Notes under the pieces: generated by a model
Databases searched by the model: none
What the model saw: the letters and a program-made list of their open reading frames with translations, nothing else
What the model was told of the DNA's origin: nothing
From: Candidatus Rokuibacteriota bacterium
GTDB taxonomy: Bacteria; Methylomirabilota; Methylomirabilia; Rokubacteriales; CSP1-6
Direction: 5' to 3'
NCBI GenBank assembly: GCA_003220685.1
Contig: QHTE01000048.1
Span: 95,029 to 159,028 of the forward strand
DNA: 64,000 bases
Made by a program: the position numbers and the translations under genes
Shown here: one piece after another, positions 1 to 64,000 of the stretch
How positions within the stretch are numbered: position 1 is the first letter of the stretch
Layout of the letters: each line of letters begins with the position of its first letter

Positions 1-1
1 T

Positions 2-409
2 GTGACGAGCCAGCCCGTGCTGGCGCTCCCGAACGGCTTCGGCCGCAACGGCCTGCCGCTCGGGATGCAGATCGTCGGGCGGCCGTTCGGCGAGGAGACG
101 ATCCTGAAAGTCGGGCACGCCTACGAACGCGCCACCGAGTGGCACGCGCAGCGCCCGCGTCTCGTGCCGGGCGCCGCGGCGCCCGACGTGACGCCGCCGC
201 CGGTGCTGTCCGAGCCCGCCGATCGGGTCGACGCCGAGACGCGCGACCTCTGCGTGAAGGCCGCGCGGCGCACGGGGCTCCCGCTCGACGATCTGATGCT
301 GGCCCAGCTGCTGGAGGGCGCGCCGTACGCGCTCGAGATGGTGCGGCGTCTGCGCCGCGACCACGACCTCGCGCACGAGCCGGCGAACGTGTTCAGCTTC
401 CCGCGGTAG
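2..409 (+). CDS. amidase-signature family amidase, C-terminal part (5' end cut by window edge), with a ~75-aa C-terminal extension
   Basis: ORF is open to the window edge. '...LPLGMQIVGRPFGEETILKVGHAYE' is a typical amidase C-terminal core. The extension '...GLPLDDLMLAQLLEGAPYALEMVRRL..HEPANVF' resembles DUF4089/AtzG-like domains (from memory). Stop TAG at 407-409. Confidence 0.7.
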   Translation: MTSQPVLALPNGFGRNGLPLGMQIVGRPFGEETILKVGHAYERATEWHAQRPRLVPGAAAPDVTPPPVLSEPADRVDAETRDLCVKAARRTGLPLDDLMLAQLLEGAPYALEMVRRLRRDHDLAHEPANVFSFPR

Positions 410-491
410 CGCGTCCGCCGAGGCCGGAGAATCGAGCACCCGGCGCCACGATCGTCCGGGAGACGCGCGATGGGCCTGCGGGCGCGCCGGG

Positions 492-1397
492 TTAGGTCGT
501 CCGGGGATCGAGCGCGTCGCGCAGGCGGTCGCCGACCAGATTGATCGCGAGCACGGTCAATAGTATTGCGAGCCCTGGCAAGGTGGCGAGCCACCAGGCG
601 ACCGTGACGAAGTCGCGCCCGAGCGAGATCATCTGGCCCCACGTCGGGTACGCGTTGCCCGAGCCCACGCCGAGGAACGAGAGCGCCGCCTCGGCCAGGA
701 TCGCCTGGGCGACCTGCAGGGTCGACATCACGACGATCGACGACATCGTGTTGGGCAGGACGTGCCGGACGACGATGCGCGGCCGGCCGACGCCGATCGC
801 CCGTGCCGCCTCGACGAACTCCTTCTCGCGCAGCGCCATCACCTCGGCCCGCACGACGCGCGCGTAGCGCTCCCAGCCGGTGAGGCCGAGCACCACGATG
901 ATCGTGAGGAGGCTCGGCCCGAGCGCGGCCACGAACGCGAGCGCCAGCAAGATCTGCGGGAACGAGAGCGAGACGTCCACGACAGTGCCGATGACCGTAT
1001 CCACCGTGCCGCCCAGGAATCCGCTCGCCAGCCCGGCCGCCACGCCGACGACGAGGCTCACCAGGACGGCCGCCACCCCGACGAGCAGCGAGACGCGGGC
1101 CCCGTGGACGATCCGGCTCAGCACGTCGCGCCCGACCTGATCGGTGCCGAGCGGATAGGCGGCATTGCCGCCGGCCTGCCACACCGGCGGCGTGAACCGG
1201 CGGAGCAGCGACTGCTTGGCCGGATCGTGCGGCGCGACCCACGGCGCGGCGACCGCGACGCTCACCATCGTCAACAAGATAAGCGAGCCGACGAGCGCGG
1301 CCGGGTTGAGCGCGAACCTCCGCCAGGCGCGCGAGCCGCTGGCGCCCGGTAGCGCGACCTCGTAGGCGACCGCGGTCCGTGGCAGCGTGACGGCCAT
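492..1397 (-). CDS. ABC peptide/nickel-type permease, DppC/OppC-like
   Basis: 301 aa from MAVTLPR. 'YPLGTDQVGRDVLSRIVHGARVSL' is the DppC-type N-terminal motif, followed by a multi-TM BPD permease core. The ATG overlaps the upstream stop (ATGA at 1397). The longer ORF-track N-terminus is Arg-rich junk. Confidence 0.9.
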   Translation of the reverse strand: MAVTLPRTAVAYEVALPGASGSRAWRRFALNPAALVGSLILLTMVSVAVAAPWVAPHDPAKQSLLRRFTPPVWQAGGNAAYPLGTDQVGRDVLSRIVHGARVSLLVGVAAVLVSLVVGVAAGLASGFLGGTVDTVIGTVVDVSLSFPQILLALAFVAALGPSLLTIIVVLGLTGWERYARVVRAEVMALREKEFVEAARAIGVGRPRIVVRHVLPNTMSSIVVMSTLQVAQAILAEAALSFLGVGSGNAYPTWGQMISLGRDFVTVAWWLATLPGLAILLTVLAINLVGDRLRDALDPRTT

Positions 1398-2311
1398 CAG
1401 CGAAGCCTGACCGTGGGGTTCAGGTAGACGTAGAGTACGTCCACGAAGAGATTGACCGAGACGATGATCATCGCGAGCAGGAACACGCCCGCCTGCACGA
1501 TGGGGAAGTCGAGCTGTCGGATCGCGCCGACGATCAAGCGACCGACGCCGGGCACCGCGAACACGCTTTCGGTCAGCACCGCGCCGCCGAGGAGGAGCCC
1601 GAACTGCAGGCCGATCACGGTCACGATCGGGAGCGCCGCGTTGCGAAGCGCGTGGCGGCAGATCACGAGCCACTCGGAGAGGCCCTTGGCCCGCGCCGTC
1701 CGCACATAGTCGAGGTTGATCACCTCCAGCATGCTCGACCGGATGATCCGCATGAAGAGCGGCGTCGTGAACGCCCCGAGCGTCACCGCCGGCAGCACCA
1801 TCGACGACCACGTACCCCAGCCCGAGACTGGCAGGAGCCGCCACTGCACCGCGAAGAGCAGCATGAGCATGATGCCGATCCAGAACACGGGCATGGACTG
1901 GCCGAGGAAGACGACCACCGTGGCGGCGTGGTCCCCGACCGTGTTGCGGAAGACCGCGCTGTAGATGCCGACCGGGACGGCGACGGCGAGAGCCAGCGCG
2001 ACGGCGAGGCACGTCAGCGCCAGGGTCGTCGGCATTCGCTCGACGACGAGCCGGAACGCCGGCTCGCGATGGAAGAACGACCGGCCGAAATCCCCGCGTG
2101 CCGCGTTGCCGACGAAGCGCACGAACTGGGTCGACAGCGGATCCGACAGCCCGAGCGCCTCGCGCAGCTTGGCCCGATCGGCCTCGGCAGCCTCCGGCAT
2201 GATCAGGGCGACCGGGTCGCCGCTCGCGTGGAGGATCGAGAACGTCACCAGCGACACGCCGAGGCAGACGACGACGAACCGGAGGAGGCGCCGGATCAGG
2301 AACGCCGACAC
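1397..2311 (-). CDS. ABC peptide-type permease, DppB/OppB-like
   Basis: 304 aa. 'MSAFLIRRLLRFVVV...GDPVALIM' is the typical DppB N-terminus, and the C-terminus ends '..VDVLYVYLNPTVRLR'. Confidence 0.9.
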   Translation of the reverse strand: MSAFLIRRLLRFVVVCLGVSLVTFSILHASGDPVALIMPEAAEADRAKLREALGLSDPLSTQFVRFVGNAARGDFGRSFFHREPAFRLVVERMPTTLALTCLAVALALAVAVPVGIYSAVFRNTVGDHAATVVVFLGQSMPVFWIGIMLMLLFAVQWRLLPVSGWGTWSSMVLPAVTLGAFTTPLFMRIIRSSMLEVINLDYVRTARAKGLSEWLVICRHALRNAALPIVTVIGLQFGLLLGGAVLTESVFAVPGVGRLIVGAIRQLDFPIVQAGVFLLAMIIVSVNLFVDVLYVYLNPTVRLR

Positions 2312-2332
2312 GGCGCCGCCTCCCTCAGCGCC

Positions 2333-3862
2333 TCAGCTCGCCGGCTTTGCCGCGAAGAGCCAGAGCCACTCGTCGGGACGGGCCTCGTACGCGACCTTCC
2401 TCGAGATGCCGAGCGTGTCGTTCTGCGTCCACAGGAAGACCGAGGGCGCCTCCTCGCGGATCATCCGCTGGATCTCGGCGTAGATCCGCTTGCGCTTGGC
2501 CGGATCGACGCTCGAGCGCCCCTCGTCGATCAGCTTGTCGAGCCCCTCGACGCGCGCGTAGTGCTTGCCGATCCAGCCGCCGGGCTCCGTGTGGTAGAGC
2601 GGGTGCAGCACCGCGTCGGCGTCGAAGACGCTGTAATTACCCCAGCTGCCGTACTGACCGTTCGTCGCTTTACCCTCGGCCTGGAAGTACTTGTTCCACG
2701 CCGGGCCCGGGTCCCACATCTTCACCGTCGTGCGGAGCCCGACTTCGGTGAGCATCTGCCCGAGCGCCTCGAAGTGCGGGCGAAAGTCAACAAAGGCGCT
2801 GTGCATGGTGATGTCGACGCCGTTGGGATATCCGGCCTGCGCCAGGAGCTCCTTGGCTTTCTTGGGGTCGTACGGGTACGGCGGCACCGACGGGTCGAAC
2901 CCGAACGCGGGCGGCTGGACAACCGTCGCGACCTGCTTGCCGAGGCCCGCCATCATCTTCTGGATCATCGACTGCTTGTCGATGGCATAGTTCGCGGCCT
3001 GGCGTGCCGCCTTCTTGTCGAACGGGGCGCTCCGCATGTCGAGGGACATGTAGTGCACGCGCAGGATCGGCGTCGTGCTGATCCGCGTCTGGGGATGACT
3101 CTTGAGGTCGGGCAAGAGGTCGGCGTTGACGTTGCGGATGATATCGACGCCGCCGGTCTTGAGCTCGGCCACCGAGGTCGCGACCTCGGGGATCGCCCGG
3201 AACACCACGTACTTGAACGCGGGCCTCCCGCGCCAGTGCTGGTCGAATGCCTCGAGCCGAATGTGCTGGTCGCGCTTCCACTCCACGAGCTTCCAGGGGC
3301 CGGTGCCCACGGTCGCCGTGCTGCCGAACGCCTCCTCGCCGACCTTCTCGACGTGCTTCTTCGGCACGATCGGGAAGAACACCAGGCGCTCCAGCAGGAG
3401 GGGGAAGGGCTTGTCGGTAGCCAGCTGGATCGTGTCCGCGTCGACGATCTTCACTTCCTTGATCGCCCGGACGTTGCCGTACTGGGGCGACTTCTTCTTC
3501 TCCGAGCCGGGCTCCAGCACCCGATCGAACGAGAACTTCACGTCCTCGGCCGTCATGGTGGAGCCGTCGTGGAACTTGACGCCACGGCGGAGCTTGAACT
3601 CCCACGTCGTGTCGTTGAGTGCCTTCCAGGAAAGGGCCAACGAGGGCTCGAACTCGAGCTTTGCGCTGCGATGCAGGAGCGAGTCGAACATGTTGATGTT
3701 GACGAGGATGCCGGCGCGCTCGAAGTGCATGTGGGGATCGAGGGTCGTCGCGTTCGACGCCAACGCGACCGTGAGCGTGTCCTTGCCTTGCGCCCCGGCG
3801 CCGATCGGGACGACGAGCGCCGCGAGAATCAGGGCCACCATGAGGGTGAGCCAACGTTTCAT
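2333..3862 (-). CDS. ABC transporter substrate-binding protein, family 5 (DppA/OppA-like)
   Basis: Start taken at MKRWLTLMVALIL (signal peptide) with AAGGAGG 5 nt upstream. Family-5 SBP motifs are present (..WKALNDTTWEFKLRRGVKFHDGS..). Confidence 0.9.
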   Translation of the reverse strand: MKRWLTLMVALILAALVVPIGAGAQGKDTLTVALASNATTLDPHMHFERAGILVNINMFDSLLHRSAKLEFEPSLALSWKALNDTTWEFKLRRGVKFHDGSTMTAEDVKFSFDRVLEPGSEKKKSPQYGNVRAIKEVKIVDADTIQLATDKPFPLLLERLVFFPIVPKKHVEKVGEEAFGSTATVGTGPWKLVEWKRDQHIRLEAFDQHWRGRPAFKYVVFRAIPEVATSVAELKTGGVDIIRNVNADLLPDLKSHPQTRISTTPILRVHYMSLDMRSAPFDKKAARQAANYAIDKQSMIQKMMAGLGKQVATVVQPPAFGFDPSVPPYPYDPKKAKELLAQAGYPNGVDITMHSAFVDFRPHFEALGQMLTEVGLRTTVKMWDPGPAWNKYFQAEGKATNGQYGSWGNYSVFDADAVLHPLYHTEPGGWIGKHYARVEGLDKLIDEGRSSVDPAKRKRIYAEIQRMIREEAPSVFLWTQNDTLGISRKVAYEARPDEWLWLFAAKPAS

Positions 3863-3972
3863 GAGGTCCTCCTTGCGGATGGTTCGGTGACGATACAACA
3901 ATCCGGGGGCCGAGTGGAAGGGCGGGGACCGCCTGCCTCTCTTTTAGGCTAGAATCCCGCGAGGGAGGCACC

Positions 3973-4731
3973 ATGAACATCCGACCCAATCGCGTCAAGC
4001 AGAAGCTCGCCGCCGGCCACGTCGCCACAATCGTCGCCGGCACCAACGAGCCGGACCTGATCGATCAGCTCGGCGCGCTCGACGTCGACGGCATCTGGCT
4101 CGAGGGCGAGCACGGCGGCGTCGACTATGCCGACCTGGGCAACCTGACGCGCGCCTGCGATCTCTGGGGCAAGACGTCGGTCGTCCGCGTGATGGACAAC
4201 GACTACGCCACCATCTACCGCACACTCGACCGCGGGGCCCAGGCGATCGTGGTGCCGCACGTCAACAGCCACGCCGAGGCCGAGTCGGTCGTCGCCGCCG
4301 GCAAGTTCGCCCCGCTCGGCAAGCGCGGCATGTACACGAGCCGCCAGGGCTTCGGCGTCGACAACTATCTGAAGACCGCCAACGACCAGAGCCTCCTGAT
4401 CGTGCTGATCGAGGACATCGTCGCCGTCCGCGCCCTCGACGAGATCCTCAAGGTCGACCACATCGACTGCTTCTTCGTGGCGCCGAGCGACCTGGCGACC
4501 TCGATGGGCCAGATCGGCAACACGGGGCATCCGGAGGTCCAGCAGACCATCGACGGCGCGATCAAGAAGATCGTCCAGTCCGGCCGCGTGGCCGGCACGC
4601 TCGTCAACGTCGGCAACGTCGAGCGCTACACGCGGCTTGGCGTGCGCGTGGTGATGACGAGCTTCTTTCCGTGGATCCAGGCGGGCGCCAGGGAGCTGAT
4701 CGAGCGCGCGGCGGCGGGCGCACGCGGTTGA
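3973..4731 (+). CDS. HpcH/HpaI family aldolase
   Basis: 252 aa with a GGGAGG RBS. '..VDGIWLEGEHGGVD..', '..AIVVPHVNSHAEAE..' and '..FFVAPSDLATSMG' match the HpcH/HpaI aldolase/citrate-lyase fold. Confidence 0.85.
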   Translation: MNIRPNRVKQKLAAGHVATIVAGTNEPDLIDQLGALDVDGIWLEGEHGGVDYADLGNLTRACDLWGKTSVVRVMDNDYATIYRTLDRGAQAIVVPHVNSHAEAESVVAAGKFAPLGKRGMYTSRQGFGVDNYLKTANDQSLLIVLIEDIVAVRALDEILKVDHIDCFFVAPSDLATSMGQIGNTGHPEVQQTIDGAIKKIVQSGRVAGTLVNVGNVERYTRLGVRVVMTSFFPWIQAGARELIERAAAGARG

Positions 4732-4747
4732 CGCGGGCGCTGATCTG

Positions 4748-5692
4748 ATGACAACCGTCGAGACCGCGCTGGGTCCGATCGCCACGACCGAGCTCGGACC
4801 CACCTTGATGCACGAGCACGTCGTCACGCGCTCGCCGGGCGTGCAGGAGAACTGGCCCCACCTCTGGGATCGCAACGCCATCCTGAGCATCGCCGAGCGC
4901 AAGATGGCCGAGCTCTACCGCCGCGGGATCCGCTCGATCGTCGACCTGACCACCGTCGATCTCGGCCGCGACATCGATCTGATCCTCGGGGTCGCGCGCC
5001 GCTCGCGTGTGCACATCGTCGTCGCGACCGGCGTGTGGTGGATGCCGCAGCGCTACTTCAGCGCCCACGGCGTCGACGCGGTGGCCGATCTGTTCATCCG
5101 CGACATCACGCAGGGGATCGGCACCAGCGGCGTGAAAGCCGCCATCATCAAGTGCGCCACCGACACGGCCGGGGTGACGCCGGTGATCGACAACGTCCTG
5201 CGCGCTGCCGCCCGCGCCCAGAAAGCGACCGGCGTGCCGATCTCGACGCACACCTGGGCGGCCGGCCGTACGGGTGAGCTGCAGCAGGCGATCTTCGCCC
5301 AGGAGGGCGTCGATCTGCGCCGCGTCATCATTGGCCACAGCGGTGACAGCGAGGATCTCGGCTACCTCCGCGGGCTGATGGAGCGCGGGAGCACGATCGG
5401 GATGGACCGTTTCGGGCTCGAGAGCTTCCTGTCGACGCCGAAGCGGGTCGAGGTGCTGGCGCGCCTCTGCGCCGAGGGCTACGCGGGCAAGATGGTCCTC
5501 TCGCACGACGCCAACTGCTGGACGGACATGCTCTCCGAGGAAGCCAAGCTTCGGACCCGGCCGCAGTGGCACTACAACCATATCTCCGACGACATCCTCC
5601 CGGCGCTCCGCAAGGCGGGCGTCAAGGAGGATCAGATCGAGCAGATGCTCATGCGGAATCCCCGGGCGATCTTCGAGGCGAAGAGCGCGTGA
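4748..5692 (+). CDS. phosphotriesterase family protein (PTE/PLL-like amidohydrolase)
   Basis: 314 aa. 'GPTLMHEHV' is the N-terminal His-x-His metal motif. The rest shows a TIM-barrel amidohydrolase pattern ('..IIGHSGDS..', '..VLSHDANC..'). Confidence 0.85.
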   Translation: MTTVETALGPIATTELGPTLMHEHVVTRSPGVQENWPHLWDRNAILSIAERKMAELYRRGIRSIVDLTTVDLGRDIDLILGVARRSRVHIVVATGVWWMPQRYFSAHGVDAVADLFIRDITQGIGTSGVKAAIIKCATDTAGVTPVIDNVLRAAARAQKATGVPISTHTWAAGRTGELQQAIFAQEGVDLRRVIIGHSGDSEDLGYLRGLMERGSTIGMDRFGLESFLSTPKRVEVLARLCAEGYAGKMVLSHDANCWTDMLSEEAKLRTRPQWHYNHISDDILPALRKAGVKEDQIEQMLMRNPRAIFEAKSA

Positions 5693-6028
5693 CGCGGCTC
5701 GTCCTCGTCGCCGCTCTGGTCGTTGTCCTCGGCGCCGTCGAGGCGGGCGCCGAGCCGACGGGCTCTGCGCTTCCCGGGCTCGAGCCCTACGACGAGCTCA
5801 TGACCGCGCTGCTCAAGAAGTGGGACGTCCCCGGCGCCGGGCTCGCGGTCGCCCGCGGGGGCAGGCTGCTCCTGGTGCGGGGCTACGGCCTTCGCCTGGG
5901 TCGTCACGTTCAATGGCCGTCCCCAGGACAAGAACGGCTTCAGAGGCGATGTCGACCGCGGTTTGGCGGAGGCCAAGCGCAGGGTGAAGGCGTGGGCGGA
6001 CGGCGATCTGTTCGGACGCCACCAGTGA
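5689..6028 (+). pseudogene. remnant of a beta-lactamase-related serine hydrolase (internal deletion plus frameshift)
   Basis: GTG at 5689 overlaps the PTE stop (GTGA). The N-terminal stub is a signal peptide plus 'LLKKWDVPGAGLAVARGGRLLLVRGYG'. From about 5888 the +1 frame reads 'AFAWVVTFNGRPQDKNG...WADGDLFGRHQ*', a typical family C-terminus. About 300 aa of core are absent. Confidence 0.5.
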
Positions 6029-6034
6029 GGCATC

Positions 6035-7015
6035 ATGGCTGATATCCCGATCACCCTGACCTGCGCCGACTACGCGCGCGTCATGCCGCTCGCGGTCGGT
6101 CACGTGAAGCCCGCGAACATCGCGCTCACGGTGATCCTCGGCAGCCGCGGCTCGTGGCCCGCGCGCGCCGAGATGCTCCGGCGCGCCGTGCAGGACCCGG
6201 CGGTGCAGGGCGGTGAGTGGTCGATGGCGCAGTACCTCTACCGCATCGACAACGGCGACCGCCGCTACGTCGGCATTCCCGTCTTCCCGCTGCGCAACTT
6301 CACGGCGCGCGACCTCTACATCCGCCGAGGCGGTTCGATCAGATCGGCGGCCGATCTGGCGGGCAAGCGCATCGGCATGTACAGCTACACCGCGAGCGGG
6401 TCCATCTGGTACCGCCACTTCCTGCGGTTCATGGGGCTCGACCCGTCGGCGATCGAGTGGTGGATCGGCGACATCGATACGCCGTGGTCGGCGCCGATGG
6501 ACCAGAGCCTGCCGCCCGGGGTGAAGGCGCCCGCCAGGGGGCGCTCGTTGTCGGACATGCTGATCGCCGGCGAGCTCGAGGCGATCTACAGCCCGCCGCG
6601 CCCGGCGGCCTATCACCCGAGGACCGGCCCGATCGTGCGCCTGTTCCCGGACTTTCGCCTGGTCGAGCAGGAGTACTTTCTCAAGACGGGGGCGTTTCCT
6701 CCGCAGCATCTGATCGTGCTCAGGCGCGAGGCGTGGGAGGCGAACCGCTGGATCGCGCGAAGCCTCACCGAGGCGTTCAGCGCCGCCAACGAGTGCTTCA
6801 CCGCCGCGCAGAAGGGCTTCCCGTACGCGACGCCGTGGCTCGAAGCCGAGCTCGAGGACACGGCGGCGGTGATGGGAGAAGACTTTCACCCGTACGGACT
6901 CGAGCGCAACCGGGCGCAGATCGACACGTTCGCGGGCGAGGCGTTCCAGCTGGGCCTGACGAGCCGGCAGATCACGCCCGAGGAATACTTCGCCGATTAC
7001 CTCCAGGGAGGTTGA
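6035..7015 (+). CDS. NMT1/THI5-like periplasmic-binding-fold protein (4,5-dihydroxyphthalate decarboxylase-like)
   Basis: 326 aa with no signal peptide. 'ITLTCADYARVMPL..G.V.P' at the N-terminus and 'GKRIGMYSYTASGSIWYRHFL' resemble proteins annotated as PhtD-like (from memory). Confidence 0.6.
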   Translation: MADIPITLTCADYARVMPLAVGHVKPANIALTVILGSRGSWPARAEMLRRAVQDPAVQGGEWSMAQYLYRIDNGDRRYVGIPVFPLRNFTARDLYIRRGGSIRSAADLAGKRIGMYSYTASGSIWYRHFLRFMGLDPSAIEWWIGDIDTPWSAPMDQSLPPGVKAPARGRSLSDMLIAGELEAIYSPPRPAAYHPRTGPIVRLFPDFRLVEQEYFLKTGAFPPQHLIVLRREAWEANRWIARSLTEAFSAANECFTAAQKGFPYATPWLEAELEDTAAVMGEDFHPYGLERNRAQIDTFAGEAFQLGLTSRQITPEEYFADYLQGG

Positions 7016-7022
7016 GCGAGCC

Positions 7023-7985
7023 ATGGCGATCATTCTGGGAAGCGGCGCGCATCGCTACGAGGTCGTCGACACCTGGGCGAAGCTGCCGCCCGGGCAGGAG
7101 TTCAACGCCGACGTCGCCGCCGTCGGCGTCGACACGCAGGATCGGGTGTACGCGTTCAATCGCGGCCGCCACCCGATGGTCGTGCTGGACCGCGACGGCA
7201 ACTTCCTGCGCTCGTGGGGCGAGGGGTTGTTTCCCCGCGCGCACGGCGTGCACATGGCGCCGGACGACACTCTCTGGCTGACCGACGACGGCGACCACAC
7301 CGTCCGCCACTGCACGCTCGACGGCAAGGTGCTGCTGACCATCGGCGTGCCCGGCAAGCCGAAGCCTTACATGAGCGGCGAGCCGTTCCATCGCTGCACC
7401 CACACGGCGTTCTCGCCCCGGGGCGATCTCTACGTCTCCGACGGCTACGGCAACTCGCGCGTGCACAAGTTCGCGCCGAACGGCACGCTGCTCTTCTCGT
7501 GGGGCGAGCCGGGCACCGATCCGGGCCAGTTCAACATCGCGCACAACATCTGCTGCGACGCCGACGGCTGGGTCTACGTCGCCGACCGCGAGAACCATCG
7601 CATCCAGGTCTTCGACGGAGACGGCAAGTTCGAGACGCAGTGGATCAACATGCACCGGCCCTCGGGTCTCTACATGGAGCCGCGCCCGCAGGGCCGTTTC
7701 TACGTCGGCGAGATCGGGGGCGGCATGGGCGTGAACTACGACATGCCCAACATCGGGCCGCGCGTGAGCATCTACAGCCACAAAGGCGAGCTGCTGGCGC
7801 GGCTCGGCCAGCGCCCCGCCGGGCTCGAGCTCGGTCAGTTCATCTCACCGCACGGGCTCGCCGTCGACTCGCGCGGGGACATCTACGTGGGCGAGGTGTC
7901 GTACACGAACTGGGGCAATCGCTACAAGGGCCAGGCGCACCCGCCCGGGCTGCGCAGCCTGCAGAAGCTCGTTAAGGTGCGCTGA
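7023..7985 (+). CDS. NHL-repeat six-bladed beta-propeller protein (peptidyl-alpha-hydroxyglycine lyase-like)
   Basis: 320 aa. Repeated '..G.F..PHG(V/L)..D..G..YV.D..N.R(I/V)..F' NHL-type blades, e.g. 'YVSDGYGNSRVHKF', 'YVADRENHRIQVF', 'GQFISPHGLAVDSRGDIYVGE'. Confidence 0.75.
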   Translation: MAIILGSGAHRYEVVDTWAKLPPGQEFNADVAAVGVDTQDRVYAFNRGRHPMVVLDRDGNFLRSWGEGLFPRAHGVHMAPDDTLWLTDDGDHTVRHCTLDGKVLLTIGVPGKPKPYMSGEPFHRCTHTAFSPRGDLYVSDGYGNSRVHKFAPNGTLLFSWGEPGTDPGQFNIAHNICCDADGWVYVADRENHRIQVFDGDGKFETQWINMHRPSGLYMEPRPQGRFYVGEIGGGMGVNYDMPNIGPRVSIYSHKGELLARLGQRPAGLELGQFISPHGLAVDSRGDIYVGEVSYTNWGNRYKGQAHPPGLRSLQKLVKVR

Positions 7986-7994
7986 GCCCCTTCG

Positions 7995-10178
7995 CTACAC
8001 CAGCGTGACGTTCTTGAGCGGCAGGGTGCGCACCGGCTTGCCGGTCGCGGCGAAGATAGCGTTGAGCACCGCGGGCGTCACCACGGAGATCGTCGGCTCG
8101 CCGACGCCGCCCCAGAAGTCGTGCGACGGGACGATCACGGTCTCGACCTTCGGCATCTCGGCCAGGCGCAAGAGCTGGTAGCGGTCGAAGTTCAGCTCTG
8201 TCATCCGCCCGTTCTGCACCGTGCACTCGCCGTAGAGCGCGGCGCTCAAGCCGTACGCGACCGAGCCTTCGACCTGGGCGGCGATCTGGTCGGGATTGAC
8301 CGCATGGCCGCAATCGAGCGCCAGCACCATGCGGTGCACCTTGACCTTGCCCTCACCGCTCACCGAGACCTCGGCGATTGCCGCGGAGTAGCTGCCGTAT
8401 CCCATGAACTGGGCGATCCCACGATGCACGCCGGCCGGCAGCGGCTTGCCCCAGTCGCCCTTGGCGGCCGCGGCGTTGAGGACGGCGAGGTGCTTGGGAT
8501 GCTTGCTCATGAGGGCGCGGCGGAACTCGAGCGAGTCGGCGCCTGCGGCCCTAGCGACCTCTTCGATGAAGCATTCCATATAGACGGCGTTCTGATTGGT
8601 GTTGACCCCGCGCCAGGGCCCGACCGGCACGTGCGTGTTGCGCATCACGTACTCGATGAGCAAGCTCGGCACGGTGTAGCCGAGCTGCGCGTCGCCGGGC
8701 TTGTCCGTGTATCCCTGGAGCTGGCGGGCGTCCTGACCGTTCGTGACCAGCGCCGGGTTCACGAACGCGTTGATCGACTGGCCCGAGATGCGAACGTGCA
8801 GTCCGACGAGCGCGCCCTTGTCGTCGAGGCCCGCGGCGAGCTTGCACTGCGAGATGGGCCGGTAGAAGTCGTGCCCCATGTCCTCTTCACGCGACCAGAT
8901 CATCTTGACGGGGACATCGGGGAAGTGCTTGGCGATGTTGACGGCCTGGCGGACGTAATCCTGATTGCCGCCTCGCCGGCCGAAGCCGCCGCCCAGGTCG
9001 TGCCGGTAGACCTCGCACTTCGCCAGCGGAACCCCCGACTGCTCGGACAGGGCGGCCAGCGACGCCTCCGAGTTCTGCGTCGCCACCCAGCACTCGGCCC
9101 GCTCGGCCGAGAGCTTCACCGTGCAGTTCATGGGCTCCATCGTCGCGTGCGCGAGGAACGGCGTGCCGTACACCGCTTCGACCTTCTTCGCCGCACCCTG
9201 GATCGCGGCGATGGCGTCGCCTTCGTTGCGGAAGGCGTAGACGTCCTTCGCCGCCAGTCCCTCCTCGAGGTGCTTGCCGATCGTCGCGCTCGACTGCGAG
9301 GCGCCCGGTCCTTCGTCCCAGACGATCGGGAGCGCCTCGAGCGCCGACCTGGCCCGCCACCACGTATCGGCGACGACCGCGATCGTCGAATCGTTCACCT
9401 TGACGACGCGGCGAACGCCGGGCCGGCCCGAGATCTTCGCCTCATCGTAGCTCACGAGCTTGCCGCCGAACACGGGGCAGGCCTTGATCGCCGCGTGCAG
9501 CATGCCCGGCAGCTTCACATCGATCGCGAACACCTTGCTGCCGTCGAGCTTGTCGGCCGTGTCGAGCCGCTTCATCGGCTTGCCGGCGATCTTCCACTCC
9601 TTCGGATCCCTGAGCTTGATGCTCTTGAGGTCCGGCGGCGTCAGCTTCGCGGCGGCCGCGGCGACCTTGCCGTAGGTCGTCCTGCGCCCTGTGCCGGCGT
9701 GAGTGATGACCCCGTCGGCGACGCTGACCTCGGCGACCGGCACCTTCCACTCATCGGCCGCCGCCTGCAGCAGCATCATGCGCGCGGCCGCGCCGCCGCG
9801 GCGGACGTAGTCGTGCGAGGTACGGATGCCGCGGCTGCCCCCGGTCGCCATCTCGCCCCAGACGCGCTCGCGCGCGAGGTTCTGACCGGGGGTGATCGAC
9901 TCGGTGGCGACCTTCTTCCAATCGCACTCGAGCTCCTCGGCGACGAGCTGGGCCAGGCCGGTCCGCGTCCCTTGCCCCATCTCCGAGCGCGCGATGCGAA
10001 TCACGCAGGTGTCGTCCGGCTTGACGACGACCCAGGCATTGACCTCGGCGGCGGCTGCGGTGCCCTGGGCCTCGGCGGCTCTGAGTCCGAGCGGCATGCG
10101 GATCCCGACGGCCAGGCCGCCGCCCGCGGCGGCCGTGCCGACGATGAAGCGACGTCGAGAGAGCTTTATGTCTTTCAT
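7995..10178 (-). CDS. molybdopterin-dependent aldehyde oxidase/xanthine dehydrogenase family large subunit (IorB-like), Tat-exported
   Basis: 727 aa. Twin-arginine signal 'SRRRFIVGTAAAGGG'. 'GGGFGRRG' and the Mo-hydroxylase domain order are typical of isoquinoline oxidoreductase beta-type subunits. Confidence 0.9.
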   Translation of the reverse strand: MKDIKLSRRRFIVGTAAAGGGLAVGIRMPLGLRAAEAQGTAAAAEVNAWVVVKPDDTCVIRIARSEMGQGTRTGLAQLVAEELECDWKKVATESITPGQNLARERVWGEMATGGSRGIRTSHDYVRRGGAAARMMLLQAAADEWKVPVAEVSVADGVITHAGTGRRTTYGKVAAAAAKLTPPDLKSIKLRDPKEWKIAGKPMKRLDTADKLDGSKVFAIDVKLPGMLHAAIKACPVFGGKLVSYDEAKISGRPGVRRVVKVNDSTIAVVADTWWRARSALEALPIVWDEGPGASQSSATIGKHLEEGLAAKDVYAFRNEGDAIAAIQGAAKKVEAVYGTPFLAHATMEPMNCTVKLSAERAECWVATQNSEASLAALSEQSGVPLAKCEVYRHDLGGGFGRRGGNQDYVRQAVNIAKHFPDVPVKMIWSREEDMGHDFYRPISQCKLAAGLDDKGALVGLHVRISGQSINAFVNPALVTNGQDARQLQGYTDKPGDAQLGYTVPSLLIEYVMRNTHVPVGPWRGVNTNQNAVYMECFIEEVARAAGADSLEFRRALMSKHPKHLAVLNAAAAKGDWGKPLPAGVHRGIAQFMGYGSYSAAIAEVSVSGEGKVKVHRMVLALDCGHAVNPDQIAAQVEGSVAYGLSAALYGECTVQNGRMTELNFDRYQLLRLAEMPKVETVIVPSHDFWGGVGEPTISVVTPAVLNAIFAATGKPVRTLPLKNVTLV

Positions 10179-10179
10179 G

Positions 10180-10638
10180 TCACGCCTGCTTCCGTCCGGC
10201 CGCCATGTGCACCGCCTCCCGGATGCGCTGATACGTGCCGCAGCGGCAGATGTTGGTCATGGCGTCGTCGATGTCGTGATCGGTCGGTTTTGGCTTTCGC
10301 TTGAGGAGAGCCGACGCCGCCATGATCTGCCCGGACTGGCAGTAACCGCACTGCGGCACGTCGAGCGCCGCCCAAGCTTTCTGGACGGGGTGAGAGCCGG
10401 TGGCCGACAGGCCTTCGATGGTGACGATCCGATCCGTGGCCTTCACGCTCCCCACGGGAAGGACGCAGGTGCGCACGACCTGGTCGTTGATGTGCACCGA
10501 GCAGGCGCCGCACTGCGCGACGCCGCAGCCGTACTTGGTGCCGGTCAGGCCGATCTGCTCGCGGATGACCCAGAGGAGCGGTGTGTCGGCTTCAACCTGC
10601 ACGTCACGTACCCGCCCATTGATATTGAGCTTTGCCAT
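10180..10638 (-). CDS. (2Fe-2S)-binding small subunit of the Mo-hydroxylase (IorA-like)
   Basis: 152 aa. Cys clusters '[11 protein letters not shown]' and 'CGYCQSG...CRCGTY'. It ends 1 nt upstream of the large-subunit start. Confidence 0.9.
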
Positions 10639-10669
10639 CAGCGTCCTCCCGTGGCGCGATCCTCGCAGA

Positions 10670-11518
10670 TCACCGATGCTCGAGCGAAACCTGCTCGGCG
10701 TACGAGGCGCGGTAGCCCTCGTAGGAGCGGGCGTAGGCGGCGCGGGCCTGCTCGTCCATGTCGGCTTTCGGTGCCGGCTCGAGCTCGAAGTGGCCGTACG
10801 TGTCGACCCCGCGGACGAGCATCGCCGGAGTCTTGTGCTTCACGCCCAGATGCCCGACCGAGGTCGGGACGTAGCTGATCGCCAGACCGATGCGGCGGCC
10901 GTGCGAGCGATTGGGCTCTGAACGGTGCAGGCAGAGCGTGTGGTGCAGCGAGAACTCGCCCGCGCGCAGGGGAGCGTGGACCGCGGGCGCGTCGTCGACC
11001 TCGCCGACGATCGCCTGGCCGGCGCGGTTCACGCTGCCGGCCACGACGCCGGCGCGATGCGGCCGCTGGCCCCCGTGATGACTGCCGGGCAGGAACTCCA
11101 TGCAGCCGTTCTCCGCCGTCGCATCGGTCAGGGCGAGCCACGCGGTCACGTGCACGTACGGGCGTAGCCCGAAGTAGGTCGCGTCCTGGTGCCAGGCGGC
11201 GATCGCCGCGCTCTCGGGCTCCTTGATGAACCACGTCGAGGTGTAGACGAGGATGTCCGGGCCGATCAGGTCCTCGACGGCGTCCAGGATCGCCGGATGA
11301 CGCGTGAGCGCGTGCACCCACGACAGCAGGACGTGCGTACGCGACCGGTAGCGCGCGTCGGTCCGGTCGGAGGTGAGCGGTCCACCCACCGTCGCCTCGA
11401 ACGCCTCGAGCTTTCGAAGGCAGGCGGCGGCTTCCCCGCGCGTGAGCGCGGCGTTCGGCGAGAGGAATCCGTCGCGCGCGTAGGCGTCGACCTGGGCCGG
11501 CGACAGCGTTTTCGGCAT
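10670..11518 (-). CDS. phytanoyl-CoA dioxygenase (PhyH) family Fe(II)/2OG oxygenase
   Basis: 282 aa. 'WHQDATYF..', '..[11 protein letters not shown]..' and '..[13 protein letters not shown]' match the PhyH HxD...H pattern. Confidence 0.85.
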
Positions 11519-12052
11519 CTACTTCATCCGGTCCTTGATCTTGGCCAGCGCGGCGCGCGCGCATTCCTCGTCGAATTGCCCGCCGGGCGCGCCGCTCACG
11601 CCGATCGCGCCGATCGGTGTCTCGCCGGCCTTGATGGTGACACCGCCGACCGCGTAGGTCACGTTGGGCAGGGGCGTCTGCGGCACGGTGGTCGGCGGAT
11701 TCTTGCCGATCCGGTCGGCGACTTCCTTGGTGCTGTTCTCCTTGCGGGCCAGGGTGAGCGAGGCGGCCGAGTAGGCCTTGTAGAACGCGTTGTCGAGCGT
11801 GTGGATCGGCGCCCCGTTGCCGCGCAGGAGCGCCTGCCGCACGCCGTCGAGGTCGACGACCACCGCCGTCACCGTGTAGCCCTTCTGCGCGCAGGCCGCG
11901 ACCGACTCGCCCACGAGCTCGTTCGCGAGAGCGGCGGACAGCTTCTGGGTCGTGACCAGGCCCGGGGCCGCAGTCTGGGCCGAAGCATCGACCGCCGCGC
12001 CGAGCATCAGGACCGCGAAGACCGCGAGAGTCGTTGCGAGGGCTCGCGACAT
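11519..12052 (-). CDS. GlcG/HbpS-like (DUF336) heme-binding-type protein, secreted
   Basis: 177 aa from MSRALATTLAVFAV (signal peptide) with a GGGGAGGA RBS. 'GGVTIKAGETPIGAIGVSGAPGG..DEECA' is the DUF336 signature. Confidence 0.75.
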   Translation of the reverse strand: MSRALATTLAVFAVLMLGAAVDASAQTAAPGLVTTQKLSAALANELVGESVAACAQKGYTVTAVVVDLDGVRQALLRGNGAPIHTLDNAFYKAYSAASLTLARKENSTKEVADRIGKNPPTTVPQTPLPNVTYAVGGVTIKAGETPIGAIGVSGAPGGQFDEECARAALAKIKDRMK

Positions 12053-12093
12053 GCCGTCCTCCCCAGTGAGGTGCTGGTGCGCATGGTAGCAGA

Positions 12094-13296
12094 TCATCCT
12101 TCGATGCGCGGGTCGGCGAGCCGCGAGCCGCCCTGGCGCGGCAGCCCGACCGCGATGAGGAACCCGAGCGCGTTGCTGCCGGCCGAGATCAGCACCGCTG
12201 TTCGATAGCTCTGCGTCACGTCGAAGAGCCGGCCCGCGGCGATCGGCAGGACGATCGCGGCGGCGCACCAGGCGATGTAGAGGCGGCTCGCGATCCGTCC
12301 GTACAGGGCACGCCGCCAGTAGACCGCCACCGCCGCCGCCGTCAGGCCGGAGATCAAGCCGTAGCCCACGCCCACGAGGGCGAGAGACAGCACCGACACA
12401 CGAGGTCCGGGCCACAGGGTCAGCGCGACGTTGCCCGCGAGCGCGACGGCATGAGCGCCCGCGGCCACCGTGGGGATGGTGAGCCAGTCGACCATCCACC
12501 CGCCGCCGAGCCGCGCCGCGGCGATCGCGCCCGTGATGAACGTCGTGCCGTAGACGGCCAGGGAGGTGGCGCCGCCGTAGGAGGTGATGATGCCCGCGGC
12601 CTGGCTCAGCACCATGAGCCCGGCGGATGCCGCCAGGAAGAAGACGAGCCAGAGCTGCCAGAACACGAGCCGGCGGCGCTCCGCGGAATCCGGCGCCTCG
12701 GCGCTCACCGCCGCCCCGAGCGTCACACCGGATCGCGCGATCAGCCACGCGCTGAGCGTGCCGGTGGCGCCGAGCACGGCGGCCAGCGCCCAGAGCGCGG
12801 CGCGCACGCCGAGCGCGTCGACGCACCAGCCGAAGAGCGGCGCGGCGAGCATCGCGCCCGCCGGGAGGAGGCTCACGACGTAGCCGTTCGCCAGGCCGTG
12901 GCGTCGGGTCACCGCCAGGTTCACGGCCTGCTGCACGAGGATGTAGCTCGCGCCGCCGCCGGCGCCGAAGAGAACGCCGTACCCGACCGCGAGCTGGGTC
13001 AGGCCGCCCGCGGTCGCGGCGAGCGCGACGCCCGCGGTGCTCGAGACGGCGCCCGCCGCGACCAGCGTCGGCGGCGACGCGAGGCGAGCGACGTAGGGCG
13101 TCAGGTTCATCCCGACGCCGAACCCGGCGGCCGCGAGCGCGAAGACGAACGCGAGATCGGCGCGGCTCAGCCCGAGCAGCGCCTCTAGCGGCTTCAGGAA
13201 CACGCTGAACGCGTAGAGCGAGCCGATCGGCAGGTTGAGCGCGGTGGCCGCCGCGACCACGCGCCACGCGCTGGGCCTGACGCTGGGGTCGCTCAC
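12094..13296 (-). CDS. MFS transporter (oxalate/formate antiporter-like)
   Basis: 400 aa from GTG 13296, with about 12 hydrophobic segments. The remaining 520 aa of the 923-aa ORF are antisense to the LLM and hydrolase genes and are low-complexity. Confidence 0.8.
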   Translation of the reverse strand: MSDPSVRPSAWRVVAAATALNLPIGSLYAFSVFLKPLEALLGLSRADLAFVFALAAAGFGVGMNLTPYVARLASPPTLVAAGAVSSTAGVALAATAGGLTQLAVGYGVLFGAGGGASYILVQQAVNLAVTRRHGLANGYVVSLLPAGAMLAAPLFGWCVDALGVRAALWALAAVLGATGTLSAWLIARSGVTLGAAVSAEAPDSAERRRLVFWQLWLVFFLAASAGLMVLSQAAGIITSYGGATSLAVYGTTFITGAIAAARLGGGWMVDWLTIPTVAAGAHAVALAGNVALTLWPGPRVSVLSLALVGVGYGLISGLTAAAVAVYWRRALYGRIASRLYIAWCAAAIVLPIAAGRLFDVTQSYRTAVLISAGSNALGFLIAVGLPRQGGSRLADPRIEG

Positions 13297-13335
13297 GCCG
13301 AGGAAGTATAATCCCTGGGCCACGGGAGGGTCGGG

Positions 13336-14223
13336 ATGAAGATCGGCGTGATCTTTCCTCAGACCGAGTGCGGCACCGACGTCGGCGCCATCGCCGAGTT
13401 CGTCCGCGCCGTCGAGGCGATGGGCTTTGACCACCTCTTCGTCGCCGATCACGTCCTGGGCGCCGACCCGAGGTTTCATTCGCACCCGTCGCTGGTCAAC
13501 TACTCGCACGAGAGCGTGGTCCACGAGTCGCTGACGTTGATGGCCTACTTCGCCGCTGTGACCCGGCGGATCACGCTGGCGACCGGCATCTTGATCCTGC
13601 CGCAGCGGCAGACCGTGCTCGTCGCCAAGCAGGCGGCCGAGATCGACGTGCTGAGCGGCGGCCGGCTGCGCCTCGGGGTCGGCGTGGGCTGGAACGCGGT
13701 CGAGTTCGAGGCGCTCAACGAGACGTTCGAGAACCGGGGCCGGCGCAGCGCGGAGCAGGTCGCGGTCATGCGCGCGCTGTGGACGCAAGAGGTCGTCGAC
13801 TTCCGCGGCGAGTTCCACCGGATCGATCACGCCGGGTTGAATCCGATGCCGATCCAGCGGCCGATTCCCGTCTGGTTCGGCGTGGGCAGCCGCGACCACG
13901 CGGTGCCGCCCGAGGCGGCGCTCAGGCGGATCGGACGGCTCGCCGACGGGTGGAGCCCGAACTTCACCCCGGACGACCAGGGGCGGGCGCTCGTCGCGCG
14001 CGTGCACGGCTACGCGCGCGAGGCGGGCCGCGATCCCGACCGGATTCCGCTCGAAGGACGCATCCGTCTCGCCGGCCAGAGCCCCGAGGGCTGGACGAAG
14101 CAGGTGGACGCGTGGAAAGCCATCGGCGCCGCCTCGGTCATCGCCGAGCCGCGCGGGGCGGGCCTCAAGTTTCCGCAGGGACATCTCGACGTGCTGCGCC
14201 GGTTCAAGGACACGGCCGTCTAG
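13336..14223 (+). CDS. LLM-class (luciferase-like) F420-dependent oxidoreductase
   Basis: 295 aa. 'MKIGVIFPQTE...FDHLFVADHV' and 'LSGGRLRLGVGVGWN' are typical of the probable F420-dependent LLM family. Confidence 0.85.
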   Translation: MKIGVIFPQTECGTDVGAIAEFVRAVEAMGFDHLFVADHVLGADPRFHSHPSLVNYSHESVVHESLTLMAYFAAVTRRITLATGILILPQRQTVLVAKQAAEIDVLSGGRLRLGVGVGWNAVEFEALNETFENRGRRSAEQVAVMRALWTQEVVDFRGEFHRIDHAGLNPMPIQRPIPVWFGVGSRDHAVPPEAALRRIGRLADGWSPNFTPDDQGRALVARVHGYAREAGRDPDRIPLEGRIRLAGQSPEGWTKQVDAWKAIGAASVIAEPRGAGLKFPQGHLDVLRRFKDTAV

Positions 14224-14250
14224 GCCGGGAGCCAAGCCAGGAGGACGACG

Positions 14251-15003
14251 ATGCCAGTCTTCACGCGCCCCGATGCCGAGATCTCTTACGAAGTGCACGG
14301 GTCGGGTTTCCCGCTGCTGCTGTTCGCCCCGGGCGGGCTCCGCTCGCAGCTCGACTACTGGCGTCAGAGCCCGAGCAATCCGTCGGCTCCGCCGCCCTGG
14401 ATGAATCCGATGGCCGACCTGTCGAGCCGCTTCACCGTGATCGGCATGGACCAGCGCAACGCCGGCAAATCGCGCGGCCTCGTGACCGAGACCCACGGCT
14501 GGCACACGTACGCGAGCGATCACCTGGCGCTGATGGACCACCTCGGCCATCGCCGCTTTCACGTCATGGGCGGCTGCATCGGCAGCAGCTTCTGTCTGAC
14601 CCTCTGCGAGATGGCGCCCGAGCGGGTCACCGCCGCCGTGCTCCAGAACCCGATCGGCCTTCACGAGAACCGCGACACGTGGGACGAGGCGGTCAGCGGC
14701 TTCGCCAAGACCATGCTCGAGCGCGACCCGTCGCTGACCCCCGAGACCATCCAGAAATTCGGTCACAACATGTTCGGCGGCGAGTTCGTCTTCTCGGTGA
14801 GCCGCGACTTCGTGCGGCGCTGCAAGACGCCGCTCCTGCTGCAGCCCGGCACGGACAAGCCGCATCCGGCCGAGACTAGCGCCGAGATCGCGCGCCTGGC
14901 GCCGAATCTACAGATCCAGAAAGACTGGCGCGGCCCGACGCACCTGGCCGAGTCGATTCGCATGGTCACGGAGTTCCTGACGCGCCATACGCCGAAGTCA
15001 TGA
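14251..15003 (+). CDS. alpha/beta hydrolase with a Cys in the nucleophile elbow
   Basis: 250 aa. 'PLLLFAPGG' is oxyanion-loop-like. The nucleophile elbow reads 'HVMGGCIGSS' (G-x-C-x-G rather than G-x-S-x-G). Confidence 0.75.
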   Translation: MPVFTRPDAEISYEVHGSGFPLLLFAPGGLRSQLDYWRQSPSNPSAPPPWMNPMADLSSRFTVIGMDQRNAGKSRGLVTETHGWHTYASDHLALMDHLGHRRFHVMGGCIGSSFCLTLCEMAPERVTAAVLQNPIGLHENRDTWDEAVSGFAKTMLERDPSLTPETIQKFGHNMFGGEFVFSVSRDFVRRCKTPLLLQPGTDKPHPAETSAEIARLAPNLQIQKDWRGPTHLAESIRMVTEFLTRHTPKS

Positions 15004-16340
15004 ACGACACGCCGACCGGAGAGACCGTCGAGCTCTTGCGGCAGCTGATCCGCAACCAGTGCGTGAACGACGGCAGCGTGGCCTCCGGTCAGGAGGCGCG
15101 CAACAGCGACACGCTGCGCGCGTACCTCGAGGGCAGCGGCCTCGACATCGACGTCTACGAGCCCGACGGCGCGCCCGGCCGCGCGAGCCTCGTGACCCGC
15201 ATCGAGGGCACCGATCCCGCTGCGCCGACCTTGTGCCTGATGGGCCACACGGACGTCGTCCCGGTCACCCCCGCGCACTGGACGCGTGACCCGTTCGGCG
15301 GCGAGGTGGTGAACGGGGAGGTCTGGGGACGCGGCGCGGTCGACATGCTGAATCTCACGGCCTCGCAGGCGGTCGCGCTCAAGACGCTGGCCCGGCGCGG
15401 CTGGAGGCCGCGCGGCACCCTGGTCTACCTGGCGTGCGCGGACGAGGAGGCGGGCGGCGCGCTCGGCGCCGGCCACGTCTGCAAGCGGCACTGGGACGCG
15501 CTGCGCGCGGACTATCTCCTGACCGAGAACGGTGGCACCGTCACCGCGCACGATGGCCAGCTGAACGTCACCGTGCACGTCGGCGAGAAGGGCGTGGCTT
15601 GGCGGCGCCTCCGGGTGAAGGGCACGCCTGGCCACGGCTCGATGCCGTACGGCGCCGACAACGCGCTGATCAAGGCCGCGCACGTCGTCACGCGTCTGGC
15701 GGAGTATCGCCCGGCGCCCTACGTGAGCGATCTCTGGCGCGGCGTCGTCGCCGCACTCGATCTCGACGCGGCCGCGAAGGAAGCGCTGGTCGATCCCTCG
15801 CGCGTCGACGAGGCGATCGCCGGGCTGCCCGCGAGCCTGGCCCGGTCGGCGTGGTCGGCGACGCACACGACGTTGTCGCCGAACATGTGCCGCGCCGGCG
15901 TCAAGACCAACGTGATTCCCGACGTCGTCGACATCGAGGTCGACATCCGCACCATTCCGGGCGACAACGAGGACGAGGTGCGCCGCCACCTCGACAAGGC
16001 GCTGGGCGACCTGTCGGAGGAAGTCGCGGTCGAGAAGCTCTTCTCCAAGCAGGCGTCGGTCTCGCCCACGGGCACCCCGCTCTGGGACGTGCTCGGCCGG
16101 GTCGTCGACCGGCACTACCCCGGGGCGAAGCTCTTGCCGCGGCTGATCGTCGGCTTCACCGACGCACCCTACTTCCGCGAGCACGGGGCCGTCGCCTACG
16201 GCTTCGGCCTCTTCTCGCGCGCGCTGACGGCCGAGGCGATGTCGGGGCGCTTCCACGGCAACGACGAGAGGATCGACGTCGAGTCGCTCGCGCTGACCAC
16301 GCAAGCCTGGCTCGACACGTGCGAGCTATTCCTGGGCTAG
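15000..16340 (+). CDS. M20 family metallopeptidase/deacylase (ArgE/DapE/CPG2-like)
   Basis: 446 aa. The ATG overlaps the upstream stop (ATGA). 'LMGHTDVVPV', 'RGAVDMLN' and 'ADEEAGG' are M20 metal-site motifs. Confidence 0.85.
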   Translation: MNDTPTGETVELLRQLIRNQCVNDGSVASGQEARNSDTLRAYLEGSGLDIDVYEPDGAPGRASLVTRIEGTDPAAPTLCLMGHTDVVPVTPAHWTRDPFGGEVVNGEVWGRGAVDMLNLTASQAVALKTLARRGWRPRGTLVYLACADEEAGGALGAGHVCKRHWDALRADYLLTENGGTVTAHDGQLNVTVHVGEKGVAWRRLRVKGTPGHGSMPYGADNALIKAAHVVTRLAEYRPAPYVSDLWRGVVAALDLDAAAKEALVDPSRVDEAIAGLPASLARSAWSATHTTLSPNMCRAGVKTNVIPDVVDIEVDIRTIPGDNEDEVRRHLDKALGDLSEEVAVEKLFSKQASVSPTGTPLWDVLGRVVDRHYPGAKLLPRLIVGFTDAPYFREHGAVAYGFGLFSRALTAEAMSGRFHGNDERIDVESLALTTQAWLDTCELFLG

Positions 16341-17264
16341 CGGGCGCGGGTCGCGGTGGTTCGCTCGACGCGGCGTGACGAGCTCGACGAGGGTATTGGC
16401 CAGGAGCGCCGCCAGGATCAGGGCGCCGCCGGCGAGTGAGGCCGCCTCCGGGCGCTCACCCAGCACGAGCCAGACCCAGAGCGGGCCCAGCACGGTCTCG
16501 AGCAGGCCGATCAGCGAGGTCTCCGCGGCCGGAATCAGCCGCGCGCCGGTCATGAAGAGCAGAAAGCCCGCGCCGAATTGCCCCACGCCGAAGAACGCCA
16601 GCAGCGCGAAGTCGCGCGGCGAGATCGAGAAGGGCTCCGCCAGCGGCAGCGCGATCAGCGCCGTGAACGCCGTCGCCAGCGCCGCCGCCGGCGCCATCCG
16701 GATCTCCGGGTGCCGCCGCACCAGGACCGTCGCGACGGCGAAGCTGGCGGCCATGACGATCGCGAGCAGGTCGCCGAGCACGGCGCCGCGAGCGTACGAG
16801 CTCGACACCATCACCACCGTGCCCGCGAGCGCGACGCCCATGGTCGCCCAGGTGCGCAGCGCGACCCGCTCGCCGAGCCAGACCCAGCCGAGCAGTCCCG
16901 CCACGTAGGGTCCGGTGGCCATGAGGATGAGCGTGTTGGCCACGGACGTGTGGGCCAGCGAGAAGATGAAGCACGTGGAGGCCGTCGCCATGCAGAGCGC
17001 GACGATCACGACGGGGCGTCCGCCCTCGCGCCATTGAGCCACGATGCCGCGGCCCCGGACGGCCCAGAGCACGAGCGCCAGGAACAGCGAGGCGAACAGG
17101 CTCCGCCAGAGGCTGGTGGTCCAGGGGCTCGTGGCGACGAGGCGAACGATGAGCCCGCCGCTGCTCCAGCAGACCGCTGCGCAAGCCACCAGCAGGGCGC
17201 CGCGCCGTGTGGCGGGCGTCGCGTGATCCCGCCGCGTCGCGCTCCCGGCGATACTTGACCGCAT
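16326..17264 (-). CDS. EamA/DMT family transporter
   Basis: 312 aa with about 10 TM segments and duplicated EamA-like halves. The 3' end overlaps the convergent M20 gene by 15 nt. Confidence 0.8.
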   Translation of the reverse strand: MRSSIAGSATRRDHATPATRRGALLVACAAVCWSSGGLIVRLVATSPWTTSLWRSLFASLFLALVLWAVRGRGIVAQWREGGRPVVIVALCMATASTCFIFSLAHTSVANTLILMATGPYVAGLLGWVWLGERVALRTWATMGVALAGTVVMVSSSYARGAVLGDLLAIVMAASFAVATVLVRRHPEIRMAPAAALATAFTALIALPLAEPFSISPRDFALLAFFGVGQFGAGFLLFMTGARLIPAAETSLIGLLETVLGPLWVWLVLGERPEAASLAGGALILAALLANTLVELVTPRRANHRDPRPLAQE

Positions 17265-17330
17265 TCTGGGCCGCGGGCTAGTCTACAGCACTCGTCACCA
17301 CGACTACGAACCCCGGAGCGGAGGCTCTGA

Positions 17331-18929
17331 ATGCAACGTCCCCGATTCGAGGCATATAGCGCGTTCAACCTGATCGCCGTCGCGCTGATCCTCATCGCCG
17401 CGACGTCGACGGCGATCCCGTTCGCGGCGCCGGCCGGCGCCGCGGCCAAGGGCAAGCTGGTGCTCGCCTGGCACGCCGGATTCGCATCGCGCTGGCTCGA
17501 CCCGCAGGAGCACGACGGCACCGCGACGCCCGACAACTTCTTCACCGCGATCCACGACGCGCTGATCAAGAATCAAGGTACCGAGCTCTACGACCATCCG
17601 GCCCTGGCCGAGCATTTCTCGGTCGCCCCCGACGCCAAGAGCGCGACGTTCACGCTGCGCCGAGGCACCAGGTTCCACAACGGTGATCCGGTGACGCCAC
17701 AGGACGTGAAGTTCAGCTACGAGAACTACCGCGGCGCCAAGGCCGACGTCTTCAAGAAGAAGACCGAGCGCGTGGACATCGTCGACGATCGCACGATCCG
17801 TTTCGTCTTCAAGGAGCCGTTCCTCGACTTCGCCATCCTCTTCGGCACCGCCAACGTCGCGGGCCCCGCCTGGGTGGTGCCCGAGAAGTACTACAAGCAG
17901 GTGGGCCCCGACGCCTTCAAGCAGAAGCCGATCGGCGCCGGACCCTACAAGCTCGTGCGCCACGAGCCCGGCGTGCGTGTCGAGCTGGAGGCCTTCGACG
18001 GCTACTACCGTCCGGTCAACGCCAAGCAGCTGGTGATGATCGCCGTGCCGGAGGCGGCCACCCGGGTCGCCATGCTCGAGCGCGGCGAGGCGGACATCGT
18101 CTACAACGTCCCCGGCGAGCTCATCACCAAGGTCGGGAAGCTTCCGGGCGTCACCCTGGCGCCCGTGCTGTCCGGCTCGTTCTTCATCGAGTTTGCGGGG
18201 TTCCAGGATCCGAAGAACCCGTTTCACGACAAGCGCGTGCGCGAGGCGGTCAGCCTGGCCGTCGACCGGCGCGCCATGAACCAGGCCGAGACCGCGGGCA
18301 TGGGCAAGCCGACCGGCAACTGGATCAACAACGACGTCCAGTACGCGATCGAGTGGCCCGAGTTCCCGCGGAACGTGGACCGAGCCAAGCAGCTCCTGCG
18401 CGAGGCGGGCTATCCCAACGGCTTCGACGTCGACTGGGTCACGCCGCTGCCCACGTTCTATTCCCGCGGCGAGCGTCTCATCGCGCAGCTGCGCGAGGTC
18501 GGCATCCGCGGCCGGCTTCAGACCATGGAGCGCGGCATCTATTTCCAGCGCCTGCAGGCCGGTCTCAAGGAGTTCCCGGGGACCCAGATCATCCTGCACG
18601 GCGTCCGGATCGCCGGGAGCTGGTCGTTCTGGTATGAAGGCCACTTCAAGTGCGGTGGCTTCAACTCGCGCGACCGGATCTGCGTGAAGGATCTCGACGG
18701 CAAGTTCGACCAGTACGAGCGGTCGACCAACCCGGCGGAGCGCAAGAAGCTCGCCGAGGAGATCCAGCGCGGCATCCTCGAGAATTATTACCTCGTGCCG
18801 GTGTTCCGCCACGCGTTCGTCAACGCGATCGGTCCCCGCGTGGTGCTGCAGAAATGGCAGGACGTCTTCCCGACCATCACCACGGGTTACGCGTATCCCT
18901 GGGAAGACATCAAAGTGAAGGACCAGTAA
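17331..18929 (+). CDS. ABC transporter substrate-binding protein, family 5
   Basis: 532 aa with a signal peptide. 'TFTLRRGTRFHNGDPVTPQDVKFSYE' is the family-5 signature. First gene of a five-gene transporter operon. Confidence 0.9.
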   Translation: MQRPRFEAYSAFNLIAVALILIAATSTAIPFAAPAGAAAKGKLVLAWHAGFASRWLDPQEHDGTATPDNFFTAIHDALIKNQGTELYDHPALAEHFSVAPDAKSATFTLRRGTRFHNGDPVTPQDVKFSYENYRGAKADVFKKKTERVDIVDDRTIRFVFKEPFLDFAILFGTANVAGPAWVVPEKYYKQVGPDAFKQKPIGAGPYKLVRHEPGVRVELEAFDGYYRPVNAKQLVMIAVPEAATRVAMLERGEADIVYNVPGELITKVGKLPGVTLAPVLSGSFFIEFAGFQDPKNPFHDKRVREAVSLAVDRRAMNQAETAGMGKPTGNWINNDVQYAIEWPEFPRNVDRAKQLLREAGYPNGFDVDWVTPLPTFYSRGERLIAQLREVGIRGRLQTMERGIYFQRLQAGLKEFPGTQIILHGVRIAGSWSFWYEGHFKCGGFNSRDRICVKDLDGKFDQYERSTNPAERKKLAEEIQRGILENYYLVPVFRHAFVNAIGPRVVLQKWQDVFPTITTGYAYPWEDIKVKDQ

Positions 18930-18938
18930 CCGGACGGC

Positions 18939-19859
18939 ATGTCGCAGTTCATCATCCGGCGCGTGCTGTACAGCGTCGTCACGCTCCTCATCCTGAGCGC
19001 GACGATCTTCTTGATCGTGCGCCTGACGGGCGACCCTGTCGCGCTCATGGCCGAGGCGAGCGCGCGCCCCGAGGACCTCGAGCGGATCCGGCACCAGTGG
19101 GGACTCGACCGCTCGTGGCCGGTGCAGTACGTGACCTTCATGCAGAACGCGTTCACGGGAGAGCTCGGCAAGTCCTTCAATTACCGGCTCCCCGTGAGCG
19201 AGCTTTACTTTCAGCGGCTGCCCAACTCGCTGACGCTCGGGTTGGCCGCCACGCTCATCTCGCTCCTGATCGGCATTCCGGCCGGTATCATCTCGGCGGT
19301 GAAGGTGAACAGCGGCTGGGACACCGTCGCGAAGGGCGTCGCGCTGCTCGGCCTCTCGATCCCCGGCTTCTGGCTCGGCCTCGTGCTGATCCTCGTGTTC
19401 TCGGTCTGGCTCCGGTGGCTGCCGACCTCCGGCTCGGGCGACTGGCGCCACGTCGTCATGCCGGCGCTGGCACTCGGCTGGTACTTCGCGGCGTCGATGC
19501 TGAGGCTCACCCGCTCGAGCATGCTGGAGGTGCTCGGCAGCGAGTACATCAAGCTCGCCCGGCTCAAGGGGCTCCCGGACTTCGTGGTCATCGCCATGCA
19601 CGCGTTCAAGAACGCGCTCATTCCGGTGTTCACCCTGGCCGGCGTCAACATGGTTGTGATGGTCAATGCCGCGGTCATCATCGAGGTCATCTTCGCGTGG
19701 CCCGGTATCGGCCGGCTGCTCTACGAAGGCATCTTCCAGCGCGACTTCCCGCTGGTCCAGGGCGTGGTGGTCATGGCCGGCTTCATGATCGTCGTGATCA
19801 ACCTGCTGGTGGACATCCTGTACGCCATCATCGATCCCAGAATCAGGCTCACGCGATGA
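18939..19859 (+). CDS. ABC peptide-type permease, DppB-like
   Basis: 306 aa. 'MSQFIIRRVLYSVVTLL...TGDPVALM' and the C-terminus 'VDILYAIIDPRIRLTR'. Confidence 0.9.
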   Translation: MSQFIIRRVLYSVVTLLILSATIFLIVRLTGDPVALMAEASARPEDLERIRHQWGLDRSWPVQYVTFMQNAFTGELGKSFNYRLPVSELYFQRLPNSLTLGLAATLISLLIGIPAGIISAVKVNSGWDTVAKGVALLGLSIPGFWLGLVLILVFSVWLRWLPTSGSGDWRHVVMPALALGWYFAASMLRLTRSSMLEVLGSEYIKLARLKGLPDFVVIAMHAFKNALIPVFTLAGVNMVVMVNAAVIIEVIFAWPGIGRLLYEGIFQRDFPLVQGVVVMAGFMIVVINLLVDILYAIIDPRIRLTR

Positions 19860-19876
19860 GCACGAGGTAGCCGACG

Positions 19877-20785
19877 ATGGCGACCATTCCGGCGAATACC
19901 AGGCTCGCCGCGGAACGGACCTGGACCGGCCGGCTCGCCGCACTCGTCAAGGCGGCGCGCGAAGCGCCCCTGGCCGTGGTCGTCATTCTCGGCGGGCTGA
20001 TTCTCGTGGCGGCCCTCGCCGATCTGATCGCGCCGTACGACCCGACCCTGCCGGTGAAGGGAGCCGAGATCTTCGCCCCGCCGTTCTGGATGGAGGGCGG
20101 GAGCCTGGCGACGCCGCTCGGCACCGATTTCCAGGGCCGCGACATCTTGAGTCGTCTGATCTACGGCGCGCGCGTGTCGCTGATCGTCGGGCTGATGGGC
20201 ACGCTCGTGGCCGGCGGCATCGGGACCGCGCTCGGCATCGTCTCCGGCTACCTGGGCGGCTGGGTGGACCAGATCATCATGCGCGTGACCGACGCCTGGC
20301 TCGCCCTGCCGGCGATCGTCTTCGCGATCTTCCTCGCGGCCATGATCGGCCCGAGCATGTGGAACATCATCGTCATCCTGGGCGCGGTGTACTGGACGCG
20401 CTATGCGCGTGTCATCCGCGGCGAGGTGCTGAGCCTGCGCGAGCGCGACTTCGTCAAGCTGGCCGAGATCGCCGGCGCCAGCAAGCTGCGCGTGATCAAG
20501 AAGCACATCCTGCCGAACGTCCTGAACACGGCGACGGTACTGGCGAGCCTCACCGTCGGCGTCGTCATCATCGCCGAGGCCTCGCTCAGCTTTCTCGGCG
20601 TCGGCGTACCGCCGCCGCAGCCGGCGTGGGGCCTCATGCTCTCGGAGGCGCGCCCGACCTTGATGGCGGGCCAGTGGTGGCTCACGGTGTTTCCGGGCGC
20701 GTGCATCCTCCTGATCGTCCTCGCGACACAGCTCTTCGGCGACTGGCTGCGGGTCAGGCTCGATCCCCAGACGAGAAACCTCTAG
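19877..20785 (+). CDS. ABC peptide-type permease, DppC-like
   Basis: 302 aa. 'PLGTDFQGRDILSRLIYGARVSL' motif and a BPD permease core. Confidence 0.9.
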   Translation: MATIPANTRLAAERTWTGRLAALVKAAREAPLAVVVILGGLILVAALADLIAPYDPTLPVKGAEIFAPPFWMEGGSLATPLGTDFQGRDILSRLIYGARVSLIVGLMGTLVAGGIGTALGIVSGYLGGWVDQIIMRVTDAWLALPAIVFAIFLAAMIGPSMWNIIVILGAVYWTRYARVIRGEVLSLRERDFVKLAEIAGASKLRVIKKHILPNVLNTATVLASLTVGVVIIAEASLSFLGVGVPPPQPAWGLMLSEARPTLMAGQWWLTVFPGACILLIVLATQLFGDWLRVRLDPQTRNL

Positions 20786-20796
20786 GCTTGGGGGCC

Positions 20797-21786
20797 GTGG
20801 CGCGGGACGCGGTTCTTCAGGTCGCCGGCCTCCAGACGCACTTCTTCACGTTCGGCGGCACGCGCGTCGTCCGCGCGGTGGACGGCGTCGACTTCACGCT
20901 GCGTGAAGGCGAGACCCTCGGGCTCGTCGGCGAGTCGGGGAGCGGGAAGACGACCACCTGCCTCTCGATCGTCGGGCTCCTGCCACGCGCCGCCCGCATC
21001 GTGGGCGGCGCGGTCGTCTTCGAGGGCGAGGATCTCACGCGCAAGAGCCAGCGTGAGCTCAGGCGGATCCGCGGCCGCCGGATCGCCGTCATCCTGCAGG
21101 ACCCGATGGCGTCGCTGAACCCGCTCTTCACGATCTTCCGCCAGGTGGCGGAGCCCGCGTTCTTCCACCAGCGCCTGCGGGGCCGCTCGCTGCGCGAGCG
21201 CGTGCAGAGCCTGCTGCGCGCCGTCCGGATCCCGTCGCCGGAGTGGCGCATGCGCGAGTATCCGCATCAGATGAGCGGCGGCATGCGCCAGCGCATCGTC
21301 GGCGCCATCGCGCTGGCCGGCGGGCCGCGGCTCGTGATCGCCGACGAGCCGACGACCAACCTCGACGTCACGATCCAGGCGCAGTACCTCGACCTCCTGA
21401 AGGACATCCAGCGCGACACCGGCGTGGCCCTGATCTTCGTGACGCACAACCTTGGCATCGTCGCGAAGATGTGCGACCGGGTCGCCGTCATGTACGCGGG
21501 CAAGATCGTCGAGCAGGCGGCGGTGCGCGAGCTCTTCGACGCCCCCAAGCATCCCTACACGCGCGCGCTGCTCGGCTCGATGCCGAAGCTCGGCAGCAAG
21601 GAGCCGCTCTATTCCATCCGCGGCCAGCCCCCGAACCTGGCCAATCTTCCTCCGGGCTGCTCGTTCCATCCGCGCTGCCCCGACGTCATGCCGCGCTGCA
21701 TGACCGAGGAGCCGCGCGACTTTCGGCCGGGCGACGGGAGCGTCGCCCGCTGCTGGCTCCTCGGCGATGTCCTCGCCCGTCCTTGA
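20797..21786 (+). CDS. ABC transporter ATP-binding protein, DppD/OppD-like
   Basis: Walker A 'GESGSGKTT', signature 'MSGGMRQR', Walker B 'LVIADEPT'. Start placed at GTG 20797; TTG 20788 is an alternative. The upstream 146 aa of the ORF overlap the permease. Confidence 0.85.
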   Translation: MARDAVLQVAGLQTHFFTFGGTRVVRAVDGVDFTLREGETLGLVGESGSGKTTTCLSIVGLLPRAARIVGGAVVFEGEDLTRKSQRELRRIRGRRIAVILQDPMASLNPLFTIFRQVAEPAFFHQRLRGRSLRERVQSLLRAVRIPSPEWRMREYPHQMSGGMRQRIVGAIALAGGPRLVIADEPTTNLDVTIQAQYLDLLKDIQRDTGVALIFVTHNLGIVAKMCDRVAVMYAGKIVEQAAVRELFDAPKHPYTRALLGSMPKLGSKEPLYSIRGQPPNLANLPPGCSFHPRCPDVMPRCMTEEPRDFRPGDGSVARCWLLGDVLARP

Positions 21787-22735
21787 AGTCCGGGCCCTGA
21801 CGAAGCACTTTCCCGTGCGGCGCACGCTGCTCGGCGGCCCGGCGAGGCTCGTGAAGGCCGTGGACGGCATCGATCTCGCCATCGGCGCCGGCGAGACGCT
21901 CGGGCTCATCGGCGAGTCCGGCTGCGGGAAGACGACGACCTCCAAGCTGATCCTGCGCCAGGAGACGCCGACCTCCGGGACGATCAGGTTCGAGGGGCGG
22001 GACATCGCGAGCCTCAAGGGCGCCGACCTCATGGCGTACCGGCGCGCGGTACAGGTCGTGTTCCAGGACCCGTTCAGCTCGCTGAGCCCGCGCATGCGCG
22101 TGGGCGACATCATCGCGGAGCCGCTCGAGATCCACACCGACCTGCCGCATGCGGCGATCGAGGAGCGCGTTGGCCGAGTGCTCGAGCTGGTCGGCCTGGC
22201 GCCGGACGTCGCGCCGCTGTTCCCCCACGAGTTCAGCGGCGGGCAGCGGCAGCGCATCGCGATCGCCCGCGCGCTGGCGACCGACACGCGGCTCATCGTG
22301 CTGGACGAGCCGGTCTCCGCGCTCGACGTGTCGGTCCGGGCCCAGATCATCAACCAGCTCGAGGCGCTGCAGAAGAAGCTCGGCGTGAGCTATCTCTTCA
22401 TCGGCCACGACCTCGCCACCGTCGCGCACATCAGCCACCGGATCGCGGTGATGTACCTCGGCAAGATCGTCGAGACGGCGCAGAGCGACGCCTTGTGCGC
22501 GCGCCCGATGCATCCCTACACGCAAGCGCTCTTCGCCGCCGCGCTGCCCTCGCATCCGGACGACCGCGCGCCGGACAAGCCGATCACCGGCGAGGTACCG
22601 AGCGCCCTCAGCCTGCCGTCAGGGTGTCGCTTCCATCCGCGCTGTCCGTCGGCGATACCGGTCTGCTCCCAGACCGAGCCCGCCCTGCGGCGCCGCGAGG
22701 GCGGCGGCGAGGTGGCCTGCCACCTCTACCCGTAG
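21767..22735 (+). CDS. ABC transporter ATP-binding protein, DppF/OppF-like
   Basis: 322 aa. 'GESGCGKTT', 'FSGGQRQR', 'LIVLDEPVSALD', and an oligopeptide C-terminal domain 'GCRFHPRCP'. Confidence 0.9.
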   Translation: MSSPVLEVRALTKHFPVRRTLLGGPARLVKAVDGIDLAIGAGETLGLIGESGCGKTTTSKLILRQETPTSGTIRFEGRDIASLKGADLMAYRRAVQVVFQDPFSSLSPRMRVGDIIAEPLEIHTDLPHAAIEERVGRVLELVGLAPDVAPLFPHEFSGGQRQRIAIARALATDTRLIVLDEPVSALDVSVRAQIINQLEALQKKLGVSYLFIGHDLATVAHISHRIAVMYLGKIVETAQSDALCARPMHPYTQALFAAALPSHPDDRAPDKPITGEVPSALSLPSGCRFHPRCPSAIPVCSQTEPALRRREGGGEVACHLYP

Positions 22736-22747
22736 GCCCGCAGTCTG

Positions 22748-23842
22748 CTACTCTCCGACGTCGACGATGGCGATGACCGGCCCGCCTCCCTGCGGTCCCT
22801 GGTGCATCGCGTCGACCGAGACGAACACGGCCGGATCGCCGATCGCGGCTGCCGCGACGCCGCCGACGGCGGCCTTGGAGTGGCGGTGGTGGTGCACGTC
22901 GGAGTCGTCGAGCATGATCTGACGCCGCCCGCGCAGCTTGGCGCGATGGTCGGCCTCGGACTTGATGAAGCAGTTGACCAGGCGCCCCCTGAGGTCCTCC
23001 GCGCGCGCCCGCTCCGGCAGGTCGAGCCCGGCGTTGCGGATCGCGGCGTAGATGCCGTCGATGTCGAGCGCGTCCTTCATGACGCTGTGACCGATGCCGT
23101 AGCGCCCGCCCGCGCCCGCCCTGTTGCCCATCAGGATGATCTGCGCGCGCGTCAGCTCGACGCCCGAGGAGCAGGAGGCGACCGACGAGTAGAGATCGAG
23201 GTCCTTGCAGATCTGCTCGGCGCGCGGCATCGGCAGCTCGCCGAGGGCGACCGCGATGCCGAGACCGGTGGTACCGTTCGACACGCCCATCGAGTCGTGC
23301 ACCTCGCAGGCCACGGTCTTGCCTCGGCGCTTGGCGTTCTCCACCCAGTCGACGGTGAGGAGCGGCGTCTTGGTCTGGACGTAGTGCACGTCCCTGGGGT
23401 CCTCGATGCCCGCGTTCTTCATCGCCGCCTTCACGCCCTCGGCCACGATCTCGACCATGCGCGGGCGGCCGATGTCCTCGGGCTGGAGCTCCGCGCTCAT
23501 CGCGGTGCCGATCACCAGGCGCGCCTTGTCGGCCGTGCCTTTCCGGTCGTTCCGCGCGAAGACGGTCGCGTGCGGCGTGATGACCCCGTCGCACCCGCCC
23601 GACCACACCATCGGGATCGTCGCGACCTCGGCCTCGCTGCGCTTACCGTGCTTGAGCAGCACGCGCCGGAAGGCGTGGTCCGCGAGCAGGCGGGTGAAGT
23701 CGTTGACCCCGCCGTTGCCCTCGGTCTTGCCCACGACAGCGACGACCTGGTCGGCGGTGAACTGGCCCGCCAGGATGCGCTCCTCGAGGCCGGAGGCGTC
23801 CTGTACGCTCTTGAGCTCGACCTTCGCTACTTCGACGGCCAT
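22748..23842 (-). CDS. ring-opening amidohydrolase, cyanuric acid amidohydrolase/barbiturase (AtzD/TrzD) family
   Basis: 364 aa, the AtzD-like length. '[16 protein letters not shown]' matches the family N-terminal motif as I remember it. The internally three-fold-repeated layout is consistent with the Toblerone fold. Confidence 0.8.
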
Positions 23843-23873
23843 CGTGTCTGTCTCCTCTTGCGGTGCCGCGCGA

Positions 23874-24626
23874 TCAGAGCGGTCGGGGCGCGACCCGGAT
23901 CCCGTCTTCGACGGAGAGGTCGACGCGCAGGACCGCGCCGACCTGATCGCGGCCGCCCCAGTCCGTGACGGGCGCGCCCGCGTAGCAGGCGACCACGCCG
24001 CCCTGGCTGACGTCGGTCTGGACGTGCTGGTGGCCGAGCGCGAGGTAGTCCCAGCCCGTGTCGCGAATCTCGTCGGCGAAGATCGGCGACGAGCGATCCG
24101 GCCGCTGCCGCGCCTCGTAGAAGAAGCCGTGGGCCATCGCCAGGTGCCAGCGTCGGTCGTCGCGCCCGGGAATGTGCGCGAGCGGCTGGAACCCCGGCTC
24201 GTGCTCCTCCATCGCCCGGCCCCAGACGACGGCGTCGAGCTCGGGGAAGTCGACGACCTCGCCGTTCAGCCGGCGGATCACGCGGACGTGGCTGAGCCCG
24301 GCCGCGAGATCGTGGCGATCGTGGATCGCGTTCGTGTAGAGCGCATCGTGGTTCCCGGGCAGGATGACGACCGGCTGTCGGAGCCGCGCGAGCTCGGCGC
24401 GCACGAAGTCGATGGCCTCGTCGGACACGCGGTTGTGATCGAACAGGTCGCCGGCGATCAGCACGAGATCGGCGCGGTCGCTCAGCGCGCGATCGACGAT
24501 GCGCGACAGGACGCGCCGGACCCTCGCCTGGTGCGCGGCTTGCTGGCGCGCGTCGCCGTAGCCGTCGCTCTCGAGGTGGACGTCGGCGGTGTGCAGCACT
24601 CGCAAGGGGCGTCGAGAGGAGGACAT
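23874..24626 (-). CDS. metallophosphoesterase (calcineurin-like)
   Basis: 250 aa from [11 protein letters not shown]. Motifs 'HTADVHL', 'AGDLFD', 'GNHD', 'GHQH'. The start was chosen to leave room for the divergent gene at 24650. Confidence 0.8.
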
Positions 24627-24649
24627 GGCAGCAGCATGCCACATTTCCG

Positions 24650-25099
24650 TTGCATAATGCCGGCATGGCTCCTTCCGTCGCGACACCCGAGGACTGGCTG
24701 CGCACGTTCGAGGCCGCGGTCCGCGCCCGCGACTTCGCGGGCGGCCGCAAGCTGTTCGCCACCGACGCGGTGGCCTTCGGTACCTGGGCCCGCACCGTGG
24801 CGGGCCTGGACAACATCGTCCGCGAGCAGTGGCAGAACGTCTGGCCCCGCATTCGCAATTTCCACTTCGAGTCGGACACGAGCGTGCGCGCGTCGGGCGA
24901 CAGCGCGTGGATCGCCGGCGGCTGGCTCACCGAGGTCACCGGACCCGACGGCCGGCCCTTCACGCGCCCGGGCAGGGGCACCTTCGTGCTCGAGCGGCGC
25001 AGAGGGAAATGGCTCGCGGTGCACAGCCACTTCTCGCTCTTGCCGTCGCAGTCCGAGACGGCCCACGGGCGGCTGCCGACCGACGCCGCGCGCTCGTGA
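24650..25099 (+). CDS. NTF2-like/SnoaL-like (DUF4440/DUF3225-type) small protein
   Basis: 149 aa (alternative ATG at 24665). 'WLRTFEAAVRARDF...LFATDAVAFG' and the C-terminal 'GRGTFVLERRRGKWLAVHSHFS' are typical of the cone-shaped NTF2 fold. Confidence 0.6.
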   Translation: MHNAGMAPSVATPEDWLRTFEAAVRARDFAGGRKLFATDAVAFGTWARTVAGLDNIVREQWQNVWPRIRNFHFESDTSVRASGDSAWIAGGWLTEVTGPDGRPFTRPGRGTFVLERRRGKWLAVHSHFSLLPSQSETAHGRLPTDAARS

Positions 25100-25596
25100 G
25101 CGCCGTCCGGGTGCGCCCGGCGCGCCTCGAGGAAGCGGCGATCCTCGCCGAGATGGCCAACGACCTGAACGACCACGTCGGGATCCACGGCCGGCCGTTC
25201 ACCGCGGAGCGGGTGCGCACCGACGGCTTCGGCGCGCCCGCCGCGTTCACGCCGCTGGTCGCCGACCTCGACGGGGCGGTGGCGGGCTACGCCTTCTTCA
25301 CCCTGGGCTACAACACGGACATCGCGGCCCGCGCGATGTGGCTCCACGACATCTTCGTGAAGCCGGCGGCGCGCGGGCGCGGCGTCGGCCGCGCCCTCAT
25401 GGCCGCGGTGGCGGCGGAGACGCTGCGGCTGGGCGGACGTTCGCTGGAATGGGGCGTGCACTCCGCCAATGCGGGCGCGCTCGAATTCTACCGGCGCCTC
25501 GGCGCGGCCGGCGGCGAGGCGCGCATCATGGGCCTGGCCGGCGAGCGGCTGCGCGCGCTCGCGAGCGGCGCGCGATCGGACTCGGCCGCGTCATGA
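25096..25596 (+). CDS. GNAT family N-acetyltransferase
   Basis: 166 aa from a GTG that overlaps the upstream stop (GTGA). 'LHDIFVKPAARGRGVGRALM' is the acetyl-CoA binding motif A. Confidence 0.8.
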   Translation: MSAVRVRPARLEEAAILAEMANDLNDHVGIHGRPFTAERVRTDGFGAPAAFTPLVADLDGAVAGYAFFTLGYNTDIAARAMWLHDIFVKPAARGRGVGRALMAAVAAETLRLGGRSLEWGVHSANAGALEFYRRLGAAGGEARIMGLAGERLRALASGARSDSAAS

Positions 25597-26682
25597 GTCA
25601 GGCGCGAGCGTCATCCTCCAGATCTCGACGTCGTACACGATGTTTCCGCTCTCAGTGGCCGACGTGATCGCAGCGAATCCGGTCGCGTCGTCGGTGATCG
25701 CGACGGTGGCGTAGGCCTTCGCGCCCGTCGCGGCGACGCGCACGCTCTTCCGCGTCAGGTCGAAGACACGCATGCCGCGCCGGTCGCCGGTGGGCGCGAG
25801 CAATCGGCCGTCCTCGGTGAAGCGGGGCGAGCCGGTCGGCGGGCCCGAGGCTTCGGGATGCGCGTCGGAAAGAAGCTCGGCGCCCGTCGTCACGTCCCAG
25901 GCGTAGACCGTCCCCTCGATCGTGACCGCGGCAGCGCGCGAGCCGTCGGGCGACAGCGCCACCACGACCGCCCACACCTCCGGTGGCGGCATACCGGCAG
26001 GCGGCGGACCCGGACGACGAGAGCGACCGACCGAGAACTGGCGGATCGGCGTCGCCGCGACCGGGTCCCAGACCGTGACGCCCCCCTCGTGCCCGGCCGT
26101 GACGAGCCTCGTTCCGTTCGCCGACAGATCGAACGCGGTCATGACCTCGCTATGGGGACTCGTGATCCGGCTCGACGCGAGACGCGTTCCGAGATCGACG
26201 ACGACGACCTCGCGCTCGCACATGACCGCCAGGTGCTCGCCCGCGCCATCGAACCGCAATGCGAGGCAGCGCCCCATGGGCATAGACGCGACCTCCACCC
26301 ACGTGGTCCCGTCCGGGCGCCAGAATCGCAGCGCGCCCTCACCGGAGCGACCGAGGGAGACGAGTAGATCCCCGGAGGGAGCAAACGCGAGGTCCACGAT
26401 TGCTTGACGGGGTCGGATGGGGCCGAACGTGGCTGGTCCCGTGCCGTCCGCAGGCGACCAGACTCGGATCGAGCCGTTGCGCTGGCCGGTCGCGACGCGG
26501 CTCGCATCGCGGGTGACGGCGATCGTGTCGACGAACGCGCCGGCCGTGTTCACCTCGGCGATCTCCGCCACACGGGCGGCCAGCGGTCGCGCCGGCGGCG
26601 CCTCGCGGCAGCTGCTCGCGAGGAGGGCTGCCCCGAAAGCCATGGACACAATCGCGAGCCCGGCTGTCGTGGCACGCCTCAC
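25591..26682 (-). CDS. WD40-like beta-propeller lipoprotein
   Basis: 363 aa. Signal peptide with lipobox 'LLASSC'. Repeated 'DG..L.T.G.DG.(V/I)R(V/F)WD'-like blades, e.g. 'GSIRVWSP', 'GGVTVWDP', 'GTVYAWDV'. Confidence 0.7.
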   Translation of the reverse strand: MRRATTAGLAIVSMAFGAALLASSCREAPPARPLAARVAEIAEVNTAGAFVDTIAVTRDASRVATGQRNGSIRVWSPADGTGPATFGPIRPRQAIVDLAFAPSGDLLVSLGRSGEGALRFWRPDGTTWVEVASMPMGRCLALRFDGAGEHLAVMCEREVVVVDLGTRLASSRITSPHSEVMTAFDLSANGTRLVTAGHEGGVTVWDPVAATPIRQFSVGRSRRPGPPPAGMPPPEVWAVVVALSPDGSRAAAVTIEGTVYAWDVTTGAELLSDAHPEASGPPTGSPRFTEDGRLLAPTGDRRGMRVFDLTRKSVRVAATGAKAYATVAITDDATGFAAITSATESGNIVYDVEIWRMTLAPDS

Positions 26683-26699
26683 CCGAAAATCTTACGACG

Positions 26700-27632
26700 G
26701 TGGTCGTGCGCGGAACGAATCTGCCGTATCGTGCTCTGGTGATCGTCCACCTGGTCGACGGGACCTACGAGCTGTTCCGCTACTTCCTCTCGCCGGCAGC
26801 GGCGTTCGAGCGGACCGCGCCCGAGGAGCTGCGCGCGGTGCGCGGCGTCGTGACCTCGATGCTCGGCATGCTCGAGGGGGGCGCCACCCATCTGGGCGTG
26901 GCCACGGACCACGTCATCGAATCGTTTCGCAACGGGCTCTGGCCGGGCTACAAGACCGGCGAGGGGATCGACCCGGCTCTCCTCGCCCAGTTCGAGCCGC
27001 TCGAGGACGCGCTGAGGGCGCTCGGCGTCGTGGTCTGGGCGATGGTCGAGTTCGAGGCCGACGACGCGCTGGCCGCCGCCGCGGCCGTGGCCGCCGCCGA
27101 CCTCCGCGTCGAGCAGGTGATCGTGTGCACGCCGGACAAGGATCTGGCGCAGTGCGTGCGCGACGACCGCGTCGTCCAGCTCGACCGGCGCACCCGCGAG
27201 GTCCGCAACGAGTCGGGTGTCCGGCAGAAGTTCGGCGTCTCGCCGGCGTCGATCCCCGATTGGCTGGCGCTCGTGGGCGACAGCGCCGACGGCTTTCCGG
27301 GCTTGCCGGGCTGGGGCGCGAAATCCGCCGCGACCGTGCTGGCGCGATATCAGCGCCTCGAGCAGATTCCCCGGCGCGCCGAGCAGTGGGACGTGCCGAT
27401 GCGCGGCACCACGCGGCTGGCGACGACCCTGGTCGAGCAATGGGAGCGCGCGCTGCTGTTCCGCCGTCTGGCGACCCTGCGCGCGGACGCGCCGATCGGC
27501 GCCGCCGTGGACGCGCTGCACTGGACCGGGCCGCGCGGCGAGTTCGCGGAATGGGCCAAGCGTCTGGGCGCGCCGATGCTGCAGGAGCGCGCGGTGAAGC
27601 TGGCGGCCGAGCGCGCCGCGGTCGGTCGCTGA
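26700..27632 (+). CDS. 5'-3' exonuclease / flap endonuclease (PIN-like plus H3TH domains)
   Basis: 'HLVDGTYELFR', 'EADDAL' and 'LVGDSADGFPGLPGWGAKSA' are 5'-nuclease motifs. GTG 26700 is the ORF-track start; GTG 26739 (VIVHLVDG) is an equally plausible start. Confidence 0.85.
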   Translation: MVVRGTNLPYRALVIVHLVDGTYELFRYFLSPAAAFERTAPEELRAVRGVVTSMLGMLEGGATHLGVATDHVIESFRNGLWPGYKTGEGIDPALLAQFEPLEDALRALGVVVWAMVEFEADDALAAAAAVAAADLRVEQVIVCTPDKDLAQCVRDDRVVQLDRRTREVRNESGVRQKFGVSPASIPDWLALVGDSADGFPGLPGWGAKSAATVLARYQRLEQIPRRAEQWDVPMRGTTRLATTLVEQWERALLFRRLATLRADAPIGAAVDALHWTGPRGEFAEWAKRLGAPMLQERAVKLAAERAAVGR

Positions 27633-27686
27633 GCGGGAGCGCCTGCGCGTCCGCCCCGAAGGTCAGCGCCTCCCGGCGGCCCCCGG

Positions 27687-28568
27687 TCAGGTTTGCAGAT
27701 CTCCGACCGCGGCGGACAGCGCTTCGAGCTCCGCCCGCCACGACTTCGGCGCGACGACCGGCCGCACGACGAACTTCGAGAAGCCGACCCCGATGAACCG
27801 CTCGATGACGGCGCGCAAGGCCGGCAAGCCCACCGGCGTGAGCTCGACCGATCGGGGACGCCGGGCGGTCATCACCTTGGCCATCTGCGGGTCGATCGGG
27901 TCGCGGGCGTAGCCGAGGCTGACGCCGAAGTGCTCGGGGCTGATCGTGCGCCCGGCCCGCGCCGCGACGTCCTCGATCACGGCGCGGCCCGCCCTGGCCT
28001 CCTCGGGCGTGCACTGCGAGGGCAGCCAGCCATCCGAGAGCCGCCCGCACCGCTCGAGCGCCGCGGGCACCGTGCCGCCGAGCCACACTTCGAGCGGCTG
28101 CTGGATCGGCAGAGGCCAGAGCTTCACGTCGCGAAAGCTCCCGGCGACGCCGTCGTAGCTGAGGGTCTCGCCCGCCCAGAGGCGCCGCAGGAGCGGCAGC
28201 GCTTCGTCGATGAGCGCGCCGCGGCGCTTGGGCTCGAGGCCGATGGCGTCGCGCTCGGGCGCGTAGGTGAGCCCGGGAACCAGGGTCACCAGCAGCCGCC
28301 CGTTCGACAGCACGTCCAGGCTCGCGAGCTGCTTGGCGAGCCGCACGACGTTCCGTCCCGGGAGCAGCATCGTCGTGCCGATCTTCAGCCGCGGATTGCT
28401 GGCGGCGGCCCATGCGAGACCGACCACCGGATCGAACACCTGGCCCGTCAGCACCTCCGAGAGCCAGAGCGAGTCGAATCCCATGTCGTCGAGACCCGTG
28501 ACGAGCTCGGTCAACGCGCCGGTCGAGGCCGATGCGCCGCCGATTCCCACACCGATTCGGATCTTCAT
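27687..28568 (-). CDS. LLM-class F420-dependent oxidoreductase
   Basis: 293 aa. 'MKIRIGVGIG...FDSLWLSE' and 'LSNGRLLVTLVPG' fit the luciferase-like monooxygenase fold. Confidence 0.85.
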   Translation of the reverse strand: MKIRIGVGIGGASASTGALTELVTGLDDMGFDSLWLSEVLTGQVFDPVVGLAWAAASNPRLKIGTTMLLPGRNVVRLAKQLASLDVLSNGRLLVTLVPGLTYAPERDAIGLEPKRRGALIDEALPLLRRLWAGETLSYDGVAGSFRDVKLWPLPIQQPLEVWLGGTVPAALERCGRLSDGWLPSQCTPEEARAGRAVIEDVAARAGRTISPEHFGVSLGYARDPIDPQMAKVMTARRPRSVELTPVGLPALRAVIERFIGVGFSKFVVRPVVAPKSWRAELEALSAAVGDLQT

Positions 28569-28586
28569 GTCTCCCTCGTCCTCCTC

Positions 28587-28898
28587 CTAGAGAGCCACCG
28601 AGAGTCCCGCGTCGACCGTCAGCACCTGGCCCGTGACGGCGGTCGCGCTCGGCAGATCGGTGATGTCGAAGGCCGTCGCGAACGCGCCGGGAATGCTCTT
28701 CGCCACCGCGTCGGCTCGCTGCGCGTCGCGGCCGTTGATCCCGACGACGGCGCCGGCGGCCGCCATGCCCCGCGCGATCTCGAGCCCGAGCCCCCGGGTC
28801 GCGCCGGTGATCAGCGCGACGCGGCCGGTGAGCGAGAAGCGTTCGAGCCCCGATCCGAGCGGACGCGTCATTGACAGGCGTCTCTCCGATTCTGACAA
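28587..28898 (-). pseudogene. short-chain dehydrogenase/reductase remnant (in-frame internal deletion)
   Basis: 103-aa ORF. SDR N-terminus 'LTGRVALITGATRGLGLEIARGMAAAGAVVGINGRD...AFDITD' is joined directly to the SDR C-terminus 'AVTGQVLTVDAGLSVAL'. The ~150-aa catalytic core (S...YxxxK) is missing. Confidence 0.55.
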
Positions 28899-28932
28899 TA
28901 GGCTACCTCATCGGGGGGAAAGGTGTGACGCG

Positions 28933-29638
28933 ATGACGGCCACGAGGACCCGCAAGGACTTTTCCGTGTTCGACTGCGACAGCCACGTCGTGGAGCCGCC
29001 GGCGGTCTGGGGCGAGTACGTCCCGGCCCGAAGCCGCGCCTGGATCAAGACGCAGTTCTGCTCCCACACCGACAGCGACCTCCTCTTCATCAACGGGCGC
29101 GTGGTGCCGGCGGCGCGCGAGCGCTCGAACGCCGCCGAGGTGGGCTGGGCCCGCTGGGACAAGCGCGAAGTCGGCAAGCTCACTCCCGGCACCGCGGCCT
29201 GGCAGGCGAAATTCGGACGCCTGCTGGGCTGCCGCGACCCCCGCGCGCGGCTCGACGACATGGACGCGCTCGGCACCGATCAGGTGATGCTGTTCCCCAC
29301 GTGGTGCGTCCGGCTGGCGCTGGTGCGCAGCGCGGAGGCGGCGACGGTGCTGGCGCGCGCCTAACGAGCGCTGCTTCATCGGCTTCGAGTCGGACGAGAC
29401 GCTGGTCTATCGGTTGTGGGACGTCTTCCAGGACGTCGCGATCTGGTCGTCGGACTATCCGCACCACGACGCGGAAGACGCCTGGGAAGGCCTGGGCCAC
29501 ATGGCGGAGCTCGGCGTGCCCGCCGAGGCGCAGCGCAAGCTGATGGGCGAGAACGCCCGCCGGCTCTACGGCATCGAGCCCGTACTGGCGATCAAGGAGC
29601 GGATCGAGCAGTACGAGCCCGCGATCCTGCCCTGGTAG
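28933..29638 (+). pseudogene. amidohydrolase-2 (ACMSD-like) family remnant (internal deletion plus frameshift)
   Basis: N-terminal part 'FSVFDCDSHVVEPP...DALGTDQVMLFPTW...VLARA' stops at TAA 29362-29364. The +1 frame continues 'NERCFIGFESDE...IWSSDYPHHD...RRLYGI' to 29638. The middle of the barrel is missing. Confidence 0.6.
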
Positions 29639-29654
29639 AGCCGCCGAGACGGCG

Positions 29655-31277
29655 CTACGACCCCGGCCGGGGGATCGCGAAGATGGTCACCGTGGCCGGC
29701 GCCGTCGGCGCGCCCCAGAAGTACGTCGCGCTTCCCGAGGTGGCGGCCACGTATTGCCGGCCGCCCGCCTGATACGTCACGACGCCGCCGTTCATAGGAC
29801 CCGGAACGTTGAATCGATGCAGCACGGCGCCGTCACGCGCGTCGAGGACGAGGAACGTGCCATCGAGCTCGCCCGTGAAGAGCAGGTCGGCCGACGTCGC
29901 CACGATCGCGGCGAGCATCGGGCGGCGTGAGGCGTAGCGCCAGCGAATCGTTCCGGTCGACGCGTCGATGGCCGTCAGCCAGCCGCGCGCCTGCTCCAGC
30001 GGCTCGGGTGACCAGCGCCCGCCCACGTAGTTCCGGCCCGGCACGTGCTGGAGGGTCTCCGCCTTCCTGAAGACGCCGCACCACTCGACCGAATTCACGT
30101 AGAGCGTGTTGATGCGCGGATTGAAGGCGGGGCCGTTCCACTGCACGCCGCCCAGCACGCCCGGACACACGTACACGCCCGCCGTGGTGAGCGGGACATC
30201 GACGTTCTCCCGTCGGGTCACCGCTACCTGATAGAGGTGCGCGCGTGTCTCCCGATCCAGGACGTGGAGCAGCCCATCCTTGCCGACCACCGCCACGAGC
30301 TGACGCCGCACGCCGTTGACCTCGGCGCTGAAGAGGGGGCTCGTCTGGGTCAGGTCCCAGTCGTGGAAGTCGTTCGGCACGGCCTGGTAGTGCCACACGA
30401 GCTTGCCGCTGCGTACGTCGAGGACGACCATGGAATTCGTGTAGAGGTTGTCGCCGCGCCGGACGTCGGTGTAGAGATCGGGCGCCGGATTGCCGACGGG
30501 GACGTACAGCAGTCCCCTGGCGGGGTCGAGCGAGAACGGCGTCCACACCGCGCCGCCGCCGGTGAGCACGTCCGTCGCCGACCACGTCTCGGCGCCGGGC
30601 TCGCCCGGTCTCGGCCGCGTGTTGAATCGCCACACCTGTTCGCCGTTCTCCAGACGGAAGGCGCCGACCCACCCCTTGATGGGTACTTCGTTTCCCGCCG
30701 GCCCGGCGATCACCAGATCCTCGACGAGGACCGGCGGCATCGTGAAGGTCTCTCCGATGTCGCCGTTCGCCGCCGCCCGCTCCCAGAGGAGTCGTCCACT
30801 CTCGGCGTCGATCGCCAGGAGATAGCCGTCGAGCGTGCCGCGGACGATCTTGCCTTCCTTCACGGCGACGCCGCGGCTCTGCGGCCAGTTCTCTCGGGCC
30901 TTGGGCACCCAGTCGTGTCGCCAGCGAACCTGGCAGGTCGCGGCATCGAGCGCGATCGTGGCGTGTGAGGTGGTGAGATACATGACGCCGCGGTAGACGA
31001 TCGGGTTCGTGTGAAACGGGCGGATCCCCCCGATCTCGTACGAGCACACCGGCCGCAAGGACGGTGCGTTCTCGGGCGTGATCTGCGTGAGCTCGACGAA
31101 GCGCTGTCCGCCGTAGTCATGGTTGGGCAGCAGCCAGTCCGACGCGTTGGAGGCCGCGGCGTTGAGCTCTGCCTGGGTCGGTCCTTGCTGCGCGCCGCCC
31201 GGCAGCACAACGAGCCCGACGAGCAGCCCGCTGACCACGAGGGTGAGCCCCGGCCATCGCCTCCCCACGCGGGTCAT
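29655..31277 (-). CDS. PQQ-dependent dehydrogenase (quinoprotein, methanol/ethanol dehydrogenase family), secreted
   Basis: 540 aa from MTRVGRRWPGLTLVV (signal peptide). 'DWLLPNHDYGGQRF', 'GLLYVPVGNPAPD' and 'HDWDL' are eight-bladed PQQ propeller motifs. The upstream 250 aa of the ORF are junk. Confidence 0.85.
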   Translation of the reverse strand: MTRVGRRWPGLTLVVSGLLVGLVVLPGGAQQGPTQAELNAAASNASDWLLPNHDYGGQRFVELTQITPENAPSLRPVCSYEIGGIRPFHTNPIVYRGVMYLTTSHATIALDAATCQVRWRHDWVPKARENWPQSRGVAVKEGKIVRGTLDGYLLAIDAESGRLLWERAAANGDIGETFTMPPVLVEDLVIAGPAGNEVPIKGWVGAFRLENGEQVWRFNTRPRPGEPGAETWSATDVLTGGGAVWTPFSLDPARGLLYVPVGNPAPDLYTDVRRGDNLYTNSMVVLDVRSGKLVWHYQAVPNDFHDWDLTQTSPLFSAEVNGVRRQLVAVVGKDGLLHVLDRETRAHLYQVAVTRRENVDVPLTTAGVYVCPGVLGGVQWNGPAFNPRINTLYVNSVEWCGVFRKAETLQHVPGRNYVGGRWSPEPLEQARGWLTAIDASTGTIRWRYASRRPMLAAIVATSADLLFTGELDGTFLVLDARDGAVLHRFNVPGPMNGGVVTYQAGGRQYVAATSGSATYFWGAPTAPATVTIFAIPRPGS

Positions 31278-31490
31278 TCTCGTCCCCCCACCCCCCAAAG
31301 TTACCGGCGCACGCGCACGCGGCTGGCTCTCCGTTACCGCGCGGACGGCATGTGTGTCAAGGGCGTACCGGGCACCAGGAACTATGAGCGCCTCGCACGC
31401 TTGGGGCCGCTGCGGTATCATCCCGTTCTCGATACCTCGGTGAGCATTCGCGGCGAGGCCAGGACGTGATGGGACGAAAGGAGTAGCGCG

Positions 31491-33659
31491 ATGACGGCGA
31501 TGACGAGAGCGCTGTGGCTCGGCGTGGCGGGAGTAGCGATTGCCCTGATCAGCGCGGGCTCGGTGGCGAGGCTCGGCGCCCAGCAGCCCAGCGTCGGCGC
31601 GGTGCCGATCGACGCCGACGACATCGGCGGCGTGGTGACTGGGCCGAGCGGGCCCGAGGCCGGCGTCTGGGTGATCGCCGAGACCACCGGGCTTCCCACC
31701 AAGTTCGCGAGGATCGTCGTCACCGACGACCAGGGGCGCTACGTGGTGCCCGATCTTCCGAAGGCGAAGTACACGGTGTGGGTGCGCGGCTACGGTCTCG
31801 TCGATTCGGCGAAGGTCGACGCCGAGCCCGGCAAGCAATTGAATCTCCGCGCGGTCCCGGCGCCGAACGCCGCCGCGGCGGCGCAGTACTACCCCGCCAT
31901 CTACTGGTACTCCATGATGAAGATCCCCGACGCCGACCAGTTCGGCGGCAAGAGCAACATTCCGGCGAACATCACGCAGAGCGACTGGCTCACGGTGGTG
32001 AAGAACCGCGCCTGCGTCGGCTGCCATCAGCTGGGCCAGCTGTCGACGCGGACGATCCCCGCCTCGCTCGGGGAGTTCGACTCAGGGGAGAAGGCGTGGA
32101 TCCGCCGCGTGCAGTCGGGCCAAGCCGCGACCTTCATGCTGAACCCGCTCACGCAGGTGCTCGGCGGCGTGCCGTTCAAGTATTACGGCGACTGGACCGA
32201 TCGCATCGCCAAGGGGGAATTGCCGCACAGCAAGCCGCCGCGGCCGCAGGGCGTCGAGCGCAACATCGTCGTCACGACATGGGAATGGGGCGACCCGAAG
32301 AAGTATCTGCACGACCTGATCGCGTCGGATCGTCGCTACCCGACGGTCAACGGCTACGGCAAGCTCTACGGCTCGCCGGAGTACGCGACCGACGACTATC
32401 CGATCCTCGATCCCAGGACGCACACCGTGACGACCTTCAGGGCTCCGGTGCGCGACGCCGACACGCCGGAAGCGCTCGGGCCCGGGCACGCCGCGCTCGA
32501 GAAGCCGATGGCGCCCTCGCCCTACTGGGGCGACGAGAAGCTCTGGGACACGAAGGCCAACAACCACAACGGGATGTTCGATCGCAAGGGCCGCGTCTGG
32601 TTCGCAGCGACGGTGCGGGGGCCCAAGAATCCCGACTTCTGCCAGAAGGGCTCGGACCATCCCTCGGCGAAGCTGTTTCCGCTCGAGCGCACGAACCGCG
32701 CGCTCACCTTCCTCGATCCGAAGACGATGAAGTACACGTTCGTCGATACGTGCTTCCAGACGCACCACCTGCAGTTCGGCTACGACGCCAACGAGACCGT
32801 GTGGACCAGCGGCGGCGGCCCGGTGGTCGGCTGGGTCAACACCAAGATGTTCGACGAGACCGGCGACGCGGCGAAATCGCAGGGGTGGACCGCGTTCGTC
32901 CTGGACACGAACGGCAACGGCAAGCGCGACGAGTACGTCGAGCCCGATCAGCCGGTCGATCCGACCAAGGACAAGCGGATCGCCGGCGGTTTCTACGCGG
33001 TGATGCCGAGCCCGGTCGACGGCTCGATCTGGGGCTCGGTCGGCGTGTTCGGCGGCACCGCCGCGGTCGTGCGGCTCGTGCCCGGCTCGAATCCGCCCGC
33101 GACCGCGCTCGCCGAGATCTACAACGTGCCGAAGCCGTACTTCGGGATCCGCGGCGCCGACATCGACAAGCAGCGTGTCGTGTGGGCGTCGATGGGGAGC
33201 GGCCACATCGGCAGCTTCGATCGGCGCAAGTGCAAGGGACCGCTCAACGGACCGAAGGCCACCGGCGACCACTGTCCCGAAGGCTGGACGTTCTATCGGT
33301 ATCCGGGTCCGGGCTTTCAGGGGATCGGCGAGAACAGCGCCGAGTCGAGCTACTACACGTGGGTCGATCAGCACAACACGTTCGGCCTCGGCGAGGACGT
33401 GCCGATGTCGACCGGTAATCTGAACGACGGCCTGATCGCGCTGAAGGACGGCAAGATGGTCGTGCTGCGCGTCCCGTACCCGCTGGGGTTCTACGCCAAG
33501 GGCTTCGACGGCCGCATCGACGATCCGGCGGCCGGCTGGAAGGGCCGCGGGCTCTGGACGACCAGCGGCGACCGGGCGCCGTGGCTCATGGAGGGCGGCA
33601 AGGGCAAGAAGCCGATTGCCGTCCACTTCCAGCTGCGACCCGACCCGCTGGCGCACTGA
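31491..33659 (+). CDS. secreted CarboxypepD_reg-like domain / single CxxCH heme-c motif / beta-propeller protein, function unknown
   Basis: 722 aa. Signal peptide, then an Ig-like 'GVVTGPSG..VWVIAE...DDQGRYVVPDLPKAKYTVWVRGYG', then the heme motif 'CVGCH', then a long C-terminal propeller-like region. Confidence 0.7.
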   Translation: MTAMTRALWLGVAGVAIALISAGSVARLGAQQPSVGAVPIDADDIGGVVTGPSGPEAGVWVIAETTGLPTKFARIVVTDDQGRYVVPDLPKAKYTVWVRGYGLVDSAKVDAEPGKQLNLRAVPAPNAAAAAQYYPAIYWYSMMKIPDADQFGGKSNIPANITQSDWLTVVKNRACVGCHQLGQLSTRTIPASLGEFDSGEKAWIRRVQSGQAATFMLNPLTQVLGGVPFKYYGDWTDRIAKGELPHSKPPRPQGVERNIVVTTWEWGDPKKYLHDLIASDRRYPTVNGYGKLYGSPEYATDDYPILDPRTHTVTTFRAPVRDADTPEALGPGHAALEKPMAPSPYWGDEKLWDTKANNHNGMFDRKGRVWFAATVRGPKNPDFCQKGSDHPSAKLFPLERTNRALTFLDPKTMKYTFVDTCFQTHHLQFGYDANETVWTSGGGPVVGWVNTKMFDETGDAAKSQGWTAFVLDTNGNGKRDEYVEPDQPVDPTKDKRIAGGFYAVMPSPVDGSIWGSVGVFGGTAAVVRLVPGSNPPATALAEIYNVPKPYFGIRGADIDKQRVVWASMGSGHIGSFDRRKCKGPLNGPKATGDHCPEGWTFYRYPGPGFQGIGENSAESSYYTWVDQHNTFGLGEDVPMSTGNLNDGLIALKDGKMVVLRVPYPLGFYAKGFDGRIDDPAAGWKGRGLWTTSGDRAPWLMEGGKGKKPIAVHFQLRPDPLAH

Positions 33660-33681
33660 TCGGAATCGGGCGCGACGATCC

Positions 33682-33713
33682 GACGCGGGGCAGCCCAGGA
33701 GCTGCCCCGCGTC
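33682..33713. terminator. perfect 13-bp inverted repeat (hairpin) between convergent genes; candidate bidirectional terminator
   Basis: GACGCGGGGCAGC-ccagga-GCTGCCCCGCGTC lies in the 79-bp gap between the stops at 33659 (+) and 33739 (-). There is no U-tract on either side. Confidence 0.4.
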
Positions 33714-33738
33714 GTCGTCGCCGACGTCCTCGGCGACC

Positions 33739-35448
33739 TTAGTAGTACGCCCCGAACGTCGTCATCTTCCCCACGTCCGGATACAGCACACCCGCCGCCG
33801 CCCTGACGGACGAGCGCGGCGTGTACCAGATCGCGCCGTCGCGCGTGATCGCGAGCTTCGGCTGATCCGTGGTCTGAGGCGTCGGGTAGTACGTGAATTT
33901 CTCGGTCCTCGGATCGAAGCGGATCAAACAGCCGCCCTGGCCGCCGTCGCTGATCCAGATCTGGTCGTGTCGATCCGGCCACACGTCGTAGGGCTCGGAG
34001 AAGGGCATGGGGATGTCGTACTCGACGATCCTGCCGGTTTTCGGGTCGAGCTTGCCGAGCTTGCCGCTGCTGAAGCCGCCGTACCAGACGACGCCGGCCG
34101 AATCGACCCCGAGTCGGCGGATCGTCGTCGGCTGCGTGCGCGCGTCGTACTCCGTGAACTTCTCGGTTCTCGGGTCGAACCGCGCGATCCTGCCCCGGCG
34201 GAACTCGGCGAACCAGACGTTCTCATCGCGGTCGAGGGCGATGCCGTAGGGCGCGGCGCCGGAAGTCGGAACTTTCCATACCCGGGCGGTCTCGGTCTTG
34301 CGATCCCACTTGCCGAGCATGTCGCCGCCGATCACGGTGAACCATACATTGTCCTTCGAGTCGACGATCGGCGTGTGGCCGCGAGCGCCCTGGCTCCGAC
34401 CGGTGGAGTCCATTGGATATCGGATCATCGAGCCCGTTTTGGGGTCGAGCCGGCCGAGGTGGAAGCCGACGGTCTCGGCCCAGAATACGTGGCCGGCGCG
34501 GTCGACGGTGAGACCATGCGGATCAGCCCTCGAATCGGGCATCGTGAAGTCTTTGAACTCGGCGGTGCGCGGGTCCACGCGACCGATCCGGTTGGGGATG
34601 CTGCGGTCGGTGTACCAGACGTTGCCGTCGGAATCGAAGTGCGGCTCCTGCGTCCGCCGCTGCTTGTTGGCCGCATCGAGCTGGCGGTCGAGCGGCAGGT
34701 AGTATTCGATGTACATCGCCTTGCCGAGCACGGTTTCGTCCACAGGGAACTCCGCGTCGACCTTCAAGGCGCGCTTCGTGCTGGTGGGACCGTAGTTCCT
34801 GGCGAGGTACGCGATCACGGTCTCGCGGTCCTTCGCGCTGAACGTGCCGGCGGGAATCATGGCGCCGCGCGGCGCCGTGGGACTCAGCATCAGATCTACG
34901 AAGTGGGTCCACTGTGTCTCGTGATAGGGCCGGCTCGGCAGGAAATTCTTGCCGTGGCAGTTCACGCAGGTCTTCTCGACGAGATCGCGGCCCGGACCGG
35001 CCGGATAGAGCTCGTCGTACGACACCAGGGTCGCGCCCTCGATGCGCGCGGAGAACCCGAACGCGCCCTGCTGCACGGGTTGTGCTGCTTCCTCGCGCAG
35101 TGAGAAGTTCAGCGTCTCTTTCGCCCCGACAGCAAGCGTGAGGCTCTTCGTCTCGGCGGCGAAACCCGGCTTGCGGACCGTGACTTCGTAGCGGCCGGGA
35201 AAGAGGTTGACGGCGCGGTAGCGCCCGCCGCTCGTGTAGACCATGAACAGGACGTTCTTGTCCACGTTCATGAGATGCACCGGCGCCGCCTTGAACGGCC
35301 TGGGCGCCTCGACCGTGCCCGACACGGCGGCCGTGCCCGCAATCGGCGCCGCGTCCTGAGCGCCCGCGGGCGCGATCGTCCTCGTTCCGCCGAGCATCGT
35401 CAGGCCGATCGCGAACAACGTCGTCAAGATTCGCCCCCTCGTACCCAT
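33739..35448 (-). CDS. secreted CarboxypepD_reg-like / CxxCH heme-c / Vgb-like beta-propeller protein, function unknown
   Basis: ATG 35448 with GGAGG about 9 nt upstream. Signal peptide, 'SGTVEA...GRYRAVNLFPGRYEVTVRKPGF', heme motif 'CVNCH', and repeated '..G.VW(F/Y)(T/A)...G.(I/L)GR.DP.T' blades. Confidence 0.7.
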   Translation of the reverse strand: MGTRGRILTTLFAIGLTMLGGTRTIAPAGAQDAAPIAGTAAVSGTVEAPRPFKAAPVHLMNVDKNVLFMVYTSGGRYRAVNLFPGRYEVTVRKPGFAAETKSLTLAVGAKETLNFSLREEAAQPVQQGAFGFSARIEGATLVSYDELYPAGPGRDLVEKTCVNCHGKNFLPSRPYHETQWTHFVDLMLSPTAPRGAMIPAGTFSAKDRETVIAYLARNYGPTSTKRALKVDAEFPVDETVLGKAMYIEYYLPLDRQLDAANKQRRTQEPHFDSDGNVWYTDRSIPNRIGRVDPRTAEFKDFTMPDSRADPHGLTVDRAGHVFWAETVGFHLGRLDPKTGSMIRYPMDSTGRSQGARGHTPIVDSKDNVWFTVIGGDMLGKWDRKTETARVWKVPTSGAAPYGIALDRDENVWFAEFRRGRIARFDPRTEKFTEYDARTQPTTIRRLGVDSAGVVWYGGFSSGKLGKLDPKTGRIVEYDIPMPFSEPYDVWPDRHDQIWISDGGQGGCLIRFDPRTEKFTYYPTPQTTDQPKLAITRDGAIWYTPRSSVRAAAGVLYPDVGKMTTFGAYY

Positions 35449-35493
35449 CGCAATGCCCCTCCGGTCCAACGTGTCCCTCGATCTACCCGTGAC

Positions 35494-36660
35494 CTACCAG
35501 AGACGCCGGCTCGCCAGACGTGCGCCCTCCGCGAGCATGCGGAACTTCTCCCACATGATGCTCGGGTGCACGCGCGCGGTCGCGAGCCCCTGCGCAAATC
35601 CACAGTCGACGCCGGCGATGACGTTCTCGCGCCCGACGAGCCGCGCGTAGCGCACGATCCGCTCCGCGATCAGCTCCGGGTGCTCGACGCAGTTCGTCGT
35701 GTGGGCGACGACGCCCGGGATGAGGATCTTGCCCTCCGGGAGCTTGACCCGCTCCCAGACGTGATACTCGTGCTCGTGGCGCGGGTTCGCAGCTTCGAGC
35801 GAGAAGGCCCCCGCCTTGATGCTCAAGATCACCGGCGCGATCTCCTCCAGCGGCGCGTCGGTCGTGTGGGGCCCGTGCCAGCTGCCCCAGCACATGTGGT
35901 AGCGCACGCGGTCTTCCGGAAGCCCGGCGAGCGCGTAGTTCAGCGCTTCGATGCGCACCATCGCGAATCGGCGGTACTCCTCGGGCGACGGCGCTGGATC
36001 CATCGAGTCGTACTCGGTCACCATGCGCGGGTCGTCGATCTGCAAGATGAAGCCGGCGTCGACGATCATCTTGTACTCCACCCTCATCGCGTTGGCGAGC
36101 GCCCCGAGGTAGTCCTCCTCGGTCTTGTAGAAGTGATTCGCGCGCTGCAATTCGATCGTCCCGGGCGCGACGGCGGGAATGAACGCCTCTTCGAAGCTCC
36201 GGCCGTGCAGCGCCGCCGTGAAGTTGGCGAGGTCCGTCTGGACCGCCGTCGAGCCGCGATAGGCGATCGGCCCGGTGCACATCGAGTTCGCCATCGAGGT
36301 CGTGCCGCCTTGCACGCCGCCCTCGATCTCGCGGTACGCCTCCGCGAATCGGCGCCGGTCCCGGCTCCTCGTCGTCCCGCCGCCGCGCCCGGGCAGGTCG
36401 TTGCGCGTCTCGAAGCCGGTGAGGCGATCGGTGATGTACTGCGCGAAGCCGGATTTCGAGTACTCGCCGTCGCTCGGGACGTCGATGCCGCACTCCTCCT
36501 GCATCCGCACGCCCTCGGCCACGTGACGGGCCAGGATGGCGCGGTCGCCGGCACTGAACGGGGCGCCGTCCGCTTTTCGGCGAAGTATCTCGACCATCTC
36601 GGCCGGCCGGACCAGGCTGCCGACGTGGGTCGTGAGGATGCGGCTCCCGCTGCGCTTCAC
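35494..36660 (-). CDS. cobalamin-independent methionine synthase (MetE) C-terminal-domain-like protein
   Basis: 388 aa from GTG 36660, which overlaps the upstream stop (GTGA). 'ILTTHVGSLVRP', 'HMCWGSW' and 'GVDCGF' match the MetE/UROD-like family. Confidence 0.8.
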   Translation of the reverse strand: MKRSGSRILTTHVGSLVRPAEMVEILRRKADGAPFSAGDRAILARHVAEGVRMQEECGIDVPSDGEYSKSGFAQYITDRLTGFETRNDLPGRGGGTTRSRDRRRFAEAYREIEGGVQGGTTSMANSMCTGPIAYRGSTAVQTDLANFTAALHGRSFEEAFIPAVAPGTIELQRANHFYKTEEDYLGALANAMRVEYKMIVDAGFILQIDDPRMVTEYDSMDPAPSPEEYRRFAMVRIEALNYALAGLPEDRVRYHMCWGSWHGPHTTDAPLEEIAPVILSIKAGAFSLEAANPRHEHEYHVWERVKLPEGKILIPGVVAHTTNCVEHPELIAERIVRYARLVGRENVIAGVDCGFAQGLATARVHPSIMWEKFRMLAEGARLASRRLW

Positions 36661-37163
36661 TGATAGGTTACCCCGGGTAGCGGATGAGCCACGGCCTCTT
36701 CGAGACTCTGGGCCCGGCGCCATTGCTCCGCCGGCCGGCTCTTGCCGTCCGCTCCGATCTGATCCATCGAGGCGTACAGCTCGATGTTGAACCCGTCGGG
36801 ATCCTTGAACTCGATGCCCGGATTGCCCCCCGGGCCACGACGTCCTTCGTAGACGATCGGCACACCCCTGGCGCGGAGAAACTCGCGGATCTGGAACAGC
36901 TCGGACACGGTGCCGACCTCCAGGGCGCAGTGGTGAAAGCCGGGTTGCCCCTCTCGGCGCGGCTCGAGGGGGCTCTCGGCCGGCACCAGCGCGACGGTGT
37001 GATGGTCCGACGCGTTGCGGAGAAAGACCATTCCACGCTCGTTGCGATCGGACACGTGGAACCCCATGATCTCTCCCCAGAACTTCGTGGTCCGCTCGAT
37101 GTCGCTCACCGTGAACACGACGTGGCCCAGTTTCTTCACCCTGACCGGTGTCTCGCGCGGCAT
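36657..37163 (-). CDS. VOC family protein (glyoxalase/bleomycin resistance/extradiol dioxygenase fold)
   Basis: 168 aa from MPRETPV with a GAGGAGGA RBS 7 nt upstream. 'KLGHVVFTVSDIERTTKFW' and 'GFHHCALEV' are VOC beta-alpha-beta modules. Confidence 0.8.
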   Translation of the reverse strand: MPRETPVRVKKLGHVVFTVSDIERTTKFWGEIMGFHVSDRNERGMVFLRNASDHHTVALVPAESPLEPRREGQPGFHHCALEVGTVSELFQIREFLRARGVPIVYEGRRGPGGNPGIEFKDPDGFNIELYASMDQIGADGKSRPAEQWRRAQSLEEAVAHPLPGVTYQ

Positions 37164-37336
37164 GTCTCGGTCCTCCTCGCGTCGTACGGTGTCCGTCATT
37201 TTGTGTCGGCGGCTGGGCGTCGTCAACAGCCGCCCGCATCGCGCCGATCGGGTCCGACACACAGGGTATACTGCGCCTCTGCACATTCGGCGCGACCGAG
37301 CGATATCGCCGAGCGCCTGCACAGAGGAGGAATCGC

Positions 37337-37610
37337 GTGCGTGCGACTGCCGATAACCTGCGACGTTTGACCGGCGCGATCGTGAAGGCGGGCGGGAGCG
37401 CCGCCGTGGAGGCCGACCTCGTCGCCGAGCACCTGGTGCGCGCCAATCTGATGGGCCACGACAGCCACGGCGTCGGCATGATCCCGACATACGTCCGCCA
37501 CCTGAAGGCCGGGCTCGTCGTGCCGAACACGCGCGCGCTGGGCCGAGATCCTCGCCGCGGCGGAAGCGGTCGGGATGTCGCGCGCCGAAGCCGCGGCGCT
37601 GGGCGCCTGA
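37337..37610 (+). pseudogene. Ldh_2 family (malate/L-lactate/ureidoglycolate dehydrogenase-like) remnant (internal deletion plus frameshift)
   Basis: GTG 37337 with an AGGAGG RBS. The N-terminal 'LRRLTGAIVKAGGSAAVEADLVAEHLVRANLMGHDSHGVGMIPTYV' is the Ldh_2 signature. After about 37538 the +1 frame gives a short C-terminus 'WAEILAAAEAVGMSRAEAAALGA*'. About 250 aa are missing. Confidence 0.5.
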
Positions 37611-37643
37611 TCCGCGTCGCCCTCGAATGACGGGACGCCGGCT

Positions 37644-38519
37644 CTAGAACGGCAGGTCGATCTGGTGCGCCCGGAAGAACGTCGCCACGGCCGCCGTCCA
37701 GAGCGGCGTCCCGGCGGCCGAGGGATAGACGCCGTGGCCGCGATTCTCGGGAAACGGCGGTAGCATCACGAAGTCGCCGCGCCCGCCAGCGGCGCGGAAG
37801 CTCTCGAACCAGAGCTTGGCCGCCGCCGGGCCGATGAACGCGTCGTTCTCCGCGTAGAACCACAAGACCGGGACCGCGACGTCCGGCGCGATCGACGCGA
37901 ACAGCCTGGCCACGGGATCCGGCGCGCAGGGCAGCCCCGGATGCGTGTCCGGGCGGCCGCCGCGACCGGGCGCGAACGCGAGCACGGCGACGAGACCGTC
38001 CGGGCGCTTCGACGCGGTGTAGATCGACGCGAACCCGCCCGAGCTCTGGCCGACGAGCAGCCAGTGCCGGCGATCGAGATCGGATTGGGTCTTCGCCCAC
38101 TCGATCGTCGCAAGGAGATCCAGCGCCGCGCCTTCCCCCGCGCGGCGGAAGTCCGGGCTCTTGCAGGTGCCGTACGAGTCGCCGAACGTGTCTCCGCCGC
38201 TGGCGCCGTAGCCGCGTCTCACCGGGACGACCACCGCGTAACCGCGCCTCACCCACTCGCGGATCGGGTTCAAGGCCCGAAACCGGCCGATCGTGCGATT
38301 CGCTTCCGGCGTGGTCGCGGTGCCGTGGCTCATCACGATCCACGGAAACGGTCCCCAGGCGCGCGGCCGGTAGGTCGTGACCACGATTGTCGCGTGCGCG
38401 GCCGGCACCGACACGCTGTGGATCTCCTCGCGGAGCGACGCGTCGATCGGATCGGCGGCGCGCGCGACCGAGACCGCGCACGCGCCGACCGCCAGCGCGA
38501 CGAGCAGGCCCTTGATCAC
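37644..38519 (-). CDS. secreted alpha/beta hydrolase (dienelactone hydrolase/prolyl-oligopeptidase-like)
   Basis: 291 aa from a GTG that overlaps the upstream stop (GTGA). Signal peptide 'VIKGLLVALAVGACAVSVARA'. Nucleophile elbow 'GQSSGG'. Confidence 0.75.
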   Translation of the reverse strand: MIKGLLVALAVGACAVSVARAADPIDASLREEIHSVSVPAAHATIVVTTYRPRAWGPFPWIVMSHGTATTPEANRTIGRFRALNPIREWVRRGYAVVVPVRRGYGASGGDTFGDSYGTCKSPDFRRAGEGAALDLLATIEWAKTQSDLDRRHWLLVGQSSGGFASIYTASKRPDGLVAVLAFAPGRGGRPDTHPGLPCAPDPVARLFASIAPDVAVPVLWFYAENDAFIGPAAAKLWFESFRAAGGRGDFVMLPPFPENRGHGVYPSAAGTPLWTAAVATFFRAHQIDLPF

Positions 38520-40786
38520 GTGTCGAGCGCCGCCCTGACCCTCGGCGCCGTCACCGGCAGGTGGCGCGCGGCGGCGTCGCCCACGGCGGCGGCCACGGCG
38601 TTCGCAACCGCGGCGCCGACACCCGACGTTCCGGCCTCTCCGGCGCCCTTGACGCCGAGAGGATTCGAGGGCGCGGCGGACTCGTGGACGAGCAGCTCGA
38701 CCGCGGGCACGCGCGCCGCGGTCGGGATCGCGTAGTCCATGAAGGTGCCGGTGAGGAGCTGGCCGCTCGCGTCGTAGACGAGCTCTTCGAGCGTGGCGTG
38801 GCCGATGCCCTGGACGACCGCGCCTACCAGCTGGCCTTCGACGATCGTCGGATTGAGCGCGCGCCCCACGTCGCACAGGACGAAGTGCGTCTCGGGACGC
38901 ACCTCGCCGGTCGTCACGTCGACGCCCACCACGGAGAGGTGGACCCCGAACGAGCCGATGGCGCGCGTGGTTTCGTGACGCCACTCGGCCTCGAGCGGAC
39001 CGCCGGCGAGCGCGGCGATCTCGCGCAGCGAGCAGCGCCGGTCCGGCACGCCGCGCACGAAGGCGGCGCCGCCGTCGAGCTCGATGTCGGCCGCGCTCGC
39101 CTCGAAGTGTCGTGCCGCGAGCGCCGCGATCTGCTCGCGCAGTCGCGTCGACGCCTGGTACACCGCGGAGCCGGCCATCACGGCGGAGCGGCTCGCCGAG
39201 CTACCGACGCCGTGCGGCATCCAGCGCGTGTCGCCCAGGTGCACGGCGATGTCGCCCGGCGGCACCTGAAGGACCTCGGCGCAGACCTGGGCGAGCGTCG
39301 TCGGAAGCCCTTGACCGAGCGACGTGGAGCCCGCGGCCAGCTCGACACGCCCGTCGGCGGTCAAGCTGACCCGGGCGCTCTCGAACGGGCCGGTGCCCGA
39401 GGTCTCGATGACGGCCGCGAGACCGACCCCGTATCGCACGTCGCCGCCGGCGGCGTTGCGCGCGCGACACGCGGCGCGGCGCTCTTCGTAACGGCCGGCC
39501 TTCAGCGCGTGCTCGAAGATCGCGCCGAAGTCCTCACCCGCGAAGTCGGCGCTCCGTCCGGTGACCGCCCCTGCCACGGTGTCGACGGTGTGCGGCTCCT
39601 CGCCGGGCCGCGCGAGATTGCGGCGGCGGATCTCGGCCGGGTCGAGCCCCGAGCGCCGGGCGAGCAGATCGAGCACGCGCTCGCGCACGAACGTGCCCTC
39701 GTAGAAGCCCGGCGAGCGGACCGTGCCGGTCGGGGTCTTGGTGGTCATGACGCAGGAGACGCGGCAGCGATAGCTCGGCCAGCGGTACGGTCCCGGCAGG
39801 TACGAGGCCGTGAGCGCGGCGGCCCAGACGCCGTGCGTGCGGAGATGGCCGCCCATCACGTTGACGAGGACGGCGTCGAGCGCCAGCAGCCGCCCGCGCT
39901 CGTCGGCGGCCGCCGCCACCGACCACTGCTGCTCGCGCGAGTGATTGATCGAGAGAAAGTGCTCGCGTCGGTCCTCGACCCACTTGATCGGTCGGCCCAA
40001 GCGTCGCGCCAGGTGCGGGATCAGGAAGTCTTCGGGATAGAACTCGCCGCGCGCGCCGAACCCGCCGCCGACGTCCGACTCGGCGAAATCGATCCGCGCC
40101 TCGTCGACCCCGAGCATGCTCGCGAGCGTGCGGCGATTGAAGTAGGGAACCTTCGTCACGCCCCACACCGTCAGGCGCCCGCCGCCGGCCTCCCACTCGG
40201 CGAGCAGCCCACGCGGCTCCATGGGCGCCGCCGTCTGGCGCCCGATGGAGAGCCGGTCGCTCACGACGAACGCCGCGTCCCGCAGCGCGCCGTCGACGTC
40301 CCCGAGCGCGGTGGTCCACGAGTCGGCCACGTTGCCCTCGGGGAAGAGCGGCGGCCCGCCATCGCCCGGTTCGCCGGGGGTGACGAACGCCGAGAGCACG
40401 TCGTACTCGACGTCGACCTGCTCGCGCGCGTCGATAGCAGCGGCGCGATCGGTCGCGACGACGACCGCCACCGGCTGACCCGCGTAGCGGACCGTGTCGC
40501 CGGCCAGCGGCGGCTGGAGATAGGCCGCATGCGCCGGCTTGCCGGCCTGCCGAAGCGGAATCGTCGGCACGCCCGCGAGGTCGGCGGCTGTCAGGAGGGC
40601 CAGCACGCCCGGGCGGGCGAGGGCGCCCCGCCCGTCGATGCGGCGCAGGCGCGCGTGAGCGTGGGGGCTGCGCACGATGACCGCGTGCGCCATGCCCGGC
40701 CGGACCAGGTCGTCCACGTACCGTCCGCCGCCGACGAGCAGGCGCGGATCCTCGAGTCGCTTGATCGGGAGGCCGATGAACCTCAC
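38516..40786 (-). CDS. xanthine dehydrogenase/CoxL family molybdopterin-binding large subunit
   Basis: 756 aa. 'IKRLEDPRLLVGGGRYVDD' N-terminus, 'GGGFGARG', 'GQG..T' and 'GVKGAGEAGT' motifs. No adjacent 2Fe-2S or FAD subunit genes. Confidence 0.9.
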   Translation of the reverse strand: MRFIGLPIKRLEDPRLLVGGGRYVDDLVRPGMAHAVIVRSPHAHARLRRIDGRGALARPGVLALLTAADLAGVPTIPLRQAGKPAHAAYLQPPLAGDTVRYAGQPVAVVVATDRAAAIDAREQVDVEYDVLSAFVTPGEPGDGGPPLFPEGNVADSWTTALGDVDGALRDAAFVVSDRLSIGRQTAAPMEPRGLLAEWEAGGGRLTVWGVTKVPYFNRRTLASMLGVDEARIDFAESDVGGGFGARGEFYPEDFLIPHLARRLGRPIKWVEDRREHFLSINHSREQQWSVAAAADERGRLLALDAVLVNVMGGHLRTHGVWAAALTASYLPGPYRWPSYRCRVSCVMTTKTPTGTVRSPGFYEGTFVRERVLDLLARRSGLDPAEIRRRNLARPGEEPHTVDTVAGAVTGRSADFAGEDFGAIFEHALKAGRYEERRAACRARNAAGGDVRYGVGLAAVIETSGTGPFESARVSLTADGRVELAAGSTSLGQGLPTTLAQVCAEVLQVPPGDIAVHLGDTRWMPHGVGSSASRSAVMAGSAVYQASTRLREQIAALAARHFEASAADIELDGGAAFVRGVPDRRCSLREIAALAGGPLEAEWRHETTRAIGSFGVHLSVVGVDVTTGEVRPETHFVLCDVGRALNPTIVEGQLVGAVVQGIGHATLEELVYDASGQLLTGTFMDYAIPTAARVPAVELLVHESAAPSNPLGVKGAGEAGTSGVGAAVANAVAAAVGDAAARHLPVTAPRVRAALDT

Positions 40787-40812
40787 TGGAAGAGGGATGG
40801 TACCATCCGCTC

Positions 40813-41096
40813 GTGCAATGGGGGCGCACCGTCACCGTGATCGGCTGCCACGTCGGCGGCGAGGACAACCACGTGATCGTCGGCGGCGTGCTGCCGCCGC
40901 CGGGCGCCACGATGTTCGAGAAGAAGCGCTACCTCGAGACGGAGCGATCGCCGCCGAGGTCGTCGTGGGCGGACGGCCGGGCATCGTCCCCACGATCGCC
41001 GGGCAGGCGTGGATCACCGGCGTCTTCCAGCACGGCTCCAACCCGTCCGATCCCTTCCGCCACGGCTTCACGTTGCCCGACATGTGGTTCGCCTGA
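40813..41096 (+). pseudogene. proline racemase/4-hydroxyproline epimerase family remnant (internal deletion plus frameshift)
   Basis: N-terminus 'TVTVIGCHVGGEDNHVIVGGVLPPPGATMFEKKRYLETE' matches the family 'IDSHTGGEPTR.V.GG' pattern. From about 40945 another frame reads 'AIAAEVVVGGRPGIVPTIAGQAWITGV...DPFRHGF..*' (the family C-terminus), with its stop at 41094-41096. Confidence 0.55.
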
Positions 41097-41112
41097 CCGA
41101 GGAGGATTTCGC

Positions 41113-42141
41113 ATGAGCACGCATCCGGCGCTGGACCTGTCCCACACGGCGATGAGCGAGGACGAGGCGCTGCGCTTCCTCGACGGCCATCGCATCCGCA
41201 TGGGGAGCCGCACGATGGACCCCAAGGCGCAGATCGTGGGCGAGTTCGTCAAGTCCATCCGCGTGCCGGGATACTATCCGCCGCTGCCCGAGCTCAGGCA
41301 GCAGCTCCGCGCGATGGTCAACTTGATGGACGAGCCCGCGCCCGAGCTGGCGCGGGTCGAGGACATCCGCATTCCCGGACCGGCCGGCGAGATTCCCGCT
41401 CGCTTCTATTCGTCGACCGCCGCGAAGACGCGGGAGCCGGCCGTCGCGTACTTCCACGGCGGCGGCTGGGTGCAGGGCGATCTCGAGACCCACAACGGGC
41501 TCTGCGCGCGGCTGGCCAAGCACGCTCGTGTGCTCGTCGTAGCCGTCGACTATCGGCTGGCGCCCGAGAACAAGTTCCCGGCGGCGGTCGAGGATTGCTT
41601 CGCCGCGTATCGCTGGCTGCGCGAGAAGGGCCGCGACCTCGGCGCCGACACCGCGCGCATCGCGGTGGCCGGCGATTCGGCCGGCGGCAACCTCTCCGCC
41701 GTCGTCTCGCAGCTCGCCGCGTCGGCGGGCATGCCGGTGCCGACGTGTCAGGCGCTCATCTATCCGGCCGTCGACGCCTCGCTCGAGACGGACTCGCACC
41801 GTGAGCTGGTCGACGGGCACGTGATCCCGCGCGAGCGCATCATCTGGTACATGCAGCAGTACCTGAGGAGCGACGCGGACCGGGCCGACTCGAGGTGCTC
41901 TCCGCTCCGCGCGGCGAGCCTCACGGGCCAGCCGCCGGCCATGATCGTCACCGCCGGCTTCGACCCACTCCGCGACGAGGGTCGGGCGTACGGAGAACGG
42001 CTGCGCGAGGCCGGCGTAGACGTCGTCTACCGCGAGTATCCCGGCCAGATCCACGCGTTCGTGTCGCTGACGAAGGCGATCCCGCAGGGCATGGCCTGCA
42101 CGCTCGAGATCGCTGACTTCCTCCGCCGGCGTCTGGGCTGA
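41113..42141 (+). CDS. alpha/beta hydrolase fold-3 esterase/lipase (HSL family)
   Basis: 342 aa from MSTHPAL with a GAGGAGGA RBS. 'YFHGGGW' oxyanion motif, 'GDSAGGN' nucleophile elbow, and 'DPLRDEG..' plus 'HAF' for the acid and His. Confidence 0.85.
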   Translation: MSTHPALDLSHTAMSEDEALRFLDGHRIRMGSRTMDPKAQIVGEFVKSIRVPGYYPPLPELRQQLRAMVNLMDEPAPELARVEDIRIPGPAGEIPARFYSSTAAKTREPAVAYFHGGGWVQGDLETHNGLCARLAKHARVLVVAVDYRLAPENKFPAAVEDCFAAYRWLREKGRDLGADTARIAVAGDSAGGNLSAVVSQLAASAGMPVPTCQALIYPAVDASLETDSHRELVDGHVIPRERIIWYMQQYLRSDADRADSRCSPLRAASLTGQPPAMIVTAGFDPLRDEGRAYGERLREAGVDVVYREYPGQIHAFVSLTKAIPQGMACTLEIADFLRRRLG

Positions 42142-42144
42142 GCG

Positions 42145-42822
42145 ATGACCTTCTCTCTGATCGGGCGGTGCGAGCGCAGCGGCATGTTCGGGGTCGCGAT
42201 CTCGACCAGCGAGATGGCGGTCGGCTCGCGCTGCATCCACGTGGCCCCCAATGTCGGCGCCATCATCACGCAGGCCAGCACCAATCCGCGTCTCGGTCAT
42301 CTCGGTCTGAATCTCTTGCGCGACGGCTATTCGGCGTCGCGCGTTCTCGACGAGATCGCCGCGAGCGACCAGTACGTCGAGCGCCGGCAGCTTGGCTGTC
42401 TCGACGTCACCGGCCTGGGCGTGGCGCGAACCGGCTCGGGGAACCGGCCGTGGGCGGGTCATCGCGTCGACCGCAACGTGGTCGTGGCCGCCAACGCCGT
42501 CGTCGGCGCCGAGGTCGCCGACTCGATGTTCGACGCGTTCAAGCGCGGCGCCGATCTTCCGCTGTGGGAGCGCCTCCTGCGATCGATCGAGGCCGGGAAG
42601 GCGGCCGGCGGCCAGCCCGACGGCGAGACCTCCAGCGGGCTCTACGTCGTCGACCGCGACATCTACCCCATGGTCGACCTGCGCGTGGATCTACACCCGT
42701 CGCCCGTCGCCGAGCTCCGCCGGCTGGCCGACGCGTACTTTCCGCTGGTGTCGTACTACAACCTGCGCCCGCGCGATCCCAACGTGCCGCCGGCCGCGGA
42801 ATGGCTCGCAGGCCACCGATAA
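42145..42822 (+). CDS. DUF1028 family (Ntn-hydrolase-like) protein
   Basis: 225 aa. The 'MTFSLIGRC...GMFGVAISTS' N-terminus and 'LLRSIEAGKAAGGQ' are typical of DUF1028 (from memory). Confidence 0.75.
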   Translation: MTFSLIGRCERSGMFGVAISTSEMAVGSRCIHVAPNVGAIITQASTNPRLGHLGLNLLRDGYSASRVLDEIAASDQYVERRQLGCLDVTGLGVARTGSGNRPWAGHRVDRNVVVAANAVVGAEVADSMFDAFKRGADLPLWERLLRSIEAGKAAGGQPDGETSSGLYVVDRDIYPMVDLRVDLHPSPVAELRRLADAYFPLVSYYNLRPRDPNVPPAAEWLAGHR

Positions 42823-42875
42823 GGGCCCAGCGGGTCCTTCTCGGCGGCCTGCAGGTGGTGTCTCTGGCGAGATGC

Positions 42876-43490
42876 TCACGCGAGCATGGTGAGGGTCTGG
42901 TGGAGCGTGCGGACGCGGGCGTACATCTTCATCGACTTGTCGAGACTGTAGGCGTGAGCCGCGGCGTCGCTGCCCCAGCAGCACTCGCGGACGACGACGG
43001 TGTCGAGGTCCATGCTGAAGGCCTCGCGCACGCTGGTCTCGACGCCGCGGTTGGTGGCGCCGCCGCCGATGACGAGCGCCGTCCGGCGCAGCAGCCAGAG
43101 CAGCTCGGCCGCGCCGGTGCCGTAGAAGGCGCTCGGCCGGCGCTTGAGGTAGACGTAGTCCTGGGCACGCGGCGCGATCTCGTCCGGGAAGCCGGCGTCC
43201 GGGGTACCCTCGACACAGTTGGTGAGCGACGGTACGCCCGTCTCGGCGCTGAGATCGGTCGGCAGCAGCACGACGTCGGCGCCGTCGGCCCGGCTCACCG
43301 GGGTGGTATAGATGACGGGCATCGCGCGCGCCCGGCACGCGGCGATCAGGGTGACCCAGGCGTCGAGCACCGGCCGCATCGCCGCGCGGCGTGCGGGGTC
43401 GGCCGGGGTGAGGGCGCGGCGGCAGGCGTCGTACACGATCAGGGCGGCTCGCGAGGTGTCGATGCGGTCGGTGCTGGCAGTCATACTCAT
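42876..43490 (-). CDS. isochorismatase-family cysteine hydrolase
   Basis: 204 aa. 'ALIVYDACR', 'KRRPSAFYGT.L..LL' and 'LVIGGGATNRGVETSVREA' show the isochorismatase fold pattern. Confidence 0.8.
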   Translation of the reverse strand: MSMTASTDRIDTSRAALIVYDACRRALTPADPARRAAMRPVLDAWVTLIAACRARAMPVIYTTPVSRADGADVVLLPTDLSAETGVPSLTNCVEGTPDAGFPDEIAPRAQDYVYLKRRPSAFYGTGAAELLWLLRRTALVIGGGATNRGVETSVREAFSMDLDTVVVRECCWGSDAAAHAYSLDKSMKMYARVRTLHQTLTMLA

Positions 43491-43527
43491 GCCCGGATTC
43501 TAATCCGGCGCGACGTGAGGTGATCCG

Positions 43528-44334
43528 ATGACAGACACGAAGCCCGGGCGCGCGCACCTCATCATGGGTGGCTTTCCGCCCGGATCACAAGCCGGCCACG
43601 ATCACGACTACGCGCGCCTGCGGCTCCTCGGCCTCCTGGCGGAGCGCGAGATTCCGGCGTCGGTCGCCAACGACTTCGCGGACGTCGAGAAGTGGCTGCC
43701 GGTGAGCCGCTTCTTGCTCACGTACGTGGCCGGCCCGTATCCAGACACCGCGCAGTGCCGCGCCATGAAGCAATGGCTCGAAGCCGGCGGCCGCTGGCTC
43801 GGCCTGCACGGCACCAGCGGCGGCCGCGCCGAGCGGGTGGAAGGCTCGCGGCAGCGCCGGACCGTGAAGACCGAGCACCACGCGCTTCTCGGGAGCTATT
43901 TCCTGACTCATCCGCCGATCTGCAAGATCCGCGTCGACGTGACCGGCGACACGAGCCTGACGCGCGGGCTCGGCGCCTCGTTCGTCGTCGAGGACGAGCC
44001 GTACTTCATCGAGCTCCAGGACCCCAAGTCGACGCGGGTCCTGCTGACCGCGGACTACGGCCCGGGCGCCACGTCGCCCACCATCGGCACGCTGTATCCC
44101 TCCGACACGTCGCTCCAGCCCGACGGCAGGACGCGCGTGCTCGGCTACACGCGCGCGGTCGGCGGCGGCGGCGTCACCTACGTGGCGCTCGGCCACTGCC
44201 ACAATTCCGCGATCAGAGCGTCGCGCGTCGTCGATCCGACCGACACGACGCCGCTGACGTTCCGCGGCTCGTGGGAGAGCGACGCGTTCGCGACCCTGCT
44301 GCGCAACGCCATCGCATGGGGGATGGGGGGCTAA
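43528..44334 (+). CDS. ThuA-like domain protein (class I glutamine amidotransferase-like fold)
   Basis: 268 aa. 'GGRWLGLHGTSG' and 'YVALGH' are ThuA-type motifs. Confidence 0.7.
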   Translation: MTDTKPGRAHLIMGGFPPGSQAGHDHDYARLRLLGLLAEREIPASVANDFADVEKWLPVSRFLLTYVAGPYPDTAQCRAMKQWLEAGGRWLGLHGTSGGRAERVEGSRQRRTVKTEHHALLGSYFLTHPPICKIRVDVTGDTSLTRGLGASFVVEDEPYFIELQDPKSTRVLLTADYGPGATSPTIGTLYPSDTSLQPDGRTRVLGYTRAVGGGGVTYVALGHCHNSAIRASRVVDPTDTTPLTFRGSWESDAFATLLRNAIAWGMGG

Positions 44335-44422
44335 CGCGCGTTTCCGCTGAAACGTCTCAGCGCGTCGACCTCTTGCACCCGCCGGCGGGCGGTGTGAGAA
44401 GCTGACAGAAAGGAGAGCGACG

Positions 44423-44671
44423 ATGACCGACGACGCGGTGAAGGCAGAGCTGGAGCGACTCAGGACCGAGAACGCCGCGCTGAAGGCCCAGTCCTCACGC
44501 GGCGTCTCGTTGAAGGTCAGCGAGAAGGGCGGCGTGTCCGTCTACGGGCTCGGCCGGTTTCCCGTCACCCTCTACAAGGAGCAGTGGATCAAGCTGCTCG
44601 ACCTGGCCGACGACATCCGCGCCTTCATCAAGGCGCACGACGCCGAGCTGAAGGCCAAGGAGCCTCGCTGA
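44423..44671 (+). CDS. small hypothetical protein (N-terminal coiled coil)
   Basis: 82 aa with an AAAGGAG RBS about 8 nt upstream. 'KAELERLRTENAALKA' is heptad-like, followed by 'VSEKGGVSVYGLGRFPVTLYKEQW'. I recognise no family. Confidence 0.5.
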   Translation: MTDDAVKAELERLRTENAALKAQSSRGVSLKVSEKGGVSVYGLGRFPVTLYKEQWIKLLDLADDIRAFIKAHDAELKAKEPR

Positions 44672-44867
44672 GGCGGCGCCGCGCCGCTCGCTCGGGCGGC
44701 CCGACCACGGTCGCACCCGTCCGTCAACGATAGCAGGTGAGCCTCGTCCCGGGCGAGATTTGCCGAGGCGAGGCCCGAGCCCGCGCGCATGCAGCACAAG
44801 CACGTCCGTCATTTCATCGATCTCGTCTACGCGGCCCTCTAGAGTATCCTGACACGGAGCGGCCTCC

Positions 44868-46682
44868 GTGAAGCTACGCACGCACCTGATCTTGCTGATC
44901 CTGGCCACGGTCGTGCCCGCCGTTCTGTTCGCGGTCGGGCTGATCGTGTACCACACGCGCCTCGAGCGGTCGTCGCTCGAGCGCGGCATGCGCGACACCG
45001 CGCGCGCCCTGGCGCTGGCGCTCGACCGGGACATCAACGACATCAAGACGAGTGTCGAGACGGCGAGCGCGTCGCGATATCTCGATGGCCCCGTCGATCT
45101 CGCGCATTTCTACGAAGAGGCGGCCACGGTGTCGAAGGGCTTCGGGGGCTGGGCGGTCCTGTCCGATCCCTCGGGCCGGCAGGTCCTGAACACCAGCCGG
45201 CCACTGGGATCGGCACTGCCGATCCCCACGATGGCGGGCCTCGAGATGATGAGGAGCGTCGCCGACGGCCGAAAGACCGTCGTGTCCAACGTGCTGGTCG
45301 GCGCCGTCGGCCGCCAGCCGGCGGTGATCGTCTCGGCGCCGGTCATCCGTGGCGGTCAGGTCCGCTACGTCCTCGACTTCCCGTTCCCGCCGACCCAGTT
45401 CACCAAGCTGCTCCAGGAGGCGTCGCTGTCGCGGGGCTGGATCGCGCTGATCACCGATCGCGACGGCGGTGCGGTCGCGCGGGTTCCGGACCCCGCGAGC
45501 TTCGTGGGACGCAAGGAAAACCAGGCATGGACAGCGCAGACCACGAGCGCCGACGAGGGATTCATCAAGGGCGAGCTGATCAGGGGCCCGTCCGTGTACG
45601 CGGCCTACAGCCGCTCGAGGGAGACCGGGTGGGTCGTCGGGGTGGCCGCGCCCGTCAAGCTGATCGATGCGGGGATCCGACGGTCGATGCTCGCGTTGTC
45701 GAGCGGCGGGCTGCTCCTGCTCGCCATCGGGTGCGGTCTCGCGTATGTGCTCGGCAAGCGTATCGCGGCGCCGATCGTCGCGCTCGCCGACTCGCTGAAG
45801 GCCGAGCCCGAGGCACCGCTGCCGTCCGCGCAGTCGCGCGTGTCGGAGGTGGAGGATCTGCGCCGGGCGCTCGAGGACGCGCGGGCCGCGGCGCGCCAGG
45901 CCGAGCAGGCGCATGCCGCGCGGCGCGAGGCCGAGGCCGCCAACCGGGCGAAAGACGACTTCCTCGCCGTGCTGTCCCACGAGCTCCGCACCCCGCTGAA
46001 CGAGACGCTCGACTGGGTCCGGATGCTCCGGTCCGGCCGCCTGGAGGGCGGCGCCGCCGCGCACGCGCTGGAAGTGATCGAGCGCAACGTCACTCGGCAA
46101 AGCCGGCTGATCAGCGATCTGCTCGACGCCAGCCGAATCGTCTTCGGTCGTCTCGAGCTCAGCCAGCAGGCCGTGGACCTCCCGGCGCTCGTGGCGAGCG
46201 TGGTGGAGTCGTTCCGGCCGTCCGCGGAGATCAGAGGGATCAGCTTGAAGTCCGAGCTCGACCCCGCCACCGGCCCGGTGAACGGCGATCCCGATCGATT
46301 GCGTCAGGTGGTCGAGAACATCCTCGACAACGCGGTCAAGTTCACGCCGACGGATGGCGCCGTGACCGTAGAGCTCGCGCGCGACGTCGACGCGCGCCTC
46401 ACCGTGTGCGACACCGGACGTGGCATCGACGCCGAGCTCCTGCCGCACATCTTCGAGCGCCTCGAGCAGTCCGACGGCACGAGGACCCCCGGGCACGACG
46501 GGCTCTGCCTCGGGCTCGCGATCGTCCGACACCTCGTCGAGCTCCATGGCGGGCGGGTGAGCGCCGAAAGCAACGGCGTCGGGCAGGGGGCGACGTTCAC
46601 CGTCGTCTTGCCGATCGTCGCCGCGGCGGTGGAGGACGGCGAGCCTTTGGACGGTGAGCCTCCGGCCGGTGAGCGGGTGTGA
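44868..46682 (+). CDS. sensor histidine kinase (periplasmic Cache-like sensor, HisKA, HATPase_c); no adjacent response regulator
   Basis: 604 aa from GTG. Two TM segments flank a ~270-aa sensor. H-box 'FLAVLSHELRTPLN', N-box 'ILDNAVKFT', G-boxes 'DTGRGI' and 'GLCLGLAI'. Confidence 0.85.
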   Translation: MKLRTHLILLILATVVPAVLFAVGLIVYHTRLERSSLERGMRDTARALALALDRDINDIKTSVETASASRYLDGPVDLAHFYEEAATVSKGFGGWAVLSDPSGRQVLNTSRPLGSALPIPTMAGLEMMRSVADGRKTVVSNVLVGAVGRQPAVIVSAPVIRGGQVRYVLDFPFPPTQFTKLLQEASLSRGWIALITDRDGGAVARVPDPASFVGRKENQAWTAQTTSADEGFIKGELIRGPSVYAAYSRSRETGWVVGVAAPVKLIDAGIRRSMLALSSGGLLLLAIGCGLAYVLGKRIAAPIVALADSLKAEPEAPLPSAQSRVSEVEDLRRALEDARAAARQAEQAHAARREAEAANRAKDDFLAVLSHELRTPLNETLDWVRMLRSGRLEGGAAAHALEVIERNVTRQSRLISDLLDASRIVFGRLELSQQAVDLPALVASVVESFRPSAEIRGISLKSELDPATGPVNGDPDRLRQVVENILDNAVKFTPTDGAVTVELARDVDARLTVCDTGRGIDAELLPHIFERLEQSDGTRTPGHDGLCLGLAIVRHLVELHGGRVSAESNGVGQGATFTVVLPIVAAAVEDGEPLDGEPPAGERV

Positions 46683-46744
46683 CCTTCACGGCAGCCCGGC
46701 GCCGGCGGTAGACTTCTGGCGCTGAGCAAACAGGAGGCCCGACG

Positions 46745-47308
46745 ATGAACGCGACCCCGACGTTCGGACGCTACGCCGAGATTCCCGTCGACCAGATGAC
46801 CGCCGAGCAGAAGGACGGCTACCGCTTCCTGGTCGACGGCCCGCGCGGCCGCCTGCCGGGCCCGTACAAGGTGTGGGTCCACAACCCGAAGCTGCTTCGC
46901 GCCGCCGCCCCGCTCGGCGAGCATTTCACGCCCGGCAAGTCGACGTTGACCGAGCGCGAGCGGGAGATCGCGGTGATCGTGATCACCAGCAAGTGGAATT
47001 CGGCCTATCCCGCCGCCGCCCACGAGAAGCGCGGCAAGGAGGTCGGCCTGCCCGCGCCGGCGGTGGAGGCGATGATGGCGGGCCTTCCAGCGTCGTTCGC
47101 GGATCTGCGCGAGCAGGTCGTCTACGAGCTGGCGACGACGCTCGCCAACGGGCGGTTGCTCTCTCAGGGGCTCTACGACCGCGCGGTCAAGGCGCTCGGC
47201 CACGAGAGCATCACCGACGTGGTCGTGCTGATGGGCTACTACACGGCCGTCTCGCTGACGATGAACGTCTACGCCGTACCGGCTGGAGCTCCCGGCCTGG
47301 CCCGCTGA
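46745..47308 (+). CDS. carboxymuconolactone decarboxylase (CMD/AhpD-like) family protein
   Basis: 187 aa. 'LTEREREIAVIVITSKWNSAYPAAAHE' is typical of the CMD family. Confidence 0.8.
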   Translation: MNATPTFGRYAEIPVDQMTAEQKDGYRFLVDGPRGRLPGPYKVWVHNPKLLRAAAPLGEHFTPGKSTLTEREREIAVIVITSKWNSAYPAAAHEKRGKEVGLPAPAVEAMMAGLPASFADLREQVVYELATTLANGRLLSQGLYDRAVKALGHESITDVVVLMGYYTAVSLTMNVYAVPAGAPGLAR

Positions 47309-47326
47309 GGAGCGCGGAGCGAATCC

Positions 47327-47701
47327 ATGATCGAATACCGGCTCGACGCCGCGCGCTCGATCGTGTACGTGAGGCCCAAGTCAGCGCTCGAGCGCGACGA
47401 CTTCGTGAAGCTGGCGCGAGCAGTCGATCCGCACATCGAAGCGACGGGCGGGCTCGCCGGGCTCATCATCGAGATCTCCGCGTTTCCCGGCTGGGACAGC
47501 CTCGGCGCGATGGCGGCCCACTTCCGCTTCGTACGAGACCATCACGAGCGCATCCGCAAGGTCGCCGTCGTGACCGACTCCCCGCTGGGTGCCGTCGCGG
47601 AACGTCTGGCATCCCACTTCGTGTCGGCGGAGATCAGGCATTTTTCGGCTGGACAGGTCGAGGCCGCCAAGCAGTGGATCCTGGCTTCAGCGCGACCCTA
47701 G
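47327..47701 (+). CDS. STAS/SpoIIAA-like (DUF3478-type) protein
   Basis: 124 aa. 'LIIEISAFPGWDSLGAMAAHFRFVRDHHERIRKVAVVTDS' matches the SpoIIAA-like family as I remember it. Confidence 0.7.
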   Translation: MIEYRLDAARSIVYVRPKSALERDDFVKLARAVDPHIEATGGLAGLIIEISAFPGWDSLGAMAAHFRFVRDHHERIRKVAVVTDSPLGAVAERLASHFVSAEIRHFSAGQVEAAKQWILASARP

Positions 47702-49399
47702 GTCTCGCTCGGCGTCCATCAGAAGGTCGTCGAACGACGACGGCACCTCGACAGTGCGCCCGACGACGCCGGGGCTGTAGCCCTGGAGCCAGTAGCTGTT
47801 GGTCGGGTGCCCGCCGCCCGCGACGACGACGATGAAGTTGTCGGGGCTGGCGGTGATCGGCCAGGGATCGAGCGCGATGCTTTCACGCACGACCTTGCTC
47901 GCGTCGATCTCGAGCCACGCCGGGCAGCCGGCGCGGCGTAGCTGCTCGGTCGGGATGCGCGAGTGCTCCCACAGGAACTCGCGGATCGCCGCCTTCGTCC
48001 AGCCGAGGCCGGCCATCGTGTTCGCCACGACGCCGGGGAGCATCAGGATGCCCGGCGTGCCGTGCTCGTAGCCCGCGAGGCCGGGCATGTTGGGCACGCG
48101 CATGAAGTCGGCCATGCGGTACATGCCCTGCAGCGCGTCTTCTTCCGGGGTTTCCTTCTTCGCGCCGCGCCGGCGGATGTTCGTGGCGCCGTTGGCGAAC
48201 GCGAGCGAGATCGAATGCTGACTCCGCGCGAAGGCGTGGCGCTCGGTCCCGTGCGGCGCCCAGCCCGGCGGAAGATTCGCTTCGTCTTCCGCGAAGACGA
48301 CGTTCGTGTACCGCACGCCGCCGTAGTTGGCCATGGTGCCGATGCCGGGCAGGGCGCCGCCGACGTTCTGCTGCAGGAGCCGCAGCGCGCGGCCGATGCT
48401 GGCGCCCGCGGGCCGCTGCGGGTCCGGGCCGAGGCAGCCGAAGCCGGCGTTCAGCCGGATCTGGGCGCCGATGGGGCCGTTGACGATCACCACCGGGAAG
48501 GCGCTGCCCGACGCGGCCTGCAGCTGCGCGCTCCCTGACGCCGGATCGAGGAACGCGTCGACCGCGGCCACGAGCACCGGCAGATACTCGGGCCGCCCGC
48601 CCGACATCGCCAACGCGATCGCGCAGGTCTCGATCGTGGTCACGCCGCCGCGGGGCGGGAAGATGCCGATCCGTCGTGAGCGCGGCTGCGTCGCGCCGCG
48701 AAGGATCCAGTCCACTCGCTCGCGCGTCGGGGGCCAGAGCGGAAGCCCGTCGCCCCAGCGATTCGCGAGCATCAGGTTGTTCGCTCGCGCGAAGGCCTCG
48801 TCCATGCTCGCGCCCCGAACCTTGATCGGCGGCGCCTCGGCCGCGCCGGCGCCGCCGAGGGTCGAGCGCCAGCGCGTGAGCCCGTCGTAGAACTCGCGCT
48901 TGCGCGCCTCGACCGGGGAGATATCGCTCCCGGGCAGGAACATCTCGATGGGGAAGGTGACCATCGCCGCGTCGGGCGCCAGGCCGAGCCCGGCCACCGC
49001 GTTCGTCATGACCCCGACGAAATCCGCGCGGGTCAGGGTGACGGTTGGAATTCCCAGCGCTTCGAGCCTAGCGGCCGCCCGGCCGCATGCAGTGGCGCAG
49101 GACCCTCAGGCCGCGTTGCCGATGATGACGGCGTCGACCCCACTCTGCTTGACCTGCGCGGCCGTCTCCTCCGAGCCGATCACCGCGTTGCCCTGCGGGA
49201 AGGCGTCGAGCGGCAGCACCTCGATGCCCGCGAAGTCGGCCTCGAGCAGCTGTTTCAGGAGCGGCAGCATGCGGTACGCCTGCCACTGATCGTTGCTGAC
49301 GAAGCCGATGCGCTTGCCCTCGAGGGCGGCGACGCGCGGGGCAAATGGCTGCTTCACCTCGATCGCGCCTGACGGATCGTGGAACTCGAGCGTGACCAT
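47687..49399 (-). CDS. selenoprotein: GrdB C-terminal-like 'UGSC' Sec domain (UGA-Sec at 49106-49108) fused to a ~380-aa domain of unknown function
   Basis: ORFs 49106..49399 and 47687..49009 are in one frame with no stop in the 96 nt between them. Read-through gives 'GVDAVIIGNAA-U-GSCATACGRAAARLEALGIPTV', parallel to this window's GrdB 'GVDAVILTST-U-GTSTRCGAAITRELERAGLPTV'. GGGGGA RBS precedes ATG 49399. Confidence 0.65.
49071..49086 (-). promoter_or_regulatory. candidate SECIS-like stem-loop downstream of the UGSC UGA
   Basis: Sense strand GCGGCC-GGGC-GGCCGC begins 20 nt 3' of the UGA at 49106-49108. Its position fits a bacterial SECIS, but the structure was not modelled. Confidence 0.3.
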
Positions 49400-49417
49400 G
49401 CGCTTGTCCCCCTTGGG

Positions 49418-50566
49418 CTACCGCTTGATCTTCAGGAGCTTCGCCGCCGTCTCCCCCAGCATCGCCCGCCGATCGGCATCGCTGAAGCCCGGCGCTTTCA
49501 GGATGTGGTCGATCGACTTGTCCTGCCACGGGATCGGATGGTCGGTGCCGACGACGAGCTGGCTCACGCCGACTTCGGCGGCCAGATGACGCAGCGCCTC
49601 GGAGGTGAAAACCAGGGTGTCGTAGTACATCGTCTTCAGATACTCGGTCGGCTTCTTCTTCAGCTTGATGCCCGTGTCCATGTCGGGCGCGACGCGCAGG
49701 CTGTTGTCCGAGCGCGCGGCGTACGACGGCAGGTAGCCGCCGCCGTGGGCCGAGCAGATCTTGAGGCCGGGGAACCGATCGAGCGTGCCCTCGAAGATCA
49801 GGTGCGAGAGCGCGATCGTGGTGTCCAGCGGGTTGCCGATCGTGTTCGCCAGCCAGCCGTTGCCCTTGAGCCGCGTGGCCAGGTCCGGCGTGCTCTGCGG
49901 ATGGATGAAGATCAGGACGCCGAGCTGCTCGGCCTTGGCCCAGAACGGATGGAACTTCGGGTCGGAGAACTCATCGCCGGCGACGCTCGCGCCGACGGCG
50001 GCGCCGCGCAGGCCGAGCTTCTTCACGCCCTCCTCGAGCTGCTGCACCGCGAGGTCCGGGAACTGCAGGGCGACGGAGGCGAACGCGACGAAGCGATCCG
50101 GATACTTTCCGCAGAACTCGGCGAGCCGCTCGTTCTGGATCTTGACCACCTGGGTCGCGAGGTCGCGCTCGGCCCGATACCACGCCGGGTTGATGCTGAG
50201 CGCTTCCATGTCGATGCCCTGGGCGTCCATCTCGCGGATGCGCCGGGGGCCGACCTCGTTGATCCCGGGCCCACGGTGGTCTTGCACCTTCAGCCCCAGC
50301 AGCGCGTACGCCTCGGGGATCACGCAATGGGCGTGCACGTCGATCGTCTTCACGCGGCGTCCGCCGACCACGACTTCGCGGCGCCGACCGGTCATCGCCG
50401 TCGCCGGGCTCGACTGGCCCGATTTCGGGCGCGCTTTGCCCCGCGTGGCGGCGGGCGCCTTGGCCCGAGCTCGGGCGCGCGCCGCACCGAGCAGCTCGCA
50501 CTCGATGAAGGCGATGTCAGCCATGACGCCGGCGGTACTGCTGTCGAACGCTGTCCGCGTGCTCAT
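49418..50566 (-). CDS. amidohydrolase-2 family protein (ACMSD-like metal-dependent hydrolase/decarboxylase)
   Basis: 'KTIDVHAHCV', 'FIHP', 'ICSAHGGG' and 'LVVGTDHP' match the PF04909-type barrel. The N-terminal ~55 aa are low-complexity, so the true start may be the internal ATG near 50395. Confidence 0.8.
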   Translation of the reverse strand: MSTRTAFDSSTAGVMADIAFIECELLGAARARARAKAPAATRGKARPKSGQSSPATAMTGRRREVVVGGRRVKTIDVHAHCVIPEAYALLGLKVQDHRGPGINEVGPRRIREMDAQGIDMEALSINPAWYRAERDLATQVVKIQNERLAEFCGKYPDRFVAFASVALQFPDLAVQQLEEGVKKLGLRGAAVGASVAGDEFSDPKFHPFWAKAEQLGVLIFIHPQSTPDLATRLKGNGWLANTIGNPLDTTIALSHLIFEGTLDRFPGLKICSAHGGGYLPSYAARSDNSLRVAPDMDTGIKLKKKPTEYLKTMYYDTLVFTSEALRHLAAEVGVSQLVVGTDHPIPWQDKSIDHILKAPGFSDADRRAMLGETAAKLLKIKR

Positions 50567-50622
50567 CGCTATCCCCCCAGGAGCAGTTTCGGCTGCAAGC
50601 GCGGCCTATCATAGTGCATCGC

Positions 50623-51921
50623 TCAGCCCTCGCGTCGTCCCGAGTGCGGCGGCATGGCGAGCTCCGCCGGCTTGCGCCGGCAGACGTCGACGGCGGTCAC
50701 CGCCAGCACGCGCGTGACCCTTTCCATCTCGCTCACGAGCACGCACGCGTCGTCCTCGTCGGCGTTGCCGCGAATCGTCGCGGGGCCGTAGAGCAGACAC
50801 GGGATGCCGGCCTTCCAGAGGTGGCACGTGTCGTCGGCGCTGTACGAATGCGGCAGCACGGCGCCGATGGCCTTCGGCTCCTGGCCCGTCACGGCGCGAT
50901 AGCTCCGCGCCACCGCCTGCACGATTGGCGCGTCGGTCGGCATGTCGAACGGATCCATGACGAGGCGCCGGCGCCCCTTGAAGCTGGCCGGCGGCGGAAT
51001 CTCGATCTCGTAGCGGAGATCGGGATCGAGCGCCGCGACCGGATCGAGCGCGCGGCGGATGTCGGCGACGATGCCGTCGACGGTTTGCCCCGGCACGAAG
51101 TGAACGTCGACCAGGATCGTGCACAGATCGGGCACGTACGGCGGCTCGACGAGCACGTAGTCCCGGCCGCGTCCGCCGAGGACGCTGCCGACGTTGAGCC
51201 GCGGGAACGCGGGGAGGTCGGGCCGCGGCGTGTGGCGAAACTCGACGTGCTCGAGCGCGCGGACGATGGCCGTCATCTTCTGCACCGCGTTCACCGTGCC
51301 CTCGAGGCGTCCGATGTGTCCGGTTACTCCGTAGGCATGGATCGCCATGTGCGCGATGCCCGAGTGCACCGTGACGAGGTTGTCGGCGCCGAACGGCTCG
51401 GCGACCACCGCGGCGTCGGTGCGCAGGCCGCTCTGCATCAGGTAGTGCGTGCCCTCGCCGCCTTGCGTCTCGCCCGCGACGCACGCGACGACGAGATCGC
51501 CGGCGCGCCGGACGCCGGAGCGCCGAACGGCCTCGGCGGCCATGATGATGCTGGCCAGGCCGCCCTTCATGTTCTGCACGCCGTGGCCGTACAGGCGGTC
51601 GCCCTCGAGGCTCGGCGTCCACGGGTCTCGCCTCCACCGGCGGGTGAGGGCGTTGATATCCGTGTGGCCGTTGAGCATGAGGCTCGCCCCGCCGCCGGTA
51701 CCCCGCAAGGTGGCGATCGTCTGCAAGCGCCCGGGCTCGATCTCTTGCAGGTCGACGTCGTAGCCGCGGCGGCGGAAGAAATCCTCCAGGAACCGGGCAA
51801 CGGGCGTCTCTTCGGTCTTGAAGCTCGGGATGCGAATGAGATCGCTGGCGAGATCGATCAGCTCGCGCCGACCGACGCGCGCCAGCACGGCGTGCATCGG
51901 CGCATCCATCGCCTGACTCAC
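50623..51921 (-). CDS. M20 family metallopeptidase/deacylase (ArgE/DapE-like)
   Basis: 432 aa. 'LMLNGHTDI', 'GHGVQNMKGG' and 'VAGETQGGEG' are M20 motifs. Confidence 0.85.
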   Translation of the reverse strand: MSQAMDAPMHAVLARVGRRELIDLASDLIRIPSFKTEETPVARFLEDFFRRRGYDVDLQEIEPGRLQTIATLRGTGGGASLMLNGHTDINALTRRWRRDPWTPSLEGDRLYGHGVQNMKGGLASIIMAAEAVRRSGVRRAGDLVVACVAGETQGGEGTHYLMQSGLRTDAAVVAEPFGADNLVTVHSGIAHMAIHAYGVTGHIGRLEGTVNAVQKMTAIVRALEHVEFRHTPRPDLPAFPRLNVGSVLGGRGRDYVLVEPPYVPDLCTILVDVHFVPGQTVDGIVADIRRALDPVAALDPDLRYEIEIPPPASFKGRRRLVMDPFDMPTDAPIVQAVARSYRAVTGQEPKAIGAVLPHSYSADDTCHLWKAGIPCLLYGPATIRGNADEDDACVLVSEMERVTRVLAVTAVDVCRRKPAELAMPPHSGRREG

Positions 51922-51934
51922 CGGCCAGCGCCGA

Positions 51935-53185
51935 TCAAACGAAGGTGAGCGGCTCGACGTGGGCTTCGCCGCGCGCGAAGCGGCCGATGTCGAGCGGGCC
52001 GGCGTCCATCGTCACGGCGTGGCCGTGGGCGAGCATCTCGGCCATCAGCTGCCCCGCAATCGGGCCGTGCATGAAGCCGTGGCCGCTGAAGCCCGCGATG
52101 ACGTGCAGGCCCGTGACGCCGGGCACGGCGCTGACGATGCCGGTCTGGTCCGGCGTCATCTCGTAGAGGCCGGCCCACGCGCGCATCAGCTCGGCGTCGG
52201 CGAGGGCCGGCGCGCGGTGAATCGCGCGCTCGATCAGCGCGGGCTCGAGGCTCCGGTCGATCTCGGTGCTGAAGCCGTCGGGCTCGTCGCGCCGTCCGTG
52301 GCCGAGCAGGAGCCCGGGCCCCTCGCGGCGCAACGAGAAGTTCGTGTGCGGGTCGATGATGAACGGCGTGGCGGCCGGGATGCGTGAGGCCGGGAACGGT
52401 GCGGTCATGAACTTGTGGCGCCGGTGGGGGCTCACGGGAATGTCGACGCCGGCGAGCCGGCCGACCACGCCCGACCAGGCGCCGGTCGCGATGACGGTGG
52501 CGCGCGCCTCGAAGGTCCCGGCCGCGGTGGTCACGCCGCGCACGCTGTCGCCGTCCCGCAAGAAGCCGTGCACCTCGTGCTGCTGCTTGATCGTCACGCC
52601 GAGATCCCGCGCGCGCGCCGCGATCGCGGTCGCGCAGAGATACGGGTCGGCGTAGCCGTCGCGCGGCGTATAGGTGGCCCCGAGCAGATCGTCGGTGTTG
52701 AGATAGGGGCAAAGCGCGCGCGTCGCCCCGGCATCGAGCAGCTCGACGCGCACGCCGAGGCTCCGCTGGAGCCCGACGCTGCGTCGCGCGACCGCCAGCT
52801 CCGGCTCGCTCCCGATCAGGATCAGGTAGCCGTGCTGACGGAAGTTGGGATCGACGCCGAACTCGTCCTTGAAGCGCTCGTAGGTGACGATGCTGTGCGT
52901 CGTCAGCTCGATGCCCAGCCGGTTCGCGTACTGGTGGCGGATGCCGCCGCTCGCGAGCGCCGTCGAGCCGGAGCAGACGGTGTCGCGCTCGAGCACGGTC
53001 ACCGGGCCCACGCCCAGGCGGGCCAGATGGTACGCGGTGCTCACGCCCATGATGCCGGCGCCGACGATCACGACTTCCGCGGTGTGCGCCACGCCGCCAC
53101 CATACGGCAAGCGCGAGCCGGGCTCAACCCGATCGGCTTGAACCGGCGCGGCAAGACGGCGATCATGGCCCGGCGAGGAGGGCAC
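51935..53185 (-). CDS. FAD-dependent oxidoreductase (DAO family; sarcosine oxidase beta / D-amino-acid dehydrogenase-like)
   Basis: Rossmann motif 'VVIVGAGIMGVSTAYHLA' and C-terminal 'GFSGHGFMHGP'. The start is uncertain: ATG 53185 lies 5 nt from the divergent amidase, and GTG 53092 is the alternative. Confidence 0.8.
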   Translation of the reverse strand: MPSSPGHDRRLAAPVQADRVEPGSRLPYGGGVAHTAEVVIVGAGIMGVSTAYHLARLGVGPVTVLERDTVCSGSTALASGGIRHQYANRLGIELTTHSIVTYERFKDEFGVDPNFRQHGYLILIGSEPELAVARRSVGLQRSLGVRVELLDAGATRALCPYLNTDDLLGATYTPRDGYADPYLCATAIAARARDLGVTIKQQHEVHGFLRDGDSVRGVTTAAGTFEARATVIATGAWSGVVGRLAGVDIPVSPHRRHKFMTAPFPASRIPAATPFIIDPHTNFSLRREGPGLLLGHGRRDEPDGFSTEIDRSLEPALIERAIHRAPALADAELMRAWAGLYEMTPDQTGIVSAVPGVTGLHVIAGFSGHGFMHGPIAGQLMAEMLAHGHAVTMDAGPLDIGRFARGEAHVEPLTFV

Positions 53186-53190
53186 CCGAG

Positions 53191-54588
53191 ATGGCGACGA
53201 TCGATCCTGTCTGGGCCACGGTATCGGAGCTGTCCCGCGCGTTCGAGGCGCGTACGCTTTCCCCGGTCGATGCCGTCGGGGCGCTGCTCGAGCGGATCCG
53301 CCGGCGCGATCCGGCGCTGCACGCGTTCATCGCAGTCTACGACGCCGACGCGCGGCTCGCGGCCGAGGCCGCCGACAAGGCCATTCGATCGGGGCATCGC
53401 ATCGGACCGCTTCACGGCGTCCCGATCGCGCTGAAGGACCTCGTCGACCTCGAGGGTCGCGTCACCACCGGCGGGTCGAAGGTGTGGGCCGAGCGCGTGT
53501 CGCCGACGACCGCCACGTTGGCGCAGCGGCTCATGGCCGCCGGGATGATCGTGCTCGGCAAGACGCACACGGTCGAGTTCGCCATGGGGAGCTGGGGGAC
53601 CAACACGCACATGGGCACACCGCGCAACCCGTGGGACCTCGCGGTGCATCGCACGCCGGGCGGCTCGTCCAGCGGCTCGGGGGTCGCGGTCTCCGCCGGT
53701 CTGGCGCCCGTCGCGATCGGCACCGATACGGGCGGCTCCGTCAGGATTCCCGCGGCGTGGTGCGGCATCGTCGGCCTGAAGGTGACGGCCGGCCGGATCA
53801 GCACGTACGGCGTCCTGCCGCTCAGCTCGACGCTCGATACGCCCGGCCCGCTGGCGCGCTCGGTCGAGGACGCGGCGCTGATCTACCGGGCGCTCAGCGG
53901 GCCCGACCCGCGAGATCCGCAGACGCTCGCGTGGACTCCGGTCGATCCGCTACCCGCGTTGCGCCGCGGCGCCGCGGGATTGCGTCTCGCCGTCTTGCCC
54001 GACGCCGAGCGCACGGGTGTCGAGAAGGAAGTGCTGGCCGCGTACGAGGCCGCGGTCGGCGCGCTCGCCGGGCTCGGAGCCCAGATCGTCCGCGTCGAGT
54101 TTCCCCGCCGCCTGAGCGACTACGCCAAGGCGACGGGCACGATCATCGGTGCCGAGGGCTATCGCTTCGTCGGTCACCTGGTCGACGACCCGGCGCTGCC
54201 GACGGACCCGCACGTGCGACCGCGCATCCAGCTCGGTAAAGCCATCTCGGCGCGCGACTACTTGCTGGCGCTGGCGCAGCGCGAAGAGGACAGGCGCGAG
54301 TTCGCCGCGGCGCTCGGCGGCGTCGACGCGATCCTGACGCCGACCGCGCAGACCGCGGCGATTCCCATCGATCGCGCCGACCAGTCGGGCACGGCAGCCC
54401 ACTTCACGCGGCCGGGCAACTATCTCGGCCTCTGCGGTCTGGCGATCCCCAGCGGCTTTTCGACGGACGGCCTGCCGCTCTCGCTCCAGATTCTCTGCCA
54501 CGCCGGAGAGGAAGCGACGGCGCTGCGCATCGGCTGGGCCTACGAGCAGGCCACGAGCTGGAAGGCGCGCCGGCCGCCGGAGCCGTGA
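53191..54588 (+). CDS. amidase (amidase-signature family, GatA-like)
   Basis: 465 aa. 'GVPIALKD' and 'GGSSSGSGVAVSAGLAPVAIGTDTGGSVRIPA' give the Ser-cisSer-Lys signature. Confidence 0.9.
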   Translation: MATIDPVWATVSELSRAFEARTLSPVDAVGALLERIRRRDPALHAFIAVYDADARLAAEAADKAIRSGHRIGPLHGVPIALKDLVDLEGRVTTGGSKVWAERVSPTTATLAQRLMAAGMIVLGKTHTVEFAMGSWGTNTHMGTPRNPWDLAVHRTPGGSSSGSGVAVSAGLAPVAIGTDTGGSVRIPAAWCGIVGLKVTAGRISTYGVLPLSSTLDTPGPLARSVEDAALIYRALSGPDPRDPQTLAWTPVDPLPALRRGAAGLRLAVLPDAERTGVEKEVLAAYEAAVGALAGLGAQIVRVEFPRRLSDYAKATGTIIGAEGYRFVGHLVDDPALPTDPHVRPRIQLGKAISARDYLLALAQREEDRREFAAALGGVDAILTPTAQTAAIPIDRADQSGTAAHFTRPGNYLGLCGLAIPSGFSTDGLPLSLQILCHAGEEATALRIGWAYEQATSWKARRPPEP

Positions 54589-54618
54589 GCCAGGCGGCTG
54601 AGAAAGGTCCAGCTTCCT

Positions 54619-55137
54619 TTATCGGCCGCCTGGGCGCGAGGTCACGTGCCCGCAGCGACTACACGTACGATTCGCCTCCGAGCCGTAGAACTCCTCGTAG
54701 GCGCGCGACACCGGGTCCTCGCGATAGTCGGCGACCTGCTTGACGCTCTGGTGCAGCTGTGCGCCGCACTGGTCGCAGTACCAGGTGAAGCGATCGCTCT
54801 CGCCGGCCCGCCGCTTGCGCTCGAGCACGAGCACGAACGCGTCGGGCGAGAAGCGCGGCGAGTGCGGCGTCCCCGCGGGGCAATAGACGATCTGGCCCTC
54901 TTTGATCACCGCGATCTTCTCGTCGCCCTCCGGCGTCCGGTAGTGGAGGTCCATGTCGCCCTTGATCATGTACATGACCTCGTCGCTCGGATCGCTGTGG
55001 AACTCGCTGCGAAACTCGCGGCCCCGCGCGACGAACGCGATGCTGTCGGGCGCCTGCCACAGGACCGTGTTGGGGCGGCCCGAGGCGCGGATCGTGCTCA
55101 TGACCTGACCCAGGTCGACCGCTTTCATCTCATCCAT
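54619..55137 (-). CDS. 3-hydroxyanthranilate 3,4-dioxygenase-like cupin with a C-terminal CxxC...CxxC site
   Basis: 172 aa. AAGGAG RBS inside the end of the upstream gene. 'EFHSDPSDEVMYMIKGDMDL', 'PAGTPHSP', 'WYCDQCG' and 'CSRCGH' match bacterial HAAO as I remember it. Confidence 0.8.
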   Translation of the reverse strand: MDEMKAVDLGQVMSTIRASGRPNTVLWQAPDSIAFVARGREFRSEFHSDPSDEVMYMIKGDMDLHYRTPEGDEKIAVIKEGQIVYCPAGTPHSPRFSPDAFVLVLERKRRAGESDRFTWYCDQCGAQLHQSVKQVADYREDPVSRAYEEFYGSEANRTCSRCGHVTSRPGGR

Positions 55138-55139
55138 GA

Positions 55140-56693
55140 CTACTCCTTGGTCACGTTCTCGACCCTCAGGTCGAAACCACTCGGGTGGAGCCGGAAGCCC
55201 TTCACGCTCGCGCGCGTGGCAACCACCTGGACCTCGTGGTCGACGAAGACCATGGGCGCGTCCTCGACGATCAGCCGCTGCGCCCGGCGATAGAGCTCGA
55301 CGCGCCGGGCGCGCTCGCCGGTCTGACGGGCCTGCACAAGGAGCTGGTCGACCTCGGGATTGTTGTAGTTCGACCGGTTCGGCAGCGGCGTGTTCTTCGA
55401 GTAGAAGAGCGGGTACATCGAGAGATCGGGGTCCTCCGACTTCAGGAACCAGGAGAGCACGAACAGCGCCGGCGCCTCGGCGCGCACCTTGCCGAGGTAC
55501 GAGCCCCACTCGAACGTCTTCAGCTGCGCCTTCACGCCCACGGCCGCCAGGTTCGCCTGGATCACCGTCGCCATCTCGACCGGCGCCTGCATCCCGGAGC
55601 CGGACTCCGGCACCCACAGGTCCGTCTCGAGGCCGTTGGGATAGCCGGCCTCGGCCAGGAGCTTTCGCGCGGCGGCGGCATCGTAGGGGTACTTGCGCAC
55701 GTCCGGCTCGAACGCCCACGTGCCCGGGAGCAGCGGGCCGATCGCGGGGATCCCCGTGCCCTTGAGGATGTCGCGGGTGATCGCCTCGCGGTTCACGGCG
55801 TGGCTGAAGGCCTGGCGCACGCGGCGGTCGGTGAACGGCTTCTTGTCGACGTTGAACCCCACGTACCACACGGTGAGCCCCGTCGCCTTGTGCACCGTGA
55901 CGCCCGAGTGTTTCTCGAGCCGCGCGACGAAGTCGGGCGGGATCGGCAGGATCAGATCGACGCCGCCCGTCAGCAGCTCGGCCACGCGCGCGTTGGCCTC
56001 GGCGAGGCCGCGGTAGACCAGGGTCTGCGGCTTGCCCTTCGCGCCCCAGTAGTCGTCGTTGCGGCGCAGCACGAGGCGGCTGCCGCGCTCCCAGGACTCG
56101 ATCTTGTAGCGGCCGCTGCCGACGGGCCTGGCGTCGAAGTCGGCCGGCGACTTCGCGAAGGCCGTCGGGCTCACGATCGCGCAGTTCGGCAGCGCGAGCA
56201 GCGCCAGCAGGGAGCCCGTCGGATACTTCAGCTGCAGCTGCACCGTCTGAGGATCGAGCACCTCGACCGCCTTCACGCTCGCGAGGTAGCCGGTGACGAA
56301 CGTCCACTTGCCGCTCTTGGCGTGCGGGTGCGAGGGATCGATGACGCGGTCGAAGGTGAACTTGACGGCCGAGGCGTCGAGCGGCGTCCCGTCGTGGAAG
56401 CGGACGCCGCGGCGCAGCTTGAACGTCCACGCCAGCCCATCGGCCGAGGTGGTCCATGACTCCGCGAGGCCGGGGACGATGTCAGTGCTGTCGGCGGCGG
56501 TGGCAACGAGCGTCTCGAAGATCTCGGCGGTCACGCGCAGGGTGTGGATACCGAGCGCCTGACCAGGATCGAGCCCCGGCGGCTCGGCCTCCATGCCGAC
56601 CACGAGCACGTCGCGCGGCGTCTGCGCCGGGATCGGGGTCGCGAGCAGCACGCTGGCCAGCATGGCTGCGGCGAACGGAGCGAATCGCGGCAT
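55140..56693 (-). CDS. ABC transporter substrate-binding protein, family 5 (orphan; no adjacent permease or ATPase)
   Basis: Start at MPRFAPFAAAMLASVLL (signal peptide). 'WTFKLRRGVRFHDGTPLDASAVKFTFDR' is the family-5 signature. Confidence 0.9.
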   Translation of the reverse strand: MPRFAPFAAAMLASVLLATPIPAQTPRDVLVVGMEAEPPGLDPGQALGIHTLRVTAEIFETLVATAADSTDIVPGLAESWTTSADGLAWTFKLRRGVRFHDGTPLDASAVKFTFDRVIDPSHPHAKSGKWTFVTGYLASVKAVEVLDPQTVQLQLKYPTGSLLALLALPNCAIVSPTAFAKSPADFDARPVGSGRYKIESWERGSRLVLRRNDDYWGAKGKPQTLVYRGLAEANARVAELLTGGVDLILPIPPDFVARLEKHSGVTVHKATGLTVWYVGFNVDKKPFTDRRVRQAFSHAVNREAITRDILKGTGIPAIGPLLPGTWAFEPDVRKYPYDAAAARKLLAEAGYPNGLETDLWVPESGSGMQAPVEMATVIQANLAAVGVKAQLKTFEWGSYLGKVRAEAPALFVLSWFLKSEDPDLSMYPLFYSKNTPLPNRSNYNNPEVDQLLVQARQTGERARRVELYRRAQRLIVEDAPMVFVDHEVQVVATRASVKGFRLHPSGFDLRVENVTKE

Positions 56694-56728
56694 GGGACCC
56701 TTATAGCTCCCGCGTGCGCGTGGCGCAA

Positions 56729-57376
56729 TCATCGCCGTCGCAGCTGCCGCAGCTCACCGAGGGTCATGGCCGGAATGGTCACGCCGTTGCTGGCCATCCA
56801 TCCGGCCATCGACTGGCTGTTCGGCCAGGGCACGGTCTTCGTCATGATCCAGTCGCCCTCGACGACGTGCTCCCGTCCGAGCACGCGAAACGCGAACGAG
56901 TCGGGGGTGATTCGCTTGGCGGACAGGTCGAATTGCGCTCGGTCCTCCTCCACCTTGCGCATGTCCCACGCCGGGGGGATCGCGCCCACGCCGTCCGGGA
57001 AGCCCTTGGCCATCAAGCTCAGCACGAGGATCATGACGTGCGCGACTCGAGCCTGGTACTTGACGCGAAACGCTTCGGCGTCCTGAGCGCCGTGGACGCC
57101 GAAGAACAGGAACGTGGAGTCGGGCTGGGTCAGGTGCAGGATCTTTCGCGCTCGGGTGGCGGAGAGGTCCTCGAACAAGACTTCGTTATTCGTGAAGACC
57201 GAAAAGTTGTAGGTCCCCGTCGCGTCCTCGCGGACCGCCCTCGTCACCCGCATCTTGACCTGCCCCATGCAGCCCAGATCGGAGCAGCCCTTCCAGGTGA
57301 CGAGCGGCGACTGGGCCTCGAGGGATACCGGGAGCGCGAGCAGGCACCCGAGGGCAACGAGAGTTCTCGGCCGCAC
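56729..57376 (-). CDS. secreted hypothetical protein
   Basis: 215 aa from GTG 57376. Signal peptide 'VRPRTLVALGCLLALPVSLEAQ'. I recognise no family. The codon pattern is consistent with coding. Confidence 0.55.
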   Translation of the reverse strand: MRPRTLVALGCLLALPVSLEAQSPLVTWKGCSDLGCMGQVKMRVTRAVREDATGTYNFSVFTNNEVLFEDLSATRARKILHLTQPDSTFLFFGVHGAQDAEAFRVKYQARVAHVMILVLSLMAKGFPDGVGAIPPAWDMRKVEEDRAQFDLSAKRITPDSFAFRVLGREHVVEGDWIMTKTVPWPNSQSMAGWMASNGVTIPAMTLGELRQLRRR

Positions 57377-57389
57377 GCCCGCACCGCGC

Positions 57390-58052
57390 TTACTTGGTCG
57401 CGAAGCAGTAGAAGAGGCCGTTGCCTCCCGTGCTCTTGAGATCGTTCTGGCTACAGCCGCCGTCGGGCCCGCGCGAGGGATGCGACGAGTTCCAGGACTT
57501 CGACGCGTCGTCGTCGCGCAGCCCCTGTCGATCGTGATGGCCGACCATCGCCGCGCCCTGGCCGCTCTTCGTCCAGTTGCCGCAGGTGCGGTCCTCGCCC
57601 GCCGCAAACGCGGTGCCGTCCGGCTGGGAGCCCGTCAGGATGTCGTGCATGTTCGGCGTGTCGCCGCGCCCGTTGACCGTCTCGCCCTTCTCGGTCAGCG
57701 CCGTCTGCTTGTTGATGTTGTTGTTGCCGTGCAGCTCGGCCAGGTCCTTGGCGACGATGATGCCCTTGGCGTTCTTCCATGGGCCGCTACCGATCCGGTC
57801 GTGCGCGTTGACCGCGCCGGGGCCCTGCGTGCTCAGATACGCCTTCCAGGTCTTGGCGCCGGCGCCCGCCGTCGCGCCGAGCAGCTGGCAGAGCTGGTCG
57901 GCACCCACGAGGCCGCCGAGGTTCCCGCCCTTGCCGGGGCCAGCGCTGGTGATGAAGAAGCCAATCTCGGACTGCTGCGCCTGGCCGGTGCTGCCGCCGA
58001 GCGAGAGCAGCGCCGCCGACACGCCAACCGACAGCCAAATTCTCGGGCTCAT
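57390..58052 (-). CDS. secreted Gly/Cys-containing hypothetical protein (possibly DUF1554/lectin-like)
   Basis: 220 aa with a signal peptide. 'FFITSAGPGKGGNLGGLVGADQLCQ' and the C-terminal 'GLFYCFA' recur in secreted proteins of unknown function (from memory, weak). Confidence 0.6.
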   Translation of the reverse strand: MSPRIWLSVGVSAALLSLGGSTGQAQQSEIGFFITSAGPGKGGNLGGLVGADQLCQLLGATAGAGAKTWKAYLSTQGPGAVNAHDRIGSGPWKNAKGIIVAKDLAELHGNNNINKQTALTEKGETVNGRGDTPNMHDILTGSQPDGTAFAAGEDRTCGNWTKSGQGAAMVGHHDRQGLRDDDASKSWNSSHPSRGPDGGCSQNDLKSTGGNGLFYCFATK

Positions 58053-58081
58053 TCGGGTCTCCTTGTAGGGTCGTCGCGCGG

Positions 58082-58549
58082 TCAGGCCGTCGCGCCGGCG
58101 CGCCGCGCTTCGCGCAGGCCCGCGAGGATCGCCTCGCGGTCGAGGCTCATCTCCATCAGCGCGACCTGCGCCTCGTACACGTCCGCCGGCACCTGGTCGC
58201 GTACTTCCGGCTCGAACACGTGAAACACGGGGAGCCCCAACGGGACTCCGGCCAACGGGCCCGCGTAGGAGGGATCGCCGGCGACGACGGTCTGGGCGAG
58301 CGTCTGCGTGCTCTCGGCATCGGGCGTGCCGAGAAGGACCACCACGCCATTGCCGTGCTCGTCAGCGACTCGCTTCACCGCCGCCTGATCCTCCAGGCCC
58401 ATGGCGCCCGCCGCGGTTCAGACGTAGCAGGCGGTCAGGGTCAGCACCACCTCGGCGCCCGCGCGACTGGCGCACTCCGCCACCGCGGGGCCCGGCACGC
58501 CGTCGCGCTCACCGAGCGCGATGACCTTCTTGCCTCGAAGTTCCATCAT
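58082..58549 (-). CDS. grdA: glycine/sarcosine/betaine reductase complex selenoprotein A (UGA-Sec at 58418-58420)
   Basis: ORFs 58418..58669 and 58082..58402 are in frame. The joined product '[80 protein letters not shown]' matches GrdA, including the CxxU motif. AAAGGAG RBS. 155 aa. Confidence 0.85.
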
Positions 58550-58712
58550 GTGGCTCCTTTCTAATGGGGGACCCGCGAGGGGTCCCCCATACCCCTCCAC
58601 GCTCGCCAGCGCCCCGGCGGAGCCGTGGCGCTGGGCCTTTCTAGATGGGGGACCTAGACGGGTCCCCATACCCCTCCACGCTCGCCAGCGCCCCGGCGGA
58701 GCCGTGGCGCTG
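58550..58712 (-). repeat. tandem direct repeat (84 + 79 nt) of a two-hairpin element between grdC and grdA
   Basis: Units are 58550-58633 and 58634-58712, with a ~49-nt core that looks identical on reading. Each unit has the hairpin CAGCGCC-N13-GGCGCTG plus a second hairpin: ATGGGGGACCC-CTCGC-GGGTCCCCCAT (perfect 11 bp) in the grdA-proximal unit, bulged in the other. Each unit ends in TAGAAAGG. Confidence 0.8.
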
Positions 58713-58730
58713 CTCGACCACCGGCGGAGG

Positions 58731-60203
58731 TCACGTGCTGCCGGCGTTGCGCTCCAGGACGAGGGAGAGCCCGTCCGGCAGCTGCGTCATGCGTCCCAGG
58801 AACAGACTACCCTTGCCCGCGAACATCGTGCGCGTGAGGCGGCCCTCGGTGAGCGCGCGTCGCGCGTGACCGAGATACGGGATCGCCGAGGCGATGTGGC
58901 CCTGGGTCGGCGAGAAGCCCGGCATGCCCCGCGCGCGGACGAAGTCGTCGATGCTCTCGCGCGCGATCAGCTTCTCGACCACGGCCAGGCTCGCCAGGGT
59001 GCGGTAGTTGTTGAGCGGGACGTTGCCGCTCCCCGCGGGCTCGGTCGCCTCGGGGTTGTGTAGCTCGAGCGAGAACCGGTCCACGTCGAGCAACGTCAGT
59101 CCCACGCGGCCGAGCGGCTCGCTGTAGAGCGCCTTCATGACCGCGAGCGGCGCCGAGCCCGAGGCGACCTCGTGGCGGCCGATCGCGTCGAGCCGCAAGG
59201 TGGGCGAGACGCCGTCGTCGCGCGAGACGTGCGCGGCGAAGCCGGCGAGCACGTCCTCGACGATTGGCATCGCGTGCTTGACGTGCCCCTGGAATTTCAT
59301 CCCGAGCTTCGCCAGCGAGCCACCCGCCAGGACGACCACGTCGTCGTGCAGGCCGCTGCGGACCAGGGCCCCGGCCAGCATCAACGCGTGCATCGGCCCG
59401 CTGCAGAACGCCTTGACATCGCTGCCGGTCGCGCGGCCGCAGCCTGCCCATTCGGCCACCGCCTTGGCGACGTTGCCGCCGCCGCGCTGGTAGCGATCGC
59501 CCACCGCCTCCTCGCCGCAATTGATGACGTAGCGGACGTCGGCGGACGCGATCGCCCCGGGTCGCGCGAGCAGGTGACGCAGCGCCAGCGCCGCCGTTGC
59601 CTTGCACGCGAGATTCTCCAGCAACACCTGGCCGGTGAGCGTGTCGTCCTCGTCGTGCCCGGGCAGCATGGCGCCGAGGAGCCGGCCGTCCGCGCCTACG
59701 ATTCGCAGCGCGCGGTGCCGCTCGACGCGCTCCTCGAGCACGGCCGCGGTGACGCCGGGCGGTACGGTCGGGCTGCCGGCGGCGCGACCGATGACCGGGT
59801 GCGCGTCGAGCGCGCTTCGCGCGCGGTCGGCCAGCTCGCGGTCGAGCCCGAGCAGCTGGAAGCCGTCGCAGGCGGCCAACAAGCCGAAAAACTCGTCCTC
59901 GGGCATGATCTCGCCGTCGGGACCGAAGCGCGCCGCCCTCTCGATCGGATGACGATGCCAGGGAGTCGGCCGCGCCGCGAGCTCGTCCACCCCCATGTTG
60001 CCGATGAACACCTGGTTCGGCGCGTAGGCCTGCGCGACGTCCCAGGCGCGCAGATGCGGTCGCAGGAAGTCGATCGGGTCGTGCACCTCGCGCAGGACCC
60101 GCAACGGCTTGGAGCCGAGCCGGACGAGGCTCGGCACGTGCGCGAGCACGAGCGAGACCGCGCGAATGACGGGCATCCCGTCCGACGTCACGCGAGGCAT
60201 CAT
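58731..60203 (-). CDS. grdC: glycine/sarcosine/betaine reductase complex component C, beta subunit-like (thiolase-like fold)
   Basis: About 490 aa. '[24 protein letters not shown]' resembles the GrdC N-terminus as I remember it. '[15 protein letters not shown]' is a thiolase-like Cys region. ATGATG at 60198-60203 overlaps the araC stop; ATG 60176 is an alternative start. Confidence 0.8.
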
Positions 60204-60976
60204 ACCCTCTGGCTGGCTCGCAGCGCACGATAGCGCGCGGGTGTCAGCCCGAAGGCGGACTTGAACGCGCGGGTGAAATGCGCCTGATCGGCGAAGCCGG
60301 CGTCGCACGCCACCTCGACCAGGGCCCGCCGCCGGTGGATCAGCTCCCGCGCCAGGTCGAGCCGCCGCATGAGCAGATACCGGTACGGGCTTGTGCCGAA
60401 CATCATCCGGAACTGGCGGGCCAGATCGTAGCGGGTCAGTCCCGTAACGGACTCCAGCTCCGCCGAACGCACGACCCGAGTTCTCTCGGCGTCGAGGAAG
60501 CGGCGAGCGCGCTCGAGGGCGGCGGCATCGACGCGCCGCGAGGCTCGGGATGGCTGTCCCCCGCGTTCGGCGGCGAGCAGGCCTTCGGCCAGATCGACGA
60601 CGAGGCCGTCCACCGCCAGGGGCTCCGTCGGGAGTCGGAAGGTGGCGTCAATGGCGTGGGCCAACCTCGCGCTCGTCGACACCGGATCGCCCACGAACGG
60701 CAGCGGGCAGGCGCGGCCGCGGAGCGTTCGCAGCGCTTCGGCGAGCTGCGAGGGCTCCACGTAGACGATCCGATAGCCGAACCCCTCGGCGGTGCCGGCG
60801 CGGCCGTCGTGGGCCTCGTCCGGGTACAGCACGGCGACCTGGCCCGGCAGGCACGCCCGCGCCGCGCCCCGATAGTCGAAGACCTGGACGCCGCTGTCGG
60901 TCAGGCCGATCGCGTAGGTATCGTGACGATGCTTCTCGTATGCCCGGCCGGCGAACCACGCGCGGAACAGCTCCAC
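60200..60976 (-). CDS. AraC family transcriptional regulator (AraC_N-like sensor plus HTH_18)
   Basis: C-terminal 'LTRYDLARQFRMMFGTSPYRYLLMRRLDLAR..L....VACDAGFADQAHFTRAFK' is the AraC HTH. N-terminal 'GVELFRAWFAGRAYEKHRHDTYAIG'. Start placed at GTG 60976; GTG 61075 is possible. Upstream ORF-track residues are junk. Confidence 0.8.
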   Translation of the reverse strand: MELFRAWFAGRAYEKHRHDTYAIGLTDSGVQVFDYRGAARACLPGQVAVLYPDEAHDGRAGTAEGFGYRIVYVEPSQLAEALRTLRGRACPLPFVGDPVSTSARLAHAIDATFRLPTEPLAVDGLVVDLAEGLLAAERGGQPSRASRRVDAAALERARRFLDAERTRVVRSAELESVTGLTRYDLARQFRMMFGTSPYRYLLMRRLDLARELIHRRRALVEVACDAGFADQAHFTRAFKSAFGLTPARYRALRASQRV

Positions 60977-61064
60977 GCCCTCGGCCGGCCTGGCGCTGGC
61001 GATCCAGCCGCCGATCGGGTCCCCGCAAGATCGTTCAAGACCCGCGCCGCCCGATCTGGTCTCC

Positions 61065-61685
61065 TTGGTAGGCACTGGAGACAAGAGTACGACTACGGAG
61101 CAACTCGTCGCGTTCCTTCTCTTCGCGGTGGTGGCCGCGGTCACGCCCGGCCCCAGCAACATCATGGTGACGGCCGCCGGGGCGAACGCCGGCCTCCTCA
61201 AAGGGCTTCCGTGCCTCTTGGGTGTCGCGACCGGCATGGGGCTCATGATGTTTCTGGTGCCGCTGGGGCTGGGGAGCGTCGTCCTCGGCCATCCCCTCGT
61301 GCTGAAGACGCTCAACTGGGGCGGCGCGGCGTTCCTGCTCTGGCTCGCGTGGAGGATCGCGACCTCGATCGGTCTCGAAACGACTCGAGAGCCCCAGCCC
61401 GTCGGCTATTTCAAGGCTGCGGCTTTTCAGTGGGTGAACCCGAAAGCGTGGCTCGTGAGCGCGAGCGCGGCGGGAACGTTTCTCAGCGCGGGGGCGGGGA
61501 GCCCGGTCGTGCAGTCCGTCTATCTCGGCGGGCTGTTCTTCCTCGCGGCGCTGCCGAGCTGCTTCGTGTGGCTGGCGTTCGGCGCCACGGTCCAGCGCAT
61601 GCTCCGGAGCCCGCGCCGGCTCCGGGCGTTCAACGTCGCGATGGGGGTGCTCCTCGCCGTCTCGATCGTCCTCATCGCCGCGTAG
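61065..61685 (+). CDS. LysE/RhtB family amino-acid exporter
   Basis: 206 aa from TTG. 'LLFAVVAAVTPGPSNI' is the LysE N-terminal motif, with about 6 TM segments. Divergent from araC. Confidence 0.8.
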   Translation: MVGTGDKSTTTEQLVAFLLFAVVAAVTPGPSNIMVTAAGANAGLLKGLPCLLGVATGMGLMMFLVPLGLGSVVLGHPLVLKTLNWGGAAFLLWLAWRIATSIGLETTREPQPVGYFKAAAFQWVNPKAWLVSASAAGTFLSAGAGSPVVQSVYLGGLFFLAALPSCFVWLAFGATVQRMLRSPRRLRAFNVAMGVLLAVSIVLIAA

Positions 61686-62379
61686 ACTCGCGGCCCCCCT
61701 CGCGAGTCTCCACCGGGCTCTGACCGGCGCTCGTCGCCGTCTCGGGCGCCAGCGGAATGACACCGCCCGGCTCGCCGGCCAGGATCCAGTCGATGAGCAG
61801 GCGATAGCGGTCCGTCGGCACGGCGCCAACCAGCGAGAGCTTCTCGTTGAGGACGACCGTCGGCAGGCCGGACACGCCGAACCACGCGGCACCCTCGGCG
61901 CAGTCCCGCAGCACGGCCTCGTACGCCTCGCCGGCGTAGTCGGCCTCGAAGCGCGCCGGATCGAGCGCGGTCTCGCGGAGAAGGGTGCGCAGCACCTCGG
62001 GGCGCGAGATGTCGAGGTTGTCGCGAAAATGCGCGGTGAAGAGGCGCTCGTGAAACCGTTCGAACGCGGCTTCGCCCTGGAGCTCGGCGCACTTGGCGGC
62101 TGTCAGCGCCGGGACGCTCGAGGACGGCAGCGGGGTGTCGATCGCCGGCGGGACGAAGAACGCGCGCGGCTCCTCGGCGCCGACGCGCTGCCGGCCCTCG
62201 CGCGTCTTCTGCGTGACGCGCCGGTCAGGCTGCTCGCCGGGAATCAGCGGGAAGGTCCGCCAGTGGAGCCTGACGCGCTCGCCGTAGGCCCGCTGGATCT
62301 CGCGAAGCCGCACCGCGGCGTTGTAGCACCAGGGGCACAGGTAGTCGGAGAAGACGTCGAGCCGGACGGGTGCCGTCAT
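61672..62379 (-). CDS. DsbA/FrnE-like thioredoxin-fold oxidoreductase (CPWC active site)
   Basis: 235 aa. 'LDVFSDYLCPWCYNA' N-terminal motif. The ATG overlaps the grdB stop (ATGA at 62376-62379). Confidence 0.8.
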   Translation of the reverse strand: MTAPVRLDVFSDYLCPWCYNAAVRLREIQRAYGERVRLHWRTFPLIPGEQPDRRVTQKTREGRQRVGAEEPRAFFVPPAIDTPLPSSSVPALTAAKCAELQGEAAFERFHERLFTAHFRDNLDISRPEVLRTLLRETALDPARFEADYAGEAYEAVLRDCAEGAAWFGVSGLPTVVLNEKLSLVGAVPTDRYRLLIDWILAGEPGGVIPLAPETATSAGQSPVETREGGRESTRR

Positions 62380-63695
62380 TCGCGCCCGAACACCGTGGGT
62401 TTCGCGACCTCGGTCCGGAGCGCTTGCAGCGCCTGCTCGACGATGCGCCGCCGCAGCGCCTTCTCGTCCTCGGGCGAGAGGTCCGCGCTGCCGAGCGGAT
62501 GGATGATGCCCGCGGCGGACACGATGCGATTGGCGCCGACCATTACCGCGACCGGCGTCATGGTCGAGACCTGCACCGTCGGCAGCCCCGCCCGCTCGAG
62601 CTCTCGCGTGATCGCTGCGCCGCAGCGAGTGCTGGTGCCTCAGGTGGAGGTGAGGATGACGGCGTCGACGCCGGCCGCGCGCAGCTTTTCCGCGATCTCG
62701 CGGCCCATGCGCGCGCTCTGGGCGAGCGTGGTCGCGACGCCGACCGTTGAGTAGATGGTTTCATGCAGCTTGCCGATGGCGCCGCTCTGCTCCAGCTCGC
62801 GGGCGACGTCGACCGGGACCAGACGGTGCGGATCCTGCTTCACCCAGGTCGTGTCGTAGCCGCGATGAGGATTGTCGTACTGGGCCGCGTCGAGGCTCGA
62901 CTTGCCCTCGATGCTGTAGGCGCCGTAGCGCGTCGCGTTCAGCGCCTCGATGCCGTCGGGGTTGCCGCGCGGGACCAGGCCGCCGTCGGTGACGAGCGCG
63001 ATCGTCGCGCCGGCGAGCGTCTTGACGAGCCGCGGCGCGGCGACGGGCGGAAACGCCGGTCTCGGGACCTCGGTCGTGAAGGCGCGGCCGGCCAGCTTGT
63101 CGAGCAGCATCGCGACGGCGCGGTCGGCGGCGTTGGCGCCGGCGACGATATTGCGCGTCACACCGCGGGCGAAATATCCGTGAGCTGCCGGGGCGCCGAT
63201 CGCCTCGCCGCGGGCGAGCTTCAGCCCGAGCGCGACGAGCCGCTGCACTTCCGGGAGCATGCGCGTGGCCTCCGCGCCGGTCTGGACGACGTAGACCTGA
63301 CGGCGGTAGAGCTCGACGCCGGGATTCTCGGCGTGCATGCCGGTGACGGTCGGAATCTTCAGCTCGGCCTGCGCGGCGGCGCAGAGCGCGCCGCACGCGA
63401 CGCCGTAGCGGCCCGCCAGGAACGCGGGCCCCGCGACCAGCAAATCGGGGCGCGCCGCGGCGACCAGCGCGACCAGCTCGGTGGTCGCGCGCTCGGCCTG
63501 CTCGGCGGCGTAGTTGTCGCCACAGATCACCGTCGCGACGACCGTGCCCGCGTCGCCGAGCGCCTGCTGAACGGCCCGCGCGGCGCCGATGGCGCCGTCG
63601 ACCACCTGCGGCCCGACGCCGGCTTTGTCCTCGCCGCCGAGCTGGCCGAAGAACTGGTTGAGGTAGCAGACAACCCGCAAGGTCTCAGCTGCCAT
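62376..63695 (-). CDS. grdB: glycine/sarcosine/betaine reductase selenoprotein B-type subunit (UGA-Sec at 62640-62642)
   Basis: ORFs 62640..63698 and 62376..62576 are in frame with no intervening stop. 'LRVVCYLNQFFGQLGGEDKAG' at the N-terminus and '..AVILTST-U-GTSTRCGA..' match GrdB. About 439 aa. ATG 63695 overlaps the upstream stop (TGATG); GTG 63698 is an alternative. Confidence 0.85.
62612..62628 (-). promoter_or_regulatory. candidate SECIS-like stem-loop downstream of the grdB UGA
   Basis: Sense strand TCGCTGC-GGC-GCAGCGA (7-bp stem) begins 12 nt 3' of the UGA at 62640-62642. Not modelled energetically. Confidence 0.3.
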
Positions 63696-64000
63696 CACCG
63701 CACCTCCGCCATCACTCTGGTCGCCCCGACCTGCTCGATCGCGCCGCAGAGCCCGCCGTAGGTGGCGCGCGTCTCGCCCAGGAGCTTCGACGCGAGATCG
63801 TCGGCGCCGATCACGCGGTCCATCGCCGGCAAGGTGATCGGCTCCTGGCTGCTCCCGACGTTCACCAGCGCGTCGACTCCCGGAAAATCGAAGAGCAGCA
63901 TGCCCTCCGCGCTACCGTCGGTCGACATGTCCTCGACGACGGCCGTCGTCTTGACGCCGAGGGCTTCGCACTGCGCGGCCGCCTGCGCCATGTCGACGTG
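63695..64000 (-). CDS. grdE: glycine/sarcosine/betaine reductase component B proprotein (GrdE/GrdG/GrdI-type), C-terminal part; continues beyond the window
   Basis: The frame is open to the window end. '..QCEALGVKTTAVVEDMSTDG...VNVGSSQEPITLPAMDRVIG' resembles the GrdE-family C-terminal region as I remember it ('..CKALEEAGIKTV...GNANEVITLPPMDKVIG'). Its stop overlaps the grdB start. Confidence 0.65.
   Translation of the reverse strand, partial: HVDMAQAAAQCEALGVKTTAVVEDMSTDGSAEGMLLFDFPGVDALVNVGSSQEPITLPAMDRVIGADDLASKLLGETRATYGGLCGAIEQVGATRVMAEVR

Follow-up and report, generated by a model that had tools for sequence, protein, structure and literature searches.

Five unrelated enzyme genes in the window, the 64,000-nucleotide stretch of Candidatus Rokuibacteriota DNA analysed here, persist as an N-terminal and a C-terminal piece flanking a single deletion. 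The deletions are real: they occur in every contig of the population examined, and relatives keep intact orthologues. Each stub is very probably a young pseudogene produced by a deletion of its own, about 0.5-0.9 kb long and illegitimate (homology-independent), in a dispensable accessory enzyme gene. Such stubs are ordinary gene loss in one widespread soil Rokubacteria population. All five lie where the initial annotation placed them, and Pfam and orthologue alignment identify each as the N-terminus plus the C-terminus of the family it had named:

5689..5893, plus strand: beta-lactamase-like hydrolase N-terminal stub, signal peptide and first ~68 residues
5891..6028, plus strand: beta-lactamase-like hydrolase C-terminal stub, last 45 codons and stop, in another frame
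28587..28638, minus strand: SDR C-terminal stub, ending ..VTGQVLTVDAGLSVAL and stop
28639..28898, minus strand: SDR N-terminal stub, TGxxxGxG Rossmann start, Pfam adh_short HMM 1-71/195
28933..29363, plus strand: amidohydrolase-2 N-terminal stub, 143 aa, with a stop codon that arises from the frameshifting junction
29364..29638, plus strand: amidohydrolase-2 C-terminal stub, 91 codons, +2 frame, Pfam Amidohydro_2 HMM 231-289/289
37337..37537, plus strand: Ldh_2 (malate/L-lactate dehydrogenase family) N-terminal stub, Pfam Ldh_2 HMM 3-64/333
37536..37610, plus strand: Ldh_2 C-terminal stub, 24 codons and stop (RWAEILAAAEAVG..), +1 frame
40813..40944, plus strand: proline racemase N-terminal stub, 44 codons, Pfam Pro_racemase HMM 1-39/325
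40944..41096, plus strand: proline racemase C-terminal stub, 50 codons and stop, frame shifted, HMM 282-325/325

Evidence that complete genes once occupied these sites comes from five same-genus genomes compared in detail (G014, G013, G011, G004 and G006), in which intact full-length genes lie at the same positions. The closest sequenced relative shares about 89-91% DNA identity with the window population, and G014 is the sister genome of that population. The extra DNA of the relatives, 486-928 bp, sits exactly at each junction. Full-length ORFs span each of the five sites in at least two relatives per site, and Pfam matches are full-length in intact orthologues of all five families and of YqeC, a sixth family discussed below.

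The beta-lactamase-like stub opens with a GTG that overlaps the stop codon of the upstream PTE gene (GTGA). Its match to the Pfam Beta-lactamase model is weak (HMM 2-35/329), and the 420-aa G014 orthologue to which the N-terminal stub aligns confirms the family; 923-928 bp are missing relative to the relatives, at a junction placed at 5891-5896. The SDR stub lies 18 bp upstream of an LLM/Bac_luciferase gene (28568-27687). Its deletion is in frame, as initially reported, and removes 486 bp (162 codons), including the catalytic YxxxK region; 485-487 bp extra are found at this site (window positions 28636-28642) in G011, G013, G004 and G006. Intact SDR ORFs of 262 aa occur in G004 and G006, the G006 protein measuring 256 aa from its ATG. 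The amidohydrolase-2 gene lacks 614 bp at 29363/29364, with microhomology of 1 bp, and all five relatives have 614-615 bp extra there. Its N-part aligns to ORFs of 451-453 aa in G014, G013, G004 and G006 (439 aa for the protein from ATG).

The Ldh_2 N-terminal stub is 85-91% identical to the genes of G011, G013, G004 and G006. About 757-793 bp are missing at window position 37537, where the junction microhomology is ACGCG, and the intact G006 orthologue of 350 aa covers HMM 3-332/333. The proline racemase gene has lost 739 bp at position 40944, and with them both catalytic Cys motifs; each of the five relatives has 739 bp more at this site, and the intact orthologue has 340 aa. An Abhydrolase_3 gene (41113-42141) begins 16 bp downstream of this stub.

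At least two more deletions of this type lie inside the window and were missed by the initial annotation, one in a YqeC gene and one in a second beta-lactamase/esterase gene:

4732..4750, plus strand: YqeC-family gene scar, between the HpcH_HpaI aldolase (3973-4731) and PTE (4748-5692) genes
44792..44842, plus strand: putative second beta-lactamase/esterase-like remnant, last 16 codons and stop (QHKHVRHFIDLVYAAL*)

At the first of these (window positions 4742-4748) about 785 bp are lost and the whole gene is gone. The site holds 759-785 bp extra in G011, G013, G004 and G006 and only 132 bp in G014, which has an apparently independent deletion in yqeC. The G006 ORF matches PF19842 (YqeC) over HMM 1-145/145, and the orthologue is 255 aa long. 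After the loss of yqeC, the GGAG that relatives have before the PTE start can no longer be recognised. The second gene lacks about 1,070 bp relative to a 396-aa ORF in G014, its sole reference, and its family name is a reading of that ORF's sequence rather than a Pfam assignment.

The form of the junctions points to homology-independent joining. Each stub contains one clean internal deletion, and the six breakpoint pairs inspected all differ in sequence. No shared motif or terminal repeat was found among them (inverted repeats were not scanned), and no mobile-element remains were seen at the junctions, which agrees with the first description. Microhomology is 0-2 bp for yqeC, SDR, amidohydrolase and proline racemase, 1-5 bp for the beta-lactamase and 5 bp for Ldh_2. 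With microhomology so varied and no common motif, the deletions are best taken as separate events. They probably happened once this Rokubacteria-type soil population had split from the closest sequenced relative, on its own terminal branch.

End joining of broken DNA may be their source. The genome carries a Ku homologue (PF02735, 113.5 bits, contig C27, the gene being cut off by the contig end) and three genes with LigD-type polymerase domains (TIGR02778 ligD_pol, 228-251 bits, all above the curated cut-off); because these are encoded, end-joining repair is a plausible origin of the deletions. Two end-joining routes are described for bacteria, Ku/LigD NHEJ and an alternative end joining that depends on RecBCD (Chayot et al. 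2010, cited by PMC6054270). The junctions resemble such products in being blunt or having 1-5 bp of microhomology, in the loss of DNA on both sides of the break and in the presence of Ku and LigD-type genes. In contrast to those systems, a double-strand-break origin and Ku/LigD joining are here suggested by junction form and gene content.

Survival of both gene ends may follow from where a deletion can be tolerated. The neighbours lie 0-20 bp away or overlap at start and stop codons, so only deletions wholly inside the dispensable gene would leave the neighbours unharmed, both in their promoters and ribosome-binding sites and in their coding sequence, and only those would persist. The initial annotation reasoned that decay usually leaves frameshifts or one-sided truncations, a premise that overlooks operons with 0-20 bp spacers, in which neighbours are spared only if the deletion falls inside the dispensable gene. 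Its suggestion of deletional bias combined with selection holds in one part: the stubs are best read as deletional gene loss, with selection on tightly packed neighbours acting as the filter, whereas its proposed selection for start/stop coupling is not supported, for reasons given below.

Nor is the window exceptional. It had been thought that five such remnants in 64 kb far exceed what decay would give, and the density elsewhere in the genome proves to be about the same: four random 20-kb regions (80 kb) of the same genome contain 4 lineage-specific deletions versus 7 in the 64-kb window (p = 0.16). Deletions there also run across gene borders or truncate a gene on one side only. For the sister genome G014, about 4 separate deletions were counted over the same regions, among them the apparently independent one in yqeC and the complete loss of Ldh_2. 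The deletion pattern is thus genome- and clade-wide. Placement inside a single gene, seen in 7 of 12 mapped deletions against an expected fraction of 0.32, is a marginal excess (p = 0.054).

A deletional bias in bacteria was reportedly described by Mira, Ochman and Moran in 2001. Deletion-type bacterial pseudogenes are treated in Kuo & Ochman 2009 (PMC2817411), Kuo & Ochman 2010 (PMC2916853) and Danneels et al. 2018 (PMC6054270). The stubs resemble them in several ways: deletions inactivate and erode genes that are not essential, the junctions show little homology or none, intact neighbours flank the remnants, and losses are lineage-specific with the gene kept in relatives. A difference lies in size. 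In PMC6054270 the deletions in pseudogenes are mostly small (for free-living Burkholderia, 42 totalling 1,662 bp), whereas every event mapped here is a single deletion of 0.49-1.07 kb and the stubs have hardly any further small ones.

The 12 mapped deletions range from 486 to about 1,070 bp (mean 788, SD 162), none of them is 150-480 bp long, and the stubs contain almost no further small deletions. The absence of the 150-480 bp class is not predicted by a broad neutral deletion spectrum and stands out as an oddity. Somewhat speculatively, gene death in this Rokubacteria lineage could be dominated by a deletion process of characteristic length, about 0.5-1.1 kb, although the odds are against it. 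One such process would be the resection of a break with subsequent joining by Ku/LigD or by the alternative pathway. A dispensable gene of roughly 1 kb between needed genes would have room for exactly one hit, and the N- and C-ends that remain, 0.3-0.7 kb, would be too short for a second, so that they would persist as a clean two-piece stub. If true, this process would account for the retention of both ends, for the empty range at 150-480 bp and for how rarely the stubs contain further small deletions. Extrapolation from the sampled regions, with 0.05-0.11 deletions per kb, would then give roughly 300-650 scars genome-wide.

Gene loss by independent deletions, whatever their size distribution, has to be weighed against the idea that the remnants are themselves selected, either for start, promoter and stop regions that drive downstream genes or couple them translationally, or for a role as mini-proteins. 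Three stubs do lie close before co-directional genes (the beta-lactamase before a gene at 6035, the SDR before the LLM gene and the proline racemase before the hydrolase), the SDR deletion keeps the frame, and the frameshifted beta-lactamase ORF ends at 6042, overlapping the next start. Nevertheless, no coupling partner exists for the amidohydrolase and Ldh_2 stubs, because the genes facing them are convergent; two of the five thus have no co-directional downstream gene. The five stub deletions, taken as 923, 486, 614, about 793 and 739 bp, have lengths modulo 3 of 2, 0, 2, 1 and 1, and the frame is kept in 1/5, or in 2/7 when yqeC (785 bp, remainder 2) and a random-region kinase (666 bp, remainder 0) are added, which is at the chance level of about 1/3. 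The 130-430 bp retained at each end far exceed the need of a promoter or ribosome-binding site. Moreover, yqeC was lost whole, together with a recognisable GGAG before the PTE start. Selection on the remnants is accordingly improbable.

Sequence variation shows a tendency towards relaxed constraint in the stubs. Population SNPs by codon position number 3:2:3 in the stubs versus 12:11:26 in intact genes, and SNP density is 4.6 per kb in stubs versus 2.5 per kb elsewhere, a trend only (p = 0.07). Divergence from G014 at codon positions 1/2/3 is 0.091/0.067/0.229 in stubs and 0.058/0.038/0.205 in intact genes. Relaxation at positions 1 and 2 is high in the N-parts of the beta-lactamase and SDR and low in the proline racemase, Ldh_2 and amidohydrolase stubs, and this inequality suggests that the stubs differ in age.

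Conserved mini-proteins were considered and rejected: frames are not kept, catalytic motifs are gone, stub SNPs have no third-position bias, and the short forms are confined to one population. By comparison with orthologue sequences, the deleted parts include SxxK of the beta-lactamase, YxxxK of the SDR and both Cys motifs of the proline racemase. Of Ldh_2 about 70% is gone, and of the amidohydrolase 47%. No short form of any of the five was found in the five same-genus genomes, which have the full gene or nothing, and none of the proline racemase in a wider search of relatives. The stubs themselves are very probably without function.

Less probable again, and indeed very unlikely, is dedicated recombination or excision, in which a site-specific recombinase, mobile-element excision or programmed deletion cuts out gene cores. 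The narrow range of all 12 mapped lengths is what such a process might give. However, microhomology of 0-5 bp that differs in sequence each time and six breakpoint pairs with no common motif or terminal repeat speak against the specific recombination process suggested initially. What was lost are the cores of ordinary enzymes unrelated to one another, colinear with intact orthologues rather than inserted elements, and the same type of deletion crosses gene borders in the random regions.

Independent assemblies confirm the junctions. Each of the five junctions, and the scar of yqeC as well, was looked up in about ten independent assemblies, using assembled contigs from MEGAHIT k141 (ENA), JGI metagenomes, CRIT18 scaffolds and two other NCBI MAGs; the 10 independently assembled contigs per locus represent different assemblers and more than 10 samples. 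At the junctions tested, the spanning 57-60-mers recur without a difference in 8-10 of the 10 contigs for a locus, including the beta-lactamase and proline racemase 60-mers (10/10 each). Stubs of 94 aa (SDR) and 97 aa (Ldh_2) are likewise called in 10/10. The exact 143-aa amidohydrolase product occurs in at least 22 contigs (38 index blocks), and this stub and its flanking proteins are found in at least 22-24 contigs each (38-40 index blocks). Stub architecture is the same in all contigs examined across sources. The contigs are 99.85-99.97% identical to the window and represent one clonal population, so they confirm the junctions but represent no independent lineages; a minority full-length allele may exist in the population.

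An assembly artefact, whereby contigs that collapsed, scaffold gaps that were closed over or a mixture of strains would hide truly full-length genes, had been raised at the outset. It could be suspected of a MAG that was scaffolded from short reads, has 32 N-gaps and is 87.6% complete with 4% contamination, but it is effectively refuted by these recurrent junctions and stub calls, by the N-gaps that stay as N elsewhere in the genome with none in the window's contig, and by microhomology of 0-5 bp, far below any assembler k-mer, from which repeat collapse cannot create junctions.

Across the whole genus, accessory catabolic genes are gained and lost rapidly in this region. One further site in the window, likewise missed by the initial annotation, has a lineage-specific gap:

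44329..44411, no strand assigned: about 770-840 bp more in G011 and G014, and 4.7 kb more in G013

Five enzyme genes in the window had been described as reduced to an N-terminal end joined to a C-terminal end, and three-frame translation together with Pfam matches confirmed this form for each one. The deletions are real, and each stub is an ordinary deletion pseudogene that arose independently, within a turnover-prone accessory region of a Rokubacteria population. Nothing in them challenges current views of pseudogene formation.

All tests were comparative. The window was split into three 20-kb pieces for search against same-genus genomes, and the syntenic DNA was then fetched and aligned. The source MAG (6.09 Mb, 137 scaffolds, N50 129 kb, ~70% G+C) contains 32 internal N-gaps, with 0 in the window contig. 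DNA identity to the window is 89-91% for the closest sequenced relative, G014, and 82-90% for the other same-genus genomes compared (G013, G011, G004, and G006). For the proline racemase (ProRac) deletion, anchored ungapped projections were used instead of MAFFT global alignment, which misplaced the 3' flank. In the syntenic DNA of G011 (30 contigs, 66% complete; C24:379001-446000, fetched as loci L024-L027), many apparent frameshifts interrupt genes whose sequence is otherwise conserved: a single 734-aa ORF joins the phosphotriesterase (PTE) and beta-lactamase genes, and both the SDR and the amidohydrolase gene are broken. These frameshifts look like indel sequencing error, and G011 was therefore excluded as evidence on gene intactness.

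Enzyme stubs, in window coordinates, with the DNA that relatives have in addition at each site and the microhomology at each junction
5689-6028, beta-lactamase-like stub: N-part 5689-5893 (signal peptide and Beta-lactamase HMM 2-35), C-part 5891-6028 (last 45 codons, out of frame); deletion at 5891-5896, 923-928 bp extra in four relatives; intact orthologue 420 aa; microhomology 1 bp (G004 as proxy) or up to ~5 exact bases in an imperfect 12-bp repeat (G013 as proxy)
28898-28587, minus strand, SDR stub: adh_short HMM 1-71 with in-frame continuation into '..VTGQVLTVDAGLSVAL'; deletion at 28636-28642, 485-487 bp extra in four relatives and 1,710 bp in G014; intact orthologue 256 aa; microhomology 0-2 bp
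28933-29638, amidohydrolase-2 stub: N-part 28933-29363 (143 aa), C-part 29364-29638 (HMM 231-289 of 289); deletion at 29363, 614-615 bp extra in 5/5 relatives; intact orthologue 439 aa; microhomology 1 bp (A)
37337-37610, Ldh_2 stub: N-part 37337-37537 (HMM 3-64 of 333), C-part 37536-37610 (the family's last 24 codons, +1 frame); deletion at 37537 to 37643, 742-759 bp (BLAST) or ~793 bp (local alignment) extra in four relatives; intact orthologue 350 aa; microhomology 5 bp (ACGCG)
40813-41096, ProRac stub: N-part 40813-40944 (Pro_racemase HMM 1-39), C-part 40944-41096 (HMM 282-325 of 325, frame shifted); deletion at 40944, 739 bp extra in 5/5 relatives; intact orthologue 340 aa; microhomology 0-1 bp

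The comparison with full-length homologues that the initial annotation proposed bore out its description: full-length ORFs run across each site in at least two relatives, with Pfam matches end to end. The missing parts contain the catalytic SxxK and YxxxK motifs as well as the two Cys motifs of the racemase. With the looser HSP boundaries of G011 and G014, the extra DNA at the beta-lactamase-like site comes to 984-987 bp. The ProRac N-terminal frame stays open past the frameshift into the downstream Abhydrolase_3 gene (40813-42141, plus strand), forming a 442-aa ORF, which gene prediction could mistakenly report as a hydrolase with an N-terminal extension.

To compare the window with the rest of the genome, an event was counted where, in an all-against-all comparison, a stretch of 150 bp or longer that at least three relatives have is missing from the source genome alone. 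Seven such sites lie in the window, namely the five stubs and the first two sites listed below; the third is an eighth event kept outside the seven, with support from G014 only.

Other deletion sites in the window
4742-4748: loss of a YqeC-family gene (by Pfam), ~785 bp and nearly to the base, with a scar at 4732-4750 between the HpcH_HpaI aldolase and PTE genes; microhomology 0-1 bp
44329-44411: gap at which G011 and G014 have ~770-840 bp more
44792-44842: a second beta-lactamase/esterase-like gene cut down to its last 16 codons, ~1,070 bp lost; 396 aa in G014

YqeC is an accessory protein of selenium-dependent molybdenum hydroxylases. The gap lies ~400 bp upstream of the second beta-lactamase/esterase remnant, with a small conserved 82-aa ORF (44423-44671) between them. 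Four 20-kb regions picked at random from the source genome have 0, 3, 1, and 0 events. The suggested exceptional local density is not sustained by a comparison of seven events in 64 kb with four in 80 kb (p = 0.16). The claim of something beyond ordinary decay is not supported. The random-region deletions take other shapes (two cross a gene border, one is a one-sided truncation, and one takes 222 codons out of a large sensor kinase, in frame), so the form with both ends kept is one outcome among several. Deletions internal to a single gene make up 7/12, against ~0.32 expected under random placement (p = 0.054). When all non-genic space of the genome was searched by blastx against its own proteome, 587 fragment-like loci and 35 N+C calls resulted, a rough indication that recovered one of the five known stubs as N+C; ~9 of the N+C calls look clean, and many of the finds are genuine small genes or artefacts of repeat domains. 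A literature search on Rokubacteria pseudogenes found nothing relevant. The in-frame kinase deletion of the random regions, 666 bp and specific to the source genome, lies within a large sensor histidine kinase of PAS/GAF type (contig C46, position 36229; position 17370 of fetched locus L064) and may have produced a functional variant that lost a domain, not a pseudogene.

The sizes of the deletions permit several readings. All 12 mapped deletions (window plus regions on source contigs C50 and C46) measure 486 to ~1,070 bp (mean 788, SD 162), and none of 150-480 bp occurs among them. Within aligned blocks there is a single source-specific deletion cluster, of 6-21 bp. For the 11 events with support from at least three relatives, and with each deletion modeled as contained in a 1.1-kb gene, the presence of the large class only has P = 7e-5 under a flat spectrum and P = 1e-7 under a log-uniform one. 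Small deletions dominate published pseudogene indel spectra, according to PMC6054270. The range may reflect a deletion process of characteristic length, selection to clear away the bulk of a dead gene (as attributed here to Kuo and Ochman 2010, PMC2916853), or sampling. The sample of 12 is small and was partly picked by the initial annotation. The narrow range has some small bearing on mutational mechanisms in slow-growing soil bacteria with NHEJ genes.

No sequence common to the five stub junctions and the yqeC scar was found, as the initial annotation had stated for the five stubs. By length modulo 3, one of the five stub deletions (SDR) is in frame, or 2/7 with yqeC and one random-region deletion included, as chance predicts. 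A Ku homologue is encoded in the source genome, as are three genes with a LigD polymerase domain that score above the curated cut-off. The form of the junctions fits end joining, from which we infer that they may have originated.

Selection on the stubs was assessed from population SNPs and from divergence to G014. Population contigs, independently assembled and near-identical, contain 60 SNP sites in 22.4 kb, nine of them inside the 1.94 kb of stubs (4.6 per kb versus 2.5 per kb elsewhere, p = 0.07). By codon position (1:2:3), SNPs number 3:2:3 in stubs versus 12:11:26 in intact genes, and divergence to G014 at these positions is 9.1%, 6.7%, and 22.9% in stubs versus 5.8%, 3.8%, and 20.5% in intact genes. 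Short forms of any stub are absent from all same-genus relatives compared. Together, these patterns argue for pseudogenes over mini-proteins, with constraint tests that are weak. The excess at positions 1 and 2 comes mostly from the beta-lactamase and SDR N-parts, and the ProRac, Ldh_2, and amidohydrolase stubs still display a constraint pattern against G014. This unevenness fits deletions of differing age, some of them probably recent.

Selection to preserve operon start/stop coupling had been offered as a possible cause of the retained ends. Three stubs do lie in co-directional series: the beta-lactamase stub within the run PTE, stub, 326-aa gene, NHL gene; the SDR stub as first member of an SDR-LLM pair; and the ProRac stub as first in the series ProRac, hydrolase, DUF1028. 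The neighbors of the amidohydrolase and Ldh_2 stubs are convergent, however, so translational coupling is no general cause of both-end retention. Geometry offers a simpler reading: with genes separated by 0-20 bp or overlapping at their start and stop codons, any deletion harmless to the neighbors would be confined to the interior of the dispensable gene.

Assembly artefact, also raised at the outset, is refuted for the stub junctions. Exact-sequence look-up placed the 143-aa amidohydrolase stub, and likewise two flanking proteins, on at least 22-24 contigs each (38-40 index blocks) from JGI soil metagenomes, ENA MEGAHIT assemblies, CRIT18 scaffolds, and the NCBI MAGs GCA_009771575.1 and GCA_009771655.1, and the called stubs are the same in all of them. 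Thirty fetched loci are 99.85-99.97% identical to the window. Junction 57-60-mers occur in 10/10 contigs for yqeC, beta-lactamase, amidohydrolase, ProRac, and the main Ldh_2 junction and in 8/10 for SDR, where both misses coincide with a SNP at 28625 carried by two contigs. Microhomology of just 0-5 bp means that repeat collapse by an assembler could not make these joints. Collapse of scaffold N-gaps is ruled out by the gap-free contig and the recurrence of the junctions. Since the contigs represent one near-clonal population in many samples, what they prove is the existence of the junctions, not independent evolution. Look-up of the 103-aa TTG-start SDR stub gave no exact match because gene callers take the 94-aa start. 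One population contig (L048, JGI 3300026540) has an 81-bp in-frame deletion in the PTE gene (5018-5098; 287 versus 314 aa), flanked by 4-bp CATC direct repeats, which is a deletion polymorphism inside the same population.

The chief value of these stubs is practical. Public gene calls enter the fragments as ordinary small proteins (94-aa 'adh_short', 74-aa 'Amidohydro_2', 97-aa 'Ldh_2', and 43-aa 'Pro_racemase'), so metabolic reconstructions that count Pfam matches overstate the enzyme content of Rokubacteria MAGs.

The region also illustrates how fast accessory catabolic genes turn over in an uncultured soil lineage with a large genome. Over the regions compared, ~four deletions are specific to G014 versus ten to the source genome (p = 0.18), and some of the same genes are lost in this sister genome. 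Ldh_2 is wholly lost there, and yqeC was hit by another deletion, which leaves 132 bp at the 3' end of the gene; this loss looks independent, on thin evidence, because the window keeps a few bases past G014's left breakpoint. The region shows gains or replacements as well: several genomes of the genus lack three of its blocks at the syntenic site or have other DNA there.

Variable blocks in the window
7993-10670: 2.7-kb block with a 727-aa molybdopterin oxidoreductase and its small partner
29655-31277: PQQ dehydrogenase gene (block 29640-31470)
33660-37326: three-gene block (562-aa gene, MetE-like, glyoxalase)

The stubs adjoin these flexible spots. Elsewhere, an LLM/luciferase-like frame (13501-14217, plus strand) lacks about its first 56 residues and a start codon and is 50% identical to a 290-aa paralogue; this truncation, if real, would predate the genus-level splits, as the relatives are colinear there.

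Follow-up and report, generated by a model that had tools for sequence, protein, structure and literature searches.

A Rokubacterial UGSC-family selenoprotein gene with a SECIS-type hairpin and a large unannotated C-terminal domain

Background

The selenoproteins GrdB and PrdB work together with a pyruvoyl partner (GrdE or PrdA). The selenocysteine (Sec) residue of these selenoprotein B proteins attacks a substrate carbon and is then recycled through a selenenylsulfide. The SECIS hairpin of Escherichia coli fdhF has a bulged U and a GGUC loop.

The UGSC family of selenoproteins was reported in 2007-2008 by Zhang and Gladyshev, who classed it with thiol-oxidoreductase-like selenoproteins and suggested a thioredoxin-like fold (PMC2398784). 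According to the same report, its sequences in Global Ocean Sampling (GOS) data, 255 with Sec and 21 with Cys, make it one of the most abundant selenoprotein families in aquatic metagenomes, and a "UGSC/Unknown_1" fusion selenoprotein was published from these data in 2008 (PMC2398784, Fig. S1A). According to two reports (PMC2398784; PMC13188914), the family is without an assigned function after almost twenty years, and the second (PMC13188914) indicates that biochemical data are lacking for every UGSC protein.

In this report, we describe a gene of this kind that was found in a stretch of 64,000 nucleotides of Rokubacterial DNA (hereafter, the window). Both the UGSC family and its fusion to an uncharacterised domain were already known (2007-2008), and the present gene is a further member. 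We provide comparative evidence on the decoding of its in-frame UGA, and hypotheses regarding its biochemical role.

Results and Discussion

One reading frame with an internal UGA

Two open reading frames on the minus strand of the window share a frame. The first (49106..49399) encodes 97 amino acids from an ATG to a TGA, and the second (47687..49009) encodes 440. An initial annotation had proposed that both belong to one selenoprotein gene, and its coordinates for the two proved correct in all respects, as did its observation that the 96 nucleotides between them (49010..49105) contain no stop codon. If the single internal TGA is read through, the frame yields a complete coding sequence of 570 residues (47687..49399), in which the UGA (49106..49108) corresponds to Sec residue 98 (U98) and the translation runs ...VIIGNAA, UGA, GSCATACGRAAARLEALGIPTVTL.... 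The redox motif U98-G-S-C101 (UxxC; 49097..49108) is placed by conservation and an AlphaFold model at the end of a beta strand and the start of a helix. A purine-rich, Shine-Dalgarno-like sequence, AAGGGGGA (49407..49414), lies 7 nt 5' of the ATG (49399..49397). The gene itself ends in an ordinary TGA stop (47689..47687), so recoding of UGA must depend on context.

Homology searches, which the initial annotation had suggested as a check, gave either UGA at the Sec column or Cys, the latter in homologues that are one polypeptide. Matches found with tblastn span residues 1-570 in 80 genomes, and the relatives with the Sec form, from two phyla, are 69-93% identical. The column of UGA98 is TGA in all 78 Rokubacterial and Betaproteobacterial sequences in which it was located, a count that comprises 77 related loci and the window, and that leaves aside three further loci missed by a regular expression. 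Beyond the UGA, the frame remains open for 466-478 codons in relatives wherever the contig is long enough. More distant full-length homologues, which are single proteins of about 575 amino acids, can be aligned end to end and have Cys (TGT or TGC) at this column (NAA-C-GSC). The 78 Sec forms, the Cys forms and the stand-alone UGSC proteins all retain the motif as C/U-G-[SAT]-C. Within the 32 codons from the UGA to the downstream ATG, none of the 78 sequences has a stop, and codon-position entropies (0.25/0.13/0.99) are the same as those of flanking coding sequence.

The pattern expected of a bacterial selenoprotein, namely an in-frame UGA that aligns with Cys and has conserved sequence on both sides, is therefore found here. 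On these comparative grounds we consider it confirmed that 49399..47687 is one 570-residue selenoprotein read through UGA. The earlier claim that the UGA encodes Sec within one polypeptide is thus borne out by continuous Cys homologues and by a TGA that 78 genomes share. In high-G+C sequence of metagenome type, a single in-frame stop might also come from a pseudogene, or from an assembly or sequencing error. However, the same TGA recurs in 77 assemblies that are independent of one another and represent at least two phyla, and both halves are intact and conserved, so that comparative data refute such an origin, whose probability we regard as negligible. No selA, selB, selC or selD was found among the annotated open reading frames within the 64-kb window, and the window has no tRNA genes.

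The start of the 440-amino-acid frame is the codon for Met131 (49007..49009), from which gene callers derive a "hypothetical protein" of 440 amino acids. This ATG had been interpreted as an internal Met, and the homologues agree: conservation passes through it, Cys forms encode Val at this position, and 3 of the 78 Sec forms encode Val or Thr. The other 75 Sec forms have ATG, and databases annotate close homologues as proteins of about 440 amino acids (one of these, P0001, comprises 387 member sequences), both of which would fit two separate genes, with termination at the UGA to give a 97-amino-acid peptide and independent initiation at ATG 49009. Such an arrangement would nevertheless cut the peptide off partway through the UGSC domain, immediately ahead of the motif that defines this domain. 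It would also have to account for protein-level selection on the 32 stop-free codons from the UGA to the ATG, for uninterrupted Cys homologues in which the supposed start is Val, and for a conserved SECIS-type hairpin that follows the UGA. We therefore consider two genes very improbable.

A conserved hairpin downstream of the UGA

A GC hairpin had been noted 3' of the UGA (49071-49086), and our analysis supports its existence and assigns it to the SECIS type. The sequence GCGGCC-GGGC-GGCCGC (49086..49071) begins 19 nt after the UGA. It comprises a core stem, GCGGC(C)/(G)GCCGC (49086..49081 with 49076..49071), and a GGGC loop (49080..49077). The whole element (49070..49088, minus strand) includes a bulged U49087 and a closing pair, A49088-U49070; it is located 17-37 nt downstream of the UGA, within codons for C105-G-R-A-A-A.

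Across 76 unique sequences, the core pairs are invariant, with a G-U wobble in 7. The three third-codon positions within the stem have zero entropy, whereas those that flank it have 1.2-1.8 bits. Covariation is seen at the closing pair (AU in 33, GC in 21 and UG in 7 of the 76); the observed score was reached by none of 500 shuffles, and the signal collapses in slid-register controls. All relatives have the bulged U. Their loops are GGGC, GGUC (in some relatives) or CGUGCA, and the loop of Betaproteobacteria contains GU. The stem is missing from three independent Cys-form genes, and the hairpin thus behaves as a bacterial SECIS. Folding energy alone is unremarkable at 70% G+C (z = +0.8 for 48 nt and -1.05 for 27 nt, relative to shuffles); the significance of the hairpin therefore lies in conservation and covariation, not in stability. 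No Rfam model matches the recoding region. Since its synonymous sites do not vary, its closing pair covaries and Cys forms lack it, the element qualifies as a SECIS stem-loop under RNA-level selection.

The UGSC domain and its relation to GrdB

The N-terminal domain (approximately residues 1-180; 48860..49399, minus strand) is predicted by Pfam, a structural model and Foldseek to be a Rossmann/flavodoxin-like alpha/beta module that carries the Sec. It matches Pfam family PF24696 (UGSC) with 77.3 bits against a gathering threshold of 25 (E = 2e-21), residues 7-151 being aligned to profile positions 3-145 of 172. The UGSC label of the initial annotation is therefore justified, even though the score of 49.1 bits is below the cut-off of 125 for the NCBIfam equivalog NF041046, "UGSC family (seleno)protein". 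This lower score places the protein in a divergent, fused branch, rather than among equivalogs of the small UGSC proteins. A word-indexed search that used a stand-alone UGSC protein as query returned only 3 matches.

An AlphaFold model of a homologue (P0014) has a pLDDT of 91.5 overall and above 88 throughout the UGSC domain, with a two-domain pTM of 0.92; a strand covers residues 90-96 and a helix residues 99-113. When the full-length model was compared by using Foldseek, it matched only Rossmann/flavodoxin-like domains, by way of its N-terminal domain, including the DHQS N-domain, a B12-binding domain and flavodoxin-like reductases. Thioredoxin-fold proteins are absent from the 50 matches listed for this predicted model, which suggests a Rossmann/flavodoxin-like fold rather than a thioredoxin-like one.

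As previously noted, the window contains a second gene with an in-frame UGA (62642..62640). It belongs to the GrdB family (TIGR01918, 516 bits) and reads ...ILTST, UGA, GTSTRCG..., and we count it in favour of recoding. Comparison of UGSC with the GrdB family by using hhalign gave 82% with a diverse profile (E = 1e-5, 97 columns) and 57% with a shallow one, and the aligned GrdB columns extend past the internal ATG, in agreement with the initial annotation. These alignments make remote homology between the UGSC Sec module and the Sec-bearing end of GrdB probable. The description "GrdB-like Sec module" is accurate to that extent, but does not amount to membership of the GrdB family: the scores for TIGR01917/01918 and TIGR04483 are 11.8-13.9 bits against cut-offs of 300-800, and cover only residues 70-124. 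Neither the window neighbours nor the related loci inspected include a GrdE/PrdA pyruvoyl partner, GrdA or GrdC/GrdD.

The C-terminal domain and its linkage to UGSC

The remainder of the protein (residues 185-570; 47690..48847, minus strand) belongs to an unannotated family with 3,292 representatives (clusters at 50% identity) at E<=1e-3. Near-invariant positions are D217, T225, N307, R337, E371, E373, W380 and K469, and the domain has no conserved Cys; its AlphaFold pLDDT is 93.8. Pfam and NCBIfam contain no model for it, either for the window protein or for diverse members, and a permissive scan of 59 members revealed no recurrent family. Sequence-profile searches of the PDB gave nothing meaningful, and the best Foldseek match there for this domain alone has E = 7e-3 and TM 0.24. 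At these values, class I fumarate hydratase and the "Toblerone-fold" amidohydrolases, which were considered as fold relatives, are non-significant and were rejected. The fusion partner thus has no Pfam, NCBIfam or PDB relative, in line with its earlier description as unassigned. A second Cys pair, CxxxxC, is present in the C-terminal tail of Betaproteobacterial and Cys forms. Compensation for the loss of Sec was ruled out as an explanation for this pair, because Betaproteobacterial forms that retain Sec have it too.

Among the top 150 representatives of the C-terminal domain, 51 start with a post-Sec remnant of UGSC, and 6 are intact Cys fusions. Other arrangements were also observed. One locus (L083) has a fused copy and, in addition, a UGSC(Sec) gene separated by 9 nt from a C-domain gene, another (L086) has two Sec fusions, and a third (L084) has a triple fusion, UGSC(Sec)-C-domain-FeThRed_B. 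A Streptomyces locus (L088) shows the opposite order, with a C-domain gene (E = 2e-97) immediately next to that of a protein named UGSC by NCBI. As evidence against a fixed link, a further locus (L087) has a tandem C-domain without UGSC in the 4 kb upstream. Because the two domains recur as fusions or adjacent genes, they appear to act as one unit.

The C-domain-only genes (L083, L087 and L088), and the contrast between ATG in 75 of 78 Sec forms and Val in Cys forms, would be compatible with a dual output that depends on selenium. Full-length protein would be made when selenium is present; without it, termination at the UGA would be followed by re-initiation 32 codons on, to give a C-domain-only protein. 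However, we found no clear Shine-Dalgarno sequence before ATG 49009, three Sec forms lack the ATG, and conservation of the Met may simply reflect common ancestry of the Sec clade. Moreover, all that the 440-amino-acid product would retain of the UGSC domain is a broken half. We regard this dual output as improbable.

By comparison of descriptions only, "UGSC/Unknown_1" (PMC2398784) very likely has the same architecture as the protein encoded by 49399..47687. Since that fusion was published in 2008 (PMC2398784), the idea of such a fusion is not new. Of the initial view that both fusion partner and operon context are uncharacterised, the part concerning the unassigned domain therefore stands, but the fusion itself was already in the literature and the operon is kept only in very close relatives.

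Gene neighbourhood

Upstream of the selenoprotein gene, co-directional genes separated by short gaps form a probable operon (49418..53185, minus strand). By Pfam, they encode a DAO-type FAD oxidoreductase (51935..53185), an M20 peptidase (50623..51921) and an Amidohydro_2 protein (49418..50566), the gene for which ends at 49418, 18 nt before the selenoprotein ATG. An amidase and an SBP_bac_5 protein are further neighbours in the window. Recurrent neighbours at related loci are amidohydrolases, M20 peptidases, DAO-type oxidases, and SBP_bac_5 or TctC binding proteins. However, when the window neighbours were searched against 82 loci by using tblastn, their arrangement was shared only with the closest Rokubacteria, which makes a functional link weak. 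Unbiased clustering of flanking open reading frames yielded mostly TctC receptors, acyl-CoA dehydrogenases and shadow ORFs. Because conservation of this context is confined to close relatives, it is a weak guide to the substrate.

Proposed mechanism

Taken as a whole, the data are best explained by a single selenoprotein in which UGSC and the C-terminal domain form a unit that uses a Sec-dependent reductase mechanism. We assign this reading a probability of roughly 65%. The data demonstrate the recoding, the continuity of the polypeptide, the conservation of the SECIS, the identity of the domains and the linkage of UGSC to the C-terminal domain; the reductase chemistry, substrate class and recycling are what we infer. 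The ribosome decodes UGA codon 98 as Sec, directed by the SECIS-type hairpin 17-37 nt downstream. The C-terminal domain would bind a small-molecule substrate, which, to go by the neighbouring genes, is probably an amino-acid-, peptide- or amide-derived compound. The U98 selenolate would then attack or reduce the substrate, C101 would resolve the adduct to form a selenenylsulfide, and a thiol or a ferredoxin-linked reductant would recycle the U98/C101 pair. The unit is probably a selenol/thiol-dependent reductase, as suggested by the UxxC motif, the hhalign value of 82% for GrdB, and the fusion to a ferredoxin:thioredoxin-reductase (FTR) catalytic domain. The invariant D/E/E/R/K/N residues of the C-terminal domain, which are enzyme-like and not accompanied by a conserved Cys, further support a catalytic role.

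It is conceivable, though in our judgment unlikely, that UGSC is not a nucleophile within this one selenoprotein. It might instead transfer electrons or sense redox state in the manner of thioredoxin, or bind a metal or selenium through UxxC as a pair of soft-metal ligands, and so regulate or supply a C-terminal domain that performs non-redox chemistry (hydrolysis or isomerisation). The grouping of UGSC with thiol-oxidoreductase-like selenoproteins, as described in the literature (PMC2398784), points in this direction, whereas the predicted fold is Rossmann/flavodoxin-like and not that of thioredoxin. The FTR catalytic domain found in one fusion normally acts on a thioredoxin disulfide, and the tail of some forms has the second CxxxxC pair, but the C-terminal domain offers no conserved Cys as a disulfide target. 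Although the invariant residues of that domain are of the acid/base rather than the redox type, and its weak, non-significant fold matches are hydro-lyases and ring-opening amidohydrolases, the nearest sequence relative of UGSC is the catalytic Sec region of GrdB. In addition, Sec is strongly favoured over Cys (51 versus 6 representatives here; 255 versus 21 GOS sequences, according to PMC2398784), as is typical of catalytic sites.

If the Sec-dependent reductase reading is extended, UGSC and the C-terminal domain could represent a new class of Sec-dependent substrate reductase, in single-chain or two-gene form. This class would be derived from the catalytic Sec module of glycine/proline reductases, free of a pyruvoyl partner, and common among aerobic bacteria of soil, fresh water and the sea, and its substrate would be imported and derived from an amino acid, a peptide or an N-heterocycle. 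We offer this broader proposal as a tentative one that may well not hold.

Conclusions

This work ties UGSC, through fusion and adjacency, to a very large and enzyme-like domain family outside Pfam, NCBIfam and solved structures. The linkage, the probable kinship with GrdB/PrdB and the addition of FTR domains together lead to a testable hypothesis, namely that the unit is a selenol/thiol reductase in which a dedicated domain binds the substrate. If true, the proposal of a new reductase class would explain what a selenoprotein family that ranks among the most abundant in the environment does. For annotation, thousands of "hypothetical protein" entries of about 440-470 amino acids correspond to the 3' portions of selenoprotein genes that were truncated at the UGA.

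The locus shares features with several known systems. Like the E. coli fdhF SECIS, its hairpin is located within the coding sequence just 3' of the UGA, and has a bulged U under a short G+C stem and a G-rich loop. The stem above the bulge has 5-6 bp rather than 4, however, the loop is about 6 nt farther from the UGA, and in the window this loop is GGGC, without a U. With selenoprotein B (GrdB/GrdF/GrdH/PrdB), the protein has a probable local homology over approximately 100 residues around the Sec (strand-Sec-helix, and then a "GxPTV" strand), and both have a resolving Cys close to it. It differs in that the roughly 320 N-terminal residues of GrdB are missing, the motif is UxxC and not UxxxxxC, and the hosts are not Stickland fermenters. 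The classical UGSC family has the same domain, the same U-G-S-C motif, a similar predominance of Sec over Cys, and the same systematic mis-annotation caused by UGA, but its members are small (about 150-190 amino acids), whereas the present protein has a C-terminal domain of about 385 amino acids. Finally, in contrast to GOS "UGSC/Unknown_1", which is described from marine read fragments (PMC2398784), the sequence reported here is a complete gene in a soil-type Rokubacteria/Methylomirabilota genome.

Read-through of the internal UGA

Two minus-strand ORFs, one of 97 aa (49106..49399) that ends in TGA and one of 440 aa (47687..49009), appear in the ORF listing in the same frame. As the initial annotation had it, translation of 49399..47687 gives 570 codons with a single internal stop, at codon 98 (VIIGNAA*GSCATACGRAAARLEALGIPTV). 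The start lies 18 nt past the stop of the upstream gene and is preceded by a Shine-Dalgarno-like element, AAGGGGGA. The G+C content of the window is 70%. The gene itself ends in an ordinary TGA. TGA thus normally terminates translation in this organism, and reading of the internal TGA must depend on context.

When the read-through sequence was searched against a 5.8-billion-protein collection, two classes of homologs were retrieved. Proteins of ~440 aa (identity 82-92%, query coverage 77-80%) begin at or near the internal Met in the alignment, and proteins of ~575 aa (63-65%, coverage 100%, Pfam UGSC present) carry Cys in the UGA column (GNAA-C-GSCSTALGRAAA). A DNA-level scan of one genome per species yielded 80 loci with matches spanning residues 1-570, from Rokubacteria/Methylomirabilota (identity 77-93%) and Betaproteobacteria/Burkholderiales (69-76%). 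The Sec column is TGA in all 78 sequences in which it was located (77 loci and the window; three further loci were missed by the search pattern and stand outside this count), and 466-478 open codons follow wherever the contig permits.

Across these 78 sequences, the 32 codons from the UGA to the "start" ATG contain no stop, and their codon-position entropies (0.25/0.13/0.99) are indistinguishable from those of the coding sequence on both sides. These data rule out a pseudogene, a sequencing error as the source of the TGA, and two independent genes. The earlier proposal of a single polypeptide is thus borne out, by full-length homologs with Cys and Sec forms with UGA at the same column, and we put the probability that the UGA is recoded as selenocysteine within one polypeptide at roughly 95%. 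The ATG at 49009, previously proposed to be an internal Met, fits that role in that the codons before it are of coding type and Cys-form homologs have Val there. This Met131 codon (49007..49009), which is misleading for gene callers, is kept in 75 of the 78 genes of Sec form, and it could conceivably act as a re-initiation site under scarce selenium.

A SECIS-type hairpin

All Sec-form genes share, 3' of the UGA, a SECIS-type hairpin A-[U]-GCGGC(C)-loop-(G)GCCGC-U (minus strand, 49088..49070 in the window). Among 76 unique sequences, its five core pairs are invariant except for a G-U wobble in 7. The third-codon positions within the stem (n=3) have zero entropy, versus 1.2-1.8 bits at neighbouring third positions. 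Two Ala third-codon positions make up the closing pair and covary (AU 33, GC 21, UG 7, unpaired 15). In a 27-sequence alignment, the covariation score was 0.147, versus 0.074 in shuffles, and was reached by 0 of 500; sliding the 3' arm lowered pairing from 87% to 22-70%. The U between closing pair and core is invariant and unpaired. Rokubacteria have a GGGC or GGUC loop, Betaproteobacteria a CGUGC(A/U) loop. Every Sec form has GGC and GCC at positions where three independent Cys-form genes have GGT or GGG and GCG-GCG-GCG; the stem therefore cannot form in these three. Since the free energy of the hairpin is no better than that of dinucleotide shuffles of the same G+C-rich sequence, the argument is comparative, not thermodynamic; no Rfam model is able to score the hairpin. 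The GC hairpin noticed initially is nonetheless well founded, given its invariant synonymous sites, its covariation and its absence from Cys-form genes.

The bulged U and the first two bases of the stem come from the TGC codon of Cys105 (49085..49087). This codon is invariant in 78 of 78 Sec forms, and Cys forms have Leu or Thr there. Cys105 may be imposed by RNA structure rather than protein function, or it could be a Sec-specific third thiol (U-x-x-C-x-x-x-C).

The N-terminal UGSC module

The proposed "UGSC family" label holds at the Pfam level (PF24696, residues 7-151, 77 bits versus a cut-off of 25), but the NCBIfam equivalog model of small UGSC proteins is not reached (49 bits versus 125 required). 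An AlphaFold model of the natural full-length Cys homolog (65% identical), built with a 58-sequence alignment, is confident (pLDDT 91.5, pTM 0.92). In it, the Sec position lies in an alternating beta/alpha domain, after a predicted strand (90-96) and before a helix (99-113). Foldseek comparison of this model with the PDB gave weak matches, to Rossmann/flavodoxin-like domains only, and no thioredoxin fold was among the 50 matches listed.

The window encodes a second selenoprotein, of the GrdB family (~439 aa, minus strand, 62376..63695, UGA at 62640..62642; TIGR01918, 516 bits), which scores under the equivalog cut-offs of GrdB, GrdF and GrdH. Its Sec context is ...ILTST-U-GTSTRCG..., and a 7-bp hairpin begins ~11 nt 3' of its UGA. 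A diverse UGSC profile aligned with residues 328-427 of this protein (probability 82%, E = 1e-5, 97 columns); a shallower profile gave 57%. The proposed GrdB-like Sec module is therefore a probable case of remote homology, and the likeness does continue past Met131, but the fusion fails membership of the GrdB and PrdB families in profile searches.

The C-terminal domain and its link to UGSC

No Pfam or NCBIfam model matches residues 185-570, and a PDB sequence search found no relative, which agrees with the initial failure to assign the fusion partner to a family. In an exhaustive HMMER search over 1.84 billion cluster representatives, 3,292 relatives passed E<=1e-3, of which 1,908 also passed E<=1e-10. 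Domain scans of ten diverse members, followed by a permissive scan of all 59 members of an alignment, matched nothing but UGSC and, once, FeThRed_B. The domain alone is predicted to fold confidently (pLDDT 93.8), and Foldseek against the PDB found nothing significant for it (best E = 7e-3, probability 0.41, TM 0.24). Among about 100 members, no Cys is conserved (C259 2%, C322 37%), and D217, T225, N307, R337, E371, E373, W380 and K469 are conserved at 85-99%. This pattern of sequence conservation suggests an active or ligand-binding site, not a disulfide target.

Betaproteobacterial Sec forms and the Cys forms (Betaproteobacterial loci L023-L080, with L081 and L082) end in a conserved tail, ...DLGC(G/A)xxxCx(I/V), that the Rokubacterial clade lacks; its members, the window gene included (C-terminus 47690..47720), end in ...DLGPR or ...DLGSR. 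This CxxxxC-type tail may be a second site for redox chemistry or metal binding, and its presence follows clade and not Sec versus Cys.

When a locally built UGSC HMM was run on the 150 best C-domain representatives, 6 were intact UGSC-C-domain proteins, all Cys forms; 51 start with the post-Sec portion of UGSC and are Sec fusions shortened by gene callers; 93 had no UGSC match, many of them fragments of <300 aa. At locus L083, a separate UGSC selenoprotein gene (D-U-GSC) is followed 9 nt on by a C-domain gene, and a second, fused Sec copy is present; L086 has two Sec fusions. In Streptomyces (L088), a 375-aa C-domain gene (E = 2e-97) lies immediately upstream of a gene that NCBI names "UGSC family (seleno)protein". 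Locus L084 encodes a Sec triple fusion (5440..7482) of UGSC, C-domain and a ferredoxin:thioredoxin-reductase (FTR) catalytic domain (PF02943). The sole exception to pairing among the stand-alone-looking loci inspected is a 717-aa protein of two tandem C-domains (L087, 4001..6154), with an SBP_bac_5 gene immediately upstream and no UGSC gene within 4 kb upstream. We consider it likely that UGSC and the C-domain work together.

The L084 fusion also weakly matches the NCBIfam "FtrB family double-selenoprotein", and its neighbours are UbiD, Old Yellow Enzyme, fumarate-reductase-like flavoprotein and CoA-transferase genes.

Genomic context

The selenoprotein gene is last in a co-directional run after genes for a DAO-type FAD oxidoreductase, an M20 peptidase and an Amidohydro_2 protein, with a divergent amidase and an SBP_bac_5 binding protein upstream. 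Only the closest relatives share this arrangement; other loci have variable neighbours, again catabolic or transport genes, that include TctC, TauD, acyl-CoA dehydrogenases, amidohydrolases, M20, D-serine dehydratase-like proteins and xanthine-dehydrogenase-type enzymes. Among these neighbours, SBP_bac_5 recurs in four unrelated loci. A convergent 187-aa ORF (plus strand, 46745..47308; no Pfam match) is kept beside the selenoprotein gene in about ten Rokubacteria loci (83-95% identity) and is weakly conserved (29-33%) in a few Betaproteobacterial loci.

Positions 1..57000 are dense in catabolic and uptake genes (for example, 22751..24265, 2336..3943, 17331..18926, 55140..56732, 7998..10256 and 38519..40831). 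The window has three SBP_bac_5 binding proteins with ABC components, two further M20 peptidases, an AtzD/TrzD-type ring-opening amidohydrolase (cyanuric acid/barbiturate type), an amidase, two xanthine-dehydrogenase-family molybdoenzymes, a phosphotriesterase-family protein and a luciferase-like monooxygenase, a content that suggests a region for amide and N-heterocycle breakdown.

The window contains no tRNA gene, and selA, selB, selC and selD are absent from its annotated ORFs. The GrdB-family gene is unusual among those for selenoprotein B in that GrdA, GrdE, GrdC and GrdD were not seen with it. Its stop overlaps, as ATGA, with the start of a gene for a DsbA-like protein of thioredoxin fold (61672..62379), and genes for an AraC regulator (60200..61315) and a DUF5940 protein (58731..60308) come after.

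At six loci (L005, L012, L016, L030, L038, L055), the gene is 70-87% identical to the Rokubacteria/Betaproteobacteria gene, and contig labels include Dormiibacterota, Acidoferrum, Nitrosotalea (an archaeon), Streptomyces, Bordetella parapertussis and Chitinophaga pinensis. Misbinning or mislabelling of the public MAGs is the probable cause.

Possible biochemical role

In glycine and D-proline reductases, the GrdB Sec attacks the substrate, and an adjacent Cys makes a selenenylsulfide that is reduced later. The most likely role for the UGSC fusion is that of a two-module reductase, with reductase chemistry itself held tentatively, at somewhat less than even odds. The C-domain would hold a small substrate, U98 would act as nucleophile or reductant, C101 would resolve the adduct, and an external thiol or ferredoxin system would recycle the pair. 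Pointing this way are the UxxC motif, the strong preference for Sec over Cys, the probable relation of UGSC to the GrdB Sec region, the lack of a conserved Cys in the C-domain, and the FTR domain fused in some members. The main rival makes UGSC an electron-transfer, sensing or metal-binding module on a non-redox enzyme.

Comparison with known selenoproteins

The name "UGSC-containing protein" dates from 2007, when it was given to a selenoprotein without known function (PMC1976440), and reviews of 2022 and 2026 (one is PMC13188914) still list none. UGSC ranked with the most abundant families of selenoproteins in ocean metagenomes (255 Sec and 21 Cys sequences), and a "UGSC/Unknown_1" fusion was already reported in 2008 (PMC2398784); Unknown_1 is probably the C-domain. 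The impression that the fusion partner is uncharacterised holds for this unannotated domain; a UGSC fusion as such is not new. The same 2008 paper suggested a "likely Trx-like fold" (PMC2398784), whereas the predicted model of the module is Rossmann/flavodoxin-like.

To the known UGSC family and fusion, the window gene adds a complete example. New here are the size of the partner-domain family, which is wholly unannotated; the evidence from gene pairs and fusions joining UGSC and C-domain; a probable GrdB link; the triple fusion with an FTR domain; a SECIS description with good support; and an annotation error in close homologs, stored as ~440-470-aa proteins that begin after the UGA.

The SECIS of E. 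coli fdhF has a bulged U beneath a short stem and a GGUC-type loop. The UGSC-fusion hairpin resembles it in its bulged U, its short stem and, in some relatives, a GGUC-type loop, but its loop lies about six nucleotides farther from the UGA.

Follow-up and report, generated by a model that had tools for sequence, protein, structure and literature searches.

A UGSC-family selenoprotein of Rokubacteria with a GrdB/PrdB-related selenocysteine module and a conserved C-terminal partner domain

The window analysed here, a 64,000-nucleotide stretch of DNA from Candidatus Rokuibacteriota bacterium, contains a run of four minus-strand open reading frames separated by gaps of 13, 56 and 18 nt, recovered exactly where the first-pass annotation had placed them, together with the divergent amidase gene that it had reported beside them (Table 1). 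The families assigned at that stage also hold at the superfamily level, with profile matches to DAO, M20, Amidohydro_2, UGSC and amidase. GC3 in the called frame is 0.91-0.93 across the reading frames, including both halves of the UGSC gene flanking its in-frame TGA. The DAO start lies just 5 nt from that of the divergent amidase, and because the Rossmann motif starts only at residue 38, the start codon has probably been miscalled, the true one being further downstream. The UGSC ATG is preceded, 8 nt ahead, by a GGGGGA resembling a Shine-Dalgarno sequence. Promoter and terminator consensus scans, which are uninformative for this phylum, returned no sites. Searching the window for Rfam families and tRNAs gave no match, neither a tRNA-Sec nor a curated SECIS. 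In view of the tight gaps, the Shine-Dalgarno-like element and the lack of terminator-like sites, co-transcription of the four genes in this genome is plausible. An SBP_bac_5 binding protein is also encoded near the cluster.

Table 1. Genes, domains and RNA features at the UGSC locus (window coordinates)
Feature	Position	Strand	Basis and remarks
FAD-dependent oxidoreductase (DAO family, sarcosine-oxidase-beta-like)	51935..53185	-	PF01266 DAO, 238 bits; lineage-specific neighbour
M20 deacylase, ArgE/DapE type	50623..51921	-	Profile match; lineage-specific neighbour
Amidohydro_2 gene	49418..50566	-	PF04909, 121 bits; lineage-specific, upstream of the UGSC start by 18 nt
UGSC selenoprotein gene, 570 aa	47687..49399	-	UGSC domain at the N-terminus, joined in one chain to a C-terminal domain without assigned function
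UGSC domain, aa 7-151, GrdB/PrdB-type Sec module	48947..49381	-	PF24696, 77.3 bits
C-terminal domain, aa 185-570, ~390 aa	47690..48847	-	No curated family; conserved partner of UGSC
UGA codon 98, read as Sec	49106..49108	-	Motif NAA-U-GSC, U98-G-S-C101
SECIS-like hairpin GCGGCC-GGGC-GGCCGC	49071..49086	-	Fold; +23 to +38 from the U of UGA
Amidase-signature gene, divergent	53191..54588	+	PF01425, 345 bits; syntenic only in close relatives

The in-frame TGA is a genuine selenocysteine (Sec) codon, so that the UGSC gene encodes a real selenoprotein, as first annotated. Of 83 loci, 82 have TGA at the homologous codon and the remaining one has TGT (Cys), and this conservation reaches down to 68% protein identity and across two phyla. 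Full-length homologues of 575 aa, which cover 100% of the query at 65% identity, carry CGSC at the position of U, and the coding signal persists in frame past the TGA, with GC3 of 0.92-0.93 on both sides. Immediately downstream lies a SECIS-like hairpin, with a G in its loop, whose stem sequence is kept across 79 distinct genes; a GCC to GUC change in 10 sequences retains the stem pair as G-U, and compensatory covariation is lacking because the stem is invariant. As the region after the UGA has no significant minimum free energy z-score against a background of 70% GC, synonymous-site conservation was used as evidence for the hairpin. Among 233 conserved degenerate codons, only codons 98, 101, 105 and 106 have invariant third bases, and the last two of these fall in the 5' arm of the stem.

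The orphan UGSC family (PF24696; NF041046) is found abundantly in metagenomes of non-marine origin. The window protein shares with it the U-G-S-C motif with in-frame TGA and the Cys homologues, and its PF24696 score lies well above the Pfam gathering cutoff of 25 bits. It differs in having a C-terminal extension of ~420 aa and in reaching only 49.1 bits against NF041046, for which the equivalog cutoff is 125, and on this score it is assigned to a divergent, fused subfamily. A fused relative in Cys form, P0199, reaches 119.8 bits against the same model. A study of the Global Ocean Sampling selenoproteome notes a 'UGSC/Unknown_1 fusion' (Zhang & Gladyshev 2008, PMC2398784), which may correspond to the domain pair seen here.

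A suitable comparator for the Sec module is provided by the window itself, which encodes a bona fide GrdB. In BLASTP, the two proteins are 42% identical over 59 aa (E 2e-7), and in hhalign they match with 85.6% probability (E 5.6e-6) over 84 columns that include the HPLG motif; Sec is aligned on Sec, which justifies the earlier description of the module as 'GrdB-like'. An independent UGSC HMM also matches the window's GrdB, at 19.7 bits. The UGSC protein has no match to PF07355 at E<=10 and none to TIGR01918, models that give 453 and 516 bits, respectively, for the true GrdB. The alignments show the Sec module to be related by evolution to the C-terminal, Sec-carrying part of GrdB/PrdB, with ~85 residues around Sec that are homologous and follow the pattern VDAVI-x3-U-G-[ST]-x-x-x-CG ... 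G-[IL]-PTV ... HPLG. In both families, Sec follows a beta-strand and the protein acts together with another polypeptide or domain, whereas the UGSC protein lacks the ~340 N-terminal residues of GrdB.

The N-terminal domain is a small alpha/beta module in which Sec98 sits in a U-x-x-C motif. A full-length model, built on the natural Cys form that is 65% identical to the window protein, is of moderate quality (pLDDT 68), and in Foldseek its N-terminal domain gave only weak Rossmann/flavodoxin-like matches (E >= 4e-3). No match at E<=1e-3 and no thioredoxin fold in the top 50 were returned for this model as a whole, and searches of PDB sequence profiles with the full-length and the UGSC alignments yielded noise only. 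The model and homology indicate an alpha/beta Sec module of the GrdB type, in contrast to the thioredoxin-like fold suggested for UGSC in the literature.

The C-terminal 420 aa had been treated as an appendage, but they prove to be the sole conserved partner of the Sec module. The domain is new to curated resources, with no match in Pfam (E<=10), NCBIfam or PDB sequences, and it forms 3343 clusters (50% identity) at E<1e-3. Its AF2 model is of high quality (pLDDT 90.4, pTM 0.92), and Foldseek against the PDB found no matching fold (best E 2.2, TM <=0.15). The invariant residues are polar or structural (DGLP, PPT, NGP, IGRA, AE-E-PW), and no Cys is invariant across the aligned C-domains. In hhalign the partner shows no relationship to the N-terminal region of GrdB (probability 0.6%), and no pyruvoyl proprotein of the GrdE/PrdA type (PF09338) is recognisable in it with Pfam at E<=10. 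In one relative, P0247, the same C-domain is fused to an FtrB catalytic domain (ferredoxin:thioredoxin reductase) in place of UGSC. This likeness to the FtrB family (NF041072, 'FtrB family double-selenoprotein') has its bounds, as the window protein is without an FtrB domain and the fusion in P0247 is at the opposite end of the C-domain. The replacement of UGSC by FtrB nevertheless suggests that what the C-domain needs is a redox module.

Judged from gene neighbourhoods, the conserved unit consists of UGSC and the ~390-aa C-domain, either fused or encoded by adjacent same-strand genes. The pair spans Rokubacteria/Methylomirabilota, Burkholderiales, Chloroflexi, Nitrospinae and Actinomycetota. 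In a C-domain-seeded metagenome set of 80 loci, 8 of which were not assessable, 64 of the remaining 72 show a UGSC gene immediately beside the stand-alone C-domain gene and on its strand, and 51 of these 64 UGSC genes contain the TGA. L085 and L086/L087 likewise have the two genes side by side. Throughout the DNA fetched, 159 of 160 UGSC-domain matches are paired with a C-domain; these counts are mostly seeded on the C-domain, and the reverse test, seeded on UGSC, comprises three cases, all with a C-domain. One of the three comes from an isolate, Yinghuangia seranimata, and its protein bears the NCBI name 'UGSC family (seleno)protein'. A universal third partner gene was sought over 168 loci and none was found: the commonest neighbours, TctC (39), SDR (23), CoA-transferase III (17), TauD (16) and MmgE/PrpD (15), belong to generic catabolic families. 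RidA, suggestive as a partner in three annotated loci, is adjacent in only 5 of ~170.

The first-pass annotation, while right about the selenoprotein and its GrdB-like module, had joined the four genes into one catabolic pathway, in which the selenoprotein would reductively cleave the C-N bond of an N-substituted amino acid or amide. Such a pathway would fit the shared strand and close spacing of the genes, the ribosome-binding-like element before UGSC without intervening terminator-like sites, the homology of the Sec module to GrdB, and the amidase and SBP_bac_5 protein close by; moreover, the arrangement recurs in six relatives, and Amidohydro_2 lies within 4 kb in three more. The synteny does not hold more widely, however, an outcome that the first-pass annotation had itself named as refuting. 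Among the 80 loci compared at species level, the arrangement is found in 6, all of them from Rokubacteria with a UGSC protein at least 90% identical, and unrelated flanking genes are syntenic there too, so that the conservation reflects recent common ancestry. M20 is syntenic in only 7 loci, and DAO in only 6 plus one displaced copy. Amidohydro_2 lies next to UGSC, or close to it beyond an inserted gene, only in Rokubacteria whose UGSC protein is at least 84% identical; its junction with UGSC is split by an opposite-strand Uma2 gene in L005 and L071, and in L009, L010 and L015 an MFS gene intervenes. Such breaks affect several of the six loci themselves. The four-gene arrangement is absent from all other Rokubacteria and the ~55 Burkholderiales loci examined; in L001/L002 (84% identical, tblastn) and in all of the Burkholderiales loci the surrounding genes are unrelated ones, TauD, ApbA, TctC, CoA-transferase and DinB among them, and no neighbour family is present in more than about a quarter of the 168 loci. 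On this evidence, DAO, M20 and Amidohydro_2 are neighbours only within a narrow Rokubacteria lineage of soil bacteria; in this genome they may be co-transcribed with the UGSC gene, but they are not a pathway tied to the selenoprotein. As a conserved pathway, the proposal is largely refuted already, and we consider it unlikely overall.

It is quite unlikely, too, that the protein is a generic thioredoxin-like thiol/selenol oxidoreductase whose C-domain serves as a dedicated protein substrate or scaffold and not as an enzyme. The UxxC redox motif and the FtrB fusion in a relative would agree with this role, and the Global Ocean Sampling paper proposed a thioredoxin-like fold and a redox function for the fused domains (PMC2398784). 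The modelled N-domain, however, gave weak Rossmann/flavodoxin-like matches and no thioredoxin fold among the top 50, its nearest detectable relative is the Sec region of GrdB, and the conserved polar motifs of the C-domain, together with its thousands of diverged clusters, are typical of enzymes.

The fusion has also been weighed as an alternative, substrate-specific 'protein B' that feeds GrdA and GrdC of glycine/sarcosine/betaine reductase. GrdA (NF040748, 194 bits) and GrdC-beta (NF040746, 585 bits) are indeed encoded in the window, 9-11 kb upstream of the UGSC gene on the same strand, besides the GrdB-family selenoprotein to whose C-terminus the Sec module is homologous, and in L009 GrdA and GrdC again lie ~6-8 kb upstream. 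UGSC genes are nevertheless usually not found beside grdA or grdCD: both GrdA and GrdC occur within +-10 kb in only 2 of ~170 loci, a count to which the closest relatives contribute flanks too short to tell, and the pair is frequent among loci of Burkholderiales, Chloroflexi and Actinomycetota that have no Grd genes nearby, which makes this role very improbable. Finally, the notion that the TGA is a true stop and the locus two genes or a pseudogene (97 + 440 aa), as public gene callers split it and as the 440-aa fragments making up most database entries suggest, can practically be dismissed, since a nonsense mutation would not be expected at one codon in nearly every locus, Cys takes the same position in homologues, coding signal and RNA-level constraint continue beyond it, and two more Sec genes, GrdA and GrdB, lie within the same window.

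The reading that we favour, and regard as probable on balance, is that of a two-domain selenoprotein in which the GrdB/PrdB-related Sec module and the C-domain form a conserved unit acting, by analogy, as a selenol reductase; a two-part reductase in the GrdB/PrdB style is our best guess for the UGSC/C-domain pair in general. Modelled on PrdA/PrdB and GrdE/GrdB, the large C-domain would bind and position a small-molecule substrate, and the selenolate of U98 would attack it, leading to reductive cleavage or reduction. C101 could then resolve the adduct as a selenenylsulfide, which would be re-reduced by an external dithiol system or, in some relatives, by the ferredoxin-linked FtrB module. Some relatives have UGSS, or neither Cys nor Sec, at the motif, and therefore the resolving-Cys step would not be universal. 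The substrate probably differs between subfamilies. A bolder version, which we put forward tentatively and think rather less likely to be right than wrong, would make UGSC and its partner an unrecognised class of two-part selenoenzymes, in which a minimal GrdB/PrdB-type selenol module would have been recruited to a catalytic domain without a relative of solved fold that replaces the pyruvoyl subunit, cleaving diverse small molecules reductively in aerobic soil and freshwater bacteria.

Since 2007-2008, lists of the most abundant environmental selenoproteins have included the UGSC proteins, and a 2026 review continues to list the UGSC protein as uncharacterised. The four-gene cluster, a recent local arrangement, is unsuited for inferring the chemistry of the selenoprotein. 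What takes its place is a sharper picture, that of a Sec module of GrdB/PrdB descent with an obligatory, well-folded partner that is missing from Pfam, NCBIfam and the PDB. As Yinghuangia seranimata is a cultivable carrier of the Cys form, heterologous expression and structural work are feasible without Sec insertion. If true, the two-part selenoenzyme reading would assign a function to an orphan selenoprotein family that is among the most abundant of its kind.

The UGSC gene of the window encodes a new member of the UGSC selenoprotein family, which is known but uncharacterised; the protein is divergent and fused, in that a C-terminal domain (C-domain, residues ~185-570) follows the N-terminal UGSC domain carrying the selenocysteine (Sec). 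The first-pass annotation held for the gene observation, the Sec assignment and the GrdB-like module, and failed for the reductive pathway into which it had placed this gene and its three neighbours.

Features of the window, with coordinates, strand and supporting evidence
Feature	Position	Strand	Evidence
Abhydrolase_3 esterase ORF	40813-42141	+	first ~46 residues weakly match proline racemase N-terminus (PF05544, 26.8 bits)
187-aa protein	46745-47308	+	weak match to TIGR01926 'peroxidase-related enzyme' (AhpD/CMD-like); no Pfam match
UGSC protein	47687-49399	-	PF24696, 77 bits vs cutoff 25, residues 7-151; TGA 49108-49106
Amidohydro_2 protein	49418-50566	-	PF04909, 121 bits
M20 deacylase, ArgE/DapE type	50623-51921	-	profile search
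DAO-type FAD oxidoreductase	51935-53185	-	PF01266, 238 bits
Amidase-signature gene, divergent	53191-54588	+	PF01425
GrdA selenoprotein	58082-58552	-	NF040748, 194 bits; TGA 58420-58418, motif CYV-U-TAAGAMG
GrdC-beta	58731-60308	-	NF040746, 585 bits
AraC-type regulator ORF	60200-61315	-	
DsbA-like thioredoxin-fold gene	61672-62379	-	
GrdB-family selenoprotein	62376-63698	-	TIGR01918, 516 bits; VDAVILTST-U-GTSTRCG; TGA 62642-62640

Codon 98 is a Sec codon, as several features of the sequence show. This TGA, in the motif NAA-U-GSC, breaks an otherwise continuous frame of 570 codons. A database search with the UGSC protein returned more than 2,100 relatives, mostly 440-aa fragments beginning right after the TGA, and the full-length 575-aa forms, with 63-65% identity over the whole query, carry CGSC at its position. 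Of 83 loci compared (80 species-representative genome loci, three from metagenomes), 82 have TGA at the homologous codon and one has TGT, a pattern that holds down to 68% protein identity and spans Rokubacteria/Methylomirabilota and Burkholderiales. Moreover, a possible hairpin, GCGGCC-GGGC-GGCCGC, lies 22 nt past the UGA. As its folding energy is unremarkable against the G+C-rich background, selection was tested instead at synonymous sites, using 233 codons that encode a conserved amino acid in 79 distinct UGSC genes. The third base is invariant in only four of them, codons 98 itself, 101, 105 and 106, the last two within the 5' arm of the stem, while no such constraint is seen in the loop or outside the stem, where third bases vary freely (entropy 0.9-1.8 bits); in ten sequences, an Ala-to-Val change (GCC to GUC) retains the stem pair as G-U. 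In addition, in-frame TGAs in the GrdA-type and GrdB-type selenoprotein genes of the same window show that the organism decodes Sec. The Cys-form fused homologues P0014, P0049, P0081 and P0056 (575-580 aa, CGSC) all have an extra tail, D-I-G-C-x4-C-Q-[IV], whose two cysteines may provide a compensating redox relay; Sec forms have no such tail, and the window protein ends in DLGSR.

The label 'GrdB-like' given to the Sec module proved sound. Residues 77-134 of the UGSC protein align by BLASTP with residues 333-389 of the window GrdB at 42% identity (E 2e-7), Sec on Sec; a profile built from 18 diverse UGSC domains matches GrdB 341-427 with 85.6% probability (E 5.6e-6), the HPLG motif included; and the UGSC HMM independently matches the window's GrdB at 19.7 bits. 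By these matches, the UGSC domain is related, distantly and in minimal form, to the C-terminal portion of selenoprotein B that bears Sec. It falls outside that family, since the ~340 N-terminal residues of GrdB are missing and its score stays below the family model; the UGSC protein gave no match to PF07355 at E<=10 in HMMER, and the C-domain is unrelated to GrdB.

The GrdA, GrdC-beta and GrdB-family genes, on the same strand as the UGSC gene, are a bona fide glycine/sarcosine/betaine-reductase set in a Rokubacteria-like genome, so that three Sec genes lie within 16 kb on one strand; neither a GrdE/PrdA-type proprotein nor GrdD was recognised in the window. A link between the UGSC protein and these genes is possible in the window's lineage. 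It is not general, since GrdA and GrdC occur near a UGSC gene solely in the window and in one homologous locus, L009. Within the Grd region, the DsbA-like gene starts 1 nt past the stop codon of the GrdB-family gene, which suggests translational coupling, and the AraC-type ORF runs ~100 nt into the beginning of the grdC-like ORF, which means that one or the other start is wrongly called.

Residues ~185-570 match no Pfam or NCBIfam family and have no sequence relative in the PDB. An exhaustive search found 3,343 clusters (50% identity) related to the C-domain, 1,954 of them with E<1e-10. The domain occurs fused to UGSC, in Sec and Cys forms and very distant ones included; alone, as ~350-aa 'hypothetical proteins' (4,848 matches at E<1e-10); in tandem duplication without a UGSC domain (P0181, 717 aa); and once fused to a C-terminal FtrB (ferredoxin:thioredoxin-reductase catalytic) domain (P0247, 494 aa; PF02943, with a weak match to NF041072 'FtrB family double-selenoprotein'). 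At loci L085 and L086/L087, a small UGSC gene, split by its own TGA, lies directly upstream of a stand-alone C-domain. Seeding on the stand-alone domain gave 80 metagenome loci, of which 64 show the same pairing, with UGSC upstream in 41 and downstream in 23, on the same strand and with gaps of 17-476 nt; eight of the remaining contigs are too short to judge, and eight loci have no UGSC within 600 nt. Among the UGSC genes at the metagenome loci, 51 have TGA and 6 have Cys. In all DNA fetched, 159 of 160 UGSC-domain matches have a same-strand C-domain within 700 nt, a sample biased by its seeding. A reverse test was therefore seeded on UGSC domains alone, and the C-domain was adjacent or fused in 3/3 look-ups, among them the isolate Yinghuangia seranimata, whose small protein is named 'UGSC family (seleno)protein' by NCBI. 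The window gene is thus a fused version of a two-part unit that is conserved, with the C-domain as the obligatory partner of the Sec module. A UGSC/'Unknown_1' fusion is mentioned in the 2008 GOS selenoproteome paper (PMC2398784), and this 'Unknown_1' is probably the same domain. Several Burkholderiales loci (L059, L060, L072, L042, L056) hold two paralogous fused genes within 10 kb, and at L170 (5001-6730) an apparently decaying copy of the fused type is broken into 309-aa and 221-aa pieces, beside fragments of IS66 and rve transposases.

A full-length model, built on a natural Cys form 65% identical to the window protein, is moderate (pLDDT 68, pTM 0.69); its N-domain gives weak Rossmann/flavodoxin-like matches, with no thioredoxin fold among them. 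The model of the window C-domain, from a 130-sequence alignment, is confident (pLDDT 90.4, pTM 0.92), and a Foldseek comparison with 350,542 PDB chains returned nothing similar (best E 2.2, TM <=0.15). As modelled, the C-domain would have no solved fold relative among PDB structures. The residues invariant in the most distant C-domains, namely the Asp of DGLP, the Thr of PPT, NGP, the Arg of IGRA, AE-x-E and P-W-x-P, are polar or structural and include no cysteine; the Cys of GCLGP is conserved solely within the window's subfamily.

The four minus-strand ORFs, separated by gaps of 13, 56 and 18 nt, are as first described, and profile searches upheld their family labels at superfamily level; for the DAO protein, the nearest NCBIfam model is sarcosine oxidase beta, with a score below that model's cutoff. 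Third-position G+C is 0.91-0.93 in each ORF, including both halves of the UGSC ORF flanking the TGA, which is the very high value of real genes in this genome (window G+C ~70%). The 18-nt gap between the Amidohydro_2 and UGSC genes holds a Shine-Dalgarno-like GGGGGA, and no terminator-like sites were found in the cluster, features compatible with predicted co-transcription; a local, recent coupling of the four genes is possible in the window's lineage. The DAO and divergent amidase starts are 5 nt apart. Since the Rossmann motif of the DAO protein begins at residue 38, its start was probably called too early, the true one being ~30 codons downstream, which would give an intergenic promoter region of ~100 nt. 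An SBP_bac_5 binding protein gene lies upstream of the amidase, and the 3' end of the cluster meets convergent plus-strand genes for a SpoIIAA-like protein, the 187-aa AhpD/peroxidase-related protein and a histidine kinase. No neighbour of the fused UGSC gene persists more than the 187-aa protein, which occurs in 14 loci, five of them Betaproteobacteria loci where its identity is ~30%. The proline racemase-like beginning of the Abhydrolase_3 ORF may be what is left of a fusion, or the start may have been called too far upstream.

The proposed pathway was examined by comparing the window neighbour proteins by tblastn with 80 genome loci, with 10-kb flanks each. The DAO-M20-Amidohydro_2 array lies beside the UGSC gene in six (L004, L005, L006, L018, L066, L071), all of them Rokubacteria MAGs in which the UGSC protein shares >=90% identity with that of the window. 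Because unrelated flanking genes (187-aa protein, histidine kinase, ThuA-like, isochorismatase, DUF1028, esterase) are syntenic there as well, this conservation reflects recent common ancestry. Even among these loci, opposite-strand Uma2-family genes (PF05685, putative restriction endonuclease), absent from the window, stand between Amidohydro_2 and UGSC, one in L071 (9338-9925) and apparently two in L005 (8764-9965). At 84-87% identity the array is dispersed: an MFS transporter gene separates Amidohydro_2 from UGSC in L009, L010 and L015, the DAO gene of L015 is 7 kb off on the other side, and M20 is the sole array gene adjoining UGSC in L016. The neighbours in L001/L002 (84% identical by tblastn) are ApbA, M28 peptidase and TauD; one Cys-form gene stands by itself, with a CO-dehydrogenase-like operon on one side and a luciferase-like monooxygenase on the other; and not one of ~55 Burkholderiales loci contains any of the three array genes. 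De novo clustering of all neighbour ORFs from 168 loci found no third partner gene. The commonest neighbours, TctC binding proteins (39), SDRs (23), family-III CoA-transferases (17), TauD (16) and MmgE/PrpD (15), are all generic catabolic families. With the array confined to close relatives, its junction unstable and the array absent elsewhere, synteny is not conserved, the outcome that the first-pass annotation had itself named as refuting its proposal, and the four-gene reductive pathway is not supported. Taken by itself, the cluster is lineage-specific gene order of an ordinary kind.

What the protein offers for catalysis is a real Sec in a U-x-x-C motif, carried on a GrdB-type module that is replaced by an FtrB redox module in one C-domain relative. 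D-proline reductase keeps its substrate on one subunit, and the PrdB selenol breaks the C-N bond of this substrate by attack at the alpha-carbon (PMC11229817). By analogy, the UGSC/C-domain arrangement may work like PrdA/PrdB: the large C-domain would hold the substrate, U98 would attack it, the adduct would then be resolved by C101 with formation of a selenenylsulfide, and the enzyme would be restored by a donor that is either a dithiol or ferredoxin-linked. The weak points of this mechanism are that some relatives have UGSS, or neither Cys nor Sec, at the motif, and that no cofactor site is evident in the protein. Frequent embedding among lineage-varying transporter binding proteins and catabolic enzymes suggests small-molecule substrates that differ between UGSC subfamilies. 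The family-level result, a partner domain that is obligatory and whose modelled fold has no solved relative, together with a Sec module descended from the GrdB/PrdB type, makes the long-orphan, abundant UGSC selenoprotein family experimentally approachable.
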